A DNA stretch of 64,000 bases, from assembly GCA_016191115.1 (NCBI GenBank), contig JACPPG010000038.1:32907-96906 (forward strand), written 5' to 3'. The stretch is from Planctomycetia bacterium. GTDB lineage: Bacteria; Planctomycetota; Planctomycetia; Pirellulales; JACPPG01. Positions within the stretch are counted from its first letter, which is position 1. The number at the start of each line of letters is the position of its first letter. The position numbers were made by a program, and so were the translations under genes. This document shows positions 1-64,000 of this stretch, piece after piece. Under the pieces are notes generated by a model. That model saw only the letters and a list, made by a program, of their open reading frames with translations. It did no database searches and had not been told where the DNA came from.

Positions 1-122
1 GTCCAAAACTCCCTTGCGGGTTGCATGGCTGGGCCGATCGGCGCCCCCAAGAGTAACGCCACGAGTGGCGCCACGATCAGCATCGTCCCCCAACCCGAAT
101 TGAAACCAGCGGCGGCGGCCAT
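1..122 (-). CDS. 5' part of a small membrane-anchored hypothetical protein (runs off window edge); reading frame ambiguous
   Basis: ATG at 122..120 gives MAAAAGFNSGWGTMLIVAPLVALLLGAPIG. The neighbouring frame from TTG 129..127 gives MNDGRRRWFQFGLG, the N-terminal motif also seen in the ORFs at 12054 and 53031. A C5 (G5 on coding strand) run at 87..91 separates that motif from the hydrophobic segment. Confidence 0.3.
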   Translation of the reverse strand, partial: MAAAAGFNSGWGTMLIVAPLVALLLGAPIGPAMQPAREFW

Positions 123-164
123 CGTTCAAGTCAGTTCGATCTCAACGCACTAGCATCTGAAATC

Positions 165-1034
165 TCACATCTGAGATTTGAAATCGTTTGCGCCCGCCCC
201 CACGCGGCAGTGGTCCAGCATCTCCGCGGGCGTCGTCACGTAGCTCATGTAGAACGGGCCGAATTGGGCGTAGCGGGCGCTCGCTTCGTCGAAACGCATC
301 GTGTACACGATTTCCTTGAGCATCGCCGGGTTGCGGGCCCACAGCGTGACTCCCCATTCCCAGTCGTCCAGGCCCACGGCGACCGTGATCAATTGCGTGA
401 CGCGTCCGCCGAACTTCATGCCGCTGCGGCCGTGCTCGGCCATCAGCTTGCCGCGGGCGGGGAAATCCAACAAGAACCAGTTCTCCCCCACCTCGCGCTT
501 CTTGTTCATCGGGTAGAAGCAGGTGTTGGGCCAGGGGGGCAATTCGGGCGTGAGCCGCTGGCGGCGCATCATCTCCTCACGGCTTTCGTACGCCTTCAGC
601 TTCGCCTTGTATGCCGGGCCGTTCGGGTCCTCCCCCTCCTCGACAAGCCGCTGGCCGTATTGCTCGACTGTGGGCACGTACTCCGACACCTCGGTCAGAG
701 ACACGAAGGAGTACGTGGGCACGAGCACCGGCCCGAGGCGGCTGGCCATGAGCCGTTGGTGCACGCCGTCGATTACGAAGGGTGATGGATCGAGCAGCAT
801 GAGCCCGAAGTCGGCCTTGTGCCCGGCCACGATCGAAGTTTGCAGCCGCTTGGGGGCATCGGGCCCGGCGGAATCGAGCACGGCGATGATTTCCTGGCGG
901 CTGGCCTGGACATCGGCCGCGGGCATCGCGGCGAGCGCGGCCCGATCGAAGCGATAATACAGATGGCTGCAATGCCAGCCCTCGGTGGGCACAAACGAGA
1001 CTTCGGAGCCGGATTCAGGCGGGGCGTGCGACAT
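165..1034 (-). CDS. chlorite dismutase family protein (HemQ/ChdC-like)
   Basis: ORF 165..1157. An internal ATG at 1034 gives MSHAPPESG. Motifs VPTEGWHCSHLYYRFD, FYPMNKKR, WEWGVTLWA are typical of the Cld/HemQ fold. Confidence 0.8.
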   Translation of the reverse strand: MSHAPPESGSEVSFVPTEGWHCSHLYYRFDRAALAAMPAADVQASRQEIIAVLDSAGPDAPKRLQTSIVAGHKADFGLMLLDPSPFVIDGVHQRLMASRLGPVLVPTYSFVSLTEVSEYVPTVEQYGQRLVEEGEDPNGPAYKAKLKAYESREEMMRRQRLTPELPPWPNTCFYPMNKKREVGENWFLLDFPARGKLMAEHGRSGMKFGGRVTQLITVAVGLDDWEWGVTLWARNPAMLKEIVYTMRFDEASARYAQFGPFYMSYVTTPAEMLDHCRVGAGANDFKSQM

Positions 1035-1312
1035 GGGCAATTCGATCGAGGGGCACGGAAGGATGTGCGTAACACCCCATGATAACAGACGCCGCGCAGC
1101 GGCGGAAATGCGCCTGGTCGAGCGGGTCTGTGGCGCCTTCGATCGAGTGTGTGCCACGGCTTCGATAGAAGCCGTGCGGCGTCGAGCAATGCGTCACGAT
1201 GCCCATTCTCGTCCGCCGCGATTCGCACTGCTTCTGCGAAGCAGTGGCACACGCCAGTGCACACGCAGTGGCACACAGTGACGCACGCGGACTCGTCGCC
1301 CGGACAAAAAGC

Positions 1313-1780
1313 TCACGCCACAACGGCCGAGAAATCGCCCACCAGCCGCAGGAAGACCTCGCGCGTGACGTGCGCGGGGATGATCTGCCGCACGTCGCCC
1401 GGCGCCTTCGCGTACCGGCACAGGCGCAACGCGCCGCCGCGGCGGATCACCAGCTCGTAGTAGCTCGTGCGGTCTTCGTCGCGCTGCGGAGGGCTGGAGC
1501 GCATCTGCACCACGCACTCGCCATGGTCGATTTCGACCGGGCTGATCGGCTCCAAAAGGTACGTCAGCCGGGCCGACAGCTTCTCGCCCAGCCGTTTTAG
1601 CTCGTCGGGCGTGGCGCCGGCCAGCCGATCGGTCGCCAGCGCGAACGACGTGAACGCGCAGGCCAGGGAGTCGATGGCTGCCAGGTCGCACGTGAACTCC
1701 TGCGACGCCTCCCGGGCTTCGATGCGTTGTCCCGCGGCCCCGGCAGCCAGCGCCGCCCGGACTTCTTCCACTAGTGTCAT
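1313..1780 (-). CDS. hypothetical protein
   Basis: ORF 1313..1831. The likely start is MTLVEEV (ATG 1780). No recognisable domain. The call rests on ORF length and on the absence of a better ORF on either strand at this locus. Confidence 0.5.
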   Translation of the reverse strand: MTLVEEVRAALAAGAAGQRIEAREASQEFTCDLAAIDSLACAFTSFALATDRLAGATPDELKRLGEKLSARLTYLLEPISPVEIDHGECVVQMRSSPPQRDEDRTSYYELVIRRGGALRLCRYAKAPGDVRQIIPAHVTREVFLRLVGDFSAVVA

Positions 1781-1860
1781 GGTCTCACCTCGATTCTTGC
1801 ATGCTGTCCCTTTAGCACGCATTCGCGTCATGTAGCAAAGGACTCACTGCGTGGCGTGCG

Positions 1861-2005
1861 GACGAATGTCTAATGTCTAAATTCAAATGTCTAAAGAAAT
1901 CCGAAATCCGAAGATCGAATGACGAAGAAAGGGCCCTTTGTTCCGCGTTTCGTCCTTCGGTCATTCGGATTTCTTTAGACAATTGGCTTTCGACATTCGT
2001 CATTC
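1861..2005. repeat. AT-rich word palindrome (GACGAATGTC family), putative terminator after spoVR
   Basis: gacgaatgtc (1861-1870) pairs with gacattcgtc (1992-2001). tctaaagaaatccgaa (1891-1906) pairs with ttcggatttctttaga (1964-1979). The centre is aaagggcccttt. About 35% GC in its first 60 nt against a mid-60s% background. Confidence 0.85.
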
Positions 2006-2019
2006 CCAATGCTTCCGTG

Positions 2020-3546
2020 CTATTTCTTCGCTGCCTCCCCGGCCTGCGTCTGCGTGTGCTCCGACCCGTCGAAACTCAGCACCGTGGGCACGTTCTCGAG
2101 CAGCGTCTCGATGTGCACCGGGCGCGTCCACAGCCGCTCTAGGTTCTTGAGCGTGTCGCGGGCGTAGTCGAGCTGCAGGTCGACGCCGTTGTATTCGTGC
2201 GACAGGAACAGCTCGCCGCGGTTCTTGTAGTTGCCCTCGCGGACCGTGATCAGGGGCTGGCCGCGGTTGGTCAGGCTGAACAAGAGCCTCTGCTTGATCT
2301 TGGGGAACTCACGGCTCTCGATTTCATAGTAGTCGGCTTCCTGGTTGTAGCCAAAGGAAAAGAGCTTGTGCTCGCGGCAAAAATCCAAAGTCAGGAAGGT
2401 GTCGATGAAGGTCAGGTCGTTGTGGATGCGGCGAACTTCGAAGATCTTCTCGCGCCCCAGCCCTGTCTCGCGGTGCCAGTCGCGCTTGGCCGACAGGTTG
2501 TCGCATTCCTCGTATTCCTTGCCGAAGCGGCCGCGGTTCCAGCGGTCCTCGATATCGCGAAACAGCTCGATCCCCAGCTTGTACGGGTTCAGCCGGCCCG
2601 GCGAAGTGGCCATCGTGCCGGAGTGATGGTCGCAATAGTGAATCACGTCCTCGGGCGACAGGCCCTGGCGGGTCATGATCGTGGAGTGCCAGTAGCTGGC
2701 CCATCCCTCGTTCATGATCTTGGTCTGCGCCTGCGGGGCGAAGTAATAGGCCTCGTCGCGCAACATCGATAGCACGTCGAGCTGCCAGTTCTTCAAGGGC
2801 GCGTTCTCGAGCACGAACAGCATGACGTCGCGCACGGGCTCGCTGGGGAAGCGCTCTTCCTCGGCGCGCTTCTGCTTCTGGGCCTCGACGTCGGCCTCTA
2901 GCGCCGCTTGTGGATTCACGAACGGGTCCATGTAGCTCTTGGCGTGGAAGCGGCCGGGCTGCGGGGCGTCTTCCTCGTCGCCCGCGGCGTTCAAGTCGAA
3001 CTTGCGCCGCTGCTCTTGCCGCTTGATGAACGGCGAATGGGCGTCGATCAAATCCTCGATGCTCAGACAGCAGTCGATGAATTCCTCGACCGCTTCGACG
3101 CCGAACCGGTCCATGTACCGCCGAATCCGGTTCCCGTGGTTCGCCATGTGGTCCATCATCTTGCGGTCGGTGTGGGCGAACCAGGCGTTGTTCTTGAAGA
3201 AGTCGCAATGCCCGTACACGTGCGCCATCACCAGCTTCTGGTCCGTTAGCGCGTTGGACTTCATCAGGTAGGCGTAGCACGGGTCGTTGTTAATCACCAG
3301 CTCGTAGATCTTCTGCAGCCCGTAGGCGTAGCCCTTGGCGAGCTGCTCGTACTCCATGCCGAAGCGCCAATGCGGATAGCGGGTTGGGAAACCGCCGTAG
3401 GCCGCGATGGCATTGAGTTGATCGCAGTCCACCACCTCGAAGATGGTGTGGTAGAAGTCCAGCCCGTGGCCGCGGGCGTATTCCTCGATCTGCACCTGCA
3501 ACTCGGCCAGGTCCGCCGGCAGGGTGGTATCGGTGTGCATCGCCAT
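2020..3546 (-). CDS. SpoVR/YcgB family protein
   Basis: 508 aa with YGGFPTRYPHWRFGMEYEQL and the overall SpoVR layout. Last gene of the prkA-yeaH-spoVR triad. Confidence 0.9.
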   Translation of the reverse strand: MAMHTDTTLPADLAELQVQIEEYARGHGLDFYHTIFEVVDCDQLNAIAAYGGFPTRYPHWRFGMEYEQLAKGYAYGLQKIYELVINNDPCYAYLMKSNALTDQKLVMAHVYGHCDFFKNNAWFAHTDRKMMDHMANHGNRIRRYMDRFGVEAVEEFIDCCLSIEDLIDAHSPFIKRQEQRRKFDLNAAGDEEDAPQPGRFHAKSYMDPFVNPQAALEADVEAQKQKRAEEERFPSEPVRDVMLFVLENAPLKNWQLDVLSMLRDEAYYFAPQAQTKIMNEGWASYWHSTIMTRQGLSPEDVIHYCDHHSGTMATSPGRLNPYKLGIELFRDIEDRWNRGRFGKEYEECDNLSAKRDWHRETGLGREKIFEVRRIHNDLTFIDTFLTLDFCREHKLFSFGYNQEADYYEIESREFPKIKQRLLFSLTNRGQPLITVREGNYKNRGELFLSHEYNGVDLQLDYARDTLKNLERLWTRPVHIETLLENVPTVLSFDGSEHTQTQAGEAAKK

Positions 3547-3609
3547 GGCCGTGCCTCTTGCTTCAAGCGTGCCCGGCGGCCTGTTGCGCCGCCGGCGCGG
3601 CCTTGTCCC

Positions 3610-4719
3610 TTATTTGCCCTTCCCCAGAAACGCCTTGATCGAATCGTAGATGGCGTCCTTGTCCCGAATCTCCGACAACACCAGCTTGTCGCCGTGCTCC
3701 GAAACGCCCATCCGCAGCGAACGCATGTATTCGCCGCTGCCGTAGGGGCTCTCGACCTGCCCGTAACAAAATAGATTCGCCACCGGCAGCAATTGTTCGC
3801 GCAACAGGTGCAGGCTGGCCTCGTTGTCCTCCCCCCAGTTGTCGCCGTCGGAAAACTGGAAGCAGTAAATATTCCAGTCCGACGGGGGGAACTCGCGGGC
3901 GATCAAATCGGTGCACACCTTGTACGCCGAGCTGATCCGCGTGCCGCCGCTCTCCCGCGTGCGGTAGAACGTGTCCTCGTCGACCTCCTTGGCCGCTGCA
4001 TCGTGAATGATGTACCGCGTCTCCAAACCGTTGTACTGGCTCTTGAGCCAGGTATCGATCCAGAAGGCCTCGGTCCGCACGATCTGCTTCTGCTCGTCGG
4101 TCATCGAGCCGGAGACGTCCATCATGTAGATGGCCACGGCGCTGGCGTCGGGCTGCGGGATCTTGGTCCAGGAGCGGTAGCGTTTGTCCTCGCGGATCGG
4201 CACGACGCGGGGCTGGCCGAGATCGTAGGTGCTTGAGGAAATCTGCCGGCGCAGCGCTTGGATGTACGTGCGCTTGAAATGCCGCAACGACTCGGGCCCC
4301 AGGCGGCGGACGCTGGTGTAGCGGGTCTTTTCCTGGGTGACGTTGTTGCGTCCCTTGGGCTCGATGCGCGGGAGCTCGAGCTCGTCGCCGAGGATTTGGG
4401 CCAGCTCCTCGAGCGAGATATCGACTTCCAGGATATGCGCGCCCGGGTCGCTGCCGGCCTGTCCGCGGCCGTCCCCCTCCTCGCCTCCCGGCGCGATGGG
4501 GGTGCCGACTTCGCCTTCACCTTGCCCGACGCCGCCGGAGCCGTTCTTGCCGAAGCGGAAGTGCGGCACGTCCAATTGCGGGATGGGGATGCTGACCAGG
4601 TCGCGCCCCTGCCGGCCGATCATCTCGCCGTGCGTGACGTACTTCCGCAAGTTCTGGCGGATCTTGCCGCGGACGATCTGCCGGAACCGCGACTGGTCGC
4701 GCTCTACTTTCATGAACAT
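3610..4719 (-). CDS. YeaH/YhbH family protein (DUF444)
   Basis: ORF 3610..4776. [28 protein letters not shown] is a typical DUF444 N-terminus. The first 19 codons of the long ORF are encoded by a palindromic repeat, so I prefer ATG 4719 (or 4713). Confidence 0.85.
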
Positions 4720-4755
4720 CGCCGTGCCATTTCCCCTGCCGCGCTGGGCGGCCTG

Positions 4756-4838
4756 TTGAAAAAGGGGGACAGGCACCTCGCCACGCGCGGAAGGTTGGGA
4801 AACCGGGGGCGGCTCGGAGCCAGTCCCCCCTTTTTCAA
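4756..4838. repeat. 83-bp intercistronic palindrome sharing the core of the 157-bp MITE
   Basis: TTGAAAAAGGGGGACAGGCACCTCG ... CGGAGCCAGTCCCCCCTTTTTCAA. The arms carry the same GGGACAGGCACC / GGAGCCAGTCCC core as the MITE hairpin. It lies between prkA and yeaH. Confidence 0.7.
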
Positions 4839-4844
4839 TAGGTG

Positions 4845-6890
<2,046 letters not shown>

Positions 6891-7583
6891 GGCGGCTACT
6901 CCACGACGTTTCCGTCGTTCCCCTAGCGCGGAGGCGGCGATCTTGATCCCCCGCTGTTGACGATGTTGCGCTGGTTACGGACTTGTTCCCCTCGGGCCGC
7001 GATCGCGCTGGGCGATCCCCCCGCTTCGCGGCCGGAACGTGGCGTCGGACTATCCATTCCTAGACCCCGTTGACCGAATTGTGTTCGTTGTGTCCATGGA
7101 CTCACCCAGCCGCGGCACGTTACCGTGCTTGGGGAAGCAACTGCCGGACCGCGCAGCGTGAAACGCTCAATCGCCTGAGCGACCGGATGGAAGGTTGGAA
7201 AAGAACGCCCGGTGCGGAAGTGAACCGAAGGCAGGCCGTGCCTCTGCTCTGGTGCCGAGATGCTGGACTTCCGGATCCCGCACCTCGCCTATCTCAACTT
7301 CAAGTATTGCTTCGATCCGCAATGGCGGCAATACATCCTTTAGGCCAGGCGCTCGGACGGGGGCCCAGGCCGTGGGCGGAGCGATCGCGCTGCAAAACCC
7401 TCCATGTGCTCGGGTTAGCAGTCCTATTTGCCGGCGAAATCGGCACCACACGACGCTAGCGGGGCTTCCACGGCCGCGATTTGAAACGTCCTCGGCAACC
7501 GTTTCGGGACCAAGAACCCCTAGGAAATCCAAGCCGCCACCCCGCCCGGCCCCAGCGCCACGGCTCCGCGGAGTTATCCCGCG

Positions 7584-7973
7584 TCACGCCAACAGTCGCT
7601 GGACGCTCTCCATCAGCCGGTCCATGGCGAACGGCTTGCGGATGTAGTCGTCGACGCCGAGCATCTCGGCGTACGCCTTGTGCCGGCTCCCCTCGTTGGC
7701 CGTGATCATGATCACCCGCATCGGCACCGGCCGCGTCCGCCGCAGCTTCTCCAGCACCAGGAATCCGCTCCGCTTGGGCATCATCATGTCCAGGATCAAC
7801 AGGTCGGGGTCCTCACGCTCGGCCATGGCAAGGCCCTGATTTCCATCGCGGGCGACGAGGATTTTGTAGCCGCGGGCCTCGAGCGCCAAGCGGATCGACT
7901 CGACGATTTCCGAGTCGTCGTCGACCAGCAGGATTCGTTTGGCGGCTATTTTTTCGGACTGTTCTGTTGTCAT
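7584..7973 (-). CDS. single-domain response regulator (CheY-like receiver)
   Basis: KRILLVDDDSEIVESIRLALEARGYKILVARDG ... DLLILDMMMPKRSG. ATG 7973 is preferred over the ORF start at 8054. Confidence 0.85.
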   Translation of the reverse strand: MTTEQSEKIAAKRILLVDDDSEIVESIRLALEARGYKILVARDGNQGLAMAEREDPDLLILDMMMPKRSGFLVLEKLRRTRPVPMRVIMITANEGSRHKAYAEMLGVDDYIRKPFAMDRLMESVQRLLA

Positions 7974-8072
7974 CGTTGTGTCCGCGTCTGGCACCGGAGT
8001 GTGGCTGGTGGCCCGCAAGCCATCAGGATTAGCCGAGATTGCGTCGGTTTGCAACCCGCCGCCGGCGAAAAC

Positions 8073-8200
8073 CAGGGCCGTTCACCGATTCAAGCTTGCC
8101 GGCGGCGCACCGGCGGGAAAGTGGGACAGGCACCGAGACGCAACGTTGGTCTGAAAGGACTTGCGCTGTTTATGCTCGGAGCCAGTCCCATTTTCCCGCC
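8073..8200 (+). mobile_element. 157-bp CAGGGCC MITE, copy A (3'-truncated)
   Basis: Begins CAGGGCCGTTCACCGATTCAAGCTTGCCGG. Matches the other copies up to CCCATTTTCCCGCC, then diverges. Confidence 0.85.
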
Positions 8201-8321
8201 GGCGCGCCGCTGCGCAGCTCGTGCGCGGTTCTCCCGATGCCTCGATCGGGTTACACTGCGAGCGCGATTTCGAGGGCAATCTTCGGCCCGTCGCGAACGA
8301 AGTGCTTGTAAGAGGACGCGT

Positions 8322-9503
8322 ATGCAGCCGCGAGTCTTGGTGTTGTCGGCTTCCGTGGGCGCCGGCCACGTGCGCGCGGCGGAAGCGGTCGAGCTGGCGC
8401 TGCGGCGGATCGCGCCGGACGTCGCCGTCGAGAACCGCGACGTGCTCGATTTCACCAATGCGGTCTTTCGCCGCGTCTACAGCCAGGCCTACCTGGACCT
8501 GGTCAACTACTTTCCGCACTTCGTGGGGTATTTCTACGACTGGCTGGAAGGGGACGGAGAGCTGCGGAAGCGAAAGCGCGACCGTCTGCGGCAGGCCGTG
8601 CAGAAGCTGAACCTGCGCGCCTTCGAGCGGTTTCTCACCGACCAGCAGTGGAACCTGGTCATCAATACCCACTTCCTCTCGGCGGAGCTCATCGCCACGC
8701 TCCGCAACCGCGGCGAGCTCGGCCTGCCGCAGGTCACCGTCTGCACCGACTTCGACACCCATCGGCTGTGGATCAACCAGCCCTGCGAGAAGTATTTCTG
8801 CGCGACGGACGAGGGATCGCTGCACCTGCAGCACTACGGCGTGCCGGCCGGCGACGTGGTGGTGACCGGCATCCCGATTCACCCCGTCTTCGCCACGCCG
8901 TGCGACCGCGCCGCGTGCCTGGCCCAGCAGGGCCTGATCGGCGACCGGCCGGTCGTTTTGCAGTTGTGCGGCGGCTTCGGCGTCGGCCCGGTCGAGGCCG
9001 TCTATCGCGGCTTGCTCGACGTGGCGATGCCGATCGAGTTGGCCGTCGTCTGCGGTCGCAACCAGGAACTCAAGGACGCTTTGGAAGCCCTGCCGGTGCC
9101 CGACCGGCACCGCGTCAAGATCATCGGCCTCACGCGCCAGATCGACCAGTTGATGGGCTGCGCTGACCTGGTGGTGTCGAAGCCGGGCGGGCTGACAACG
9201 TCCGAGATCCTCGCCCGCGGCGTGCCGATGGTCGTCGTCAATCCGATTCCCGGCCAGGAGAGCCGCAACAGCGACTACCTGCTGGAAAACGGCGCGGCGG
9301 TGAAAGTCAATCACGCCTGCACGCTGTCGGCCAAAGTGAGCGAGCTATTGGCCGATTCCGCGCGGCTGGCGCGGCTGCGCGAAGCGGCCCGCCGGCTGGG
9401 CCACCCGCAAGCGGCTTTCGACGTGGCCCGCCTGAGCCTGAAAGTGATCGGCATTGACGTAGCGGTGCCGCAGCCGGCCGTGAGCAGCACGAACGGTGAT
9501 TGA
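8322..9503 (+). CDS. MGDG synthase family glycosyltransferase (GT28, UgtP-like diacylglycerol glycosyltransferase)
   Basis: MQPRVLVLSASVGAGHVRAAEAV N-terminus. C-terminal SKPGGLTTSEILARGVPMVVVNPIPGQE motif. ATG at 8322 inside the longer ORF 7680..9503. Confidence 0.85.
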   Translation: MQPRVLVLSASVGAGHVRAAEAVELALRRIAPDVAVENRDVLDFTNAVFRRVYSQAYLDLVNYFPHFVGYFYDWLEGDGELRKRKRDRLRQAVQKLNLRAFERFLTDQQWNLVINTHFLSAELIATLRNRGELGLPQVTVCTDFDTHRLWINQPCEKYFCATDEGSLHLQHYGVPAGDVVVTGIPIHPVFATPCDRAACLAQQGLIGDRPVVLQLCGGFGVGPVEAVYRGLLDVAMPIELAVVCGRNQELKDALEALPVPDRHRVKIIGLTRQIDQLMGCADLVVSKPGGLTTSEILARGVPMVVVNPIPGQESRNSDYLLENGAAVKVNHACTLSAKVSELLADSARLARLREAARRLGHPQAAFDVARLSLKVIGIDVAVPQPAVSSTNGD

Positions 9504-9544
9504 CGCCCGGCGGCACTTGGAGATGATGAGTCGCGAGCGCGGTC

Positions 9545-9621
9545 GGGAGGGCGAGGCTCCCGCCGGGCCGGCACCCCGTGGACGACTCTGGTGTGCGGCT
9601 CGGCGGGAGCCTCGCCCTCCC
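9545..9621. terminator. GC-rich 21-bp-stem hairpin (GGGAGGGCGAGGCTCCCGCCG family)
   Basis: gggagggcgaggctcccgccg (9545-9565) is perfectly complementary to cggcgggagcctcgccctccc (9601-9621). Lies between the glycosyltransferase and the MFS gene. Confidence 0.6.
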
Positions 9622-9689
9622 GATATGTCCGCGCTGTTGCAAGTCTCCTCGCTGTCCACTGACCATCGTCACCATCGTCCACTGACCAC

Positions 9690-10934
9690 TTGCTCCCCGT
9701 GAATCGCCCGGTCCAACTCGCCGACTCGCCCGCCGCCGCGCCGCGCGCGCGCCCGCCGCTGCCCGCGAACGTCAAGCTCTTGGGAGTGACGAGTCTGGTG
9801 AACGACATCGCCAGCGAGATGCTCTATCCGCTCTTGCCGGCACTTCTAACCACGCTCTTAGGCACCGGCTACCGCCAGATTGGCCTGGCCGTGGGCATCA
9901 TTGAAGGCGCGGCCGAGGCCGTCTCCAGTGTCTTGAAGCTGTTCGCCGGCGGATGGTCGGACCGCACCGGACGACGCAAGGGTTGGATCGTCGTCGGCTA
10001 CGCCGCGTCGGCCGTGGCCAAGCCGCTGATGGGACTAATTGTCTATCCCTGGCAACTGCTGGCCTGCCGCGTCGGCGATCGGCTGGGAAAGGGGCTGCGC
10101 ACCTCCGCCCGCGACGCCGTGATTGCCGAGTCGACGCCGCCGGCCATCCGCGGCTGGGCCTTTGGCTTCCACCGCGGCATGGATCACATCGGCGCGGCGA
10201 TCGGTCCGCTGCTGGCCACCGGCTTCCTGTACTTGTGGCCCGACCGGTTGCAGACCTTGTTCCTGCTCTCGGCGATTCCGGGCACCGCGGTCATCGCGAT
10301 CCTGGCATTCGGGCTGCGCGAGCCACCGCACAGCGTTTCGGCCGCCGAGCCCTTCGCATTGTCGCTCGCGCCCTTTGAGCGCAACTTCCGGCTGTACTTG
10401 CTGTCGCTCGCCGTGTTCACGCTGGGCAATTCGAGCGACCTGTTTTTGCTCGCGCGCTCCGGCGAGCTGGGCGTCCCGGAGATGATGCTGCCCGTGATGT
10501 GGTTCGCTTTCCACGTCGCCAAGAGCACAGGCAACATGCTAGTGGGGCGCGTTGTCGAACGCGTCGGCGCGCGGCGGCTGATCTTCGCCGGCTGGTTGGC
10601 CTACGCGGTAGTCTATCTGGGCTTTGCCTTGGCCGACCGCGCGTGGCACGCCTGGGCGCTATTTCTCTCGTATGCGATCTTCTATTCGCTGACTGAGCCG
10701 CCGGAGAAGACGATTGTCGCGCAACTGGTGCCCGGCAACCGTCGAGGGCTGGCGTACGGCTGGTACAACTTCGCGATCGGCGTCGCGGCCCTTCCGGCCA
10801 GCCTGCTCTTTGGATTTCTGTACAAAGACTACGGCGCGCTCGCGGCGTTCAGCACCGGCGCCGGACTGGCAGTCGTGGCGGCCGTGCTGTTGACCGCGGT
10901 AAGGACAGAGCCGCGTAGCGGCGAAATCGCGTAG
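9690..10934 (+). CDS. MFS transporter
   Basis: 414 aa, about 12 hydrophobic segments, DRTGRRKG-type loop after TM2. TTG start at 9690 (GTG 9699 is an alternative). Confidence 0.8.
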   Translation: MLPVNRPVQLADSPAAAPRARPPLPANVKLLGVTSLVNDIASEMLYPLLPALLTTLLGTGYRQIGLAVGIIEGAAEAVSSVLKLFAGGWSDRTGRRKGWIVVGYAASAVAKPLMGLIVYPWQLLACRVGDRLGKGLRTSARDAVIAESTPPAIRGWAFGFHRGMDHIGAAIGPLLATGFLYLWPDRLQTLFLLSAIPGTAVIAILAFGLREPPHSVSAAEPFALSLAPFERNFRLYLLSLAVFTLGNSSDLFLLARSGELGVPEMMLPVMWFAFHVAKSTGNMLVGRVVERVGARRLIFAGWLAYAVVYLGFALADRAWHAWALFLSYAIFYSLTEPPEKTIVAQLVPGNRRGLAYGWYNFAIGVAALPASLLFGFLYKDYGALAAFSTGAGLAVVAAVLLTAVRTEPRSGEIA

Positions 10935-10954
10935 CCGTGGGTGTAAACCCACGG
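10935..10954 (+). terminator. short stem-loop directly after MFS stop
   Basis: ccgtgggt-gtaa-acccacgg, an 8-bp stem with a 4-nt loop and no U tract. Confidence 0.4.
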
Positions 10955-11109
10955 TCGGCGGCAAGAATCCATATCCTCAAGCCCCGCGAGGGGCGACATC
11001 GAATCCCGCTCTCGTGGTCCAATCGATCGTCTTAGCGACAGCCGAAACCTCGCTTCTTCGTGTTCTTCGTGCCGTCGTGGTTCGATCCTGATTTGATTCG
11101 GTTTGCGGA

Positions 11110-11529
11110 CTACGCACCGTCCCGCACGATCTCAAATGCCGCGGCGAGCTCGGGCGGGATCCGCGCCAAAGCCCGCGTGCCGAAATTCACGAACGCCCAT
11201 TCGGTCGAGGCGGTCGCCAGCACAGCGTCGTCCGCGCGGCGGATCATCTTGTAGCGCCGCAGGCAGGACAGTCGCTTGAAGTCGGCCACCCACGTGCGCA
11301 CCACCACCTCGTCTCCCTCGTAGGCGCTCGCCAGGTACTTGATCTCGTGGGCCCGCACCACGAAGCCGGCGCCGATCCGCTGGTACTCCTCGGCCGGCCA
11401 CCCCTGAGCGGCCGAATGCGCAAGCGCCGCCGCCAGCGCCCAGCGCAAGTACTCCAGGTTATTCACGTGCCCCAACCGATCGATGGCCTGCCGTGTGACA
11501 ATCAGATGATGTTCGTAGATGGCAGGCAT
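11110..11529 (-). CDS. acyl-CoA thioesterase, hotdog fold (YbgC/4HBT-like)
   Basis: 139 aa. IDRLGHVNNLEYLRW ... VRAHEIKYLASAYEGDEVVVRTWV is a typical 4HBT pattern. Confidence 0.85.
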   Translation of the reverse strand: MPAIYEHHLIVTRQAIDRLGHVNNLEYLRWALAAALAHSAAQGWPAEEYQRIGAGFVVRAHEIKYLASAYEGDEVVVRTWVADFKRLSCLRRYKMIRRADDAVLATASTEWAFVNFGTRALARIPPELAAAFEIVRDGA

Positions 11530-11725
11530 GCGGGGAGCAGTGATCAGTAATCAGTGGTCAGAGGCTGGAGATCGGAGGCTGGAGGCTTGAGGAAGAACGC
11601 TGGCACGGTCCTGTCCCGCCTTTCCTTCAGCCTGAAGTCTGAATCCTCCGCAGTGGCGATTGTTGAATATTTGCCCATTTGAACGGTTCTCATCGCTCGA
11701 CTCCAGCGTGCACGATGAAAGAGTA

Positions 11726-11820
11726 GGTTTGTCCGTCCTGGGAAGGGAACCGCCAAGGCGCCAAGGACGCCAAGAGGGGGCCTCGATCGCGTAGAATGGT
11801 TAGCTATGAGCGAAGCGTCT
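11726..11820 (+). repeat. copy 1 of a 95-bp direct duplication (promoter-like TAGAAT + ATGAGCGAAGCGTCT)
   Basis: Near-identical to 11973..12068 (2 substitutions + 1 indel by eye). TAGAAT at 11792-11797, ATG at 11806. The following ORF stops after 29 codons. Confidence 0.85.
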
Positions 11821-11948
11821 CGTCGTATTCCACGCGAACGACATCGCATACATTCTTTACTGCGCAATGTGGGGATTTCGGTGACGTGCTCATGATGATC
11901 GAAGCAGTAACCCCCATTCGGCGCCGCCGACTCCAATTCGGTTCGCTT

Positions 11949-12023
11949 TCTTGGCGATCTTGGCGCCTTGGCGGTTTGTCCGTCCTGGGAAAGGGAACCG
12001 CCAAGGCGCCAAGGACGCCAAGA
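11949..12023. repeat. CCAAGGCGCCAAGG word palindrome
   Basis: tcttggcgatcttggcgccttggcgg pairs with ccgccaaggcgccaaggacgccaaga. Same family as 53973..54045. Confidence 0.8.
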
Positions 12024-12068
12024 GGGGGTCTCGATCGCGTAGAATGGTTAGCTATGAGCGAAGCGTCT
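11973..12068 (+). repeat. copy 2 of the 95-bp direct duplication
   Basis: See 11726..11820. TAGAAT at 12040-12045. The ATG at 12054 opens the 81-aa ORF. Confidence 0.85.
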
Positions 12069-12299
12069 AAGCACCGGTGGTTTCAGTTTGGGCTGCGAAG
12101 CCTGCTTCTCGCGATGACCGCATGGGCGTTGGTCGCGGCGGCTATGCCTGGGGCGTTGAAAGCCTATCGCGAATGGCGGGAAGGACCTGTTGGCGCTCCC
12201 GGTAGGATCGCGCCATTCCCTAATAATATCTCATGTTCCTTCGACGTCATTGAGGACAATGCCGAACCGATGGCAATAGAGTCCGTCGCCACCGAATAA
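12054..12299 (+). CDS. small membrane-anchored hypothetical protein (RWFQFGL N-terminal motif)
   Basis: MSEASKHRWFQFGLRSLLLAMTAWALVAAAM..., a basic patch + WFQFGL + one hydrophobic helix. The motif is shared with 52585..53031 and with the window-edge ORF. Confidence 0.5.
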   Translation: MSEASKHRWFQFGLRSLLLAMTAWALVAAAMPGALKAYREWREGPVGAPGRIAPFPNNISCSFDVIEDNAEPMAIESVATE

Positions 12300-12318
12300 C
12301 AGCTACAGGACTTCAATC

Positions 12319-13716
12319 ATGCCAACCACCACCATCGTACCTCCACCCGGCCCAAAATCTTTTCTCGGCATCCGTCTCGCCCGGCGGCTGCAGCGGGACG
12401 TGCTGGGGTTCAGCATGGATCTAGCCCGGCAGTACGGAGACATCGTCGCGTTCCGTTGCGGGCCGGTGCGGTTTTTTCAGTTTACGCATCCCGATCAGAT
12501 TGCCGACGTGCTCGTGCGCGAGGCTCGCAAATTCCACAAGCCCCGCCGCCTGAAAAGGATTCTCGGCAAATGGGACGGGCAAGGGCTCATCCTCAGCGAC
12601 GGCGAGCTGTGGGTCCGCCAGCGGCGGCTGGTGCAGCAGGCCTTTCAGCCGCGCCGCGTGCAGGCCTACGCCGCCGACATGGTCCGCGCGGCCGATCGGA
12701 TGCTCGCCCGCTGGGAAGGCGCCGGCACGCTCGACATGGTCGCCGAGCTGCACCGGGTGACGCTCGACATCGTCTGCAAGACGCTCTTCGGCGTCGACGT
12801 GGCCGACCATGCGGAAATCCGCGAGACGGTGCAGACCTTGCAGGAGACGGCCGTCCGCGAGATGGGCCGGCTGGTGCCGCTGCCCGACTGGCTCCCCTTG
12901 GCCGGCAAGCGCCGCTTCCGCGAGGCGATCCGCTACATGAAGGCGCTCCTGGACGAGATCATCCGCAAGCGTCGCGCCACGCGCGAGGATACGGGCGACC
13001 TCCTGTCGATGCTGCTGTTATCGGTCGACAGCGAAGGGGACGGCGCCGGCATGAACGACCAGCAAGCCCGCGACGAAACGATGACGCTCCTTCTGGCCGG
13101 GCACGAGACGACGGCCACGACGCTCGTGTGGGCTACTTGGCTACTGGCCGCGCACCCGGAGATTCAGGAGCGCACCGCGGCGGCGGTCGCCGACGTGCTG
13201 GGCGACCGGCTACCGACCTCGGACGACGTGCCGCGCCTGTCGGCGGTCGACATGGTGATCAAGGAGGCGATGCGGCTCTACCCGGCCGTGTACTTCACGT
13301 CGCGCGAGGCGGCGCAGGAAGTGACGATCGGCGGTTGCCGCATCCCGCCCGCGAGCCAGGTACACCTGGTGCCGTACGTTGTTTATCACGACGCCCGCTG
13401 GTTCGACGAGCCGGAGTCGTTCCGGCCGGAACGTTTTGCGCCCGGTTACGAGGACCGGCTGCCGCAATTCGCCTATTTCCCGTTCGGCGGCGGCCCGCGC
13501 GTATGTATCGGCAAAGGGATGGCGACGATGGAGGCGACGCTCATCCTGGCGTCGCTCCTGCAGCGGTATCGCCTGGCGCCCGCGCCGGGCCAGGGCCCGC
13601 CGGAGATGGAAGCGCAGATTTCGCTGCACCCGAAAGGCCCGGTGCGGCTGTCGATCGAGCGACGGGGCGGCGCGGGAGAAGCGGCGACGAGAAAGTCAGC
13701 CATTGGCGCGACGTGA
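12319..13716 (+). CDS. cytochrome P450
   Basis: FPFGGGPRVCIGKGMA heme-thiolate motif, LLLAGHETTA I-helix, EAMRLYP (ExxR). Confidence 0.92.
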   Translation: MPTTTIVPPPGPKSFLGIRLARRLQRDVLGFSMDLARQYGDIVAFRCGPVRFFQFTHPDQIADVLVREARKFHKPRRLKRILGKWDGQGLILSDGELWVRQRRLVQQAFQPRRVQAYAADMVRAADRMLARWEGAGTLDMVAELHRVTLDIVCKTLFGVDVADHAEIRETVQTLQETAVREMGRLVPLPDWLPLAGKRRFREAIRYMKALLDEIIRKRRATREDTGDLLSMLLLSVDSEGDGAGMNDQQARDETMTLLLAGHETTATTLVWATWLLAAHPEIQERTAAAVADVLGDRLPTSDDVPRLSAVDMVIKEAMRLYPAVYFTSREAAQEVTIGGCRIPPASQVHLVPYVVYHDARWFDEPESFRPERFAPGYEDRLPQFAYFPFGGGPRVCIGKGMATMEATLILASLLQRYRLAPAPGQGPPEMEAQISLHPKGPVRLSIERRGGAGEAATRKSAIGAT

Positions 13717-13735
13717 AGGGGCCGTGCTGCGTCTT

Positions 13736-13847
13736 GGGGGGGCGGGCATCTTGCCCGCCTGTTTAGCCCCGGCGGCCACGCCGGGTGAACTGGACAAGAC
13801 GTTGACTGCGCAGAGGCGGGCAGGATGCCCGCCCCCCAAAGCGCCGC
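13736..13847. repeat. GC-rich hairpin element (GGCGGGCAGGATGCCCGCCCCCC family), full palindrome
   Basis: ggggggcgggcatcttgcccgcc pairs with ggcgggcaggatgcccgcccccc (23-bp stem, 1 mismatch). The loop carries gtttagccccggcggccacgccggg. Confidence 0.8.
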
Positions 13848-13867
13848 GTGGACGCGGCGGCTCAGCG

Positions 13868-14338
13868 TTACACCAGAATCTCCACGCCGTACTTGGCCGC
13901 CAGCGCCTTGATGGCCGCGAGATCGCCGAAGCTGACGGCGTCGACTTCCTTGAAGAAGTTGGCGAAGCGGCCGGGGATAACCCACAAGAGCAGCCGACCT
14001 TCGGTCGTGCCTGCGTTGCGAAACGTGTGCGGCACATCGCGCGGGCCGGCCAGCATCGTGCCCGGCGGGGCGGCTACCTTCCGCTCGCCGATCGTCAGCT
14101 CGAACGCCCCTTCGAGGATGTAGAAAATCTCCGTCTCGTGGCGGTGCACGTGCAGCGGCGGGCCGTGGCCGGCGGGAATCCGCTGCTCCAGCAGGGCGTA
14201 CGCGCCGCCGGTCTCCTCGGGCAGCACCTTGAAGATACTCTCGTCGCCTAGCACCGTGACCATTTTGCCGGAGCCGGGCGGATGCACGATCGGCGCGGCC
14301 AATTCAGAGTGCGGCAGGAAGGGCGGGTTGTCGGGCAT
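13868..14338 (-). CDS. cupin domain-containing protein
   Basis: ATG 14338 inside ORF 13868..14941. PLHVHRHETEIFYILEG ... GPRDVPHTFRN matches cupin motifs 1 and 2. Confidence 0.85.
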   Translation of the reverse strand: MPDNPPFLPHSELAAPIVHPPGSGKMVTVLGDESIFKVLPEETGGAYALLEQRIPAGHGPPLHVHRHETEIFYILEGAFELTIGERKVAAPPGTMLAGPRDVPHTFRNAGTTEGRLLLWVIPGRFANFFKEVDAVSFGDLAAIKALAAKYGVEILV

Positions 14339-14401
14339 GGGGGATTCCTTTGTCGGCTGTGATTTGTGCCGCAGCGCTGTGCGGCGACGGGATCCTTTCC
14401 C

Positions 14402-14482
14402 GTTTAGCCCCGGCGGCCACGCCGGGCAAACCGCGCAAGACGTCCTTCCGCGCCGCGAAGGCGGGCAGGATGCCCGCCCCCC
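14402..14482. repeat. second copy of the GC-rich element (right half only), direct orientation relative to 13760-13847
   Basis: gtttagccccggcggccacgccggg ... ggcgggcaggatgcccgcccccc. It ends 2 nt before the DUF1501 stop codon. Confidence 0.8.
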
Positions 14483-14484
14483 GG

Positions 14485-15909
14485 TCACGCCAGGATATCG
14501 CGGATGACGCTGCCGTGCACGTCGGTCAGGCGGCGGTCGATGCCGTTGTGCCGGTAGACGAGCCGGGTGTGGTCGATGCCCAAGAGGTGCAGCACCGTGG
14601 CGTGTACGTCGTAGCAGTAGGTCGGGCGCTCGACCGCCTTGTACGACCACTCGTCGCTTGCGCCATAGGTCACGCCGCCGCGGATGCCGCCGCCGGCCAG
14701 CCACGTGGTGAACGTGAACGGGTTGTGGTCGCGCCCCTTGCTCCCCTGGCTGCACGGCATGCGGCCGAATTCGGTGGTCCACATCACGATCGTGTCGTCC
14801 AGCAGCCCGCGCTCCTTCAGGTCGACCAACAGCGCCGCGGCCGGCCGGTCCATGCTCGCCCCCATGTCGCCGTGGTCGCGAGCGATGTCCTCGTGCGAGT
14901 CCCAGTTGCGGCGCGGGAAGCCGTTGTCGGCCCCGCTCCACACTTGCACGAACCGCACGCCGCGCTCCAGCAGCCGCCGCGCGACCAGGCAGTTGCGGCC
15001 GAAGTCCTCGGTCACTTTCTGGTCGAGCCCGTAGAGCGAAAGCGTCCGTGCCGTCTCATCGGCGAGATTGAGCACCTCGGGCGCGCTCGATTGCAGTTTC
15101 GCCGCCAACTCGTAGCTGGCGATCCGGGCGTCGAGCTGCGTGTCGCCCGGCCGCTCGGCCTGATGGGCTCGATTGAGCCGCTCTAGCAGCGCCAGGCCGT
15201 CCGCCTCGCTATCGCGATTGATGAACCCGGCCGTGGCGGGCGGGAACAGGTCGGCAATCGGGTTGGTGGCGGACGGGCGGATCATCGTCCCCTGGTGCGC
15301 CGCCGGCAGGAACCCGGCCGTCCAGTTGCCCGGCCCGTTGGGGGCAAACCCGCGCGCGTCGGGCAGGACCACGAAGGTCGGCAGGTTCTCGTTCATGCTC
15401 CCCAATCCGTAGCTCAGCCATGCGCCCATCGCCGGAAAGCCAGGCAGCACGAAACCGGAGTTCTGCATGAACGTCGCCGGGCCGTGCACGTTCGACTTCG
15501 AGATCATCGAATGGATGAAGGCCATCTCGTCGACGCACGCCGCGAGGCACGGCACCAGGTCGCTCACCCACTTGCCGCATTGGCCATACTGCTTCCAGCC
15601 CCAAGGGCTTTGCATGCACTGGCCCGGCTCGCTCTGAAAGAGCTCGACCTTCTCGCCGGGATCGAACGGCTGGCCGTGGCGGCGGATGAGCTCCGGCTTG
15701 TAGTCGAACGTGTCGCACTGACTGGCCGCGCCCGACATGAACAACTGCACAACGCGGCGAGCGCGCGGCGGGTGATGCAGGCGGGCTGCGTCCGATCCTT
15801 TCCGCCCAGCAGGCGGCGCAGCGAGCAGACCGTCCTGGGCCATAAGGTGCGCAAGCGCAATCCCGCCCAGTCCGCCGCCAAGCTGCCAAAGAAACTCACG
15901 GCGCCGCAC
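14485..15909 (-). CDS. DUF1501 domain-containing protein (sulfatase-like, Tat signal)
   Basis: MRRREFLWQLGGGLGGIALA twin-arginine leader. RDHNPFTFTTWLAGGG and the typical DUF1501 body. Paired with the upstream DUF1553 gene. Confidence 0.9.
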   Translation of the reverse strand: MRRREFLWQLGGGLGGIALAHLMAQDGLLAAPPAGRKGSDAARLHHPPRARRVVQLFMSGAASQCDTFDYKPELIRRHGQPFDPGEKVELFQSEPGQCMQSPWGWKQYGQCGKWVSDLVPCLAACVDEMAFIHSMISKSNVHGPATFMQNSGFVLPGFPAMGAWLSYGLGSMNENLPTFVVLPDARGFAPNGPGNWTAGFLPAAHQGTMIRPSATNPIADLFPPATAGFINRDSEADGLALLERLNRAHQAERPGDTQLDARIASYELAAKLQSSAPEVLNLADETARTLSLYGLDQKVTEDFGRNCLVARRLLERGVRFVQVWSGADNGFPRRNWDSHEDIARDHGDMGASMDRPAAALLVDLKERGLLDDTIVMWTTEFGRMPCSQGSKGRDHNPFTFTTWLAGGGIRGGVTYGASDEWSYKAVERPTYCYDVHATVLHLLGIDHTRLVYRHNGIDRRLTDVHGSVIRDILA

Positions 15910-15920
15910 GTCAGGTTCTC

Positions 15921-16033
15921 CTAATATCGAAATTCAAATGTCTAATCTAATGAAGGACGAATGACCGAATGACGAAACGTTTCGGATTTCGTGCTTCGGA
16001 TTTCTTTAGACATTTGGATTTAGACATTAGACT
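15921..16033. repeat. AT-rich word palindrome (same family as 1861..2005) between two co-directional genes
   Basis: aaatgtctaa / ttagacattt arms with a cgaaacgtttcg centre. Followed at 16037-16064 by the CTCCGTG word run. Confidence 0.8.
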
Positions 16034-16075
16034 TTCCTCTCCGTGTCTCCGTGCCTCCGTGGTGAAGCATTTACC

Positions 16076-18229
16076 CTAGTCCACGAAGACGAATTCGTTG
16101 GAGTTGAAGATCAGCCGGCAGGCGTTGGCCAGGCCGTGCCTTGCCGCGTATTCCGTGAGCCATTGAGCTTCTTCCGCGCGCGGCGGGCGGGCCAGCGCTA
16201 GCCGGTACGCCGCATCGATCTGGCTGGCCGGATCGGCCGACATTTCACGCACTCGTGCCGCGAAATGCTCGGCCTGCCGCACGAACAGGGCATTGTTCAT
16301 GAGCGCCAGCGCCTGCAAGGCCGTCAGCGTCGTATTGCGCTTCGGCGCCAACAGCGACGGGTCCGGGCAGTCCAGACATTCCATCAACGGGTCGGGTACG
16401 CTGCGGACGATGAAGCGATACACGCTCCGCCGCCAGGCCGCCGGATCGTCGACGTCGAACCGCGCGTAGTCGTACACCGGCGAGTGGTCGTCCTTGAAGG
16501 CGAACTGCCGCACGGACGGGCCGCCCATCGTCAGGTCCAGCTTGCCGCTCGTGGCCAGCACCGCGTCGCGGATGGCCTCGGCGTCGAGCCGCCGGCGGTT
16601 TGCGCGCCACAGGTAACGGTTGCCGGCGTCGCGCTTCTCGTTCTCAGCGTCGCCGGTCGAGGCCTGGCGGTAGACGTTGCTTGTGACGATCAGCTTGTGC
16701 AGCTTCTTGAGCGATTCGCCTTGCTCGAGAAACTCGACGGCCAGCCAGTCCAGAAGCTCCGGGTGCGATGGCGGCGAGCCCATCCGGCCGAAATCGTTGG
16801 GCGTGTCGACCAGGCCGGCGCCGAAGTGATAGTGCCACACGCGATTCACGATCGACCGCCGCGCCAGCACGTTGGCCGGATCGGCGATCCACCGGGCCAG
16901 CGCCGCGCGGCGGCTCCCTTCGTTGGCGGCGTCCGCCAGCGCAAACTCCCGCGGCAGGCCCTTCACGCACTCTAGCGCGCCGGGCGACGCCGGCTCACCC
17001 GGCGCCTTCACGTCGCCACGCGCCAGCACGTACACCGGCCGAGGCTCGATCGATTTTAGCGCATAGACCAGCTTCTCCGTGCCGTCGGCGCCGCGATACG
17101 GCCGATCGGCGCGATCCACGCCGCCGAACACCGCCTGCAACCGATAATAATCCTGTTGCGCGATCGGATCGAACTTGTGGTTGTGGCAGCGGGCGCAGTG
17201 GACTGTCATGCTCACGAACGTCGACATCGCGGTCATCACCATGTCGTCCCGGTCGTTGCTGCGGGCAATCGCCTTGTCGACCGTTCCCTCGCGCAGCTCG
17301 GTATGGCCGACAAAGTCCCAGGGCCCCGCGGCCACAAAGCCGGTGGCGACCGTGGCCTGCGGATCGTCGGGAAAGAGCACGTCGCCGGCCAGTTGCTCGA
17401 GCACGAAACGCGAGTACCGCTTATCGCTGTTGAAGGCGGCGATCACGTAGTCGCGATACGGCCAGGCGTTCGCGCGCGGCTTGTCCTTGTCATAGCCGTG
17501 CGACTCGCCGTAGTGCACCACGTCCAGCCAGTGCCGGCCCCACCGTTCTCCATAGCGCGGCGAAGCGAGCAAGCGGTCGACCTGCCGCTCGTAGGCGTCG
17601 GGGGCTTCATCGCTCAGAAAGGCCTCGACCTCCGCCGGCTCAGGCGGCAGCCCCACCAGATCGAACGACAGCCGGCGCAAAAGCGTGCGGCGATCGGCCG
17701 CGGGCGCGCGCCGCAGGCCGTGCTCGTCGAGCTTCGCCAGCACAAAGGCATCGATCGGCGTGCGAATCCACGGCGACTCGATCGCCGGCGCCGGCCGTCG
17801 CACCAATGGCTCAAGCGACCACCACGGGCCAGGCGCCTTCTTGTCGACCAGCTTCACGCCGTCAGGCCAGTAGGCGCCCCCTTCGATCCAGCGGCGGATT
17901 GCCGCCACTTCCGCGGCCGCCAACGGAGGCCCTTCCTTGGGCATCTCGGGCTTCTCGCCCGAAATGTGGTCCACGAGCAGGCTTTCTCCCGGCTTATCCG
18001 GCACGATGGCCGGTCCGCTGTCGCCTCCGGCAAGGGCCTTCTCTCGGGATTCGAGCCCCAGGCCCCCTTTGGCGTGCTCGCCGCTGTGGCAGCTAACGCA
18101 TCGGCGCTCGAGAACCGGCACCACCGACTGGCGGAATAGGGCGGCCGCGGCGTCGTCAGCCGCGTGGGCGCGCGCCGGCGGGGCCAGCAGAAGCACCGCG
18201 ATCCAGGCGAATATGTCACGACCGCGCAT
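16076..18229 (-). CDS. PSCyt1/DUF1549/DUF1553 domain protein (planctomycete cytochrome-c-like)
   Basis: ATG 18229 gives MRGRDIFAWIAVLLLAPPARAHA (signal peptide). CVSCHSGEHAKGGL CxxCH. The DUF1549 and DUF1553 regions follow. Confidence 0.9.
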   Translation of the reverse strand: MRGRDIFAWIAVLLLAPPARAHAADDAAAALFRQSVVPVLERRCVSCHSGEHAKGGLGLESREKALAGGDSGPAIVPDKPGESLLVDHISGEKPEMPKEGPPLAAAEVAAIRRWIEGGAYWPDGVKLVDKKAPGPWWSLEPLVRRPAPAIESPWIRTPIDAFVLAKLDEHGLRRAPAADRRTLLRRLSFDLVGLPPEPAEVEAFLSDEAPDAYERQVDRLLASPRYGERWGRHWLDVVHYGESHGYDKDKPRANAWPYRDYVIAAFNSDKRYSRFVLEQLAGDVLFPDDPQATVATGFVAAGPWDFVGHTELREGTVDKAIARSNDRDDMVMTAMSTFVSMTVHCARCHNHKFDPIAQQDYYRLQAVFGGVDRADRPYRGADGTEKLVYALKSIEPRPVYVLARGDVKAPGEPASPGALECVKGLPREFALADAANEGSRRAALARWIADPANVLARRSIVNRVWHYHFGAGLVDTPNDFGRMGSPPSHPELLDWLAVEFLEQGESLKKLHKLIVTSNVYRQASTGDAENEKRDAGNRYLWRANRRRLDAEAIRDAVLATSGKLDLTMGGPSVRQFAFKDDHSPVYDYARFDVDDPAAWRRSVYRFIVRSVPDPLMECLDCPDPSLLAPKRNTTLTALQALALMNNALFVRQAEHFAARVREMSADPASQIDAAYRLALARPPRAEEAQWLTEYAARHGLANACRLIFNSNEFVFVD

Positions 18230-18408
18230 CACGTTCCGCCAAAACCTTGCATTTCCAGGCCGCAAAACGCCGGTTGCCAGGATATCACGCCGCCGGCGCG
18301 GCCGCCAAACGGCTCGGGAGGGCGAGGCTCCTGCCGAGCCGCGACGCGCGACGTGCTGCCGCAGGGTCCCTCGCGCTCCCGGAAAGGCGGGCAAGATGCC
18401 CGCCCCCC

Positions 18409-18556
18409 CAGGGCCCCGTTCACAGATTCAAGCTTGCCGGCGGCGCACCGGCGGGAAAGTGGGACAGGCACCGAGACGCAACGTTGGTCTGAAAGGACTT
18501 GCGCTGTTTATGCTCGCAGCCAGTCCCATTTTCCCGCCTCGCCATTTTGAAAAACA
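18409..18556 (+). mobile_element. 157-bp CAGGGCC MITE, copy B (right terminal repeat lost)
   Basis: CAGGGCCCCGTTCACAGATTCAAGC ... CGCCATTTTGAAAAACA. Ends 24 nt before the ATG at 18581. Abuts a GGCGGGCAAGATGCCCGCCCCCCC hairpin on its left. Confidence 0.85.
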
Positions 18557-18580
18557 CGCACCCCGGTCGCTTGCTTCCCC

Positions 18581-19882
18581 ATGGCCACCGGCGATTCACC
18601 TCAGCCTTACGTTCTGGTCGTCTGCCCGACGTGCAGGACCCGCCTGCACCCGCGCCGCGAGTTATTGGGCAAGCGCGTCCGTTGCCCGGACTGCGGCGTG
18701 CCGGTCCGCGTCGTCGAGCGCACGCCGCAATCGGTCGCCGCGGTGCGCGAGAAGGAATCGCCGGGCGAATACCGGCTTTCGGAGACCGATCAGCCCGTCG
18801 TGCCGATCGAGACGGTGGCGGTGACGTGCCCCACCTGTGGCACGAAGCTGCATCCGCGCGTCGCATTGGTCGGCAAGCGCGTTCGATGCCCAGACTGCCG
18901 TCGGCCGGTAACGGTTCCCGAGCCGCGTGAGGAGAAGCCGATCAAAGCGCCACCACGGCCGGCGGGGGCGTACGGCATCGGCGCCGCGCCCGAGCCGATC
19001 GCCATGCCGGAGACGGTTTTGCAGGATCTGGACAGGACCATCACCGCGCCGCCGCCCGAGCCGGCGCCGCGGTTGTGGTTCGTGACCGGCGTGTTCGGTT
19101 TTCCCTGGTATCCCGGCACGATTTCACGGTGGATGATTCTGACGTTGTTCCTCTTGTTCGCCAACACGATCGTGGTCTTCGGCGGAAAGGCGATTATGGG
19201 CATGGTCGCCGGCGCCGGCGCCGGCGACGCCTACGCCACCGCCTTCAAGGTCGCCCTGTCGGTGGCCCTGGGGATGATCGTCTGGACGCTGACGATGGCG
19301 TACATCGCGGGCTGCGTGGTGACGGTCATTCGCGACACGGCGGCGGGCAACAACGACATTGAGGATTGGAGCGACACCGAGATAACCGAGGGGTTCCTCC
19401 GCAGCATATACCTGTGGTTTCCACTCGTGGCGGCCGGCGCCGTGTGCTACGGCATCCACTACGTGACGGCCATGTTCGCGCCCGAGTGGGCCGTGGCGGT
19501 TTCCTCGGTGGCGCTGCTCGTGCTGTTTCCCATCTTTTTCGTGTCGGCCCTGGAGCATGGTTCGGCCCTGGTGCTCGTAAGCCCGACAGCGCTGCGGCTC
19601 ATTTCCGGTTTCTGGTGGGGCTGGCTGTTGCTTTACGTCGAGGTGGGGCTGGTGACCGGCGGCTGGGCAGGGCTGTCGTGGCTGGGATTGGACCGGCTGC
19701 CGTACGTCACCGCCCTTTTGGGTGCTCCGGTGCTGGCCGCCGTGATCTTTATCGACGCCCGGCTGCTGGGCCGCTTCCTGCTGCGCGCCGCGGAAGTCGT
19801 CGAAGAGCGCCGGGCGCTGCGGGAAGAGCAAGAGAACGTGGATGCGGAGGAAGAGCATCGAGCGCGAAACGGCGGCGCGTGA
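18581..19882 (+). CDS. hypothetical polytopic membrane protein with two tandem zinc-ribbon modules
   Basis: The module CPTC-x-T-x-LHPR-x5-GKRVRCPDC-x2-PV occurs twice (residues ~15-45 and ~83-112). At least 6 hydrophobic helices and an acidic/basic C-terminal tail follow. Confidence 0.7.
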   Translation: MATGDSPQPYVLVVCPTCRTRLHPRRELLGKRVRCPDCGVPVRVVERTPQSVAAVREKESPGEYRLSETDQPVVPIETVAVTCPTCGTKLHPRVALVGKRVRCPDCRRPVTVPEPREEKPIKAPPRPAGAYGIGAAPEPIAMPETVLQDLDRTITAPPPEPAPRLWFVTGVFGFPWYPGTISRWMILTLFLLFANTIVVFGGKAIMGMVAGAGAGDAYATAFKVALSVALGMIVWTLTMAYIAGCVVTVIRDTAAGNNDIEDWSDTEITEGFLRSIYLWFPLVAAGAVCYGIHYVTAMFAPEWAVAVSSVALLVLFPIFFVSALEHGSALVLVSPTALRLISGFWWGWLLLYVEVGLVTGGWAGLSWLGLDRLPYVTALLGAPVLAAVIFIDARLLGRFLLRAAEVVEERRALREEQENVDAEEEHRARNGGA

Positions 19883-19981
19883 CGAGCGCGCCGCGCGCGG
19901 CGGAAATCCCAGGGGTGGCCACCCCTGGGCTTCGCAAGCGATTTCAAGTCTCCTGCCAGCCGCCCGCTGCCGCCTCCTGCC

Positions 19982-20770
19982 TCACGCCGCCAGCTCTCCG
20001 GCGAAGATTCCGTCGCCGCATAGCTCGGCGATCGACTCGAGCACGACGTCGGGGCAATAGGCGTAGCGGGCCAGGTCCTCGCGGCGCGTTCCGCCGGAGA
20101 GCACGAGCACCGTGCGGTAGCCCAATTGCACGCCGCCCAGGATGTCGGTCTCCATCGTATCACCGATGATCGTGGTTTCCTCGGCACGCAAGTGCAGCTC
20201 CTTGCGCGCGGCCCGCATCATGACGGGGCTGGGCTTCCCGACGCTGAAGGCTCGCACTCCGGTGGCCGCTTCGAGCATCGCCACGATCGCCCCGCAGCCC
20301 GGTCGCAGCCCGTGCGCAGTGGGGCAGTTCGGATCGAGGTTCGTGGCGATCAGCTTGGCGCCGTCGACGATCATCTGCACGGCCGCTTCGACCACCTCCA
20401 TCGTCATCGTCCGCCCTTCACCCACGACGACATAATCCGGGGCGTGATCGACGATGGCGTAGCCGTTTGAATGGAGCGCGTTCAACAGTCCGCCTTCGCC
20501 GATGACGAAGGCCGTGCCGCCCGGTTTCTGCTGGGCCAGAAAGCGGGCCGTGGCCATGGCGCAAGTGAAGATGTGGTGCTCCTCGGCCGCCACGCCCATC
20601 CGCACGAGCCTGGTTGCCACGTCGCGGCGCGTCCGCTGGCTGTTGTTGGTGAGAAACAAAAACGGCACCTGCCGGGCGATCAACTGGTTGATAAAGTTGT
20701 CGGCGCCAGGGATCAGGTTGCGGCCCCGATAGATGACACCGTCCATATCGATCAAGAAACCACGCGTCAT
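19982..20770 (-). CDS. HAD-IIA family hydrolase (NagD-like)
   Basis: MTRGFLIDMDGVIYRG (DxDG motif I), FLTNNS motif II, GDTMETDILGG motif IV. ATG 20770 is preferred over 20824/20851. Confidence 0.85.
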   Translation of the reverse strand: MTRGFLIDMDGVIYRGRNLIPGADNFINQLIARQVPFLFLTNNSQRTRRDVATRLVRMGVAAEEHHIFTCAMATARFLAQQKPGGTAFVIGEGGLLNALHSNGYAIVDHAPDYVVVGEGRTMTMEVVEAAVQMIVDGAKLIATNLDPNCPTAHGLRPGCGAIVAMLEAATGVRAFSVGKPSPVMMRAARKELHLRAEETTIIGDTMETDILGGVQLGYRTVLVLSGGTRREDLARYAYCPDVVLESIAELCGDGIFAGELAA

Positions 20771-21134
20771 GGGAAGTATCCTTGTCACGGCTTTGGTCCG
20801 TTTTTTGTCCTGGTGGTTGTTCATGCCGACTGCCACGCCGGAGCATGCCAAAGGAATGTTCGCGGCGCGCGAGCAGCGGATAAGAACTTGCTAAAGGTCC
20901 ATGGCCTGCCGCCGGGAGCCCCCGCACCGCAAAGCAAATGTCGCGCCGTGTCCGCCGCGCGGGCCGTGGTCGGGCCGTATCTCATGGCGCCGCCACCTTC
21001 TCGCGATGCTAGCCGCGGCGCCAGCGAAAACGGCGGAAATCACGCCGCCGCCCCCACGTTGCGCGCGTTTTGGGCAGTCGAGCCATTGTGCCACGCGCAG
21101 CGGCGGACGGTGGCAAGATATGGGCACGAAGCTG

Positions 21135-21273
21135 CAGGGCCATTCTGTTTTTCAAAATGGCGAGGCGGGAAAATGGGACTGGCTCCGAGCATAAACAGCG
21201 CAAGTCCTTTCAGACCAACGTTGCGTCTCGGTGCCTGTCCCACTTTCCCGCCGGTGCGCCGCCGGCAAGCTTG
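21135..21273 (-). mobile_element. 157-bp CAGGGCC MITE, copy C (truncated at the GTTCACAG end)
   Basis: The plus strand reads CAGGGCCATTCTGTTTTTCAAAATGGCGAGG ... GCCGGCAAGCTTG, then diverges. Confidence 0.85.
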
Positions 21274-21339
21274 GCATGGATCATCGGCGTGCGAATGACG
21301 CGTAGCGGCAACTGAGAAGCGCTCCTGGCTCGCCCCTCC

Positions 21340-22932
21340 ATGCAGACTTCCCTCTCCCGTCCACATGTGTGGCGCTGTTTCCCTGTTTGCACCGCGGCCG
21401 TGCGCGCGCTGGGGGCCTCGATCGCGCTTTTGGCGCTGGTCCTCCCGGCGCAGGCCCTGGACACGGCCATTCCCTTCGATGGCGGGGACGTCAGCCGCGG
21501 CATCCTCGGCCCCGGCACGGGCGTGATCGTCGGGTTCGTGGATAGCGGCGTCAACAGCGCCCACCCCTTCCTGACCGGCAACGATTCGCTCGGCCAGCCG
21601 CGGTTGGTCGCCCAGGCCAACTTCGTCACCAGCGAACCGGCCAACACGGGGGCGGACGTGTACGGGCACGGCACGGCCGTGGCAGGCGTCGCCCTGGGCA
21701 ATGACACTATCAACGCGATCCCGTTTAGCGGCATGGCCCCCGATGCACGCTACGTCAACGCCCGGGTGCTCGACAGCACCAACTCGTTCGCGACCACGGA
21801 CTGGGTCGTCAACGGGCTGCAGTTCGCGCTGGCGAACAACGCCGACGTGATCAACCTGTCGCTGGTGTTGAACGCGACGCAGTCCGACGGCAATACGCAG
21901 CTCGACAACCTGATCGACTACATCGTCGACACGCGCGGCGTGTTCGTGTCGACGGCGGCCGGCAACTTCGGCAACGCCCAGCCGCCGCACGGCATCGGGG
22001 CAGCCCGCAACGGCTTTACGATGGGCGCCTTGACGGCCAATTACTCGCGGGTGGCCCCCTTTTCCGACGCCGGCGCCACGTCCGATCTCCGCTCCAAGCC
22101 CAACATGGTCGCCCCCGGCGACACCATCACCACGGCCAACATCAACTTCGCCAGCGGACCCCTGGTGGCGAACTGGACGGGCACCAGCTTCTCCTCGCCG
22201 CAAGCCGCCGGCATGGCGGCCCAGTTGATCGACTACGGCCGCGACCACTCGCTGTCGACCGACACGCGCGTGCTGCGGGCGGTGATGATGAACTCGGCCG
22301 CCAAGACGCTCGACAACGACGGCAGCGCCTGGGCCCATACCGACACGCTCGCGCTGGACAATCAACAGGGGGCCGGCCGGCTGGACGCCGTGGCCGCGGC
22401 CAATCAGTACATCGCCGGCCGTTTCGACCCCGGCACCGTGCCCAACACCGGCTGGTCGTTGCACGACATCCTGGGCATCAACAACCCGTCGACCACGCTG
22501 GAGAAGTTTTCGCTGGCGAGCACACCGTCGCTGGGGTCGTACATCGATGCCACGCTGGTCTGGAACCGGCACATCCGCTGGTCCGACAACGGCATTCCGG
22601 GCGTGATCGATCCGGCCGATTCGTTCCTCGTCGACAATGGAAATAGCCCGCAAGACAATTTGAACCTTGCCCTGTTCCGCGACGGGGTGCAGGTGGCGCA
22701 GAGCGTGAGCAGCGCCGACACGGTGGAGAACATTCATTTTCTGGTCAGCCAGGCAGGGAACTACGAATTGCGCGTGAGCCGCGCGTTCGGCTTCGATCCG
22801 GGCGAGACGTACTCGCTGGCGTGGCATTCGGTGGCGGTGCCCGAGCCGGCTGCGCTAGCTCTGGCGGCCGCGGCCCTGGTAAGCCTGCCGCTCCTTTTGA
22901 GGCGGCGTCGACAGGGGCGCTTTAGCCGGTAG
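21340..22932 (+). CDS. S8 family (subtilisin-like) serine peptidase with PEP-CTERM anchor
   Basis: Signal peptide. GFVDSGV (Asp), YGHGTAVAG (His), GTSFSSPQAAG (Ser). C-terminal VPEPAALALAAAALVSLPLLLRRRR. Confidence 0.88.
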   Translation: MQTSLSRPHVWRCFPVCTAAVRALGASIALLALVLPAQALDTAIPFDGGDVSRGILGPGTGVIVGFVDSGVNSAHPFLTGNDSLGQPRLVAQANFVTSEPANTGADVYGHGTAVAGVALGNDTINAIPFSGMAPDARYVNARVLDSTNSFATTDWVVNGLQFALANNADVINLSLVLNATQSDGNTQLDNLIDYIVDTRGVFVSTAAGNFGNAQPPHGIGAARNGFTMGALTANYSRVAPFSDAGATSDLRSKPNMVAPGDTITTANINFASGPLVANWTGTSFSSPQAAGMAAQLIDYGRDHSLSTDTRVLRAVMMNSAAKTLDNDGSAWAHTDTLALDNQQGAGRLDAVAAANQYIAGRFDPGTVPNTGWSLHDILGINNPSTTLEKFSLASTPSLGSYIDATLVWNRHIRWSDNGIPGVIDPADSFLVDNGNSPQDNLNLALFRDGVQVAQSVSSADTVENIHFLVSQAGNYELRVSRAFGFDPGETYSLAWHSVAVPEPAALALAAAALVSLPLLLRRRRQGRFSR

Positions 22933-23040
22933 AATCTCCTGCGGCAGCCACGGCCTGCCGTCCCTCGCGTTCCCGGGAGCAACCTGCTCTGCGCGGGGTG
23001 ACGCGCATCAATCATCCCGCCGCTTGCCGGAGTCGCGCGT

Positions 23041-23955
23041 TTGCAGATCCACGGGACGGAGATCGTCGACACGTTCGCGGAAGCGTTTCGCATGCGCTAC
23101 GCGCGACTCGTCGTGACGGCATACGACGAGCACTGGTTGGCGGCAGCGGTTGCCGCGTTCACCGGCTACGCGAGCAGCGTGATCGCCTGCGACGCCGAAG
23201 CCGCGGTCGAGCGACGGCTTGCCGGCCACGAGACGCCCGACGGTCGCGAGGGCGCGGCGATCCTGGTCTTTGCGCCGACCGCCGACGCGCTCGCCGCGGC
23301 CGTGCCCAATCGCACTGGCCAGTGCCTGATGACTTGCCCGACGACGGCCGTGTTCGACGGGCTCGCGGAGGGAGATGAGCGGATCCCCCTGGGGAAGCAC
23401 ATCCGTTTTTTCGGAGACGGCTTCCAGAAGAGCAAGCTGCTCCTGGGTCGCCGCTACTGGCGCGTCCCGGTCATGGACGGCGAGTTTTTGGTCGAGGAGT
23501 CGCTGGGCGTCGCCAAGGGCGTGGCCGGCGGGAACTTGATCGTTCAAGGCGAAAGCCTTGAGGTCGCGCTGGCCGCCTCGCGCCGCGCCGCGGAGTCGCT
23601 AGCCGAGCTTCCGGGCGTCATCACCCCCTTTCCCGGCGGCATCGCGCGAAGCGGCAGCAAAGTCGGCTCGCGGTACAAGAAGCTGCGGGCCTCGACGGCT
23701 GACGGATTCTGCCCGACCTTGCGCGGAAGGGTCGAGACCCGATTGCACGCGGGGGCCAATTGCGCCTACGAGCTGGTGATCGACGGCGTCGACGAGTCGA
23801 GTGTGGCCCGGGCGATGGCCGTCGCCGCGCGGGCCGCGGCCTCACCCGGGATCGTCGCCATCAGCGCCGGCAATTACGGAGGCAAACTCGGCAAGTTCCA
23901 CTTCCGCCTGCACGAGGTGCTGGCCGCCGAAGAGAACTCACCACGAAGCCACTGA
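23041..23955 (+). CDS. ftr: formylmethanofuran--tetrahydromethanopterin N-formyltransferase (Ftr/FhcD family)
   Basis: TTG start. MQIHGTEIVDTFAEAFRMRYARLVVTA closely resembles the canonical Ftr N-terminus. About 300 aa, as expected. Confidence 0.85.
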   Translation: MQIHGTEIVDTFAEAFRMRYARLVVTAYDEHWLAAAVAAFTGYASSVIACDAEAAVERRLAGHETPDGREGAAILVFAPTADALAAAVPNRTGQCLMTCPTTAVFDGLAEGDERIPLGKHIRFFGDGFQKSKLLLGRRYWRVPVMDGEFLVEESLGVAKGVAGGNLIVQGESLEVALAASRRAAESLAELPGVITPFPGGIARSGSKVGSRYKKLRASTADGFCPTLRGRVETRLHAGANCAYELVIDGVDESSVARAMAVAARAAASPGIVAISAGNYGGKLGKFHFRLHEVLAAEENSPRSH

Positions 23956-23959
23956 GGAG

Positions 23960-24096
23960 CGAAGAACGTCGAATGTCCAAATAAGAATGTCTAAAGAAAT
24001 CTGAAGGACGAAGCTCGCAAGGGCATCTCGTCATTCGTGCTTCGTTATTCTTTAGATTACACAGATTAGACATTAGTCCTTCGACATTCGTCATTC
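23960..24096. repeat. AT-rich word palindrome between convergent ftr and rarA
   Basis: cgtcgaatgtcc ... ccttcgacattcgtcattc with tgtctaaagaaatc words. The right arm contains the rarA stop codon (24091-24093). Confidence 0.8.
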
Positions 24097-25506
24097 TTGC
24101 GTCTCCGTGCCTCCGTGGCTCGGTGGCAACTCCTCTCGGGCTTCACTGTCCGTTTCCAGTTGCTGGGCGGACTTGCGCCCTTCGCGCAATCGGGCGCGGA
24201 TCAATTCCAGGCGCTTCGCCAGTTCCTGCTCGAAGCCGCGGGGCGCTGGCCGGTAGTATTCGCGCTGGACGCCCAAGTAGTCTTGGGCCGCCACGGCGTC
24301 TTCAGCGTCATGCGAGTACTCGTAGCCCGCGCCGTGCCCTAGCCGCTTCGCGCCGCCGTAGCTGGCATCCTTGAGGTGCACCGGAACCGGCAGCAAACGG
24401 CCCGTCGCCACGTCGTGCCGCGCTTCGCTGATGCCGATCATCGACGCATTCGATTTCGGCGCGCAGGCCAAATACGTCACCGCCTGAGCCAGCGGCAACT
24501 GGCACTCGGGCAGGCCTACGAACTCGGTGGCTTGCATCGCGGCCACGGCCAACACGAGCGCGTGCGGGTCGGCGTTGCCGATATCTTCGCTGGCGGCGAT
24601 CACGATGCGCCGGGCGAGAAACCGGACGTCCTCGCCCCCCTCGAGCATCTGCGCCAGCCAATAGAGCGCCGCGTCCGGGTCGCTGCCGCGAATGCTTTTG
24701 ATGAGGGCGCTGATGGCGTCGTAGTGGGCGTCTCCTTGCCGGTCGTAGGCGATCGCCTTGCGCTGCAGCGACTCCTCGGCCAGGGCGCGCGTGAACACAA
24801 GCGGCCTCTCGTCGCTCGACAGCACGCCGATTTCCAAGGCCGACAGGGCCCGGCGGGCGTCGCCGTCGCTCGTTTCGGCGAGGAACTCGAGCGCGTCGTC
24901 CTCCAACCGCACGGCCTCGTTCCCCAGCCCACGCTCCTTGTCCAAGAGTGCCCGCAAGAGCAGGCCCTTGATCTCGTCGGTGGATAAGGGTTGGAACTGG
25001 AAAATGCGGCTGCGGCTGACCAGGGCGCTGGTGATCGCGAAAAACGGGTTCTGGGTCGTGGCGCCCACCAGGATCGCGATCCCGTCCTCGACGTCCGGCA
25101 ACAGCACGTCCTGCTGGGCCCGGTTGAAGCGGTGGATCTCATCGACAAACAACAGCGTCCTCTGCCCGGACGCGCTGAGACGATCGCGGGCTTCGACCAG
25201 CACGTCGCGCAGCTCCTTGACGCCGCTCGTGACCGCGCTGAGCTGCACGAACGTGCTGCGGCTGGCGGCGGCGAGCAACCGGGCCAGCGTGGTCTTGCCG
25301 CTGCCGGGCGGGCCGTAAAAGATCACCGATCCGAGCCGGTCGGCGGCCAGCAGGCGCGACAGCAGCTTCCCTTCGCCGAGGAAATGCCGTTGGCCGACGA
25401 ACTCGTCGAGGGTCCGCGGCCGCATCCGCGCCGCCAGCGGTTGCGCTGTGCGGCGGTTCTTCTCTTCTTCGGCTTCAAAGAGCGTGGGGCGGCTTGTCGT
25501 CTTCAT
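24091..25506 (-). CDS. rarA: replication-associated recombination protein A (AAA+ ATPase)
   Basis: ATG 25506 (MKTTSRPTLFEAE). GPPGSGKTTLARLLA Walker A, FVDEIHRFN Walker B, MgsA C-terminal domain. The last ~8 residues (HGGTETQE) are encoded by the CTCCGTG repeat. Confidence 0.9.
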   Translation of the reverse strand: MKTTSRPTLFEAEEEKNRRTAQPLAARMRPRTLDEFVGQRHFLGEGKLLSRLLAADRLGSVIFYGPPGSGKTTLARLLAAASRSTFVQLSAVTSGVKELRDVLVEARDRLSASGQRTLLFVDEIHRFNRAQQDVLLPDVEDGIAILVGATTQNPFFAITSALVSRSRIFQFQPLSTDEIKGLLLRALLDKERGLGNEAVRLEDDALEFLAETSDGDARRALSALEIGVLSSDERPLVFTRALAEESLQRKAIAYDRQGDAHYDAISALIKSIRGSDPDAALYWLAQMLEGGEDVRFLARRIVIAASEDIGNADPHALVLAVAAMQATEFVGLPECQLPLAQAVTYLACAPKSNASMIGISEARHDVATGRLLPVPVHLKDASYGGAKRLGHGAGYEYSHDAEDAVAAQDYLGVQREYYRPAPRGFEQELAKRLELIRARLREGRKSAQQLETDSEAREELPPSHGGTETQE

Positions 25507-25670
25507 CGGTGCTTCAGACGGAGCTGTGGCCGGACGCTGTCGCGGCCGGTTTGATTGTACCGCATGGCGATTCGCCCGGCCGTTGGATACCATGGCGAGG
25601 CATGGCTGGCAGCAGCCGCATACGCGCGTTCGCACACTCCGTGGTTCACCTTTGCCTTCCAGGGGCACAA

Positions 25671-26159
25671 ATGGCATCCGTAGATCAACCCCCTCCGAAG
25701 CGGAGACGACGCGCGGTTGCGATCGTCCTTGCGGCCTTTGTGGTGATCGCGGCCGCCGCGGCTGGCACGGTTGCCTGGCAGGTGGACGACTGGAACCGGG
25801 ACCTCACCACGAATTGGGCCGTGACGAGCTCCGCCGCCCGGGACCCCGAGCTGCGTTCGATCGAGACGACACTCGACGTCGAGAAAGCTGCCGAATTGGT
25901 CCGCGCGGCGGCGGCCAGCCTGCCGCGCTGGACCGAACAAGGAAGTGAGCGCGAAGGAGGGGGATTCGTGTTGCACTTTGTCCACACCGGGCCCCTCTTG
26001 CCGCTCAGGGACGACGTTACGGTCATCGTCGACGCAGGCGACGACGGGTCGACGATCATCCGCGCCATCAGTCGCTCGCGCATGGGTAAAGGCGATCTCG
26101 GGCAGAACCCAAGGAATCTGAAGGACCTGTTTGGCGAGATGCGCAAGCGGTTGCGGTGA
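25671..26159 (+). CDS. DUF1499 domain-containing protein
   Basis: N-terminal TM anchor. SRSRMGKGDLGQNPRNLKDLF resembles the DUF1499 signature SR.G.SDLG.N..R. Confidence 0.65.
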   Translation: MASVDQPPPKRRRRAVAIVLAAFVVIAAAAAGTVAWQVDDWNRDLTTNWAVTSSAARDPELRSIETTLDVEKAAELVRAAAASLPRWTEQGSEREGGGFVLHFVHTGPLLPLRDDVTVIVDAGDDGSTIIRAISRSRMGKGDLGQNPRNLKDLFGEMRKRLR

Positions 26160-26227
26160 TCGATTGGACTGGCGCGAGGGACACTGGCGGAGCCAGTGGC
26201 ACACCAATCGCGCAATGGATGGCCTCA

Positions 26228-27313
26228 TCAAAACAGATTCATCTGCCCACTCGCAGCGCGGGGCGGGTGGAAGAGCGACGTGTCCAGCGGCGGTAGCGAT
26301 CCATCTAGTCCGTACTTCTTCTTGAAGACGCGGAAGTTCTGCGCGATCTGCTCGGCGTACTTGCCGCGGCCGCGCTGCCGCTCGCCAAAGGCCGAGTTAT
26401 ACAGCTTGCCGTCGCGCGTGGCCCGAATCCGCGACTCGACCCGCTCGTACTGTGCGGGCCGGTTGGCGGCCAGCCAATCGAGGAACACAGGCCGCACGGT
26501 GTGCGGCAGCCGCAGAAGCACGTAAGAGGCTGTCTTCGCCCCCGCGGCGGCGACCGCCTCAAGGACCTGCGGCGGCTCGTGATCCGTCAGGCCCGGGATG
26601 ATCGGCGCCACGAGCACGCCGACGGGCACGCCGGCCGCCGTCAGCCGGCGAATCGCTTCCAGCCGCGCGGCCGGGCGCGACGTGCGCGGCTCCAGCACGC
26701 CCACTAGATCGGCGTCGAGCGTCGTCACGCTTATATGAACGTGCACGAGATTCAGGGCCGCCATCTCGGTCAAGATGTCGAGATCGCGGACCACAAGGGC
26801 GTTCTTGGTGATGATGCCGCAGGATTGGCGGGCTTCGAGCATCACTTCCAAGAGCCCGCGCGTGAGGCGCAGCCGCCGCTCGGCCGGTTGGTAACAATCC
26901 GTGACGCCCGACATCATGATCATCTCGCCGGTCCACGCCGGGCGGCACAATGCCTCGCGCAAGAGTGCCGGGGCGTCGTGCTTGACCATCACCTTGGTCT
27001 CGAAATCGAGGCCGGCGTTCATACCCAACAGCTCGTGGCTGGGCCGGGCATAGCAATAGGCGCAGCCGTGCTCGCAGCCGCGATAGGCGTTGATGCTGTA
27101 GCGGAAGCCGACGTCGGGGCTGTCGTTGGTGGCGATAATCGAACGCGACCGGTCGGCCAGGAACTCGGTCGGCACCGCGCGCCGCGGCGCGAGTAGATCG
27201 TCGTCCGCTTCGATCTGCTCGAAGTCCGCCTCGGCGTGTACCGCCTCGAAGCGATTGGCCGGGCTGGCCTGCGCGCCGCGGCCGACGAATTTCGTGCGAG
27301 GTTCGTCGTGCAT
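26228..27313 (-). CDS. PA0069 family radical SAM protein
   Basis: GRGAQASPANRFE N-terminal motif. CEHGCAYCY (CxxxCxxC). ATG 27313 is preferred over TTG 27328. Confidence 0.88.
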   Translation of the reverse strand: MHDEPRTKFVGRGAQASPANRFEAVHAEADFEQIEADDDLLAPRRAVPTEFLADRSRSIIATNDSPDVGFRYSINAYRGCEHGCAYCYARPSHELLGMNAGLDFETKVMVKHDAPALLREALCRPAWTGEMIMMSGVTDCYQPAERRLRLTRGLLEVMLEARQSCGIITKNALVVRDLDILTEMAALNLVHVHISVTTLDADLVGVLEPRTSRPAARLEAIRRLTAAGVPVGVLVAPIIPGLTDHEPPQVLEAVAAAGAKTASYVLLRLPHTVRPVFLDWLAANRPAQYERVESRIRATRDGKLYNSAFGERQRGRGKYAEQIAQNFRVFKKKYGLDGSLPPLDTSLFHPPRAASGQMNLF

Positions 27314-27434
27314 GGGCGGCGGTTCCAAGACGCGGTTGAGGGTAGAATCCGTGCGGCGCCGCGCGACGAAGTGGAGGGCGCCTCAAGGCCGACATGGATT
27401 ATACCGCGGCAGACGTCACGCTTTGCGCCGCCGG

Positions 27435-27578
27435 CGGGCCGTTCACAGATTCAAGCTTGCCGGCGGCGCACCGGCGGGAAAGTGGGACAGGCACCGAGAC
27501 GCAGCGTTGGTATGAAAGGGCTTGCGCTGTTTGTGCTCGGAGCCAGTCCCATTTTCCCGCCTCGCCATTTTGAAAAAA
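27435..27578 (+). mobile_element. 157-bp CAGGGCC MITE, copy D (both termini degenerate)
   Basis: CGGGCCGTTCACAGATTCAAGCTTGCC ... CGCCATTTTGAAAAAAG. Shares the GCAGCG/GGTATG/TTTGTG variants with copy G. Confidence 0.85.
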
Positions 27579-27628
27579 GTGACCGACGGCGCCGCCCGAT
27601 TTGCCCCCTTCGAGAAGAGGTGCTCGCG

Positions 27629-29143
27629 ATGGCCATGCGACGTCCGTGGCTTGGGGGCCCGTTGGCGATCGGCATCGCCGCAGTCGCGTCGGCGGTCGCC
27701 GCCGAGGATCACTTCCTCACCATCGGCGGCGGCTATACGCCCAGCGGCAATCAGGCCTCGCTCGAGAAGAATGTCCTCTTCTTCCAGCACGTGCTCGGGG
27801 ACCTGCACCTGCAAAGCGCGCCGCACGAGATTTTCTTCAGCGACGGCGACTCGCCCGAGCGCGACGTGCAGTTCGTCGACACGGCCGCCGAGATTCCCCG
27901 CGTGAATCTGCTCTTGGCCCGCGTCTTCGGCAAGGAGGACGACCTGGGCGTGCAGTACCGGACGCACGAAGTGCCGCGAATTCGCGGCGCGTCGTCGCCG
28001 CAGAACCTGGACCACTGGTTCGACGAGGTCGGCCGCGGCTTGCAGCCCGGCGATCGACTGATCGTATACCTCACCGGGCACGGGGGGAAAGGCACCGACG
28101 CGCAGAACCCACACTTCTTCATGTGGAACCGCAAGCAGGTGCCGGTGAAGGACTTTGTCGCGCGGTTGGACAAGCTCGACCCGCGGGTGCGGGTGGTGCT
28201 GGTGATGGTGCAATGCTACTCGGGCGGGTTCGCCAATTGCATCTTCAACGAAGGGGACCCAAAGAAGGGAATCTCGGCCGCCAACCGCTGCGGCTTCTAC
28301 GCCACGGTGCACAATCGCCCGGCCGCCGGCTGCACGCCCGATGTGGACGAGGAGAACTACCAGGAGTACTCCAGCTCGTTCTGGTCGGCAATTTGCGGCC
28401 GGTCGCGCACCGGCCAGCCGGTCGACCCGCCCGACTTCGATCGCGACGGCCACGTGTCGTTCCTCGAGGCCCACGCCTTCACCGTGCTCACGTCCAATAC
28501 GATCGACATCCCGGTGAAGACCTCCGACGCACTTTTGCGGGCGTTCAGCAAGACGAAGGCCGACGAAATGGCGGACCTGGTCACGGCCGACGCCCCGTTC
28601 GACACGCTTCAGTCGCTGGCCACGCCGATCGATCGGGCCGTGCTCGTCGGCCTGTCGCAATCACTCGATCTCTCCGGCACTGAGCGGACGGCGGCGGCCC
28701 GCAGCCTGGCCGTGCAGCTCGAGAAAGAGCGCGGCGCCACGACGCAAGAGCGGAAGAAGCTGGAGCGCGACTTCCAGCGGGCGCGATCCGCGATCGCCGA
28801 GACGCTCAAGCTGCGGTGGCCCGAGCTGGACAACCCCTGGCATCCGCGCGTGGCCGAGGAGGTGCGCAAGGAAGGCTCGCAAATCGTGGCGGCAATCGAG
28901 GGGCATGGCCGTTACAAGGAATTCAGCCAGTTGCACGATCGGATCGCCGAGCGGGCAAACCACGCGCTCGACCTGGAACGCCGGTGGGTAAAATGCCAGC
29001 GATTCGTGCACGTGGCCGAGACGGTGGCCCTGGCGGCGAATCTGGCGAAGGTGGCCGGCCAGGAAATCCAGGACCGCTACCAGGCGCTCCTGGAGAGCGA
29101 GTCTGGCACGCTGTGTGCGACGGATACGCCGGCGGGTCAGTAG
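27629..29143 (+). CDS. secreted peptidase C13 (legumain/caspase-fold) family protein with EF-hand-like loop and helical C-terminal region
   Basis: Signal peptide MAMRRPWLGGPLAIGIAAVASAVAA. LIVYLTGHGG (His) and VMVQCYSGGF (Cys) dyad context. DFDRDGHVSFLE at 28433-28468. Confidence 0.7.
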   Translation: MAMRRPWLGGPLAIGIAAVASAVAAEDHFLTIGGGYTPSGNQASLEKNVLFFQHVLGDLHLQSAPHEIFFSDGDSPERDVQFVDTAAEIPRVNLLLARVFGKEDDLGVQYRTHEVPRIRGASSPQNLDHWFDEVGRGLQPGDRLIVYLTGHGGKGTDAQNPHFFMWNRKQVPVKDFVARLDKLDPRVRVVLVMVQCYSGGFANCIFNEGDPKKGISAANRCGFYATVHNRPAAGCTPDVDEENYQEYSSSFWSAICGRSRTGQPVDPPDFDRDGHVSFLEAHAFTVLTSNTIDIPVKTSDALLRAFSKTKADEMADLVTADAPFDTLQSLATPIDRAVLVGLSQSLDLSGTERTAAARSLAVQLEKERGATTQERKKLERDFQRARSAIAETLKLRWPELDNPWHPRVAEEVRKEGSQIVAAIEGHGRYKEFSQLHDRIAERANHALDLERRWVKCQRFVHVAETVALAANLAKVAGQEIQDRYQALLESESGTLCATDTPAGQ

Positions 29144-29156
29144 ACGGACCGGTCGC

Positions 29157-29341
29157 GAATGACGAATGTCGAAGCTCGAATGTCAAAGAAGCACGAAATC
29201 CGAAGCGCGAAACTTCCTGTGATCAAGTATCTCAGATTTGGAATCCAGGTCCCAGAATCTCGGACCTGAGGATTCCGCACGATTTCGGATTTCGGGCTTT
29301 CGGTCATTCTTTTGACATTCGAGCTTCGACATTCGTCATTC
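29157..29341. repeat. AT-rich word palindrome (185 bp) between convergent genes
   Basis: gaatgacgaatgtcgaagctcgaatgtcaaa pairs perfectly (~31 bp) with tttgacattcgagcttcgacattcgtcattc. Inner cgaaatccgaa / ttcggatttcg pair. The right arm contains the stop codon at 29336. Confidence 0.9.
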
Positions 29342-30001
29342 CCTGCCAAGTGGCCCGCCCTCCGGCAATAGTTCCTCGAGCGGGCAGCCCTCGCAGCAGG
29401 GCGTTTTGCGGCAGAATTCCTTGCCCACGCGCACCAATAGGGCGTGATATTCGTTGAACAACTGCGCGTCGGCGGGCAGGTTTTCCTGGCAAAGGTCCTT
29501 GATCTGGTAGTAGTCCGCCTCGCGATCGATCCAGCCGTGCCGTGCCAGCACGCGGTGGGTGTAGGCGTCGACGACGAAGGTCGGCAGGTCGCCCGCATAC
29601 AGCAGGATCGAATCGGCCGTTTCGGGTCCAATGCCGCTCACCGAGAGCAGCTCTTGGCGAAGGTCGTCGAGGGGGGTAGCGAACATGCGGTCGAGCGAGC
29701 CGTCGAACCGTTCGATGAGCCAGGCGACCAGGTTCCGCAGGCGACGCGTCTTGACCCGGTAGTAGCCGGCGGGCCGGACCAATTCCTCCAGTTCCTCGAT
29801 CTCTAACTTGGCGAGCGCCTCGGGTGCCAGCACGCCGGCCTCGCGCAGGTTGCCGATCGCCCGTTCGACGTTCTTCCAGCTTGTGTTCTGCACCAGGACC
29901 GCGCCGACGATGATCTCGAAACGAGACCCCCCCGGCCACCAGGACTGCGGCCCGAAGTGGGCCAACAGCCGGTCGAAGACGAGTTTCAGGGGCGTCTGCA
30001 T
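29336..30001 (-). CDS. endonuclease III-related HhH-GPD domain protein (COG2231-like)
   Basis: MQTPLKLVFDRLLAHFGPQSWWPG ... VSGIGPETADSILLYA (HhH) ... C-terminal CxxxxxCCxxC cluster. Alternative upstream ATG at 30061. Confidence 0.8.
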   Translation of the reverse strand: MQTPLKLVFDRLLAHFGPQSWWPGGSRFEIIVGAVLVQNTSWKNVERAIGNLREAGVLAPEALAKLEIEELEELVRPAGYYRVKTRRLRNLVAWLIERFDGSLDRMFATPLDDLRQELLSVSGIGPETADSILLYAGDLPTFVVDAYTHRVLARHGWIDREADYYQIKDLCQENLPADAQLFNEYHALLVRVGKEFCRKTPCCEGCPLEELLPEGGPLGRE

Positions 30002-30433
30002 GGCGACGACGTGCTGGTCCGGCGGCAAAAACTCAGGGGCGCCGGCGGCGGCCTTCTCCATCTTATCCGCGCCGCGGGGCGAGGAAACGTCTGTTACAGC
30101 CCTCGGTCGATTGCGTCGCAAAGAGCCCCCGGCGGCGACTCGCGCCCGGAGTGCGTCTGCAAGCATCGCGCGGCGGCGCGGCGTGCAAGTGGCGCGCCTT
30201 TTTTTCGCTGTCATGGCGGAGCATTGATCGGCGGATGTAACACGCGCGGACGCGCGCCGAGATGGCGCGATTCGCTTTTGTCAAGAGAGAAAATGCCGCG
30301 CGAGAAATCTGATTTCAAAGTACGTTTGTCGCACCCGCGGCAGGCGTCTATAATCGGAGTCAATCGATGGTGGTTTCGCGTGTCGCACCCACCGGCACGC
30401 CGCTCGCCGAATGAAGTCAAAGGATAACGCGCC

Positions 30434-30973
30434 GTGCTTTCCGTTCGACCCAAAGTCGCCGAGCTGGTCTTCCAGCTCTATGGAAGGTCGCTGCATCCCG
30501 AGTTGTTCCAGGTCTTCAACACGCGCACCGTGCGGCGCGGAGACTACGAGGCCACGATCAATATCACCAGTGCCGGCCACGTGGTGACGTGGCGCTATCG
30601 CGGCCTGGTGCTGACCGAGGTGTGCACTTCGGCGCATCATCCGTTGCCGCAAAAACGGCGGCTGCTGTCGTATCGCTTGAAGGGCGAGCGGAGCGACCGC
30701 ATGGAGTGCCGCGGCGGCGCGTCGTACCAGGTCAACTTTCAGTTGGAGCCGGTCGAACCGGAGGTCTTCTGGACCTTCCAGCAGGAACTGTCGGTCGACG
30801 GCGAGCGGCAAGGCATGCTGCACCACTTCGGCGCCAGCGGCCGGATGGCCTTGGGCGCGCTCAGCTACATCAACGTCGAGACGCGCAACCGCAGCCTGCT
30901 GGTGCAGGCCTTCCACACGTTTCCCGACGACTACGCGATCGTCAAGAGCCAATCGCTCTACGAGATTCCGTAG
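30434..30973 (+). CDS. hypothetical protein (possibly DUF2617 family)
   Basis: 179-aa ORF with a GTG start. The family assignment comes from memory of the VAELVFQLYGR..HPELF N-terminus only. Confidence 0.6.
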   Translation: MLSVRPKVAELVFQLYGRSLHPELFQVFNTRTVRRGDYEATINITSAGHVVTWRYRGLVLTEVCTSAHHPLPQKRRLLSYRLKGERSDRMECRGGASYQVNFQLEPVEPEVFWTFQQELSVDGERQGMLHHFGASGRMALGALSYINVETRNRSLLVQAFHTFPDDYAIVKSQSLYEIP

Positions 30974-31038
30974 GGTGCTCCGCGAGCACCGGTTTGGAGA
31001 ACGTCCGTGCGCAATTTGGTGCTCGCAGAGCACCCTGC
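30971..31038. terminator. 19-bp-stem hairpin (GGTGCTCGCNGAGCACCCT word) between convergent genes
   Basis: agggtgctccgcgagcacc pairs with ggtgctcgcagagcaccct (1 mismatch). The stop codon TAG 30971 is part of the stem. The same word recurs at 32070-32120. Confidence 0.65.
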
Positions 31039-31093
31039 GAGTTGGCGAATTGAGCACCGTCCGCCCGTTCCCTGTGTGCCACTGCCGCGGCCC

Positions 31094-32011
31094 CTAGTCG
31101 ATGTATCGCTTTGTCAAATCGCCATAGGCGTCCACGCGCCGGTCGCGCAAGAAGGGCCAGTGCGTGCGGACGACGTCGACCTTCTCCAGGTTGCACTCCA
31201 CCACCAGCGTCTCTTCGGCATCGTGACTGGCGCGGGCCAGCACGTTCCCGTTGGGGTCGGCGACGAACGACGCCCCCCAGAACTCGAGCCCACCCTCGAC
31301 GCCCGTGCGGTTGGTAGCGGCGACAAAGACGCCGTTGGCGATGGCGTGGCTGCGCATCATGGTCTCCCAGGCCGCGTGTTGGCTTTCGCCGTACTCTTCT
31401 TTTTCGCTTGGGTGCCAGCCGATCGCCGTGGGATAGAAGATGATCTGCGCGCCGGCGAGCGCCGTGAGGCGCGCCGCCTCGGGATACCATTGGTCCCAGC
31501 AGACGCACGTTCCCAGGCGGCCGTAGCGCGTGGCGAAACTGGCGAAGCCCAAGTCGCCTGGGGTGAAATAGAACTTCTCGTAGTACAAGGGATCGTCGGG
31601 GATGTGCATCTTGCGGTACATGCCGGCGATGCGGCCGTCGGCGTCGAACAGCACGGCCGTGTTGTGGTACAAGCCCGCCGCGCGGCGCTCGAAGAACGAG
31701 CCCACCACGGCCACCTGGTGCCGCCGCGCGGCCGCGGCCACGCGGTCGCTGGTGGGACCGGGAATCGGCTCGGCCTCGCCGAACCGGGCGTGGTCCTCGT
31801 TCTGGCACGGGTAGAAGCCGGCAAACAGCTCCTGCAAACAAACGATCTGCGCGCCGGCGCTCGCCGCCTCGGCGATCCGCGACTCGGCCTTGGCGACGTT
31901 TTGTTCCTTCGACGCGACGCAGCTCATCTGCACAAGCGCGACCGAGACGATCGAAGGCGCGACGGGCGGCGCGGCGGCGCCGGCGGCGGGTTTTGAGGGG
32001 ATGTGACTCAT
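31094..32011 (-). CDS. aguB: N-carbamoylputrescine amidase (carbon-nitrogen hydrolase)
   Basis: VALVQMSC ... CLQELF (Glu), YRKMHIPD (Lys), CWDQWYPEAAR (Cys). Length 305 aa. Confidence 0.85.
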   Translation of the reverse strand: MSHIPSKPAAGAAAPPVAPSIVSVALVQMSCVASKEQNVAKAESRIAEAASAGAQIVCLQELFAGFYPCQNEDHARFGEAEPIPGPTSDRVAAAARRHQVAVVGSFFERRAAGLYHNTAVLFDADGRIAGMYRKMHIPDDPLYYEKFYFTPGDLGFASFATRYGRLGTCVCWDQWYPEAARLTALAGAQIIFYPTAIGWHPSEKEEYGESQHAAWETMMRSHAIANGVFVAATNRTGVEGGLEFWGASFVADPNGNVLARASHDAEETLVVECNLEKVDVVRTHWPFLRDRRVDAYGDLTKRYID

Positions 32012-32035
32012 TGTTTCGGCGATGGTACCCTATTT

Positions 32036-32151
32036 CAGTGGTCGGTGGACAGTGGTCAGTGGTCAGTCGTAGGGTGCTCTGCGAGCACCATGCGGCGGCG
32101 GTGTCCACAGGACACCCTACTGTCCACTGACCACTGACCACTGTCCACTAC
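32036..32151. repeat. CAGTGGTCAG word palindrome in a divergent promoter spacer
   Basis: cagtggtcggtggacagtggtcagtggtcagtcgtagggtg pairs with caccctactgtccactgaccactgaccactgtccactac. Fills almost the whole aguB-bioD spacer. Confidence 0.85.
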
Positions 32152-32153
32152 TC

Positions 32154-32831
32154 ATGCCTGGACTATTCATCACCGGCACCGACACGGGCGTGGGCAAGAC
32201 CTACGTCGCCGCTCGGATCGCGCAGACGCTTCTCGCGGCGGGGCACCGCGTGGGCGTGTACAAGCCGGCCGCCAGCGGGTGCCACTCAGTCGAGGGCGAA
32301 GCGGTGTGCGACGACGCGCTTGTGCTGTGGAACGCAGCCGGCCGACCGGGCGAGCTTGGGCAGGTTTGCCCACAACGCTTCGCCGCGCCCTTGGCGCCGC
32401 ATCTGGCGGCGCGGGCCGAGGGGCTGGAGCTCTCGGAAGAGCTGTTGCGAACCGGGCTCGACTACTGGCGCACGACGAGCGACGTCGTCGTAGTCGAGGG
32501 GGCCGGCGGGCTGCTCTCGCCCCTTTCGGACGACGAATACGTGGCCGACCTGGCCGCGGACTTCGGCTATCCGCTCGTTGTCATTTCCGACAATTCGATC
32601 GGCACGATCCACCGCACGCTCGCGACGCTGGTGGTCGCCGCGACGTTCCGCGACGGCCTGTCCGTGGCCGGGGTGATCCTCAATCAGCCGCGACCCGATC
32701 GAGCGGACGCGAGCGTGGACTCAAACCTGAGCGAGCTGCGGGCGCGCTCCGTGCCGCCGGTGCTCGGCCAGGTGACGTGGCAAGGAGAGCTGCCGCCAGG
32801 CATCGACTGGTTCGCGCTGGCGGCAGGCTGA
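32154..32831 (+). CDS. bioD: dethiobiotin synthase
   Basis: MPGLFITGTDTGVGKTYVAARIA P-loop. EGAGGLLSPL motif. Confidence 0.9.
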   Translation: MPGLFITGTDTGVGKTYVAARIAQTLLAAGHRVGVYKPAASGCHSVEGEAVCDDALVLWNAAGRPGELGQVCPQRFAAPLAPHLAARAEGLELSEELLRTGLDYWRTTSDVVVVEGAGGLLSPLSDDEYVADLAADFGYPLVVISDNSIGTIHRTLATLVVAATFRDGLSVAGVILNQPRPDRADASVDSNLSELRARSVPPVLGQVTWQGELPPGIDWFALAAG

Positions 32832-32920
32832 GTTCTGGCTACAGGCGACAGACCACAAGCTAGAGACCAGGCGTTCCCTTCCTACCTGTAGCCTGTCGCC
32901 TATTCGCCTCTCGCCTATTC

Positions 32921-35095
32921 TCACGTCGCCACGGCCGCCACCTCGCGGCGCTCATGACGTTGCTCGGCCATGCTGGTGTCGATCGATAGCACCATCGTCA
33001 CGCTCCACCGGCCGCTTGCATCCGGCTCGACGATCCAATGCGGTTGCACTGCCACCGCCTGGTGTACCAACTCAAAGCCGCCTTCGGATTGGCTGACCGT
33101 CTCGACCGGGTAGGTCCAAATGCCGCCGGGGCGCGAGGTCTTCAGGCCGACGTCGATGCCCAGGTACTCGTCGACCATGTTGATCGACTGCACGTCGTGC
33201 AGGTCGAGTGGCTGGCCCAGGTGCCCCAGGTGCTGGCCGTCGCCGTCGTGAAAGTAGCGGTCATCGAGCCCGGCGGGCAGCCCGGCGAAATTGAATTCGA
33301 CGGAGAAGTGGAACGATTGTCCCTGGGCGATCCCCTCGATCATGTAGGCGATCTCCAGGTTCGCGCTGCCGGCTTCCAGCGTGACCCCTTTGGTGATCTT
33401 GAGCGGCTGCCCCCAGGCGTTGCCTTGCCGGGCGAGCCGCAACTGGATGCGGTTGGGATTGCGCAAGAGCCGCGCCTCGTAGGTGCCGGTGGCGAAGTCG
33501 CCGCGTTCCTGCGCCTGCCCGCCCGCCACGGCGGCCAGCGTCACGTCGTTGTCGTAAAAGTGGTCGATCAGGCTCTTGCGCGGCAGGGCGTCGTACTGCA
33601 ATCGCTCGTTCAAGTCGGGCTGCTTGAAAACGACGCGCTCGTGGATGCTGCTGACGCCGTCGCCCGCGCCGCTGGCGCCGGCCAGGACCTTGCGGTGGTA
33701 GGCTTCGGGCTGGCGGGCGAGCGTGGCCAGCAGGTTCAAGCAGATCGAGCGCACGTCGAGCTCGTAGATCAGGCCGCCGCGCCACGGCCGCACCAGCGCC
33801 GCCAGCCGGTCGTTGGCCAGATAAACTTCCTGCCGGGCATCGAGGTTGAAGTCGCCGGCCACGGCCTCGATCCAAGGTCCAGTGCGTCCCGCCGCGCGCA
33901 CGAGCAGATTATCGGCGGCGATCAGCGAGCGATAGACCGCGTTGCGCAGGTGCGGCAGGTAGATGCCGCCGAACGCGCCGTGCCAGTAGCTGCAGTTGCA
34001 CTGACCGCGATAGAGCTCGATGCGGGCTGCCTCGACCAGTGACTGGTCGTGCTGCCGATTCGCCAAAGCCTCGGCCACGCGCCCGCTGACCATGAGCATC
34101 CGCGTGTACATCTCGTCGGCTTCAGGGTACTTCACCTTGAAGTTGCGCCAGAAGCCGCCACGCACGAACTGCGTCAACCGCGCGATGCGCGGGTCGTGCT
34201 CCATCTCATGCCGCAGCCGCTCGTACTCCAAAAGCTGCACGGTCGGCAGAGCCCACTCGGTCATTTCCCGGTAGCTACTGTCGGGCAGATAGATCTTGCC
34301 ATTAGGCGGCACGTTGTCCACGGCTTCGGCCAGCGTGGTGGTCTTGATCCAGCTTTCGTTGGTGGCCAAGGCGTCGAAGAACCGCGCCAGCCAGCCGTTG
34401 TCGTACACGTGGCGCTTGGTTTCCGGCCAGGTGCCGAACTTCTCGCCGTCGTCGCCGAAGACGATGATCGCCTCGGGCCGCCGCTCGGCAATCCCGCGCA
34501 GATAGTCGATCGTCGCCTCGGGCTCGGCGAAGGGAATGGTGTAGCGCAGCCGCTCGCTGCCTGGGAACACGGCCACGATCTGTCCGTCGTTCTCGCTGAT
34601 GAAATAGCCATCGAGCTGCTCGGTCGACAGTCCGGCGTTGCGGAAGTGGAAGTCGTCGAGCACGGTGTACTGGATGCCGGCCGCCACGAGATCGCTGACC
34701 AGGTTCGGCTCCCAGACGCGCTCCGGGATCCACATGCCGCGGACCTTGGCCCCCAATCGGGCTTCGAGCCATTGGGTGTACAGGCGGATCTGGCCGATGC
34801 GATCGCGCGGCGGCACCATCGACAGGATCGGCTCGTAGAAGGCGCCGCCGATGATCTCGACGCGCCCCTCGGCCACGAGCTTGGCGAGCGCATCGAGGTA
34901 TTCCGGATGCCGCGCGGCGAGCCATTCGGCGAGCGACCCGCTCGTGTGCAGGCAGATCTTCAGCGACGGATAACGGCGAAAGATCTCGAGAAACGGCCGG
35001 TAGCTGTCCTCGTAGGCTTGCTCGAAGACGCCGTCGAAGTTGCCAATCGGCTGATGGTTGTGCAGGACCAGTGCCAGTCGAATCGTATGCGGCAT
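32921..35095 (-). CDS. glycoside hydrolase family 57 protein with DUF1925/DUF1926-type C-terminal regions (alpha-amylase/4-alpha-glucanotransferase-like)
   Basis: LALVLHNHQPIGNF GH57 N-terminal signature. 724 aa. Confidence 0.88.
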   Translation of the reverse strand: MPHTIRLALVLHNHQPIGNFDGVFEQAYEDSYRPFLEIFRRYPSLKICLHTSGSLAEWLAARHPEYLDALAKLVAEGRVEIIGGAFYEPILSMVPPRDRIGQIRLYTQWLEARLGAKVRGMWIPERVWEPNLVSDLVAAGIQYTVLDDFHFRNAGLSTEQLDGYFISENDGQIVAVFPGSERLRYTIPFAEPEATIDYLRGIAERRPEAIIVFGDDGEKFGTWPETKRHVYDNGWLARFFDALATNESWIKTTTLAEAVDNVPPNGKIYLPDSSYREMTEWALPTVQLLEYERLRHEMEHDPRIARLTQFVRGGFWRNFKVKYPEADEMYTRMLMVSGRVAEALANRQHDQSLVEAARIELYRGQCNCSYWHGAFGGIYLPHLRNAVYRSLIAADNLLVRAAGRTGPWIEAVAGDFNLDARQEVYLANDRLAALVRPWRGGLIYELDVRSICLNLLATLARQPEAYHRKVLAGASGAGDGVSSIHERVVFKQPDLNERLQYDALPRKSLIDHFYDNDVTLAAVAGGQAQERGDFATGTYEARLLRNPNRIQLRLARQGNAWGQPLKITKGVTLEAGSANLEIAYMIEGIAQGQSFHFSVEFNFAGLPAGLDDRYFHDGDGQHLGHLGQPLDLHDVQSINMVDEYLGIDVGLKTSRPGGIWTYPVETVSQSEGGFELVHQAVAVQPHWIVEPDASGRWSVTMVLSIDTSMAEQRHERREVAAVAT

Positions 35096-35181
35096 AGGGG
35101 ACGCTGGGGACCGGAGTCAAGAATCCATTTTCGATTAGCCAGCGCCACGCGTGGACCGCGCGGCGGCGGCGGTGCGTGGCC

Positions 35182-36222
35182 TTACCTATTCTCCTTAACC
35201 GGCAGGGTCCGTGGCTCGTGCAAGTCCGCGTCCACCTCGCGCAGGAAGCCGGCGGCCTCCTCCGGAGGGACCGGGTTGATGTAGAAGCCGGATCCCCACT
35301 CGAAGCCCGCCGTCTTCGTCAGCCGAGGAATGATCTCAATGTGCCAGTGATAGTGCGCGAGTTCCTGCGTGTCAAAGGGTCCTGTGTGCACAATGTAGTT
35401 GTAGGCCGGTCGATCGAGCGCCGCCTCGATCTTGCCCATCACCTGCCGCACGATCCGGGCCAGGTCCTCGACGGCGTTCTTCTGGATGTTCTCGTAGTGG
35501 CTGGAATGGGTCTTGGGGAGGATCCACGTCTCGAAGGGAAAACGGCTGGCGAACGGGCAGAAGGCGACGAACCCCGGCGTATCCACGGCGATGCGCTTCT
35601 CGGTGGCCAGTTCCTGCTGGATCATGTCGCAGAACACGCACCGCCCCCGGTATTTGTAGAACTCCAGGCTACCGGTCATTTCCTCGCGGACGTTGATCGG
35701 CACGATCGGCGTGACGATCAATTGGCTGTGCGTGTGCTCGAGGCTGGCGCCCGCCGCCGCGCCCACGTTCTTGAATATCATCCCGTAAAGCAGCCGGCGA
35801 TCCTTCTTCAAATCGACCAGCCGGTCGCGATAGACCCACAGCACCTCGCGCATGTTGTCTTCCGACAGATCGGCCGTGCTCATCAAGTGCTGCGGCGACT
35901 CGACGATCACCTCGTGAGCGCCGACGCCGCGCATCATGTCGTAGATACCCTCGCCGCGCTTGTTGAGGTCCCCCTCGATCTCCAGGGCCGGGAACTTGTT
36001 AGGCACGACGCGGACGCGCCAGCCGGGCTGATTCGGCAGCGTGCCCGCCTTGCGATAGGCCAGGACCTCGCCGGGGGTCTTGTCCTCGTTGTGCTCGCAG
36101 AAGGGGCAGAACCTGCCGGTGTTCAGTTGGGGCGTGCTCTCGAAATCGTGCGGCCGCTGGGCACGACTCTTGGCCACGATCACCCAGCGGCCAACGATAG
36201 GGTCTTTGCGAAGATCAGGCAT
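35182..36222 (-). CDS. galT: galactose-1-phosphate uridylyltransferase family (GalT-like HIT) protein
   Basis: CPFCEHNE zinc motif and HTHSQLI (HxHxQ) active site. 346 aa. The substrate is not determinable from sequence. Confidence 0.8.
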
Positions 36223-36264
36223 ACGGGAAGGCTTGAGGCTTGAGACTTAAGGCTTGAAGGAAAT

Positions 36265-36349
36265 GGTGAATGATGAATCATGAATCACAAGAAGTGGCAC
36301 GCGCGCGGCGCTAGCCCATTCATCATGCATCATTCCGCATTCATCATTC
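36265..36349. repeat. GAATGATGAA word palindrome between co-directional GH57 and galT
   Basis: ggtgaatgatgaatcatgaatcac ... cccattcatcatgcatcattccgcattcatcattc. Same word family as 41538..41617. Confidence 0.8.
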
Positions 36350-36363
36350 TGTTCCATAATTCT

Positions 36364-38562
36364 TCACGCTTGCCACATGATCAGTTCGTAGTCCGGTGAC
36401 GGGACGGAGGTCTCGATCGCCCCTTCGTACGGCAGGCGTTCGATCGATTGGTCTTGCGCGACTAGTTCCACGATGAAGTGCAGTGGCGCATCGACCGACA
36501 CGCCCAGGCTGCGAAAGGGAATCGCCACCTCTAGAATCGTGTCGGCAGCCGCCTGCAAACCGGAATTCGTGACCGGCACGTCGTGCCGATACAGTTGCAG
36601 GATCGGCTCCTGCCAGCCTGGGTGCGCCGCTAAGAGCTCGAATCCCTCGGGCGCGAGAAACGTGATCCGCAGGGCATCGACGCCGGCTAGCCGCTCGCGG
36701 GCCGTGCCCCCGCGGGCATCGAACCGCAGGTACAGCCGCTGTTCGTCGAAGCCGAAGTACATGTCCGAGATCCGCCCGTCGGCCACCATGCTCATGGTGC
36801 CGCGCGCCCCCGTGGCAACGTAGTGTCCAGCGTTGAGCCACTCGAAATATGTGCGGCGGCCGTCGACCCGCACGTTCAATAGCGACGTGGGCTCTTCGTA
36901 CATCTGCGGATGATGGTGCGCCTGGCTGATCGGCCGCGCCAGCTCCGCGGGCGCCGAATCGTCGAGGGCCGCGTAGACGTTTTGCAGGTGGCGGCGGAAC
37001 AGCCGATCGAAGAGCGCATCCTGGGCGCTCGCATGATCGTCGCCGAACCACCAGAACCAGTCGCTACCCTCGGCGATGTACAGCTCCTCCCAGGCCCGCT
37101 TGATTTGCTCCGGCGTTTTCTCGCCGCTCGCCGCCTGCCGCACCAGGTGCGCGCGCGTTTCGTGCAGCATGTCCCACGCGCGATTGCATTCCGGGTGGCC
37201 GATCCAGATGCCGAAATTGTGCTGAATCCAACTGCCGGCGAACAACTGGCCGATCTTGTCCGTGGCCGGGTACGCGTCCAGGTAGTCGCAAACGCGAACG
37301 GGCGTCACCTGCGGATGGTCCGCCGCCCGGCGATACAGCGCGCGCAGGAAGTCGACGCCGCTATGGGGGTAGTACTCCCAGCAGTTCTCGCCGTCCAGCA
37401 CGATGCTCACCAAGGTCGGGCGATGTTCGGCGTTAGCGGTCGTGGCCCGACCGATGGCCTCGATCTTGCCCAGGAAGTCGTCCACGGCCTGCTCGGCCAG
37501 GTAGCGCTGATAGTGGAAGCCGATCTGATCGCTCATGGCGTGGTCGCGGAAGATGATCTGCAGGCTCTGTCCCTTGTCTTCCACGCGCCATGGCCGATAG
37601 AGCATTTCCGGATGGCGGAGATAGCCGTGGCTGTCGCGCGATACCCAACCGTCGGTCGACGACGAAAGGATTTCCTCGTCCGTGGCCATCCACTGAATGC
37701 CCGCCTTGGCGACCGCCGCCACCATGGCCTGACAGACCGATCCCTCCGAGGGCCACATGCCGCGCGGCTTCTCGCCAAACAGCCGCGTGTGATACTCCAC
37801 GGCCCGGCGAATTTGCGCCTCGGCATCCTCCCGGTAGCCGTCCAGGTGTTGAGGCAAGTGCACCTCGGGCATCGCCTGACGCGCCAGGCGTTTGTCGTAC
37901 AAGAGCGGTAGGATCGGATGGTAAAACGGCGTCGTCGTCAGCTCGATTTGACCCGAGGCGGCCAGTTCACGATGCAGCGGCACGACCTCCGCCAGCAACT
38001 TCATTTGTCGCGCAAGCAACCACTGTTTCTCATCCTCGGTCCAGTGCTTGCCCTTTTTTCGGAACTCGGCCAGGTCTTTGTCGCGCTCGAACGCCAGCGG
38101 ATGAATCCACGACAGGTTGGACCAGCATTGCAGGTCCAGAATGTCGCGTTTCGTGAAGCGCTTGGCGGCCCGCGCCGCCGAGTCGATCGACAGGCCCCGC
38201 TTCTGATACAGCTCCAGATAGCGGTGATAGGGGCGAATCATATGGTCCGGATGGACCATGAAGAAGTTGTCAAGCAGATACGTCATGTCGGCCTCCGAGA
38301 GGCCGTCGGCCGGCAACCGCGACACGCGCAGGTGGTCGTCCACCGCGCCGCGTTCGGTGTACGCCGTCAACTGCACGAGCAGACTGGGAACCAGGTTGAT
38401 CGTGGCCGAGAACTCGGGCACCTCCTTGAGCAGCATGGCCATGCCCCAGTAGTCCTTGGTGCCGTGCAAGCGGACCCAGGGCATCGGATTCTCGCCGCTC
38501 GCGTCATCGGGGTAATACGGCTGATGCTGGTGCCAGAATAGGGCGAGGGCAATGTCGTGCAT
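36364..38562 (-). CDS. glycoside hydrolase family 57 protein
   Basis: LALFWHQHQPYY ... VRLHGTKDYWGMA GH57 signature. 732 aa. Confidence 0.88.
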   Translation of the reverse strand: MHDIALALFWHQHQPYYPDDASGENPMPWVRLHGTKDYWGMAMLLKEVPEFSATINLVPSLLVQLTAYTERGAVDDHLRVSRLPADGLSEADMTYLLDNFFMVHPDHMIRPYHRYLELYQKRGLSIDSAARAAKRFTKRDILDLQCWSNLSWIHPLAFERDKDLAEFRKKGKHWTEDEKQWLLARQMKLLAEVVPLHRELAASGQIELTTTPFYHPILPLLYDKRLARQAMPEVHLPQHLDGYREDAEAQIRRAVEYHTRLFGEKPRGMWPSEGSVCQAMVAAVAKAGIQWMATDEEILSSSTDGWVSRDSHGYLRHPEMLYRPWRVEDKGQSLQIIFRDHAMSDQIGFHYQRYLAEQAVDDFLGKIEAIGRATTANAEHRPTLVSIVLDGENCWEYYPHSGVDFLRALYRRAADHPQVTPVRVCDYLDAYPATDKIGQLFAGSWIQHNFGIWIGHPECNRAWDMLHETRAHLVRQAASGEKTPEQIKRAWEELYIAEGSDWFWWFGDDHASAQDALFDRLFRRHLQNVYAALDDSAPAELARPISQAHHHPQMYEEPTSLLNVRVDGRRTYFEWLNAGHYVATGARGTMSMVADGRISDMYFGFDEQRLYLRFDARGGTARERLAGVDALRITFLAPEGFELLAAHPGWQEPILQLYRHDVPVTNSGLQAAADTILEVAIPFRSLGVSVDAPLHFIVELVAQDQSIERLPYEGAIETSVPSPDYELIMWQA

Positions 38563-38610
38563 CGGCGATCCTTCAGGCCGCGTCTAGCGCAATCGCGCAC
38601 AAATCGGTGC

Positions 38611-40098
38611 TCAGGCGCAGGTTGTCTGCGGCAGCCGGGCGCTCAGGCGGCGGTACAGGTTGACGTATTGCTCGGCGCTCCGCTTCCACGACCAGTCCTG
38701 TTGCATGCCGGCCGCCACCAGCCGGGACCACACCTCCGGCTGCCGGTACATGGCGATCGCCCGCCGCAGCGCCTCGGCCAGGGCGAGCGTGCTGTATTCG
38801 CGAAAGCTGAATCCGTTGGCGGCGCCTGCCGCGATCGCCTCGGGAGTGGCATCGGTGATGGTGTCAGCCAATCCGCCGGTGGCGCGGACGACCGGAACCG
38901 TTCCGTATTTCAAGCTGTAAAGCTGGCTCAGGCCGCAGGGCTCGAACTGGCTGGGCATCAGGAAGACGTCGGCCCCCGCCTCGATCCGGTGCGCAACGGC
39001 CTCGGAAAAATCCAGCTTCACCGCGACCTTCTGCGGGTGGCGCCCGGCGAGCGTCGACAGTTGTTGCTCGTACTTCGGGTCGCCCGTGCCCAGGATGGCC
39101 CACTGCACGTCGGCCGTTTGGGCCCATTCCTGCAGCACGCCGGCCACGAGATCGACGCCCTTCTGGTCCGTCAGTCGGCCGGTCATACCCACCAGAGGCA
39201 TGTTCGGCGCCTGCACGAGTCCTAGTTCCGCCTGCACGGCCGCCTTGCACGCCGCCTTGCCCTCGACCACATTCGACAGTTCGTACTTCACCGGCAGATG
39301 CGGATCGGTCGCCGGATTCCACGTCCCATAGTCGACGCCGTTGAGGATACCCGACAGCACGTCGCGCCGCTGCAGAAGCACGCCCTCGAGCCCCGACCCC
39401 AAAGGCGCGGCTTGAATCTCTTCCGCGTACCGCGGGCTGACGGTGTTGATGGCGTCGGCAAACACTAGCCCCGTCTTCATCAGATTCAGCTTGCCGAAGA
39501 ACTCCATCTGGTGCCAGTTGAAATACTTCCAGTCGAGTCCCGTGAGCAGCATATCCCAGTGCCAGAACTGACCCTGGAACGCCAGATTGTGGATCGTGAA
39601 CAACGACGCGATCCGCTCGTAACCGGGCACGCCGCGATATTCGATGTGCAAGTACGCCGGCAGCAGGCCCGTCTGCCAATCGTGGGCGTGGAGCACGTCG
39701 ACGCGCAGGTCCAGCAGGCGGATCGCCTCCATCACGGCGCGGCAGAAGAACACGAAGCGTTCGCAATTGTCGATGTAGTCGCGTCCGCCTTCGCCGTACA
39801 GCCCCTCGCGGTCGAAGTAGTCCGATTGCTCCACCAGATACACCGGCACCGCCGTGCCCGGAAACGCGCTGCGGAGCAAGCCACCTTCGACCTCCTTGGT
39901 GCCGATGGGGACGTGGAAGCGGACCGGGGTGCGTTCGATCGGCAGGCCGCTGGCCAAGGCCCGCCGGTAGGCCGGCATGAAGACGATCGGGGCATGCCCC
40001 AGCCGGGCCAATTCCACGGGGAGGGCGCCCACCACGTCGGCGAGACCTCCCGTCTTGGCAAACGGGACGACCTCGCTGGCTGCCAGGAGAATGTTCAT
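38611..40098 (-). CDS. glgA: glycogen synthase (GT5)
   Basis: ATG 40098. MNILLAASEVVPFAKTGGLADVVGALP is the canonical GlgA N-terminus (KTGGL). Confidence 0.92.
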   Translation of the reverse strand: MNILLAASEVVPFAKTGGLADVVGALPVELARLGHAPIVFMPAYRRALASGLPIERTPVRFHVPIGTKEVEGGLLRSAFPGTAVPVYLVEQSDYFDREGLYGEGGRDYIDNCERFVFFCRAVMEAIRLLDLRVDVLHAHDWQTGLLPAYLHIEYRGVPGYERIASLFTIHNLAFQGQFWHWDMLLTGLDWKYFNWHQMEFFGKLNLMKTGLVFADAINTVSPRYAEEIQAAPLGSGLEGVLLQRRDVLSGILNGVDYGTWNPATDPHLPVKYELSNVVEGKAACKAAVQAELGLVQAPNMPLVGMTGRLTDQKGVDLVAGVLQEWAQTADVQWAILGTGDPKYEQQLSTLAGRHPQKVAVKLDFSEAVAHRIEAGADVFLMPSQFEPCGLSQLYSLKYGTVPVVRATGGLADTITDATPEAIAAGAANGFSFREYSTLALAEALRRAIAMYRQPEVWSRLVAAGMQQDWSWKRSAEQYVNLYRRLSARLPQTTCA

Positions 40099-40464
40099 CC
40101 GGGATGCTCCCATCCACTCGGCTGCCAAACGATGAGCAAATAGCTTGCCGGAAGTCCTTTGCCGGGCGTCCTTTGATGCCGTCCGTAACGTCGCCGCCAA
40201 GCCGGGGAAATCATAGCAGAACGCGTCGCAAAAGCCAATGACTTCGGGAGTTAAGGCACGGCCCCCGCAATCTCTCCCCCGCTTGTCTCAATTGCCTTGT
40301 TGATACGATCGGACAAGCCACGGCGGAAGTGAACTTTTACGCGCCCTTGCAGCACGAACAATCGTGGATTCCGCGTCAAGAGTGCCGGTTGTCCTGATTC
40401 GTACGACACTTCATCCGGCTTCGACTACATTGAAGATTCAGGCCATCCGCGGCGGCGTGTCGCG

Positions 40465-41058
40465 GTGCACGATCGGCGGCTTTTAGGCTTGCACACGGTG
40501 GCTGTGATCGACGTCCAACAGGCCGGCCGGGACTACATGGCGCGGATCTACCGTGCTGCGCTCGTGTTGACGGGCGACCCTTGGGAGGCCGACGACCTGA
40601 CGCAAGAAGTGTTCCTGGTTCTGGCCGAGCGCGGCGACAGCTTCCAGGGACGCAGCCAGGTGTACACATGGTTGTACGGCGTCCTTTTGAATTTGGAGCG
40701 GACGCGCCGTCGGCGCAACGACGTCAGAAGGCGCGGGCTGCGCGTGTTATGGGCCCAGGATGCCCAGGCACGTCGCACCGTGCCCGCCGCGGAAGCACCG
40801 CTCGAAGCCGCGGAATGGAAACGGAGCCTGTGGGCCGGAGTAGCACGGCTTTCGGACGGACAGCGGCAGACGCTCGTCCTGCGTTTCAGCGAGCACTTGA
40901 GCTACGAAGAGATCGCCGCGGTGATGAACTGCCCGTTGGGGACCGTGAAGTCGCGGATCTTTAACGGCCTGGCCGCGTTGAAAAACGAGTTTGGCGCCGA
41001 CGAATCGGCAGCCGCGACATTGCCGGTCAATCCCCGGCCGTTAACCGACGCCGTTTGA
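40465..41058 (+). CDS. ECF-type RNA polymerase sigma-70 family factor
   Basis: Region 2 ADDLTQEVFLVL. Region 4 LSYEEIAAVMNCPLGTVKSRIFNGLAALK. GTG start, uncertain. Confidence 0.85.
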   Translation: MHDRRLLGLHTVAVIDVQQAGRDYMARIYRAALVLTGDPWEADDLTQEVFLVLAERGDSFQGRSQVYTWLYGVLLNLERTRRRRNDVRRRGLRVLWAQDAQARRTVPAAEAPLEAAEWKRSLWAGVARLSDGQRQTLVLRFSEHLSYEEIAAVMNCPLGTVKSRIFNGLAALKNEFGADESAAATLPVNPRPLTDAV

Positions 41059-41059
41059 A

Positions 41060-41515
41060 GTGGATCCGATGAGACCCTTTGACCTTCGCGAAGACGACCT
41101 GCCCGAACCGTTCGCTTTGCTGGCCCAGCAGTTGAGCGGCGACGCCGCGCGGCTAGCGGAGCTATATCCACCGGGCATCCGCGACACGGGCGCGCGTCCG
41201 TCGGCGGTCGCGCAAGCCAGCCGGGCGTTGCCGCGTCGTTGGCCGCGTCGACTGGCGTGGGTCTCGGCCGCGGCGATCTTGCTGGTCGCCTCACTGGAGG
41301 TTGTGGAACGAGTCCGCAACGTCCCTGAGCCTGTCTGGACGCCAGCGGTGGCCGAGCGAGACGTCGCCGGAACCAGCCGCATGGTTGTTGTGCCGGTGGA
41401 CGCCGCGTTATGGATCGACGAAAGCGGCTTCGACAGCTTGAGCCGGCCAGCCCAGGAGGCCATCCTCGACCTCTTCGAGGACGATGTCTTGGCCCAGGAT
41501 AGCCTGTCGATCTGA
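41060..41515 (+). CDS. hypothetical single-pass membrane protein, candidate anti-sigma factor
   Basis: Starts 2 nt after the sigma stop (GTG 41060 or ATG 41069). One TM (LAWVSAAAILLVASL). The call is positional only. Confidence 0.45.
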   Translation: MDPMRPFDLREDDLPEPFALLAQQLSGDAARLAELYPPGIRDTGARPSAVAQASRALPRRWPRRLAWVSAAAILLVASLEVVERVRNVPEPVWTPAVAERDVAGTSRMVVVPVDAALWIDESGFDSLSRPAQEAILDLFEDDVLAQDSLSI

Positions 41516-41537
41516 AATGAAGGCAAACGCAAAGACC

Positions 41538-42980
<1,443 letters not shown>

Positions 42981-43041
42981 CTCAGTCGCCGCCGGCTGAG
43001 CCGGGGAGCATATTCGCCACCGAGGGCTCCGAGTTCTTGCC

Positions 43042-43066
43042 GATCTGAGATTTGAGATTTCAGATC
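43042..43066 (+). terminator. short AT-rich hairpin after the protease gene
   Basis: gatctgagat-ttgag-atttcagatc (10-bp stem, 1 mismatch). The same GAGATTTCAGAT word as at 155-184. Confidence 0.35.
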
Positions 43067-43236
43067 CTCGCTGCCAAGCATCGCACTTTTGTGTTCCGAG
43101 AGCGCCACCGTGCTCCTTGCACTCCGCGTCCTCGGCGTGCTCGGTGGCTAACTCCGTCGAAATGTGTCCCTCGCTGGCGCGACTGGCGCGTCGGGCTGGT
43201 GTTCGCGCGGCACGACAACGCTCCGCGTTTGCGGTG

Positions 43237-43393
43237 CAGGGCCGTTCACAGATTCAAGCTGGACGGCGGCGCAGCGGCGGGAAAGTGGGACAGGCACCGA
43301 GACGCAACGTTGGTCTGAAAGGGCTTGCGCTGTTTATGCTCGGAGCCAGTCCCATTTTCCCGCCTCGCCATTTTGAAAAACAGAATGGCCCTG
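43237..43393 (+). mobile_element. 157-bp CAGGGCC MITE, copy E (intact)
   Basis: CAGGGCCGTTC ... GAATGGCCCTG. Flanked by a perfect direct repeat GTTTGCGGTG at 43227-43236 and 43394-43403. Confidence 0.92.
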
Positions 43394-43600
43394 GTTTGCG
43401 GTGGGAACGCGGCAGGGATACGCTGTGGGCTATCACTCGACAGCGCGGGCACGATTTCGTGGCCGAGCAGATGCTGGCGAAGTTCAAGTGAGGGCGGCTC
43501 CGCCGGCGAACGAGGTCAACCGCCCCTCACCCGGCCCTCTCCCGCGAGGGGAGAGGGAGCTGTTGTTGGACGTGCTGAAATCAACGCAGCGGGATGGACC

Positions 43601-46600
43601 ATGAAGTCTGCGCAGCGTGTCCTGCGACTGGTCATCTTCGCACTCGTGTGGCGCTGCGCGATCGCTTGCGCCGATGCCGAGCCGCCCCAGACGGGGCCGG
43701 CCACGGAAAAGCGCTTCCCGCCCCTGGTGGTGCCCATGGGGTTCAAGGCGACGCTCTTTGCCTGCGACCCCTTGATCGAGTATCCGTCGGCGCTCTCGGT
43801 TGGGCCGCGGCCGGGCGCGATCTTTGTGGCGGTGGACTACATGACCGGCCTGGGGACGGACATCGTCCGCCGCAGCGAGGTGCGACTGGTCGAGGACACC
43901 GACGGCGACGGCTATGCCGACAGGGCGACTGTCTATGGCGGCGGTTTCAATTCGATCATGGGACTCGCCTATCACGGCGGCACTTTGTACGTGATGCACG
44001 CGCCGCTGCTGACGGCGCTGCGCGATGCGACGGGAGACGGCGTAGCCGACGAGCGAAAGGACCTCGTCGCCGGACTGGGGCTCACGCCCGAGCAGAACCC
44101 CGTGCGGCTGCATTGCGCCAACGGCGTCACTGTGGGGCACGACGGCTGGCTTTATCTGGCCCTGGGCGACCACGGCTGCGACGTGCGGCGGCCGGAAGGA
44201 GACCGGCTGGTTCTCGAAGGCGGCGGCATCCTCCGCTGCCGCGCCGATGGACGCGATCTGCACGTCTTCGCCACGGGCCTGCGCAATATCTACGACGTCG
44301 CCCTGGATGCCGAGCTGAACGTCTTTGTCCGCGACAACGAGAACGACGGAGGCGACTACAAGATCCGCGTCTGCCACAGCTTCTTCGGCGCCGACCACGG
44401 CTATCCGTACTTGTACCACGAGCGGCCCGCCGAGGCCCTGCGGCCGCTGGCCGATCTCGGGCTGGGCTCGTCGGCCGGCGGCGTCTGCTACCTGGAGCGG
44501 CAGTTTCCGGCCGTGTACCGCGGCGACTTGTTCTTCTGTGAGTGGGGGAAGTCGCTGGTCCGCTATCCGTTGCGCCGCGAAGGGAGCAGCTTCGTCTCGC
44601 CCGAGGAAAGCGAGTTTGCCGTCGGCGCGGAGGGCGATCCCTATGGGTTCAAGCCGACCGACGTCGCGGTCCAGCGCGACGGCACGCTCATGGTCTCCGA
44701 CTACGCCGACGGGCAACGGCCCAAGCGCGGCCGCGGGCGGATCTACCACATTGCGTACGTCGGCGATGCGGAGCCGAAGGCGTCGACGCCAACGCCGCGG
44801 CTCGGCGGGAGCCTCGCCCTTCCTCTTGGCATGCTCGATTCGGAAAGCTATTTCGAGCGGTGCGACGCGCAAGCGACGATCGAGCGCGGCGGCGACAAGG
44901 CGATCGAAGCGCTGATCGACGCGCTTGCTGCCGGACGCGTCGGTCCGGGCGGCCGGCTGCACGCGATTTGGATTCTGGCGCACGCGCAAGGCGCGGCGGC
45001 GATCGAGCCGCTGCTGGCGGTCGCCGGGTGCGATCCAGACCCGGCCGTCCGGGCACAAGCGGCGCGCGCGATAGCCGACCTGGCCGATCCGGTGCTCGCG
45101 CGCCATCGACTGGACGCCGGTCCGGGGGAGGCGGAGTTGGCAGCTCGCCTGGCTGCGTTGGGCAGCAAACAGGACGCTCGCGGCCGGCTTGAAATCATTG
45201 TCGCATTGGGACGGTTGCGATGGGCTGGTCTCGCGGATTGGCTGAAGGACAACCTGCAAATGCCCGATGCCGTGCAGTCTCACGGCGCTTTACAATCGCT
45301 GCGCCAGTCGCGTAACTGGCCTGCCATCCTCAAATGCCTCGATGCGGACGGCGATCCGCTGCGCGAGATCGCGCTACGCGCCGTGGCCCAGCAGTACGAC
45401 CTGGAACTGGTGGACGGCTTGCTCGCGCGGTTGGCGTGCGAAAAGGACCGGGCGCGCTTTTGCGAGTACGCCGACTGGCTGGCGCGCGTTTACAAGAAAC
45501 CAGGCCCTTGGGTGTACTGGGACTATCGACCGAAGCCGCGGCCGGCGAATCAGGTCGCGTGGGAACGAACCGAAGTGATTGCCGCCGCGCTCAACCGGAC
45601 CATGTCGCATGTCGACCCGGACGTGCGTCTGGCGGTGTTACAGCGGATGCAGCGCGAGAAGGTGCCCGTTGACCTTGAACCGATCGGTAAATGGCTCAAG
45701 GAAGAGAATGCCCCCCAGCGCATCACGGCGGTGCTGGATTTCTTGCGCGATCCGCCGGCGGGAGACGTGCGTCAACTCGTGGAGCCCGTCATTCGCAATC
45801 CGTCGGAGACCGTCGCCAACCGCCTGACGGCACTGAGCCTCTTGGCCGGAGGAATCGAAGAGGAACACGCCGACGCACTGATCGCGCTCGCCGAGAAACT
45901 GGAGGATGGGCCGATCCTGGCCGAGGCGCTGCGCCTGGCGACGAAGTATCCGAAGCTCGTGGCCGCGCCCTTGCTTGTCCGCAAGCTAAGTTCGGCAAGG
46001 CCCGAGGTCCGCGCCGCGGCCATCGAGACGCTGGGCGAGTTGCGGGCTGCCGCCGCGTGGGAGCCTCTCGCCGAGCTGCTGGCGGATGACGATCCGCAAG
46101 TCCGTCGCGCTAGCGCCACGGCGGCGGGCAAACTCCAGGAGCGGCGGGCGATCGAGCCACTTCTCAAGCGGGCCGCCGACGGAGACGCCCTTGTTCGCGC
46201 GGCGAGCCTGGACTCCCTCCGCGTGCTCAAGGAACCGCGCGCCGTACCGCTGGCTGTCGCCGCACTGGACGACCGGCAAACGGAACAAATCGCGCTCCTC
46301 TTGCTGCGCGATCTGGGCGGTCCCGAACAGGCCGGCGCAGTGGCTGATCTGGCAAAGCGCAATCCGTCCCTCGACGTGCTCACCGCGGCCGTGCAAGCGC
46401 TCACCGCCTGGCGGGATCGTCCTGAGACGTCGGCGCGAGCGCAGCAGGAGATGGACCTCGCGGTGGCGGAAATCCACGGCTCAAGCGGCAGCGTGGTCCG
46501 CTGGCGCGTAAGTGGTCCCACGGAGACCGCGGGAGGCGATCCCACGAGTGGCGACGAACCAGGCGATTCGCGCGTACAATTCGCCGCCGGCACCGAGGGT

Positions 46601-47377
46601 CGCATTGTGCTCGCGGCGAAGGGCGCCCCAAAGGGAAGCGGGTTTCAAACCTGGACAGAGATAGCCGTCGCCGAGCAGACCGACGTCGAGTTCCTCGCCT
46701 CGGCCGCGGGCAGCTTGGAACTGTGGCTCAACGGCCAGACGATCTATCGCCGCGCCAAGCCGCGGGATTTCCGCGTCGATTCCGATCGCCTTTGGGCCAC
46801 GCTGCCCGCGGGAACCAACCGGCTGGTGGCGTCGGTCGCGGCTGCGTCGCCGGAATCGCCCGTCGAATTCCATCTGCGCTTCCGCCGCCGCAGCGCCGTC
46901 GCCGCACACGAACGTCTCGCCGCAGCAGCCCTGGCAGAAAAGGGGAACGCCGAGCGCGGACGAGCTGTTCTCTTCAACGCCGAGAAGTCGCTCTGTCTCA
47001 AGTGTCATCGGGTGCTCGACCAAGGCGAGCGCATCGGGCCGGACCTGACGGGCGTCGGAAGCCGCTTCTCGCGAATCTATATCACTGAATCGATGCTGGA
47101 GCCCAGCCGCACGATCGCACCGAGCTACGGCACGTGGGTCGTGCAGCTCGCGAGCGGCAAAGTAGTCACCGGCGTCAAGGCGGCCGAGAGTGAAACCTCG
47201 CTGACATTGGCCGACAATGAGGGCCAAAAACAAGTCGTGCCGAAAAACGAGATCGACCAGCAGCAACCCTCGCCCGTCAGCATCATGCCCGAGGGCGTCG
47301 AGAAACGTCTGACGGAAGACGAGTTCGTGGACCTGATCGCGTTCCTGGCAAGCTTGAAGGAAACGAAATCGCCGTGA
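43601..47377 (+). CDS. PVC-type heme-binding CxxCH protein (membrane-bound dehydrogenase-like beta-propeller + HEAT repeats + C-terminal cytochrome c)
   Basis: ATG 43601 with signal peptide. GFKATLFACDPLIEYPSAL dehydrogenase-domain start. Repeated HEAT-like DPxVRxxA units. CLKCHRV near the C-terminus. Confidence 0.88.
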   Translation: MKSAQRVLRLVIFALVWRCAIACADAEPPQTGPATEKRFPPLVVPMGFKATLFACDPLIEYPSALSVGPRPGAIFVAVDYMTGLGTDIVRRSEVRLVEDTDGDGYADRATVYGGGFNSIMGLAYHGGTLYVMHAPLLTALRDATGDGVADERKDLVAGLGLTPEQNPVRLHCANGVTVGHDGWLYLALGDHGCDVRRPEGDRLVLEGGGILRCRADGRDLHVFATGLRNIYDVALDAELNVFVRDNENDGGDYKIRVCHSFFGADHGYPYLYHERPAEALRPLADLGLGSSAGGVCYLERQFPAVYRGDLFFCEWGKSLVRYPLRREGSSFVSPEESEFAVGAEGDPYGFKPTDVAVQRDGTLMVSDYADGQRPKRGRGRIYHIAYVGDAEPKASTPTPRLGGSLALPLGMLDSESYFERCDAQATIERGGDKAIEALIDALAAGRVGPGGRLHAIWILAHAQGAAAIEPLLAVAGCDPDPAVRAQAARAIADLADPVLARHRLDAGPGEAELAARLAALGSKQDARGRLEIIVALGRLRWAGLADWLKDNLQMPDAVQSHGALQSLRQSRNWPAILKCLDADGDPLREIALRAVAQQYDLELVDGLLARLACEKDRARFCEYADWLARVYKKPGPWVYWDYRPKPRPANQVAWERTEVIAAALNRTMSHVDPDVRLAVLQRMQREKVPVDLEPIGKWLKEENAPQRITAVLDFLRDPPAGDVRQLVEPVIRNPSETVANRLTALSLLAGGIEEEHADALIALAEKLEDGPILAEALRLATKYPKLVAAPLLVRKLSSARPEVRAAAIETLGELRAAAAWEPLAELLADDDPQVRRASATAAGKLQERRAIEPLLKRAADGDALVRAASLDSLRVLKEPRAVPLAVAALDDRQTEQIALLLLRDLGGPEQAGAVADLAKRNPSLDVLTAAVQALTAWRDRPETSARAQQEMDLAVAEIHGSSGSVVRWRVSGPTETAGGDPTSGDEPGDSRVQFAAGTEGRIVLAAKGAPKGSGFQTWTEIAVAEQTDVEFLASAAGSLELWLNGQTIYRRAKPRDFRVDSDRLWATLPAGTNRLVASVAAASPESPVEFHLRFRRRSAVAAHERLAAAALAEKGNAERGRAVLFNAEKSLCLKCHRVLDQGERIGPDLTGVGSRFSRIYITESMLEPSRTIAPSYGTWVVQLASGKVVTGVKAAESETSLTLADNEGQKQVVPKNEIDQQQPSPVSIMPEGVEKRLTEDEFVDLIAFLASLKETKSP

Positions 47378-47445
47378 GAGGGCCGTAGCGCACGCGGGGA
47401 GTCGGCCGCAGAGCAAAGGTTAGCGGCTCATCTAGCGACTCGCCG

Positions 47446-48504
47446 TCAGGCGCCGATCAGCTCTTGCACTTTGTCGGCCGGCAGGCCCACCGAGTCGGCT
47501 GTCGCCACGATCTGGCTCCAGGTCTTCTCGTCGAGCTCGATGCCGTTCTTGGTGCGCGCGGCGCGGGAGCGCTCTTCCGGCTCGCCGGGCATGAGGATTT
47601 CGCCGCCGGGCGCCACGGTGCGGGAGCTTTTCACGAACTCGATGTAGCGGCGGACCTCGGTCGCGAAGACGTCTTCGGCCTGGAATTTGCGCGGGTCGAG
47701 CAGGACGCTGAGCATTGCCTGCTCGAGCCGCGGCACGCCCAGCTTCGAGCAGCCGCCGCCGGTGAGCGCGCCGGCCAGCATTTCCACCATCACCCCCAGC
47801 CCATAGCCCTTGTGACCGCCGAAGGGCAGGATCGCGCCGGGCGGATCGGCATAGAAGACGCGCGGATCGGTCGTCGGCCGCCCCTCGGCGTCGATGATGG
47901 CGCCTGCGGGCACGTTGTGCCCCTTGTTGAAGGCGACGCGGATCTTCCCTTCGGCAATCGCGCAGGTCGAGATATCCACCAATAGCGGCGGACCACCGCG
48001 GACCGGCACGGCGATGGCGATTGGATTGGCCGACAGCCGGCGATCGAAGCCGCCGGTGGGCGCGACGAGAATCCCGCCGCCGGACGTGTTGACGAAGCAC
48101 AGTGAGACAAAGCCAGCCGCGGCTGCCTGCGCCGCCCATGCGCCGACGCGGCCGACGTGGCCCGAGTTGGCCAGCGCCACGGCGGCGATGCCGTGCCGCC
48201 CAGCCATTTCGATGGCCAGCCGCGTGACGTGCCGGGCCATGACCTGGCCGAAGCCAAGCTGCCCATCCACAAGCGCGATCGAATCGGTGGCCAGCGCGAT
48301 CTTCGGCTCGCGGTTCGCGAAGAGCTTACCTTCGCGGACCCATGCGATGTACGGTGGGATGCGGATCACGCCGTGCGAGTCGTGGCCGACCAGGTTGGCC
48401 TCGACCAGGTGCTCGGCGACGCAGCGAGCCTCATCGACGCGACAGCCCACGGCTTCAAAAATGGCGACGACCAAACGTTCGAGCGGTTGCTTGTGGATGA
48501 GCAT
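47446..48504 (-). CDS. Ldh family oxidoreductase (malate/L-lactate dehydrogenase family 2)
   Basis: EANLVGHDSHGVIRIPPY and GGHKGYGLGVMVEMLAG motifs. Confidence 0.88.
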   Translation of the reverse strand: MLIHKQPLERLVVAIFEAVGCRVDEARCVAEHLVEANLVGHDSHGVIRIPPYIAWVREGKLFANREPKIALATDSIALVDGQLGFGQVMARHVTRLAIEMAGRHGIAAVALANSGHVGRVGAWAAQAAAAGFVSLCFVNTSGGGILVAPTGGFDRRLSANPIAIAVPVRGGPPLLVDISTCAIAEGKIRVAFNKGHNVPAGAIIDAEGRPTTDPRVFYADPPGAILPFGGHKGYGLGVMVEMLAGALTGGGCSKLGVPRLEQAMLSVLLDPRKFQAEDVFATEVRRYIEFVKSSRTVAPGGEILMPGEPEERSRAARTKNGIELDEKTWSQIVATADSVGLPADKVQELIGA

Positions 48505-48683
48505 GGTTTAGGCGGGAGACTTGAGGGTGGAGGAACACGATGGCTGCCGCGTCGGGCGGGTGCGGGTGGCGGACAGTCCCTGCCCGGTGGAATTCGAGCA
48601 TCATACCGCAATTCTTCCGCTTTAGTACCGCGGTCCGTTCACAGCCAACGACACAACAAAGCGCCAACGTCGACGCCGTCGAG

Positions 48684-48840
48684 CGGGGCCATTCTGTTTT
48701 TCAAAATGGCGAGGCGGGAAAAGGGGACTGGCTCCGAGCATAAACAGCGCAAGTCCTTTCAGACGAACGTTGCGTCTCGGTGCCTGTCCCACTTTCCCGC
48801 CGCTGCGCCGCCGGCCAGCTTGAATCTGTGAACGGCCCTG
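48684..48840 (-). mobile_element. 157-bp CAGGGCC MITE, copy F (intact)
   Basis: The plus strand reads CGGGGCCATTCTG ... GTGAACGGCCCTG. Flanked by a perfect direct repeat CGCCGTCGAG at 48674-48683 and 48841-48850. 5 mismatches to copy E by manual alignment. Confidence 0.92.
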
Positions 48841-49007
48841 CGCCGTCGAGCGGGATGCGGGTATCGCCCTGAGTTAGGAGCTATAATTGGCCTGCTGGCG
48901 AGGCCGATCATGGTGCGCCAGAGCGGTTCCGCCGTCACGGAACACCGGGCGCTCAACTGACGTTGAGGCGGCACGTCAGAGCGTTCACCGCGTAGGAACT
49001 CCACCAC

Positions 49008-50435
49008 GTGCGCGTCGCGGTCATTGGTGCTGGACCGGCCGGGCTGACGGCGGCTCTTCAGTTGAGCCGCGGCGGCGGCGCGGACGTCGTCGTCTACGAA
49101 GCGGGCGACCGCGTGGGCGGGTTGTGCCGTTCGCTCGATTTGTGGGGACAACGTGTCGATCTCGGTCCGCATCGCTTTTTCAGCACCGATGCCCGCGTCA
49201 ATCGCGTTTGGCGGGAGGTCGTCGGCCGCGATTACAAACTCGTCACGCGCCGCACGCGGATCTACTACCAAGGCAAGTTCTTTCACTACCCGCTCAGGCC
49301 GTTCAACGCACTGGTGAACATGGGCGTTGGCAACGCGGTAGGGTGCCTGGCGAGTTACCTGAAGCACAAGGTGCAGCCGCACGTTTCGCCCCGCGACAAT
49401 CCCTCGTTCGAATCGTGGGCGGTAGATCGCTTCGGCCGGCGGTTGTTCGAGATGTTCTTCAAGTCCTATAGCGAGAAGCTGTGGGGCATACCTTGCGACC
49501 AACTCGACGCCGATTTCGCCGCCCAGCGAATCCGAAAGTTCTCACTGGGCGAAGCGATTAAAAGCGCCTTCTCGCCGCGCAACGGAGCGCGGCACCGGAC
49601 GCTCGCCGATTGCTTCGCCTATCCCGTCGCGGGAACCGGTTCTGTCTACGAGAAGATGGCCCACCGCGTGCGGGACCAGGGAGGGCAGGTCCAGTTGAAC
49701 TGTCCAGTGCAACGCGTCGCGCACGAGGATTCCCGCGTCACGGGTGTCGAGCTGGCCGACGGCCGTTGTGAGCCGTGCGACCATGTGATTTCCACGATGC
49801 CGTTGACGCTGCTCGTAAAGAGCTTGGGCCGGATACCAGCCAGCGTCGAGACGGCCGTCGCCGCCTTGCGATTTCGCAACACGATTCTCGTCTATCTGCA
49901 CGTCGACCATGAGTCGCTCTTTCCCGACCAGTGGCTGTACATTCACGCGCCCGAGCTCTCGATGGGCCGCGTGACCAATTTCCACAATTGGCTGCCGGAG
50001 CTATACGGAAACCATCGGACCACCATCCTGGCCGTCGAATACTGGTGTAACGAGGGCGACTCCCTGTGGGCCGAGTCCGACGAGCGGATGATCGAGCGCG
50101 CGACGCGCGAAATAGCGGCGACCAACTTGCTTCGACAGGCGCCGATCCTGGCGGGGCACGTGGTTCGCATCCCACGCTGCTATCCCATCTACGCCCGCGG
50201 CTACAAGACGCACGTCCAGCGCGTGGCCGACTACGTGCGGACTTTCCGCGGCCTCACGGCCATCGGGCGGTATGGCGCTTTCAAATACAACAACCAGGAT
50301 CACAGCATCCTGATGGGAATTCTCGCCGCCGAAAACCTTATCGACGACCGCCATCACGACCTGTGGGCTGTCAATACCGACCGCGAGAGCTATCAAGAAG
50401 AGGCGCTCGTCGTGAAAGCCGGTATGGCGGAATAG
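49008..50435 (+). CDS. NAD(P)/FAD-dependent oxidoreductase (amine-oxidase/UDP-galactopyranose-mutase-like fold)
   Basis: GTG start. VAVIGAGPAGLTAALQL ... VVVYEAGDRVGG dinucleotide-binding motif. Confidence 0.85.
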   Translation: MRVAVIGAGPAGLTAALQLSRGGGADVVVYEAGDRVGGLCRSLDLWGQRVDLGPHRFFSTDARVNRVWREVVGRDYKLVTRRTRIYYQGKFFHYPLRPFNALVNMGVGNAVGCLASYLKHKVQPHVSPRDNPSFESWAVDRFGRRLFEMFFKSYSEKLWGIPCDQLDADFAAQRIRKFSLGEAIKSAFSPRNGARHRTLADCFAYPVAGTGSVYEKMAHRVRDQGGQVQLNCPVQRVAHEDSRVTGVELADGRCEPCDHVISTMPLTLLVKSLGRIPASVETAVAALRFRNTILVYLHVDHESLFPDQWLYIHAPELSMGRVTNFHNWLPELYGNHRTTILAVEYWCNEGDSLWAESDERMIERATREIAATNLLRQAPILAGHVVRIPRCYPIYARGYKTHVQRVADYVRTFRGLTAIGRYGAFKYNNQDHSILMGILAAENLIDDRHHDLWAVNTDRESYQEEALVVKAGMAE

Positions 50436-50474
50436 TATTCGGGCGCCTCACGCCGAGCAGGCACGGCGCAGTTA

Positions 50475-52397
50475 CTAAGGGCGCGGCGCGCGGCGGCGCT
50501 GTTGCAACATCCAGGCCTCAAGCTGCGCGGCCAGTGACGCGTCCCCCTCCGATCGGGCCAGCTCCAGGGCCCTCTCGGCCGTGGCGATGGCTTCGGCGTC
50601 GCGCTGCGCCATCGCGTAGGCGAACGCCAGGTTGGCCAATGCGACGCCATCCGGCTTCAACGCAACCGCGCGTTCAAAATGCGCGATCGCGTCCTCGATT
50701 CGTCCGATGCTGGCCAAGGCGCTCCCGAGATTCATGTGCGCGTCGGCGAAGTCGGGCTCCAACTCCACGGCTCTTTGAAAATGGTCGATCCCTGCTCCGA
50801 TCCGGCCCGCCTGGGTCAAGGCGATTCCCAGGTTGTAGTGGGCGGCGGCGAAGTCGGGCTTGAGCCGCACGGCTTCCTGGTAGTGACCGAACGCCTCGCG
50901 CTGACGGCCCACTTCGTCGAGGGCCCGGGCCAGATTGAAGTGCGCATCGCTCGAGTCGGGCTTCCGCCGCAACGCCGCTTCGAATTGCTCGATCGCCTCC
51001 TGCTGCCGCCCGGCCACGGCCAGCAACGTCCCCGCGTTGTAGCACGCCATGAAGTTATCGGGCTGATGAACCGCCGCGTCGCGCCACAGGTCCAACTCGT
51101 CGTTGTACACGTTTGATCGGCGCAGGCTCAACAGACCAAAGACGGCGCCGACTACCACGACGCCGACTCCGGTCACGGCGATGGGTCCCCAGCCGGCAAG
51201 CCTCCGTTCCGTGCGCGCGTCGATCGATCGCGCGACGCGCTCCGCGAGTGCATAGCCTCCCGCGACCACCAGGGGAGCGATCGCGGCCAGTGGCAGGTAC
51301 ATCCGCCGCTCAGCGGCCACTTCGTTAGTCATCGGAATCAAGAACGTCGGCGACAAGACCATCAGCACGGAAGCACCGACAAACCCGGCCGCCGTGCGTC
51401 GCCAAACCAGCACGAGCGCGACCAGGCCCAGCGCTGCGGCGGCCAATAGCCACGGCCACGCGGCGGCCAACGTTTCGAAATAGGGCAATTCATATTGAAT
51501 CAGCAGCGGCCACGGCCAAAATGTCAGCTTGAGATACAAGATCAGGACTTTGGCTTGCGTCAACCACCAAGGAACGGCACGGACTGGGAGGCCGAAACCC
51601 GCTTCCGGGGTGTGGTGCCCGGAGAGGTAAATGCACAGCAGGGGAATCCACGCGGCGGCCAGGCCGAGATACAACGGCCAAGACGCCCGAAGAGCCCGGC
51701 GGAATGACCCGGTGATGAATGTCCGCTCGAACAACAACACCACGACCGGAGCCGACGCCATGACTTCCTTCGAGAGCATCCCCAACAGGCACGCCATCGT
51801 GGCCACCGAAAGCCACAGGGCCCGCCAGGCGGGCGCGGTTGCCGACCAGTACCGCAAGCTGGCAAAAAGCGTCAGCAGGTAGAACCAGCCCATCATCAGT
51901 TCCGTCCGCTGCGTTACATAATTAACGCTCTCCGTATTGACGGGATGCGCCGCCCAGACGAGCGCGGACGCGAACGATAAATACCCGGCGACGCGATCGA
52001 AGCGGTGCTGGAAATACCCCAGGCGCAGCGTCCGGTAGACAATCGCCCATAGCGTGCACGCCGCCAGCGCGTGCAGGATCATGTTGACGAGGTGGTAGCC
52101 CGTGGGGTCGAGCGCGCCGAAATAGTAATTGAGCGCCAGAGAGAGATTCACGACCGGGCGGGCCGAAGTGGGTATTCCCTTCGGCGGCGTAAGGGGACCG
52201 CCGCGATCCGACAAGTCGATGACAGGCCACACGCGACGGATCGACGGATTCTTCACCACGGTGTGCAAATCATCGAAGAAGAAAGGCGCGTGAACGGCCG
52301 TGCCGTAGATCGCGAGCACCACTCCGCCCAGGACTAGCGCGCCCACGAGTGCCGCCACCCGCGCGGACGCAGACCGTGGTGGCGGGTTCGTACCCAT
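50475..52397 (-). CDS. polytopic membrane protein with C-terminal TPR repeats (TMTC/PMT_2-like putative glycosyltransferase)
   Basis: About 11 TM helices, then at least 6 TPR units (AHYNLG.AL...G....AI..F..A). FFFDDLHTVVKNP N-terminal motif. Confidence 0.82.
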   Translation of the reverse strand: MGTNPPPRSASARVAALVGALVLGGVVLAIYGTAVHAPFFFDDLHTVVKNPSIRRVWPVIDLSDRGGPLTPPKGIPTSARPVVNLSLALNYYFGALDPTGYHLVNMILHALAACTLWAIVYRTLRLGYFQHRFDRVAGYLSFASALVWAAHPVNTESVNYVTQRTELMMGWFYLLTLFASLRYWSATAPAWRALWLSVATMACLLGMLSKEVMASAPVVVLLFERTFITGSFRRALRASWPLYLGLAAAWIPLLCIYLSGHHTPEAGFGLPVRAVPWWLTQAKVLILYLKLTFWPWPLLIQYELPYFETLAAAWPWLLAAAALGLVALVLVWRRTAAGFVGASVLMVLSPTFLIPMTNEVAAERRMYLPLAAIAPLVVAGGYALAERVARSIDARTERRLAGWGPIAVTGVGVVVVGAVFGLLSLRRSNVYNDELDLWRDAAVHQPDNFMACYNAGTLLAVAGRQQEAIEQFEAALRRKPDSSDAHFNLARALDEVGRQREAFGHYQEAVRLKPDFAAAHYNLGIALTQAGRIGAGIDHFQRAVELEPDFADAHMNLGSALASIGRIEDAIAHFERAVALKPDGVALANLAFAYAMAQRDAEAIATAERALELARSEGDASLAAQLEAWMLQQRRRAPRP

Positions 52398-52584
52398 AGC
52401 ATCCTTCGTGATCGTCCTCGTGACGAAGTCTTCCAGCGGCCACTACAAGTCGCGCGCCAGGTTTTGTTCGAGGAACCGTTTGGCAAGTGGCAGGCTGGGG
52501 CCGAGGAACAGCGAGCCACCAGACAGATGTGGCGTGGCGTCACCCCTCTTTACATCTACCCCATTTTAGGTCTTCAAACAAAGC

Positions 52585-53031
52585 CTAGTCGTTTGGCGGA
52601 TCAGGGCCATTCACCGATTCAAGCTTGCCGGCGGCGCACCGGCGGGAAAGTGGGACAGGCACCAAGACGCAGCGTTGGTATGAAAGGGCTTGCGCTGTTT
52701 GTGCTTGGAGCCAGTCCCATTTTCCCGCCTCGCCATTTTGAAAAACAGAATGGCCCTGGTTTGGCGGATCTAGGTAGTCGTCCAGCCTGGTCCTTTGCTT
52801 CTGGATCCGCTGGAGCATCTCGTGCGGGTGCTGAGCGTAATAGAGGCTCCGCGGCTTCTCGACATTCTCCTGGCTTGCGGCCAGTTGAGCCTCCAGCCGC
52901 TTTCGTTCGCGACGCTTCTTCGTCGCCAGCGTCAACGCCGCCGCCACTGCCACTAGCAACAACAACGTTCCCAGGCCGAATTGGAACCAGCGACGGCGCG
53001 GCGCCTGCTTGCCGATCTCATCTTCGGCCAT
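52585..53031 (-). CDS. small RWFQFGL-motif membrane protein whose 3' end reads through a MITE insertion
   Basis: MAEDEIGKQAPRRRWFQFGLGTLLLLVAVAA. Residues ~88-143 are encoded by MITE copy G plus one target duplication. The ORF ends at the original stop. Confidence 0.45.
   Translation of the reverse strand: MAEDEIGKQAPRRRWFQFGLGTLLLLVAVAAALTLATKKRRERKRLEAQLAASQENVEKPRSLYYAQHPHEMLQRIQKQRTRLDDYLDPPNQGHSVFQNGEAGKWDWLQAQTAQALSYQRCVLVPVPLSRRCAAGKLESVNGPDPPND
52602..52758 (+). mobile_element. 157-bp CAGGGCC MITE, copy G (intact, inside an ORF)
   Basis: CAGGGCCATTC ... GAATGGCCCTG. Flanked by a direct repeat GTTTGGCGGAT at 52591-52601 and 52759-52769. 10 mismatches to copy E. Confidence 0.92.
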
Positions 53032-53040
53032 GGTTCCGCG

Positions 53041-53868
53041 TTACGTCGTTTTCCCTCGGTACGCGTCCAGGAGCCGTCCCGGCGAGCCCATGATGTTGTA
53101 GCCGGCGTCGACGTGAAGAATTTCGCCGGTGATGCCGTCGCCCATGTCCGAAAGGAGGAAGCCGGCGGCGCGGCCCACCTCTTCGTGCGTGATATTGCGG
53201 CCCAGCGGGGCCATTCCCTCGTACAGGCCGAGCATGTCGTCGACGCCCGCCCCACGGCCGGCCAGCGTCCGCAGGGGGCCTGCGCTCACGGCGTTGACGC
53301 GGATGCCGCGCGGGCCGAGGTCGTAGGCCAGGTACTTGACGATCGAGTCGAGCGCCGCCTTGCACACGCCCATCACGTTGTAGCCCGGCACCGGCCGCTC
53401 GCCCCCGTAGTACGTCATCGTGACGATGCTCCCCTTGTCGGTCATGAACTCGCGGGCGGCATTGGCCACGGCGATCAGGCTATAGGCGCTAATCTCCATC
53501 GCCTCCTTGAATCCCTCGCGGCTGGTCTGGATGGTGTCGCCCTTGAGGTCATCGAGCCGCGCGTGAGCGATCGAGTGCACGACGAAGTCGATCTTGCCGA
53601 ATTCTTCCGCCGCGCGGCGCATCACGCTTTTGATGTCCTCGTCGTTCGTCACGTCCATAGGCACCAGGAACTTGGCGCCGGGCGCCGGGTCGGTCAGCAT
53701 GGCCACGCGGCGGCGGTTCCGCTGCCGCTCGTCGTCGGGCCGGTCCGGCAGGTGCGTAAAGCCGCACACCGCCCCCTCGGCCATCACGTACTGGGCGATC
53801 GCCCAGGCGATCGAGTGATCGTTGGCAACGCCCAGCACCAGCCCCTTTTTGCCGTCAAACAGACCCAT
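53041..53868 (-). CDS. fabI: enoyl-[acyl-carrier-protein] reductase (NADH)
   Basis: GKKGLVLGVANDHSIAWAIA, YGGERPVPGYNVMGVCKAALD (Tyr/Lys), SAGPLRTLA. Confidence 0.92.
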   Translation of the reverse strand: MGLFDGKKGLVLGVANDHSIAWAIAQYVMAEGAVCGFTHLPDRPDDERQRNRRRVAMLTDPAPGAKFLVPMDVTNDEDIKSVMRRAAEEFGKIDFVVHSIAHARLDDLKGDTIQTSREGFKEAMEISAYSLIAVANAAREFMTDKGSIVTMTYYGGERPVPGYNVMGVCKAALDSIVKYLAYDLGPRGIRVNAVSAGPLRTLAGRGAGVDDMLGLYEGMAPLGRNITHEEVGRAAGFLLSDMGDGITGEILHVDAGYNIMGSPGRLLDAYRGKTT

Positions 53869-53972
53869 GCGATCCTCCTGCGCTTGCGATCAATCAAGAC
53901 GGTGAACCACCAAGACACGGCGGGCACGAAGAAGGGACCTGCCGACAGAAACGTGCAACTTTCCTTTATCCC

Positions 53973-54045
53973 CTTGGCGTTCTTGGCGCCTTGGCGGTTC
54001 CTCTTTGCAGGCGGAATGAACCGCCATGTCGCCAAGAACGCCAAG
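53973..54045. repeat. CCAAGGCGCCAAG word palindrome in the fabI / sigma-54-activator divergent spacer
   Basis: cttggcgttcttggcgccttggcggtt pairs with aaccgccatgtcgccaagaacgccaag (27-bp stem, 3 central mismatches). Confidence 0.8.
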
Positions 54046-54152
54046 AGGAAACGGAGGAGCACGCAACATAACGACTTGCGTCGGATCGCTCAACGTCCTT
54101 CGGCGGGACGAGTTGGGACCCGCCCAGTGGCGCGTATCTGATTCGCCTGATT

Positions 54153-54165
54153 TGTCAATTTGACA
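54153..54165. promoter_or_regulatory. perfect 13-nt palindrome TGTCAATTTGACA upstream of the sigma-54 activator gene
   Basis: TGTCAA-T-TTGACA, 74 nt upstream of ATG 54239. It also contains a consensus TTGACA -35 hexamer, but I see no good -10 at 16-18 nt. Confidence 0.35.
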
Positions 54166-54238
54166 TCACCGGCGTAGCATTGTGAGTGGATTTGATTCGG
54201 CCCTGCCGCACAGCCCTCGCGTCCGGACGACTCCTTTC

Positions 54239-56173
54239 ATGACCAGCAAATTGGCGCCAACCAACGACACACCCAAGGCCGCGTATGGCCTCCTGGAAGC
54301 CGCGACTCAAAACGAGGACGTTCGGGCGTTTCTGGCGCGGGGGCTGCCCACCGTCTTGGTTGCTTGCCATGCCGATGCGGTCGCACTGGCCGCGCCGTCG
54401 AGCGGCACGCTGGCCGGCGGGAACTGGCTCGCACTCGGTCATGCTGGCGCGGCGCAGCCATTACCCGGCGAGCTACTGTCCGAAGCCCTCGATCGGGAAG
54501 CGGTTCTCGCCCGCGGCGATTGGCTGGCGGCGCCGGTCGACGCGCGGGCCGCCAGGCCGGACGTGCTGGCCGTCCACTTCCGCGATACGCCAGCCCGCGA
54601 CGCGCAACCGGCCGTCGAGTCGCTTTTGCCGGCACTGCGGCAAGCTCTGGCGACCGTCCGTGAGCGCCATCGGCAGGCGCAGCGCGTCGAACGACTGGAG
54701 GCGATCCTGGCGATCGCCGGCCGCTGGAACCAGTCGCGCGAGGTGGAATCGCTGCTCGTGGAAATGGCCGAGGCCGCCGCGCGGCTCTTGCACGCCGACC
54801 GGGCCAGCATCTTTCTCTGGGACCGCGCGGCGCATCAGTTGGTCGGCCGCCCGGCGCTCGGCGTCGAAGGCGGCGAGCTGCGCATCCCGGATAACGCCGG
54901 CGTCGTGGGGCGCGTGATCGAGACCGGCCAGCCGCGGCGACTGTCGCGCGCCGACAACCCGCGCGAGGTCAACCGCGCGATCGACGAGACGCTCGGCTAT
55001 CGGACGACGACGCTCTTGTGCGTGCCGCTCCGCAGCCGCAAAGGGGAACTGTTCGGCGCGTTCGAGACGCTCAACAAGCTCGATGGCGATTTTACCGACG
55101 AGGACGAGGCGGCGCTGGTCGAGCTGGCCGGGCAAGCAGCGATCGCGCTTGAGAACACGCAGGAGCGCGAGCAACTGATCGAGTCCCGCCGCCAGCTCAC
55201 CGACGAGGCGGCCCAGCGCGTGCAGCTCGTCGGCACCAGCCCGGCGATCGACGCCCTCCGCTCGACGATCGGCCGCGTGGCCGGCACCGAACTCGCAGTG
55301 CTCGTCTTGGGCGAGAACGGCACGGGCAAGGAGGTCGTCAGCCAGTCGATCCACTATCAGAGTCCACGGCGGCACCATCCGTTCATTGCCGTCAATTGCG
55401 CGGCCTTGAGCGAAACGCTCCTGGAGAGCGAGCTATTCGGCCACGAGAAGGGGGCCTTCACCGACGCGCACGAGCGGCGGCCCGGCAAGTTCGAGTTGGC
55501 CGCGGGCGGCACGCTCTTTCTCGACGAGATCGGCGACCTCAGCCCGTCAGGCCAGGCGAAGCTCTTGCGCGTGCTCGAAGAGAAGGTCGTAGTCCGGGTC
55601 GGCGGATCAAAAAGCATCCACACCGACGCGCGGGTGATCGCGGCCACGAACCAGAACCTGGCCCAACTGGTCCGCGAGCGGCGTTTTCGCGAGGACCTGT
55701 ATTTCCGGCTCAACGTGGTGACGTTGGTGCTGCCGCCGTTGCGCGAGCGGGCGGAGGACGTGCTGCCGCTAGCGGAATTCTTCCTCAAGGATTTTTGCCG
55801 CAAGGCCCGCCGCAAGACTTTGAAGCTGTCGGCCGCCGCGCGGAAGCGGCTCGAGGCGCACGCCTGGCCGGGCAACGTCCGCGAGCTGCGGAACCTGATG
55901 GAGCGGCTGGCGTTCCTGTTGCCCGCCGAGCGCGACAAGATCGAGGAAGAGGACCTGGCGTTCATCTTGTCGCCCGGTGTCACGCGCGCCGCGGCGGCGA
56001 TCCCCTCCGAGCTATCCCTATCCGAGGCGACCGACCGGTTCCAAGCCGAGCACGTCGCCGAAGCGATCCGCCGCGCCCGCGGCAACATGAGCGAAGCGGC
56101 CGGGCACCTGGGCCTGCACCGCTCGAACCTGTATCGCAAGATGCGGCAACTGGGCATGGCAGTGGAGGGGTGA
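54239..56173 (+). CDS. sigma-54-dependent Fis family transcriptional activator with N-terminal GAF domain
   Basis: GENGTGKEVV Walker A, ESELFGHEKGAFTDA, LFLDEIGDL Walker B, C-terminal HTH (AAGHLGLHRSNLYRKMRQLG). Alternative GTG start at 54182. Confidence 0.9.
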   Translation: MTSKLAPTNDTPKAAYGLLEAATQNEDVRAFLARGLPTVLVACHADAVALAAPSSGTLAGGNWLALGHAGAAQPLPGELLSEALDREAVLARGDWLAAPVDARAARPDVLAVHFRDTPARDAQPAVESLLPALRQALATVRERHRQAQRVERLEAILAIAGRWNQSREVESLLVEMAEAAARLLHADRASIFLWDRAAHQLVGRPALGVEGGELRIPDNAGVVGRVIETGQPRRLSRADNPREVNRAIDETLGYRTTTLLCVPLRSRKGELFGAFETLNKLDGDFTDEDEAALVELAGQAAIALENTQEREQLIESRRQLTDEAAQRVQLVGTSPAIDALRSTIGRVAGTELAVLVLGENGTGKEVVSQSIHYQSPRRHHPFIAVNCAALSETLLESELFGHEKGAFTDAHERRPGKFELAAGGTLFLDEIGDLSPSGQAKLLRVLEEKVVVRVGGSKSIHTDARVIAATNQNLAQLVRERRFREDLYFRLNVVTLVLPPLRERAEDVLPLAEFFLKDFCRKARRKTLKLSAAARKRLEAHAWPGNVRELRNLMERLAFLLPAERDKIEEEDLAFILSPGVTRAAAAIPSELSLSEATDRFQAEHVAEAIRRARGNMSEAAGHLGLHRSNLYRKMRQLGMAVEG

Positions 56174-56201
56174 GGGGCTGGCGCCTCGCGCGTTTCGCGA
56201 T

Positions 56202-56963
56202 TCAGTTCCAGCCCACCAACTCGCTGTGGCGACGTAGCAGTGCAGGGTCTGGTTGCCAGCGATCGGGCAACCGAATGCGCAATCCATCAAACTCAATCAA
56301 TCCGTGCTCTACGGCCTTGTTCGATCGCAGGCTCTTCAGGTCGACGTGAACCTGCACCTCAAACGCGTCGTTGACGATGAGAAGTCCCATGTCGAATGCC
56401 CTGTCGTGCAGGACGCAAAGACAGATACCATTTCGAGGATTCATCCGCTGTTCCCTGTCGACGGACCATGGAACGATATGCGACGCAACGAGCAACCCAC
56501 GAATGGGCATTGTGCAGATGGAGCACGCGTAGTCGTACCCCGCCAATACGATCGATCGAAACAGGCATTGGTTGACTCGTACCTTGACGATCGTCTCTCG
56601 ATCGAGGCCCTGGACGTCCTCCCACAACACGGCTTCCGAAAGCTCGGGCTCAGCACCACACAATCGGGCGGCCGCGGTTTCACACTCGAAGCCGATGCTC
56701 TCGGGATCCGCCGCGAATTGCTCGCAAATCGCGCGATCCTCCTGCGACGCCTTCGATAGTCCGCGGACGCCGCGCGCCTTTAGGGCGGGATCAAATGCCG
56801 CGAGGTTGCAACACTTCATGGCAACTGCACCGGCCGTCCTATTCAGCGCCTTGGCAACCTTGATAATGTCGGGGTTGCGAGCGTGGAGCCGTCCGAACGG
56901 CGTTCGGCAATAAAGGTTAAACGCGACCAGAGTTTCATCTCGCGTCCACGATCGGCGGGCCAT
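56202..56963 (-). CDS. HNH endonuclease (HNH_2 / putative restriction endonuclease type)
   Basis: YDYACSICTMPIRGLLVASHIVPW ... NGICLCVLHDRAFDMGLL. Alternative starts at 56996/57005. The locus is ~55% GC by hand count, against a mid-60s% background. Confidence 0.8.
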   Translation of the reverse strand: MARRSWTRDETLVAFNLYCRTPFGRLHARNPDIIKVAKALNRTAGAVAMKCCNLAAFDPALKARGVRGLSKASQEDRAICEQFAADPESIGFECETAAARLCGAEPELSEAVLWEDVQGLDRETIVKVRVNQCLFRSIVLAGYDYACSICTMPIRGLLVASHIVPWSVDREQRMNPRNGICLCVLHDRAFDMGLLIVNDAFEVQVHVDLKSLRSNKAVEHGLIEFDGLRIRLPDRWQPDPALLRRHSELVGWN

Positions 56964-57202
56964 CACATCGTCCTCCGAGGCTCCCTTGCCGCTCATCCGG
57001 CACATTTTTATTGCTTTGCGGCAGCCGAAGCGGTATACCATAGGCACGCATCGGCAGTTGTTGATGGATTGCCGCGGCGAGCGAACGGCTTTGTAGGAGG
57101 TGTCTCCCGACGCCGACCGGGGCTTGGCCGAGCGCGGCAAAGCCGAGCCACGCGACGGCGGGCAGGATGCCCGCCCCCCAACGACGCCCAAGGAGCGAAA
57201 CG

Positions 57203-58564
57203 ATGAACACCGCACGCGGTTGCCGGGGGCTGTCGGGGCGGGCGATTGGGCGGCGGGCCTTTTTGGAAACGACCGTGGCGGCCGGCGGGGCCGGGTTGAC
57301 GCTGCCGATGCTCCTCCAATCGCGCGCCGCGGCGCGCGAGTCCGGACAGGCGGCCCGCGAACCCGGTCAAACCGTGCGCGACACGGCGGTGATCCAGATT
57401 TGGCTCGGCGGCGGGCCGACGCATTTCGAAACCTACGACCCCAAGCCGCAAGCGCCAGCCGAATATCGCGGCCCGTTCGGCGCCATCTCCACGTGCCTTC
57501 CCGGCGTGCAAATCTGCGAGACGCTGCCGCGGCACGCGCAGATCCTCGACAAGGTCGCCATCCTGCGAAGCGTCTACCACAATAGCGCCGACCACGACGC
57601 CGGCATGTACTTCTGCACTACCGGCAAGAAGACGAAGTTCCAGCCCTCGACCGGTTCGTACACGGCGCGGATCCGCGGCGCGAACCAGCCCGGGCTGCCG
57701 GCCTACGTGCACCTGGGCTTTCAGCCGACGACGAACCTGGTGTTCGTGCCGAACTTCAAGGCGGAGTATCTGGGCGGCGGCTACGATCCGTTCTACATCA
57801 CCGACGATCCGGCCGAGGCCAGCTTCCAGGTGCCCAACCTGCGGTTGGCCGACGGCGTGACGATCGACCGGCTGGGGGACCGCCGGTCGCTGCTTGGGCA
57901 CTTCGATCGCTTGCGCCGGCAGGCGGATCGCAGCGGGGCGATGGGCTCGATGGACCAGTTCGGCCGCGCGGCCTTCGACATGGTCACCGGCGCCGCCGCG
58001 CGGGAGGCCTTTGACCTGTCGCGCGAAGACCCGAAGACCCGCGAGCGATACGGCATGCACCGCTGGGGGCAGAGCTGCCTGTTGGCCCGGCGGCTGGTCG
58101 AGTCGGGCGTGACGTTCGTCACCGTGAATTTCGACCCGCACTCGTTCTCGTTCGACATGCACGCCAACGTCGAGCGGGGGATGCGCAGCGCCGGGCCGCG
58201 GATGGATTCGGCGATTCCGGCCCTGGTCGAGGACCTGCACGAGCGGGGCCTGGCCGACCGGGTGATGGTGATCGCCTGGGGCGAGTTCGGCCGCACGCCC
58301 CGCGTCAACCCCGCGGGCGGCCGCGACCACTGGGGCGAGGTGATGAGCGTGCTGGTGGCGGGCGGGGGCCTGCGCGTCGGCCAGGTGATTGGCTCGTCCA
58401 CGCCGAAGGGCGAGGTGCCCAAGGACCGGCCGATCATCCCCTACGACGTGCTGGCCACGATGTACCGGCACCTGGGGATCGACCCGTATACGACGTTCAC
58501 GGACCACGCCGGCCGGCCGACGCCCTTGCTGAACGAGGGGACGGTGATCGGCGAGTTGGTGTGA
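57203..58564 (+). CDS. DUF1501 domain-containing protein (Tat signal)
   Basis: AGGAG 8 nt upstream of ATG 57203. GRRAFLETTVAAGGAGL twin-arginine leader. GGRDHWGEVMSVLVAGGG. Confidence 0.9.
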   Translation: MNTARGCRGLSGRAIGRRAFLETTVAAGGAGLTLPMLLQSRAAARESGQAAREPGQTVRDTAVIQIWLGGGPTHFETYDPKPQAPAEYRGPFGAISTCLPGVQICETLPRHAQILDKVAILRSVYHNSADHDAGMYFCTTGKKTKFQPSTGSYTARIRGANQPGLPAYVHLGFQPTTNLVFVPNFKAEYLGGGYDPFYITDDPAEASFQVPNLRLADGVTIDRLGDRRSLLGHFDRLRRQADRSGAMGSMDQFGRAAFDMVTGAAAREAFDLSREDPKTRERYGMHRWGQSCLLARRLVESGVTFVTVNFDPHSFSFDMHANVERGMRSAGPRMDSAIPALVEDLHERGLADRVMVIAWGEFGRTPRVNPAGGRDHWGEVMSVLVAGGGLRVGQVIGSSTPKGEVPKDRPIIPYDVLATMYRHLGIDPYTTFTDHAGRPTPLLNEGTVIGELV

Positions 58565-58569
58565 CGTAC

Positions 58570-58700
58570 AATGACGAATGTCGAAATTTGAGTGTCTAAA
58601 GAAATCCGAATGACGAAAAGCTGAATGTCCGAAAGGAACGCGATCATTCGTCCTTCGGGCATTCGGCTTTCGTCATTCTTTCGACATTCGTGCTTCGTCC
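58570..58700. repeat. AT-rich word palindrome between convergent genes
   Basis: aatgacgaatgtcgaaa ... tttcgacattcgtgctt, with tgtctaaagaaatccgaatgacg words. The CTCCGTG word run follows at 58755-58782. Confidence 0.8.
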
Positions 58701-58796
58701 TCGCGCCGCGGCCAAGCAGCCAATCGCTTGCGGTACGCACCCTTTCCTTCGATTCTCCGCTCCGTGTCTCCGTGCCGTGGTGATTTCCCTCTTGCT

Positions 58797-59603
58797 CTAT
58801 TTTCCGTTCGGCCGCGCCGCCGGTTTCACCGTTGGCGCCTTCGGTTTGGCCGCCTTCTCGTCCAACCGCGGCGTGAGCACGATCGATGCTTTTGTGCCCA
58901 CCGGCGGAATGCGGTCCGTCAGGGCCTCGAAGAGCAGGGCGTCGTTCGACTGGCTGCTCTTGATCGGCAGATCGAGCATGGCGCTATTGAAGTTCGAGAT
59001 GCAGATGAAATCCCCGTCTTCGGCTTTGTAGAATTCCTGGCCCGTCTGATCGTCCTTCCAGAAGCCGCTGCCACCGAAGACCCAGTACTCGGTCATCGGC
59101 TTGCCGGTTTTGACGTTGCGGATCCAATCCTGCGCGCGGGCGCTTTGGCGTTTTCCGTTGGCGTCAGTCCAGAAAAGCGTGATGTCGATCCGCGGACCGT
59201 GGGCAGGCTTGTAGTCGGGCACGAATTGCGCGGGGCTGCCCGGTTCGGCTCCCAAAGCGACAAGCGCCGCGTGTACGACGTGCGCCTTGGTGGGCACGGC
59301 CACGATCGACTCGTGCTCCTTGGTCCCTTTGGTGCAGGCAAACATTTCGAGCTGGCCTTCGCGCAACACCACTTCGCCGACCATCACCACGCGCTTGTTC
59401 TTGGCGTCGAGCCAGACCTTGCCCTCGGGCGCGAGGCGCCGCGTGCCCGCGGGGTCCTTTGTGTCGTCTCGATCGGCGGCGGGGTCTTTTTCAGCGGCGG
59501 GGGGTGCGGCGGATTGGGCCGTAAGTGTTGCCGCCGTGCCGAAGTAGCACGCGGTCGCCGCTCCGCACGCGGCGAGAAACAACCTCAGATGGATACTGTT
59601 CAT
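58797..59603 (-). CDS. secreted hypothetical protein (YdjY-domain-like)
   Basis: ATG 59603. Signal peptide MNSIHLRLFLAACGAATA. The domain call comes from memory of similar planctomycete annotations only. Confidence 0.65.
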   Translation of the reverse strand: MNSIHLRLFLAACGAATACYFGTAATLTAQSAAPPAAEKDPAADRDDTKDPAGTRRLAPEGKVWLDAKNKRVVMVGEVVLREGQLEMFACTKGTKEHESIVAVPTKAHVVHAALVALGAEPGSPAQFVPDYKPAHGPRIDITLFWTDANGKRQSARAQDWIRNVKTGKPMTEYWVFGGSGFWKDDQTGQEFYKAEDGDFICISNFNSAMLDLPIKSSQSNDALLFEALTDRIPPVGTKASIVLTPRLDEKAAKPKAPTVKPAARPNGK

Positions 59604-59843
59604 GGTAACAGGTGCCCTGCGATTTTTCGGGCGCTTCGGCGGCACGGCGAAAAAATCCGTCGCGCTGGTTTCATTCACCATTCCCAGTGATAAGATAGCC
59701 GCGTATCGGCGGGGAGTCCAACGGGCGCGCCCAAGACGCGCGAGTTCGCGAGCACTGCGATGTCAGTGTCGCGCCTCGTTGATAATAGCGACGCCGGCCG
59801 GCGAGTCACGTCGGGGACCGGCGGAGCAAGGAATGAGCCACTG

Positions 59844-61694
59844 ATGGCGATTATCACGACGACGGCGCGATCGCTTGACGATTGGGACGATCGCGACGAG
59901 GAATCCCTCGCCTTTCGGCCCGTCTGGCACCGGTCCGCGCCGCGGACGATCGCCCGCGCCGAACGTTTCGGCGAAGGGAGCGCGGGTTGGGCGGCCTGGG
60001 CCGCGCACCTTGCCCAGCGCGGCGAGCCGCGGCCGCTCGTCGCATTGCTGCCGTCGGCGCGTCCGTCGCTTGCCTGGGGCATGACGTCGCGATTGCAGAT
60101 CGCCGTTGCCCCGCTGCCGACGCGCCTTCCCTCGACCCGCGAGTTGATCGATCGCCTCGATCGCATCGAGCGCAACCTGGCCTTCAATGCCGCGCCCGAA
60201 GTCGACGATCTCGCGGCCGCCTGGCTGGCCGAGGCGGCGCACCGCCGTTGCTGTCATTTTGGTTTGGAGTGCCTGGCCTGGTGCCGCGCGCTACCCGCGC
60301 TGGCGGCGCGGTTGCGCCCGCTCTGGTGGTGGCGGCTGTTCGAGACGCTGCTGGTGACCGCCGAGGATGCCGAGGCCGGCCGCGAGAGCGACGCACTGGC
60401 ACGGCAATGGCTCACGTGCGAGTTGCCCTTGTCGCTGGCGTACCTGTTCCCGGAGATCACTCCCGCGCGACAACTGGCGCGGCGGGCCACGGGCGGTTTG
60501 CTCGCCGACCCGCGAGCCGGGATCGCCGAAGACGGCATGCCGGCCGCCAGGCTCATCGGCGCCGTGCGGCCCCTTTGGGCCACGTTCCTCCGCGCCCGGA
60601 CGATCGCGGACCAACTGAAAAAGTCGTGCTGGAGCGAGGAAGTCGACGCCCGCTATCGGGCTTTCGTGCGGCAGGCGCTACGGCTATCGCGGCGCGACGG
60701 CACGATGGTTTTGTCCTCCGCACCGGCCGTGGAGAACGACGCGGACCTGCTCCAACTGGCGCTGGCTGACGCGTCGGAGGCCGATCGGGCGTTGGCGCGG
60801 GCCGTTGTGCCCACCTTGCGCGGCCGGAAACGCGACGACGTTTCGTTGCCTGCCGCGGTCCACAATGAACAGGCGGGCGTTGCCATTCTGCGCTCGCGCT
60901 GGTCGCGCAACAGCGAGCGTTTGACCGTGGCCCATTCCGGCACGGACGTGCGGACTGAGCTGGCGTGCGGCCGCGACGTGCTGTGGTCGGGCCGCTGGAC
61001 GCTCGATGTTCGCGCCGATGGCGAGCCGCTTGTGCCCCCGGCCGACGCCCGATGGGAGGAAGTCTGCTGGATCTCGGATGAGGACGTCGACTATCTCGAG
61101 CTGGAGTTGACGGTGGCCGAAGGGGTGCGCGTCGAACGGCAGATGTTGTTATCGCGCTCGGACCGCTTCCTCTACCTGGCTGATGCGATCCTGGGAACAC
61201 ATCGCGTGGCGATCGAGTACCACGGCGCGCTGCCGCTTGTGGACGAGGTCGCCTTCGACGCTTCGACCGAAACGCAAGAAGGGTATCTGGTGGGCGACAA
61301 GCCGCGGGCGCTTGTCTTTCCGCTGGCTCTGGCGGAGTGGCGTGCCCAATCGCGCGGCGGCGCGCTTGCGGCAAACGACGACGGCCTGGAGCTGCGCCTG
61401 ACGCACGGCGCGGCGCGGCGCATCTATGCCCCGCTGTTCATCGATCTCGATCCTGCGCGACTGTTCCGCCCGGCGAGCTGGCGGCAATTGACGGTGGCCG
61501 AATCGCGCGAGGTGGTGGCGGCCGACGTGGCCGTCGGCTATCGCGTCACGGCGGGGGACGAACAATGGCTCGTCTACCGCTCGCTTGGCCCGCGGGGAAA
61601 TCGCACGCTCCTGGGTCAGAACCTGGTCTCCGAGTTCCTCATCGGGCGCTTCAATCGCAACGGTGAAGTCGAGCCGCTGGTGGAAATCGAGTGA
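59844..61694 (+). CDS. hypothetical protein (616 aa; weak resemblance to heparinase II/III-type C-terminal domain)
   Basis: Long ORF with ATG 59844. The AGVAILRSRWS ... LYLADAILG layout is reminiscent of that fold, but no catalytic His motif is seen. Confidence 0.6.
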   Translation: MAIITTTARSLDDWDDRDEESLAFRPVWHRSAPRTIARAERFGEGSAGWAAWAAHLAQRGEPRPLVALLPSARPSLAWGMTSRLQIAVAPLPTRLPSTRELIDRLDRIERNLAFNAAPEVDDLAAAWLAEAAHRRCCHFGLECLAWCRALPALAARLRPLWWWRLFETLLVTAEDAEAGRESDALARQWLTCELPLSLAYLFPEITPARQLARRATGGLLADPRAGIAEDGMPAARLIGAVRPLWATFLRARTIADQLKKSCWSEEVDARYRAFVRQALRLSRRDGTMVLSSAPAVENDADLLQLALADASEADRALARAVVPTLRGRKRDDVSLPAAVHNEQAGVAILRSRWSRNSERLTVAHSGTDVRTELACGRDVLWSGRWTLDVRADGEPLVPPADARWEEVCWISDEDVDYLELELTVAEGVRVERQMLLSRSDRFLYLADAILGTHRVAIEYHGALPLVDEVAFDASTETQEGYLVGDKPRALVFPLALAEWRAQSRGGALAANDDGLELRLTHGAARRIYAPLFIDLDPARLFRPASWRQLTVAESREVVAADVAVGYRVTAGDEQWLVYRSLGPRGNRTLLGQNLVSEFLIGRFNRNGEVEPLVEIE

Positions 61695-61781
61695 AGGGCG
61701 GCAGAGCGACGAGCGACTAGCAATTGGCCGGAGCTGGCGCCCGCTTCTCGTCTACGTTCCGGCTAATCGCTAGTTGCTCCC

Positions 61782-62492
61782 ATGCCCGACGTCGCCCGCC
61801 GCGTCTCCCGCAACCTTGACATCGTCCGCGCCCGCATCGCGGCGGCCGCCGCGCGCGTCGGGCGGTCGGCCGAGCCGATCACTTTGGTGGCGGTCACCAA
61901 GTACGCCCCTCCGGCGGCGATCCGGGCCGTGGTCGATGCGGGCTGCCGCGACCTGGGCGAAAGCCGGCCGCAGCAGCTTTGGCAGCGTGCCACCGAGTTC
62001 GCGCACGGCGCGGTCCATTGGCACCTGATCGGTCATTTGCAGCGAAATAAAGTGGCGCGGACATTGCCTTTGGTGTCGCTTGTGCATTCCTGCGACAGCC
62101 TCCGCCTGGCCCAGGCGATCGACACGGCGGCGGCCGAGCAACACGGCCCGCCCGTGCCTGTGCTACTGGAAGTGAATGTCTCGCATGATCCAGCCAAGCA
62201 CGGCCTCGCGCCGGATGAGCTGGCGGGGCTCTTGCCGGCGCTCGCGGGCCTCGGGCACGTCAAAGTCCGCGGCCTGATGGCGATGGCGGGCCGGGCGGAC
62301 GATCCGGCGGCCGCGCGGGCGGACTTCCGCGGTCTGCGCGAGCTCCGCGATCGACTGCGCCAAGCCTGCCCGCCCGCAATCGTGCTGGACGAGTTGTCGA
62401 TGGGCATGAGCGGCGACTTCGACGTGGCGATCGAGGAGGGCGCGACGATCGTCCGCGTCGGCTCGGCGCTCTTCGAGGGAACCAGCGAATAA
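61782..62492 (+). CDS. yggS: YggS family pyridoxal-phosphate-dependent protein
   Basis: LVAVTKYAP (Lys), HWHLIGHLQRNKV, SMGMSGDF. Confidence 0.9.
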   Translation: MPDVARRVSRNLDIVRARIAAAAARVGRSAEPITLVAVTKYAPPAAIRAVVDAGCRDLGESRPQQLWQRATEFAHGAVHWHLIGHLQRNKVARTLPLVSLVHSCDSLRLAQAIDTAAAEQHGPPVPVLLEVNVSHDPAKHGLAPDELAGLLPALAGLGHVKVRGLMAMAGRADDPAAARADFRGLRELRDRLRQACPPAIVLDELSMGMSGDFDVAIEEGATIVRVGSALFEGTSE

Positions 62493-62599
62493 TGGATCAC
62501 TTGTTCTCCCATCCGTGGACGAATGCGGAAGATTTCCCTCTCCCCGCGCGGGAGAAGGGGTCGGGGTGAGGGGGCTCATATCGAGAGGAACGACGATCC

Positions 62600-62914
62600 A
62601 TGGTTGACGTCCGCGCGCACCCCGCCGGCGCGATTCTGACCGTGCGGGCCCAGCCCGGTGCCCGGCGGGTGGGCGTTCGCGGCGAGCACAACGGGATGCT
62701 CAAGGTGAGCGTCACGGCCGCTGCCGAGAAGGGAAAGGCGAACGCGGCAGTTCAACGCGCGCTTGCGGCGGCTCTTGACGTGGCAGCATCCGACGTCGAA
62801 CTCGTCGCCGGCGCGACGTCGCGGCAAAAGCAATTCCTAGTCCGTGGCCTGGCCGTTCAGCAGCTAAGGGCGCGCATCGCCGCGGCGATGAAGAGAGCCC
62901 CCGCAGGCGATTGA
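62600..62914 (+). CDS. DUF167 (YggU) family protein
   Basis: LTVRAQPGARR ... LKVSVTAAAEKGKANAAV. Follows yggS, as in many bacteria. Confidence 0.85.
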   Translation: MVDVRAHPAGAILTVRAQPGARRVGVRGEHNGMLKVSVTAAAEKGKANAAVQRALAAALDVAASDVELVAGATSRQKQFLVRGLAVQQLRARIAAAMKRAPAGD

Positions 62915-62940
62915 TCGGGGGGCGGGCGTCTTGCCGGACG

Positions 62941-63423
62941 TCACTCCTCGTCCCGCCGAATCTCCAGGATCTCGAACTTCATCATGCCCTTGGGCACCTG
63001 AATCTCGACCTTGTGCCCGACCTTGTGGCCGATCAGGCCCTGGGCCAGAGGGCTGGTAATCTGGATCTTGCCGTTGTCGTAGTCCTCATCGCCGGCGCCC
63101 ACCAGCGTGAATTCCTCCGTGTCGCCGAAGTCGAGGTCCTTCACCACCACCGTCACGCCGAACACCACCTCATCCTTCGGCAGGGTCGACGGGTCGACGA
63201 TCCGCGAGCGGGCCAGCTTGTCGCGCAGCAGATTGATCTTCGCCTGCAGCATGGCCTGCAACTCCCGCGCGCCGTGGTACTCGGCATTTTCGCTCAGGTC
63301 CCCCTCGCTGCGGGCGCTGGCGATTTGCTGGGCGATCTTCGGCATCTCGACCGATTCCATGTTCGCCAACTCGGCCTTCAGCTTGTCGTAGCCGGAGCGG
63401 CTCATGGGGATGACGTCGGACAT
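62941..63423 (-). CDS. greA: transcription elongation factor GreA
   Basis: [12 protein letters not shown] ... [15 protein letters not shown] ... [20 protein letters not shown]. Confidence 0.92.
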
Positions 63424-63539
63424 GGCTCACTTCTCCACAGGCGAAAAAAAGCGGCCCCCGAAATGCCTGGAGGCCGCGTCCGATGGACCTATTCTGGCCA
63501 AGGAGAAGTGGGCTTGTAAAGTGCAGTTAGGGCATGCAC

Positions 63540-63693
63540 CAGGGTCATTCTGCTTTTCAAAATGGCGAGGCGGGAAAATGGGACTGGCTCCGAGCAACAG
63601 CGCAAGTCCTTTGAGACCAACGTCGCGTCTCGGTGCCTGTCCCACTTTCCCGCCGGTGCGCCGCCGGCAAGCTTAAATCTGTGAACGGCCCTG
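63540..63693 (-). mobile_element. 157-bp CAGGGCC MITE, copy H (154 bp, intact ends)
   Basis: CAGGGTCATTCTGC ... GTGAACGGCCCTG. Flanking repeat AGGGCATGCAC (63529-63539) / AGGGCGTGCAC (63694-63704). 3-bp internal deletion. Confidence 0.88.
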
Positions 63694-63744
63694 AGGGCGT
63701 GCACAGGCCGCCGCAGCCTTGCAATGTGGCAGGTGAGAAGAGGG

Positions 63745-63913
63745 GGGGGCCCGCTCCACGGGCAGGCACGAGCCCGACGCACCAGCAAGGGGCGGGAAAG
63801 TGGGACCAGCAGTGAGACGCGACGTTTGGTCTCAAAGGACTTGCGCTCTTGGCGCTCGGAGCCAGTCCCCCTCTTGCCGCCTCCTCCCTTTTTGAAAAGC
63901 AGAAACGGCCCTG
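63745..63913 (+). mobile_element. divergent relative of the CAGGGCC MITE, copy I
   Basis: Shares GGCGGGAAAGTGGGAC, GACTTGCGCT, CTCGGAGCCAGTCCC and the end AGAAACGGCCCTG. The left boundary is approximate and no flanking duplication was recognised. Confidence 0.6.
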
Positions 63914-64000
63914 GCCGGGCTCCTCATTCAGGAGATACTGCAAAGTCCGGGGTCTGGGCTCATTTTGTCGGCACATGCGGTTCTCAATTCTTCCGAAGGA

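Follow-up and report, generated by a model that had tools for sequence, protein, structure and literature searches.

The window, a stretch of 64,000 nucleotides from a Planctomycetia bacterium (GCA_016191115.1, JACPPG010000038.1:32907-96906), contains open reading frames (ORFs) with the Planctomycete hallmark domains PSCyt1/PSCyt2/PSD1, DUF1501, and FTR (Pfam), together with nine copies of a repeat of about 157 nt. The copies were located by blastn, with the copy at 43237-43393 as the query against the window, and by a repeat search; every copy listed in an earlier sequence-only reading of this DNA was recovered. Eight copies are close to each other (95-100% identical to the consensus) and the ninth is a divergent relative (81%). 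They occur in both orientations and are irregularly spaced, with distances of 0.2-16 kb. All nine fall between ORFs scored as genes, the eight close copies all adjoin gene starts, and six of these eight are found in divergent intergenic regions.

Three copies are exactly 157 nt long. The first, at 43237-43393 on the plus strand, is bracketed by the target-site duplication (TSD) GTTTGCGGTG (43227-43236 and 43394-43403). The second, at 48684-48840 on the minus strand, sits between divergent Ldh_2 and amine-oxidase genes and has the TSD CGCCGTCGAG, given for the plus strand (48674-48683 and 48841-48850). The third, at 52602-52758 on the plus strand, has a compensated stem variant, CAAG/CTTG, and is flanked by GTTTGGCGGAT (52591-52601 and 52759-52769). 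Pairwise differences among these copies amount to 5, 10, and 13 positions. A fourth copy, at 63540-63693 on the minus strand and 117 nt upstream of greA, has kept both ends and measures 154 nt, with a 3-nt internal deletion; its 11-bp TSD, AGGGC[A/G]TGCAC (63529-63539 and 63694-63704), contains one mismatch. The direct repeats at these four loci lie exactly at the coordinates claimed for them by the sequence-only reading, and direct reading of the copies likewise confirmed the terminal sequences it had described.

A locus-specific TSD was thus found in all four copies that have both ends (10, 10, 11, and 11 bp), three being exact and one having a single mismatch. With a per-base match probability of 0.273 in the window, an exact 10-mer pair has a p of about 2e-6, and chance falls far short of explaining three exact pairs and a near-exact one. 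The ends of the element are inverted repeats, CAGGGCCRTTC / GAAYGGCCCTG, and those of the 157-nt copies read CAGGGCC(G/A)TTC and GAATG(G/A)CCC(T/C)G. When the 3' end is reverse-complemented, 9-11 of 11 positions match within each intact copy; in an extended comparison the figure is about 17 of 22. These terminal inverted repeats (TIRs) of 11 nt are shorter than the 15-30 bp quoted for MITEs (PMC3733652).

In each of the other four close copies one terminus is missing, and no clean duplication is seen. The copy at 8073-8200 (plus strand) comprises element nt 1-128, with an intact 5' end, and breaks off beyond the hairpin; it has no TSD. The copy at 18409-18556 (plus strand) corresponds to element nt 1-146, with neither a 3' TIR nor a TSD, and its 5' TIR carries a 2-nt insertion. 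At 21135-21273 (minus strand) the first 18 nt are missing and the 3' end is intact (element nt 19-157), again with no TSD, and at 27436-27577 (plus strand) both tips are degenerate (element nt 3-144), a possible decayed TSD consisting only of the 8-nt GCGCCGCC (27425-27432 and 27589-27596). Among all copies, the best match to the consensus (99-100%) is shown by three of those lacking a terminus; old, decayed relics would be expected to look otherwise. The divergent relative that had been noticed near 63745 was found as well; this older family member is alignable from about 63752 (63752-63913, plus strand), with 81% blastn identity over 63788-63913. It ends in ...AAACGGCCCTG, has no TSD, and is arranged head-to-head with the 63540 copy.

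Over its whole length the element is imperfectly palindromic and folds as a single long hairpin, with a predicted free energy of -87.4 kcal/mol (z = -8.1) for the plus strand and -74.7 kcal/mol (z = -6.0) for the minus strand. Most reading frames of the 157 bp carry stops or only a chance frame of about 43-52 codons, and an ORF that spans two copies had no Pfam match. Among 50 window ORFs scanned with Pfam, which included all the long ORFs supported by a GC3 screen, none had a transposase domain, in agreement with the earlier statement that no transposase lies in the window. No copy reached the gathering threshold of any family in Rfam 15, and with E-value thresholds only generic, sub-threshold hairpin matches appeared, such as mir-8521 (34 bits against 80).

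Outside the window, an insensitive approach, in which the six reading frames of the consensus were joined as one protein query, identified at least four further copies, located on four contigs besides that of the window and apparently belonging to the same 'Planctomycetia bacterium' MAG. They are read as C-terminal extensions of MBI2824881.1, MBI2825507.1, MBI2826212.1, and MBI2826638.1, being fused to the 3' ends of unrelated genes or truncating them, and the repeat is thus present on five contigs in all, that of the window included. No copy is present in 42.9 kb from the two nearest relatives that were available (74% amino acid identity). The element flanks a conserved oxidase-TPR gene pair in the window, and the relatives' intergenic regions around this pair contain no copy; the identity of the oxidase homologues does not exceed 74%, and the intergenic DNA at this locus cannot be aligned. 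On a sister contig carrying FabI (89% nucleotide identity), synteny is lost 68 nt past the gene, before the insertion site. The whole element had no blastn match among 72,556 plasmids, and viral contigs gave no match to it, the 5' TIR pattern being among the queries. Two genome contigs among the matches listed (L002 and L003) have only the TIR 18-mer in common with the element and were rejected as chance matches. No autonomous partner whose ends match those of the repeat appeared among the matches listed. In text searches of the literature, no MITE family described from Planctomycetes was found.

MITEs are defined as non-coding elements of 70-300 bp bounded by TIRs (PMC3733652). The 157-bp repeat is very probably such an element: a DNA transposon, non-coding and non-autonomous, that resides in the chromosome of an uncultured Planctomycetia bacterium. 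This reading is supported by the TIRs and the locus-specific TSDs of 10-11 bp at each both-ended copy, by the occurrence of copies in both orientations at irregular spacing, by the lack of any family match in Rfam, by the additional MAG copies joined to or interrupting unrelated genes, and by the absence of the element from the 42.9 kb of the two nearest relatives. These findings also bear out the earlier proposal that the element is mobile and non-autonomous and represents neither an RNA gene nor a CRISPR repeat. A CRISPR array was rejected, as the copies are irregularly spaced, in both orientations, and separated by genes in all cases but the last two.

The family is new, the kind of element being well known. 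Correia/NEMIS in Neisseria, ERIC/IRU and YPAL in enterobacteria, and RUP in S. pneumoniae are each present in many intergenic copies, the whole element being able to form a long hairpin when transcribed, and their duplications are short (TA or a few bp). The 157-bp element resembles them in being small, TIR-bounded, non-coding, intergenic, and able to form a long hairpin, but it has no sequence similarity to them, belongs to a host of another phylum, and has a TSD of 10-11 bp.

ISAs1 elements have been reported with inverted repeats of 14-22 bp starting with CAGGG and direct repeats of about 10 bp (PMC11946415; ISArsp11 in PMC6305408). Eleven annotated members were inspected, a sample that included E. 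coli H-rpt, ISAeme1, and elements from Salinivibrio, Pseudoalteromonas, and Streptomyces, and no Planctomycete ISAs1 elements; they begin with CAGGGC or CAGGGA and have duplications of 8-10 bp (10 bp in the Pseudoalteromonas element and 9 bp in that of Streptomyces). ISfinder lists a TSD of 8-10 bp for the family. The 157-bp element is similar to this family (ISAs1, E. coli H-rpt/ISEc1, ISAeme1, ISArsp11) in its CAGGG(C) termini and short, imperfect inverted repeats. In contrast to ISAs1 elements, which are about 1.2-1.4 kb long, it has no transposase gene, and its duplications, 10-11 bp against about 8-10 bp, are up to one longer. Beyond CAGGGC its TIR (CGTTCAC...) is unlike the ends of the ...AAGATCNCGAAC type in the sampled members, and its interior, a long palindrome, is unrelated to any sampled IS. 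The suggestion of the earlier reading that the autonomous partner be sought in this family is consistent with the CAGGGC ends and the 10-11 bp TSD but unproven, and the element shares only CAGGGC with the 11 sampled members.

Mobility of the MITE would depend on a DDE transposase acting in trans, which would bind the CAGGG tips and cut the target with a stagger of 10-11 bp, repair of which would give rise to the TSDs. Judging from the end sequence and the TSD length, this enzyme may belong to the ISAs1 family, its gene lying elsewhere in the genome or having been lost. Copies without one of the tips would probably be no longer mobile; their breakpoints, at palindrome junctions or at the apex, suggest palindrome-provoked deletion, and some of them may be products of assembly. 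Confirmation of an ISAs1-type partner would make the element a clear example of a MITE derived from ISAs1.

One observation was not predicted by a pure 'selfish MITE' model. When metagenome contigs were scanned with a 22-mer of the stem, a single match was obtained, in an unrelated contig of seemingly lower GC content (L004), where a different hairpin has the same arms: 26-27 nt are nearly identical, the loop and flanks are different, CAGGGCC ends are lacking, and the stem carries a compensated change from G-C to A-U. The conserved unit might be a core hairpin of about 90 nt (GGCGGGAAAGTGGGACAGGCACC ... GGAGCCAGTCCCATTTTCCCGCC) with a cellular function, the 157-bp element serving as its vehicle or being retained by selection; such a core could act as a structured RNA in 5' UTRs or as a palindromic protein-binding site, spread to promoter regions. 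This explanation is improbable, although besides the recurring arms it is favored by the strong fold, with the plus strand preferred through G-U pairs, by the location of all eight close window copies next to gene starts, by the core of 99-100% consensus identity retained in tip-less copies, and by the compensated pair, shared by the 52602 copy and L004. That pair is, however, the only one showing RNA covariation among the MITE copies, and most pairs are invariant. Orientation is uninformative at the six copies in divergent regions, and the two informative loci disagree, the 43237 copy being co-oriented with its downstream gene and the 52602 copy antisense to it; an orientation bias toward downstream genes was thus rejected. 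Consensus scans of the copies and the adjoining sequence detected neither a sigma-70-like promoter nor an intrinsic terminator, and the lack of an Rfam match, the truncation of coding sequences by other MAG copies, and the absence from the relatives' orthologous regions also argue against a cellular role. The identity of the cores may itself reflect the collapse of repeat interiors by short-read assembly. It is similarly improbable that the 27-nt arms (GGCGGGAAAGTGGGACAGGCACC / GGAGCCAGTCCCATTTTCCCGCC) are a separately conserved, putative functional module of Planctomycetes, for example a palindrome for binding or an RNA hairpin, acquired in this genome by the CAGGG-ended MITE and distributed by it to the 5' regions of genes. 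The idea of nested elements, with an inner MITE within an outer one, was rejected, no duplication flanking the core in the window copies; around the core of L004 only a doubtful 10-nt repeat was seen as a possible flanking duplication.

A short-read MAG assembly artefact, through mis-joins and consensus collapse, is very unlikely to underlie much of the pattern, the truncated copies being where it would apply most. A Logan contig from SRR12113392 (L020) is 100% identical to 18557-19937 and then continues into 73 nt of unrelated sequence, departing exactly at the truncation point of the 18409 copy, so that the junction 18556|18557 is contradicted; a diverged copy in this 73-nt head was rejected, its alignment score being no better than those of shuffles. 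The truncated copies are also suspiciously near the consensus. Against this, a mis-join cannot create matching duplications of 10-11 bp on both sides of four copies, the repeat was seen on five contigs, and two intact 3' junctions were reproduced by independent contigs, that of the 52602 copy by L001 (SRR12113392), which stops 25 nt inside it, and that of the 63540 copy by L006. In the independent Logan assemblies of SRR12113392, the breaks lie 25-30 nt inside these two intact copies, in keeping with a repeat present in many copies. Artefact can account for some truncated copies, but not for the element itself.

It is hardly credible that the element is not a DDE-type MITE but a palindromic repeat of the REP/REPIN type, mobilized by a RAYT (an IS200/IS605-like tyrosine/HUH transposase). 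It shares with REP/REPINs its intergenic, palindromic, multi-copy nature, and REP super-families are on record for Planctomycetes (PMC3733652). However, REPs are stem-loops of 20-40 bp that carry a GTAG or CGTC tag at one end, are linked to a RAYT, and have no DDE-type TIRs (PMC3733652). To our knowledge, they are also without target duplications at their flanks. The present element, at 157 bp, has CAGGG-type TIRs and 10-11 bp TSDs, the latter largely refuting this origin; direct reading of the sequence showed its stem ends to be free of GTAG/CGTC tags, and Pfam revealed no Y1/HUH transposase among the scanned window ORFs.

MITEs are common, and this one is mainly useful for annotation. It explains the breaks every few kilobases in short-read assemblies of the host organism, as well as the spurious C-terminal tails or truncation of the four MBI-numbered proteins above. 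An effect of the element on neighboring genes, for example as a putative hairpin in 5' UTRs, is possible, and at about one copy per 7 kb beside gene starts it could affect the expression of many genes. Of its features, only the recurrence of the hairpin arms in another organism might lead beyond the ordinary.

The repeat is represented in the window by eight close copies and one divergent copy, recovered by blastn with copy 43237-43393 as query and concordantly by a repeat search, which bears out the nine copies listed in the sequence-only reading. Both tips are kept in copies 43237-43393 (+), 48684-48840 (-) and 52602-52758 (+), each of 157 nt, and in copy 63540-63693 (-). One terminus is missing in half of the close copies (4/8): copy 8073-8200 (+) stops past the hairpin, at element nt 128, and is without a 3' terminus, copy 18409-18556 (+) stops at nt 146 and copy 21135-21273 (-) starts at nt 19, none of them with a clean duplication; in copy 27436-27577 (+) both tips are degenerate, and only the 8-nt GCGCCGCC lies on each side (27425-27432 and 27589-27596). 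The divergent copy, 63788-63913 (+), shows 81% identity by blastn. In a MAFFT alignment including flanks, the eight close copies were 95-100% identical to the 157-nt consensus. Pairwise, the three 157-nt copies differ at 5, 10 and 13 positions.

The two tips of the element form an inverted repeat: in each intact copy, 9-11 of the opening 11 nt (CAGGGCCRTTC) are shared with the reverse complement of the closing 11, and the match picks up again at nt 17-21. A flanking direct-repeat pair, GTTTGCGGTG, CGCCGTCGAG, GTTTGGCGGAT or AGGGC[A/G]TGCAC, is present at all four copies with both tips, where the sequence-only reading had placed locus-specific repeats; given the window's per-base match probability of 0.273, chance would produce an exact 10-mer pair at two set positions with p ~2e-6. 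The description of the family as flanked by target-site duplications (TSDs) thus stands for the four two-tipped copies and understated the tip-lacking ones. The TSDs GTTTGCGGTG (43227-43236) and GTTTGGCGGAT (52591-52601) are nearly alike, yet the DNA beyond each is unrelated; this likeness of two among four TSDs hints that there may be a target-site preference.

The tip-lacking copies 8073, 18409 and 21135 are the nearest to the consensus (99-100%), unlike what would be expected of old relics. Logan contigs assembled from run SRR12113392 agree with the window at 100% identity and break off within two intact 3' ends, 25 nt into copy 52602 and 30 nt into copy 63540. Such breaks are the expected behaviour of k-mer graphs at a multi-copy repeat, and the 3' junctions of both copies are independently confirmed by these contigs. 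Another contig of the same run, L020, matches the window from 18557 rightwards; leftwards, its 73 nt (L020 1-73) are unrelated and non-MITE, and the two sequences diverge exactly at 18556/18557, the "truncation" point of copy 18409. This discrepancy reflects either a polymorphic population or a mis-join in one assembly, and calls for caution over the truncated copies and their near-consensus interiors.

Copies also occur on other contigs. A protein search with the six consensus reading frames joined as query identified four proteins with C-termini running into element copies, all labelled 'MAG: Planctomycetia bacterium' (MBI2824881.1, MBI2825507.1, MBI2826212.1 and MBI2826638.1; one tagged HYX69_09360). 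They include an acyltransferase-like protein, a DUF1501 protein, an ABC permease and a Ser/Thr kinase, and are encoded on four separate contigs, which, judging by their neighbouring accession numbers, apparently belong to a single MAG. The DUF1501 protein (MBI2825507.1) is without its usual C-terminus and the kinase (MBI2826638.1) is interrupted in its activation loop, both continuing into MITE-derived residues; the two are probably pseudogenes that arose via insertion or deletion at element copies. At the protein level, the off-window copies are partial, starting near nt 17-19, ending near nt 137 or being reduced to the half between 5' tip and hairpin apex, and breakpoints therefore cluster at the junctions and at the palindrome tip.

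Coding ORFs of the window were picked by GC3 and then annotated with Pfam. The genes are ordinary chromosomal ones, including a PrkA/DUF444/SpoVR operon, glycogen metabolism, FabI, GreA and a sigma-54 activator, together with the Planctomycete hallmarks PSCyt1/PSCyt2/PSD1, two DUF1501 proteins and a formylmethanofuran-H4MPT formyltransferase. No transposase domain was found among the Pfam-annotated ORFs, in agreement with the sequence-only reading. One ORF, at 56202-57215 (-), matches the endonuclease domain HNH_2 (E = 1e-11) and failed the GC3 coding screen used elsewhere; it is perhaps of foreign origin or in decay. All nine element copies are intergenic relative to the ORFs scored as genes; divergent promoter regions hold six of the eight close copies, and one or more predicted gene starts are found at a distance of 15-284 nt from every close copy. 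No orientation bias toward genes was detected, since divergent regions are uninformative and the two informative loci contradict each other. Consensus scans revealed neither a sigma-70-like promoter nor an intrinsic terminator inside or beside the copies.

The opposite placement is shown by a second, AT-rich family of palindromic repeats (1852-2004, 15980-16039, 23952-24012, 29285-29337 and 58557-58699; arms such as GACGAATGTCTAA..TGTCTAAAGAAATCCGAA / TTCGGATTTCTTTAGACA..), all copies of which directly follow a stop codon and three of which separate convergent genes; these palindromes are suggested to be terminator-like or REP-like elements. A third palindromic repeat, with CTTGGCG heptamers (CTTGGCGNNCTTGGCGCCTTGGCGGTT ... 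AACCGCCAAGGCGCCAAGGACGCCAAG), occurs at 11702-12068, where 11740-11820 and 11988-12068 form a tandem duplication (248-bp spacing, 98%), and at 53970-54048, just upstream of the sigma-54 activator gene. At 10909-10954 (-) this Planctomycete also carries the Rfam Acido-Lenti-1 sRNA motif (45.2 bits against a gathering score of 37), a family named after Acidobacteria and Lentisphaerae.

The MITE is an imperfect palindrome over its entire length, and its + strand RNA is predicted to fold into one long hairpin (-87.4 kcal/mol, z = -8.1); the - strand is predicted to reach -74.7 kcal/mol (z = -6.0), the difference being due to G-U pairs. The core is a ~27-bp stem with a short closing sub-hairpin, GGCGGGAAAGTGGGACAGGCACCGAG ... 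CTCGGAGCCAGTCCCATTTTCCCGCC. Among the nine copies and one outside sequence, stem pairs are mostly invariant, and the compensated change in the window copies is a single pair, G-C to A-U, in copy 52602. A conserved RNA gene, already disfavored in the sequence-only reading, finds no support in Rfam, where the element has no family, nor in synteny. The nearest homologues of the neighbouring amine oxidase reach 74% identity at most, and two relative loci of 21.4 kb each were compared (ERZ25039551 contig_207, from a 7.8-Mb genome, and a JGI contig). The oxidase-TPR gene pair, which has the element on either side in the window, is conserved in each of these loci, and the element and its core are absent throughout both, indicating a lineage-specific element and not a conserved syntenic structure. 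Plasmid and viral collections gave no element match, and no recognisable product was found in any element reading frame.

Short terminal inverted repeats (TIRs), a locus-specific TSD of constant length wherever both ends are kept, the lack of coding capacity, dispersal in both orientations, gene disruption elsewhere in the genome and absence from relatives identify the repeat as a real MITE family of an uncultured Planctomycetia genome, supporting the mobile, non-autonomous element first proposed. No earlier description of this family was found in the literature. Mobilization in trans by a DDE transposase is likely; the enzyme would recognise the CAGGG tips and would cleave the two target strands 10-11 bp apart.

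Members of the ISAs1 family possess 14-22 bp inverted repeats opening with CAGGG and a 10-bp direct repeat (PMC11946415); an example is ISArsp11, with CAGGGCTGATGCAAAGTCG as left inverted repeat and a 10-bp direct repeat (PMC6305408). The MITE likewise has CAGGG tips, in line with the proposed ISAs1-type ends, and its duplications, of 10-11 bp, are roughly of that length. However, its TIR past CAGGGC is unlike that of the annotated ISAs1 elements on which the signature was verified: E. coli K-12 H-rpt (1291 bp, ends CAGGGAAAGATC / CAGGGCAAGATT), for which no TSD was found, and four elements with CAGGGC... ends, namely ISAeme1 and one from Salinivibrio (no TSD found for either), one from Pseudoalteromonas (10-bp TSD) and one from Streptomyces (9-bp TSD). 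No autonomous partner with matching ends turned up among the sequences inspected. A link to the ISAs1 family is our best guess, held at slightly less than even confidence and short of demonstrated membership.

The sole metagenome match to a 22-mer of the stem was contig L004 (Ga0265303_10172563), which appears lower in GC. Its hairpin (273-368, -) contains both 26-27-nt arms of the MITE core, with the same compensated CAAG/CTTG variant as copy 52602; the 43-nt loop and the flanks are unrelated to the MITE, and CAGGGCC tips are absent. A small ORF with a signal-peptide-like N-terminus follows ~60 nt downstream of the hairpin. L004 could represent a related MITE family with common sub-terminal sequence or a palindrome with its own function, a choice for which one instance is insufficient. 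The recurrence of these arms in a second organism is the single loose end that merits follow-up.

Follow-up and report, generated by a model that had tools for sequence, protein, structure and literature searches.

An open reading frame of 148 codons on the minus strand of the window (the whole stretch of 64,000 nucleotides analysed here, C60:32907-96906 of a planctomycete assembly) ends in sequence supplied by a MITE, raising the question of whether a transposon has been recruited into a bacterial protein or has simply come to rest against a stop codon. The explanation put forward here, to which a probability of roughly 72% can be attached, is that an ISAs1-type MITE inserted recently, and to nearly neutral effect, close to the stop of a real small gene, with the tail of the protein being an accident of arithmetic. 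The features on which the argument depends are these, in window coordinates.

50475..52397, minus strand: membrane and TPR protein from a large set of paralogues, starting 187 nt past the stop of the small ORF
52585..53031, minus strand: present-day ORF, 148 aa, made up of the native part, the MITE-derived tail and then the original last codon GAC and stop TAG
52591..52601: target-site duplication GTTTGGCGGAT, stop-proximal copy, 11 bp, encoding the second DPPN
52602..52758, plus strand: MITE copy ("copy G"), 157 bp, supplying codons 92-143 and one base
52602..52612: left terminal inverted repeat CAGGGCCATTC, complementary to the right repeat at 11/11 positions
52641..52729: inner inverted repeat of 26 nt, the hairpin core, with arms at 52641-52666 and 52704-52729
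52748..52758: right terminal inverted repeat GAATGGCCCTG, complementary to the left repeat at 11/11 positions (100%)
52759..52769: target-site duplication GTTTGGCGGAT, gene-proximal copy, 11 bp, encoding the first DPPN
52759..53031, minus strand: native codons 1-91 (MAEDEIGKQAPRRRWFQFGLGTLLLL...LDDYLDPPN), with an Arg-rich motif at the N-terminus, a single predicted membrane helix and a helical stretch
53041..53868, minus strand: fabI (enoyl-ACP reductase; Pfam adh_short_C2, E 5e-78)

The direct repeat GTTTGGCGGAT(C) is found at 52591-52602 and again at 52759-52770 with a start-to-start spacing of 168 nt. Read in the orientation of the gene the layout is ...CTA G / ATCCGCCAAAC / element / ATCCGCCAAAC / GAC TAG, and the protein reads ...DDYLDPPN / QGHSVFQNGEAGKWDW...ESVNGP / DPPND-stop; GHSVFQNGEAGK is an example peptide of the predicted tail. 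The MITE entered at codon phase 0 about one codon (4 nt) from the stop, leaving 91 of the 92 native residues intact, and because element and duplication together come to 168 nt (157 + 11) the frame returns to the original GAC-TAG and the predicted product grows from 92 to 148 aa. Excision in silico of these 168 nt, the element and one repeat, gives a 92-aa ORF ending ...LDDYLDPPND (KQRTRLDDYLDPPND, then the stop), in which ...CTAGATCCGCCAAAC is joined to GACTAGGCTTTG. The original prediction had claimed both that a MITE with a duplicated target lies in the ORF and that the ORF gains 56 codons while keeping its stop; the former is borne out by the perfect 11-bp repeats, the inverted ends matching at 11/11 positions and 478 matches to the element in the assembly, the latter by the spacing and by the restored 92-aa ORF ending DPPND. 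No empty-site allele was found among the genomes searched, such that the pre-insertion state of the small gene is a reconstruction.

Whether the element entered a gene at all turns on the native part, which has the character of coding sequence. Scored against a codon-usage log-odds table trained on 1,100 long high-GC3 ORFs, the native 90 codons reach +0.367 per codon. None of the other five frames scores as high, and the 640-aa TPR gene next door has the same value. GC content at positions 1/2/3 of the native codons is 0.68/0.40/0.78. The score of +0.367 was reached by 0.33% of 3,891 decoys (ORFs of 80-110 codons taken from the wrong frames of confident genes), and 16% of true 90-codon gene windows lie at or below it. 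A codon-usage gene caller accepts the present-day 148-aa ORF at a score of 24.9; this is a crude caller of our own, the calls of which are not a validated annotation, and no genic insertion site has a lower gene score than this ORF. A 209-aa ORF on the opposite strand was considered as a real gene and ruled out by its codon score of -0.28 per codon.

Sequence comparison places the native part in a family of small single-pass proteins. The N-terminus PRRRWFQFGLGTLLLLV... is common to about 25 ORFs of this genome, with the same motif present in 67-102-aa ORFs of genus relatives. A phmmer search with residues 1-90 against 1.84 billion representatives returned 26 proteins at E <= 1e-3, most of them 64-132 aa long and aligning over much of the native part with a conserved RRRWFQFxLGT, membrane helix and EHxERxRLE; the closest, of 97 aa, is 46% identical over residues 12-77. 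The family motif is a PRRRWFQFxLGT N-terminus on single-pass proteins of 64-132 aa, a size range that fits the 92-aa reconstruction and not the 148-aa product. A single-sequence AlphaFold model makes residues 12-87 helical, at block-mean pLDDT values of 61-93. Other searches were less productive: a word-indexed search of 5.8 billion proteins matched only the protein itself, scans of genome and metagenome contigs gave nothing or just a 28-residue motif match, and the contigs of the phmmer homologues carried no fabI, these homologues not being syntenic.

The surroundings of the ORF suggest a probable operon. The stop of fabI lies 9 nt upstream of the ATG of the small ORF, a gap from which it follows that the two are probably co-transcribed. 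No terminator was predicted between the small ORF and the next gene, and the MITE therefore lies within a probable operon transcript. The five genus genomes have FabI orthologues with 80-83% identity to the protein of the window, followed by different neighbours (cysC-like, fabH-like), while the TPR protein has 13-23 paralogues per related genome at identities of up to about 50%. With the neighbours of fabI differing and the TPR protein being one of many paralogues, no positional orthologue of the small ORF and no empty site was found in the five genus genomes or in the protein and contig collections.

It is on this evidence that an alternative must be judged that denies the small ORF the status of a functional gene: the MITE would lie between genes in the fabI-TPR spacer, as do 90% of its relatives elsewhere, and annotating a 65% GC genome would have produced a spurious 148-aa protein. 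The absence of an orthologue from all collections searched, the other genes that follow fabI in genus relatives, the long ORF on the opposite strand, the lowest gene score among genic insertion sites and the lack of any match to the small ORF in Pfam or NCBIfam would all be in keeping with this. It is nevertheless unlikely given that the native 90 codons score as well as the TPR gene in their best frame at a level seen in so few decoys, that the PRRRWFQFxLGT...EHxERxRLE N-terminus recurs in small proteins of other metagenomes and genomes and that the ATG follows so closely on the fabI stop. Codon score, decoy calibration, position after fabI and the family of small homologues together suggest that the small ORF is probably a real gene, encoding what would be a lineage-restricted small membrane protein.

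The element itself is a MITE, a non-autonomous transposon with terminal inverted repeats, being small with inverted ends, flanked by duplications that vary and present in many dispersed copies. The 478 blastn matches in the 6.03-Mb assembly (93 contigs, 65% GC) include 260 of full length, and nine copies lie within the window. An exact flanking duplication was detectable in 188 of the 259 full-length copies analysed, with the duplicated sequence varying between copies. The commonest duplication is 10 bp, giving an inserted length of 167 nt (157 + 10) in 124 of the 188, which is not a multiple of three, and the 168-nt length that is a multiple of three occurs in 30 (16%). The family is young, the median divergence of its copies from the consensus being 4 differences over the 157 nt. 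Its terminal ends, CAGGGCC, are conserved across 206 aligned copies, and the consensus translated in six frames gives short products, none related to any transposase. The copy at 52602-52758 folds as one long hairpin with a dG of -78 kcal/mol (z -6.4), and 0 of 200 shuffles fold as well. The host genome, that of a planctomycete, contains 45 DUF1559 matches.

Beyond this genome the MITE was not found in five other genomes of the genus nor in 35 further genomes of the order, save for weak similarity in one. A search for exact matches to the first 23 nt of the consensus across 185,579 species genomes, among which the genome of the window is perhaps absent, gave no locus among the matches listed, and no Rfam family matches the element. 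Two candidate relationships were rejected: repeats in a genome from another family of the same order (G040) show weak core similarity with an alignment that shares short stem fragments alone, and an Rfam match to mir-448 fell far below threshold and was put down to chance.

ISAs1-family insertion sequences are the candidate source of the transposase. ISArsp11 of this family has the inverted repeat CAGGGCTGATGC... and a 10-bp direct repeat (PMC6305408), thus sharing with the MITE the CAGGG start of its ends and the modal duplication of 10 bp. An ISAs1-family element with CAGGGGTATCG ends is present at locus L039 in a genome of the same order, and a 48-aa remnant of an ISAs1 transposase lies at C87:12049-12192 in the window's own genome with no ends nearby. 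On the strength of the CAGGG ends, the 10-bp duplication as in ISArsp11, the element at L039 and the remnant, a transposase of the ISAs1 family most likely moved the MITE in trans. The inverted repeats of ISAs1 elements in related genomes differ from those of the MITE beyond CAGGG, and the MITE differs from such elements in being 157 bp long without a transposase and in that no autonomous element with matching repeats was found in the assembly. The same assembly, a 94%-complete draft in which an absence proves little, gave no match to the PF01609 transposase and no orphan inverted-repeat pairs of an autonomous partner. As it offers the remnant alone, the ISAs1 assignment is one that we infer and the partnership is putative.

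A repeat this abundant could be misplaced by an assembler, and the family does break the assembly with many contigs ending in about 139-141 nt of the element. An assembly artefact at this site can nonetheless be set aside with little hesitation: perfect 11-bp duplications flank the copy, its four private substitutions are spread along its length with the nearest other copy differing at 5 sites, and the flanks run without interruption into unique genes on either side.

The placement of the other copies shows how strongly the family is excluded from genes. With 4,445 gene calls from the codon-usage caller covering 82% of the sequence as coding, 424 of 473 copies (90%) are wholly intergenic, where 9% would be expected at random, and 0/473 lie deep within a gene. 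Excision in silico of the 188 copies with duplications placed 180 sites between genes and 8 in genes, all eight no more than 40 nt from a gene end. For five of the six genic sites at 3' ends the stop codon is inside the duplication and the protein is unchanged; one genic insertion changes three residues. No other duplicated full-length copy alters a predicted protein to a greater extent than this; the present one, which adds a substantial tail, is alone in doing so, and for that reason special tolerance or weak selection at this site is possible. No sequence motif was found in the duplicated bases at the target sites of the copies, making purifying selection the most likely cause of the intergenic bias; a weak symmetric A/T preference lies about 9-10 nt outside the duplication.

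MITE-coded C-termini are a recurrent minor by-product in this genome, with no frame preference beyond the positions of stops. About 20 further gene calls end in a copy or just past one, including calls of 1,280, 826, 807 and 628 aa and among them histidine-kinase-like and >1,000-aa proteins. The copies to which these tailed calls are joined have mostly lost about 18 nt from one end, and copies that look truncated at one end number roughly 125 in the assembly. Genes with a MITE-coded tail that also score highly number 14. An in-frame bias among the other genic copies, which the original prediction had proposed looking for, was not seen.

That prediction also held that the element has no stop in the frame used, which is true of this copy but not of the family, the consensus of which carries a TAA there: the TAA is present in 173 of 206 copies and the frame is open in 33. 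The copy belongs to a subfamily of 17 in which element position 100 is G, not A, differing from the family consensus at 8 positions and from the subfamily consensus at 4. As the consensus of the subfamily has no stop in this frame, none had to be lost in this copy; copies without the consensus TAA in the frame entered make up roughly 8-16%. Relative to the subfamily consensus the four private substitutions are two synonymous and two non-synonymous in the frame of the ORF. At private positions 63 and 105 (window 52664 and 52706) a G-C pair of the inner stem has become A-T in compensatory fashion, the combination of 63A with 105T being found in this copy alone, which hints that any constraint acts on the hairpin rather than on the peptide.

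Chance is sufficient to account for the in-frame read-through, which needs no selection. When each full-length genomic copy was placed at this site in both orientations, 35% of the simulated insertions with an 11-bp duplication and 3.3% of those with a 10-bp duplication re-used the original stop. The median product was 117-135 aa, indicating that almost any insertion at this site yields a long tail. In the frame used the tail has a GC3 of 0.55, as against 0.78 in the native part, and scores -0.20 per codon. Residues 91-141 have pLDDT values below 50 and no secondary structure in the single-sequence AlphaFold prediction, weak evidence that the tail would be unstructured or disordered. With an inherited open frame, a 35% frequency in simulation and a tail that is non-coding in its codon statistics, the read-through carries no particular meaning.

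These results bear on the proposal that the 56-aa tail is translated and has gained a function, with the stop-free frame kept by selection. There are grounds for entertaining it, as this is the sole intact duplicated copy to continue past a gene end and come back into frame, its inserted length falls in the 16% class divisible by three and its frame is open. Yet the open frame was inherited from the subfamily consensus, a third or so of simulated 11-bp-duplication insertions do the same, codon usage in the tail is non-coding with disorder predicted, and of the private changes it is the two non-synonymous ones that restore a stem pair and not any feature of the peptide. Moreover an insertion out of frame would likewise just add a tail, leaving nothing for selection to prefer. 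Functional recruitment is consequently very improbable. The wider notion that the tail is translated and retained as useful, and that the MITE family generates new C-termini of which some become functional, would similarly be a long shot. The claim of a rare bacterial case of a recruited MITE thus finds no backing in the codon usage and predicted disorder of the tail, the simulated frequency or the roughly 20 other tailed calls, and the claim of rarity sits badly with a literature in which in-frame fusions are "not unusual" (PMC10969869; PMC5896051). The alternative offered alongside it is to be preferred, namely that the element inserted recently into a gene that tolerates it or is dispensable. 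As part of that explanation the tail is probably an accidental by-product that is not codon-adapted.

A further possibility concerns the transcript rather than the protein. The hairpin in the mRNA might be cleaved, for example by RNase III, or might stall ribosomes, in which case little 148-aa protein would be made and expression of the TPR gene would perhaps be altered. The fold is of a stability that no shuffled sequence attained, the element is inside a probable operon transcript with no terminator predicted before the next gene, and a like scenario has been proposed for the QMITE2-extended enhC mRNA of Coxiella (PMC5896051). Ribosomes in translation however normally unwind such structures and sequence alone does not tell this outcome from simple neutrality. 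Damage to the transcript, or its regulation, through the hairpin is improbable as the main account of the locus.

Comparison with known systems indicates that this is the same kind of event as the C-terminal MITE tails already described. A 2024 review regards intragenic in-frame fusions of MITEs as "not unusual", with examples from Rickettsia RPEs, ERIC, QMITE1 and Anabaena MITEs (PMC10969869). The closest likeness is to Coxiella burnetii, in which many genes have a QMITE copy across their 3' end and EnhC of strain Dugway owes its final 33 aa to a QMITE2 (PMC5896051). Shared with QMITE1 and QMITE2 are an in-frame position at the extreme 3' end of a gene, an element-coded C-terminus with a stop just downstream, a stable mRNA hairpin, a mostly intergenic distribution and overlaps mainly at 3' ends. 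EnhC is by contrast conserved and characterised with strain comparison available, whereas the host here is small, orphan-like and with no orthologue found; its tail is 56 aa rather than 33 aa, and here the original stop is re-used by way of 168 nt.

RPEs have been described, as far as summarised in the review, as palindromic repeats of about 150 bp read in frame within proteins (Ogata et al. 2000, 2002, via PMC10969869). The MITE resembles them in being a palindromic repeat of about 150 bp translated in frame as part of a protein, which in the present case is predicted from sequence. RPEs however recur inside many conserved genes, each encoding a conserved peptide, while here no copy lies deep in a gene (0/473), TAA closes the frame used in most copies and the insertion lies a single codon before the stop. 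A search for repeated insertion into conserved genes, as RPEs show, found none (0/473 copies; TAA in 173/206). Correia elements of Neisseria and enterobacterial ERIC elements, reviewed elsewhere (PMC3184786; PMC10969869), are likewise abundant, hairpin-forming, mostly intergenic, co-transcribed with neighbours and occasionally fused to ORFs. They differ in having other ends, other duplications and hosts of another phylum. Correia elements, for instance, duplicate TA. What is new is the phylum and the family of element for a known kind of event, and the event is not RPE-like.

Under the preferred explanation of a recent and nearly neutral insertion, a non-autonomous DDE-type MITE with CAGGG ends would have inserted into the last codons of a small membrane-protein gene downstream of fabI, a staggered cut of 10-11 bp duplicating the 11 nt that encode D-P-P-N. 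The 157 + 11 nt would have restored the frame and, the copy being one without the consensus TAA, the original stop would have been re-used. The insertion would then have persisted because the gene tolerates a C-terminal appendage or is dispensable, its neutrality being presumed, with insertions deeper within genes being purged.

The locus provides a clean and reconstructible example in which target duplication, element length and a subfamily-specific base jointly set the outcome, and the family to which the copy belongs shows the strong exclusion of such elements from coding sequence with overlaps tolerated at the 3' ends of genes only. The main relevance is to annotation, since the tail of the 148-aa product is probably artefactual, as are about 20 further C-termini of this genome. 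For the birth of C-terminal sequence de novo it is a minor data point that opens no new question.

The target-site preference of the MITE was analysed genome-wide in the empty-site flanks of 100 copies, in which no motif was found within the 10 duplicated bases and a symmetric bias lay outside the duplication, with A at -10/-9 and T at +9/+10. An A/T bias of this kind is typically left by a transposase dimer that bends its target. At 12049-12192 of contig C87 of the source assembly lies a 48-aa ISAs1-family transposase remnant (NF033564, 69 bits, slightly below the cut-off), with no recognisable element ends near it, which is the sole trace there of a possible mobilising enzyme.

Approximately 125 of the ~473 copies genome-wide are missing 17-21 nt from one end only, with the break point at a small inner stem, TTCAA/TTGAA. 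Neither a target duplication nor a common sequence past the break point was found for these ~125 copies, and coding sequence adjoins 29% of truncated ends vs 6% of intact ends. While copies of ~140 nt at contig ends are consistent with a k=141 assembler, the internal truncated copies do not fit this effect. Examples, the last two also being gene calls with MITE-coded C-termini, are:

Window 21135-21273, truncated copy
Window 8073-8200, truncated copy
Window 27436-27577, truncated copy
C77:2506-2644, truncated copy and C-terminus of a gene call
C92:37251-37391, truncated copy and C-terminus of a gene call

In the copy within the small ORF, G>A and C>T substitutions at element positions 63 and 105 (52664 and 52706 of the window) replace an inner-stem G-C pair with A-T. 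This combination is absent from every other full-length copy and is compatible either with a hairpin under constraint or with repair templated inside the palindrome.

The window holds other repeats. Families D5 and D6 form a second dispersed family, AT-richer and unrelated to the MITE, with motifs including TTCGGATTTCTTTAGACA and GAATGTCTAAA:

Window 1852-2001, 15980-16032, 23952-24012, 29285-29337 and 58557-58699, D5/D6 dispersed repeat

A further repeat (families D4 and D7) is made of GGCGCCAAGG / CTTGGCG words at 11702-12068, as two copies 248 nt apart, and at 53973-54048, as an additional copy, 80% identical, upstream of fabI between this gene and the sigma-54 activator. The Rfam Acido-Lenti-1 RNA (RF01687) matches at 10909-10954 (minus strand; 45.2 bits vs a gathering score of 37).

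Genome-wide, ~25 ORFs have in common the N-terminal motif PRRRWFQFGLGT and, after it, a membrane helix, whereas their C-terminal parts are unrelated; several of these ORFs are clustered on contigs C64 and C72:

C8:25254-25424, motif ORF
C55:8772-8840, motif ORF
C47:187654-187716, motif ORF
C64:29949-32783, motif ORF

No Pfam or NCBIfam model covers this N-terminal anchor module, which is typical of the lineage.

MITE sequence also encodes the C-termini of ~20 other gene calls in the assembly, 14 of them high-scoring and the longest 1,280 aa, with the tails ...AAHRRESGTGTETQRWSERTCAVYARSQSHFPASPF*, ...QNGEAGKWDWLRA* and ...QACRRRTGGKVGQAPRR... recurring. Further examples from among these calls are:

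C26:59169-59321, MITE-coded C-terminus
C86:160869-161023, MITE-coded C-terminus
C92:131870-132051, MITE-coded C-terminus
C83:188497-188634, MITE-coded C-terminus

Annotation is likely to be misled by such tails.
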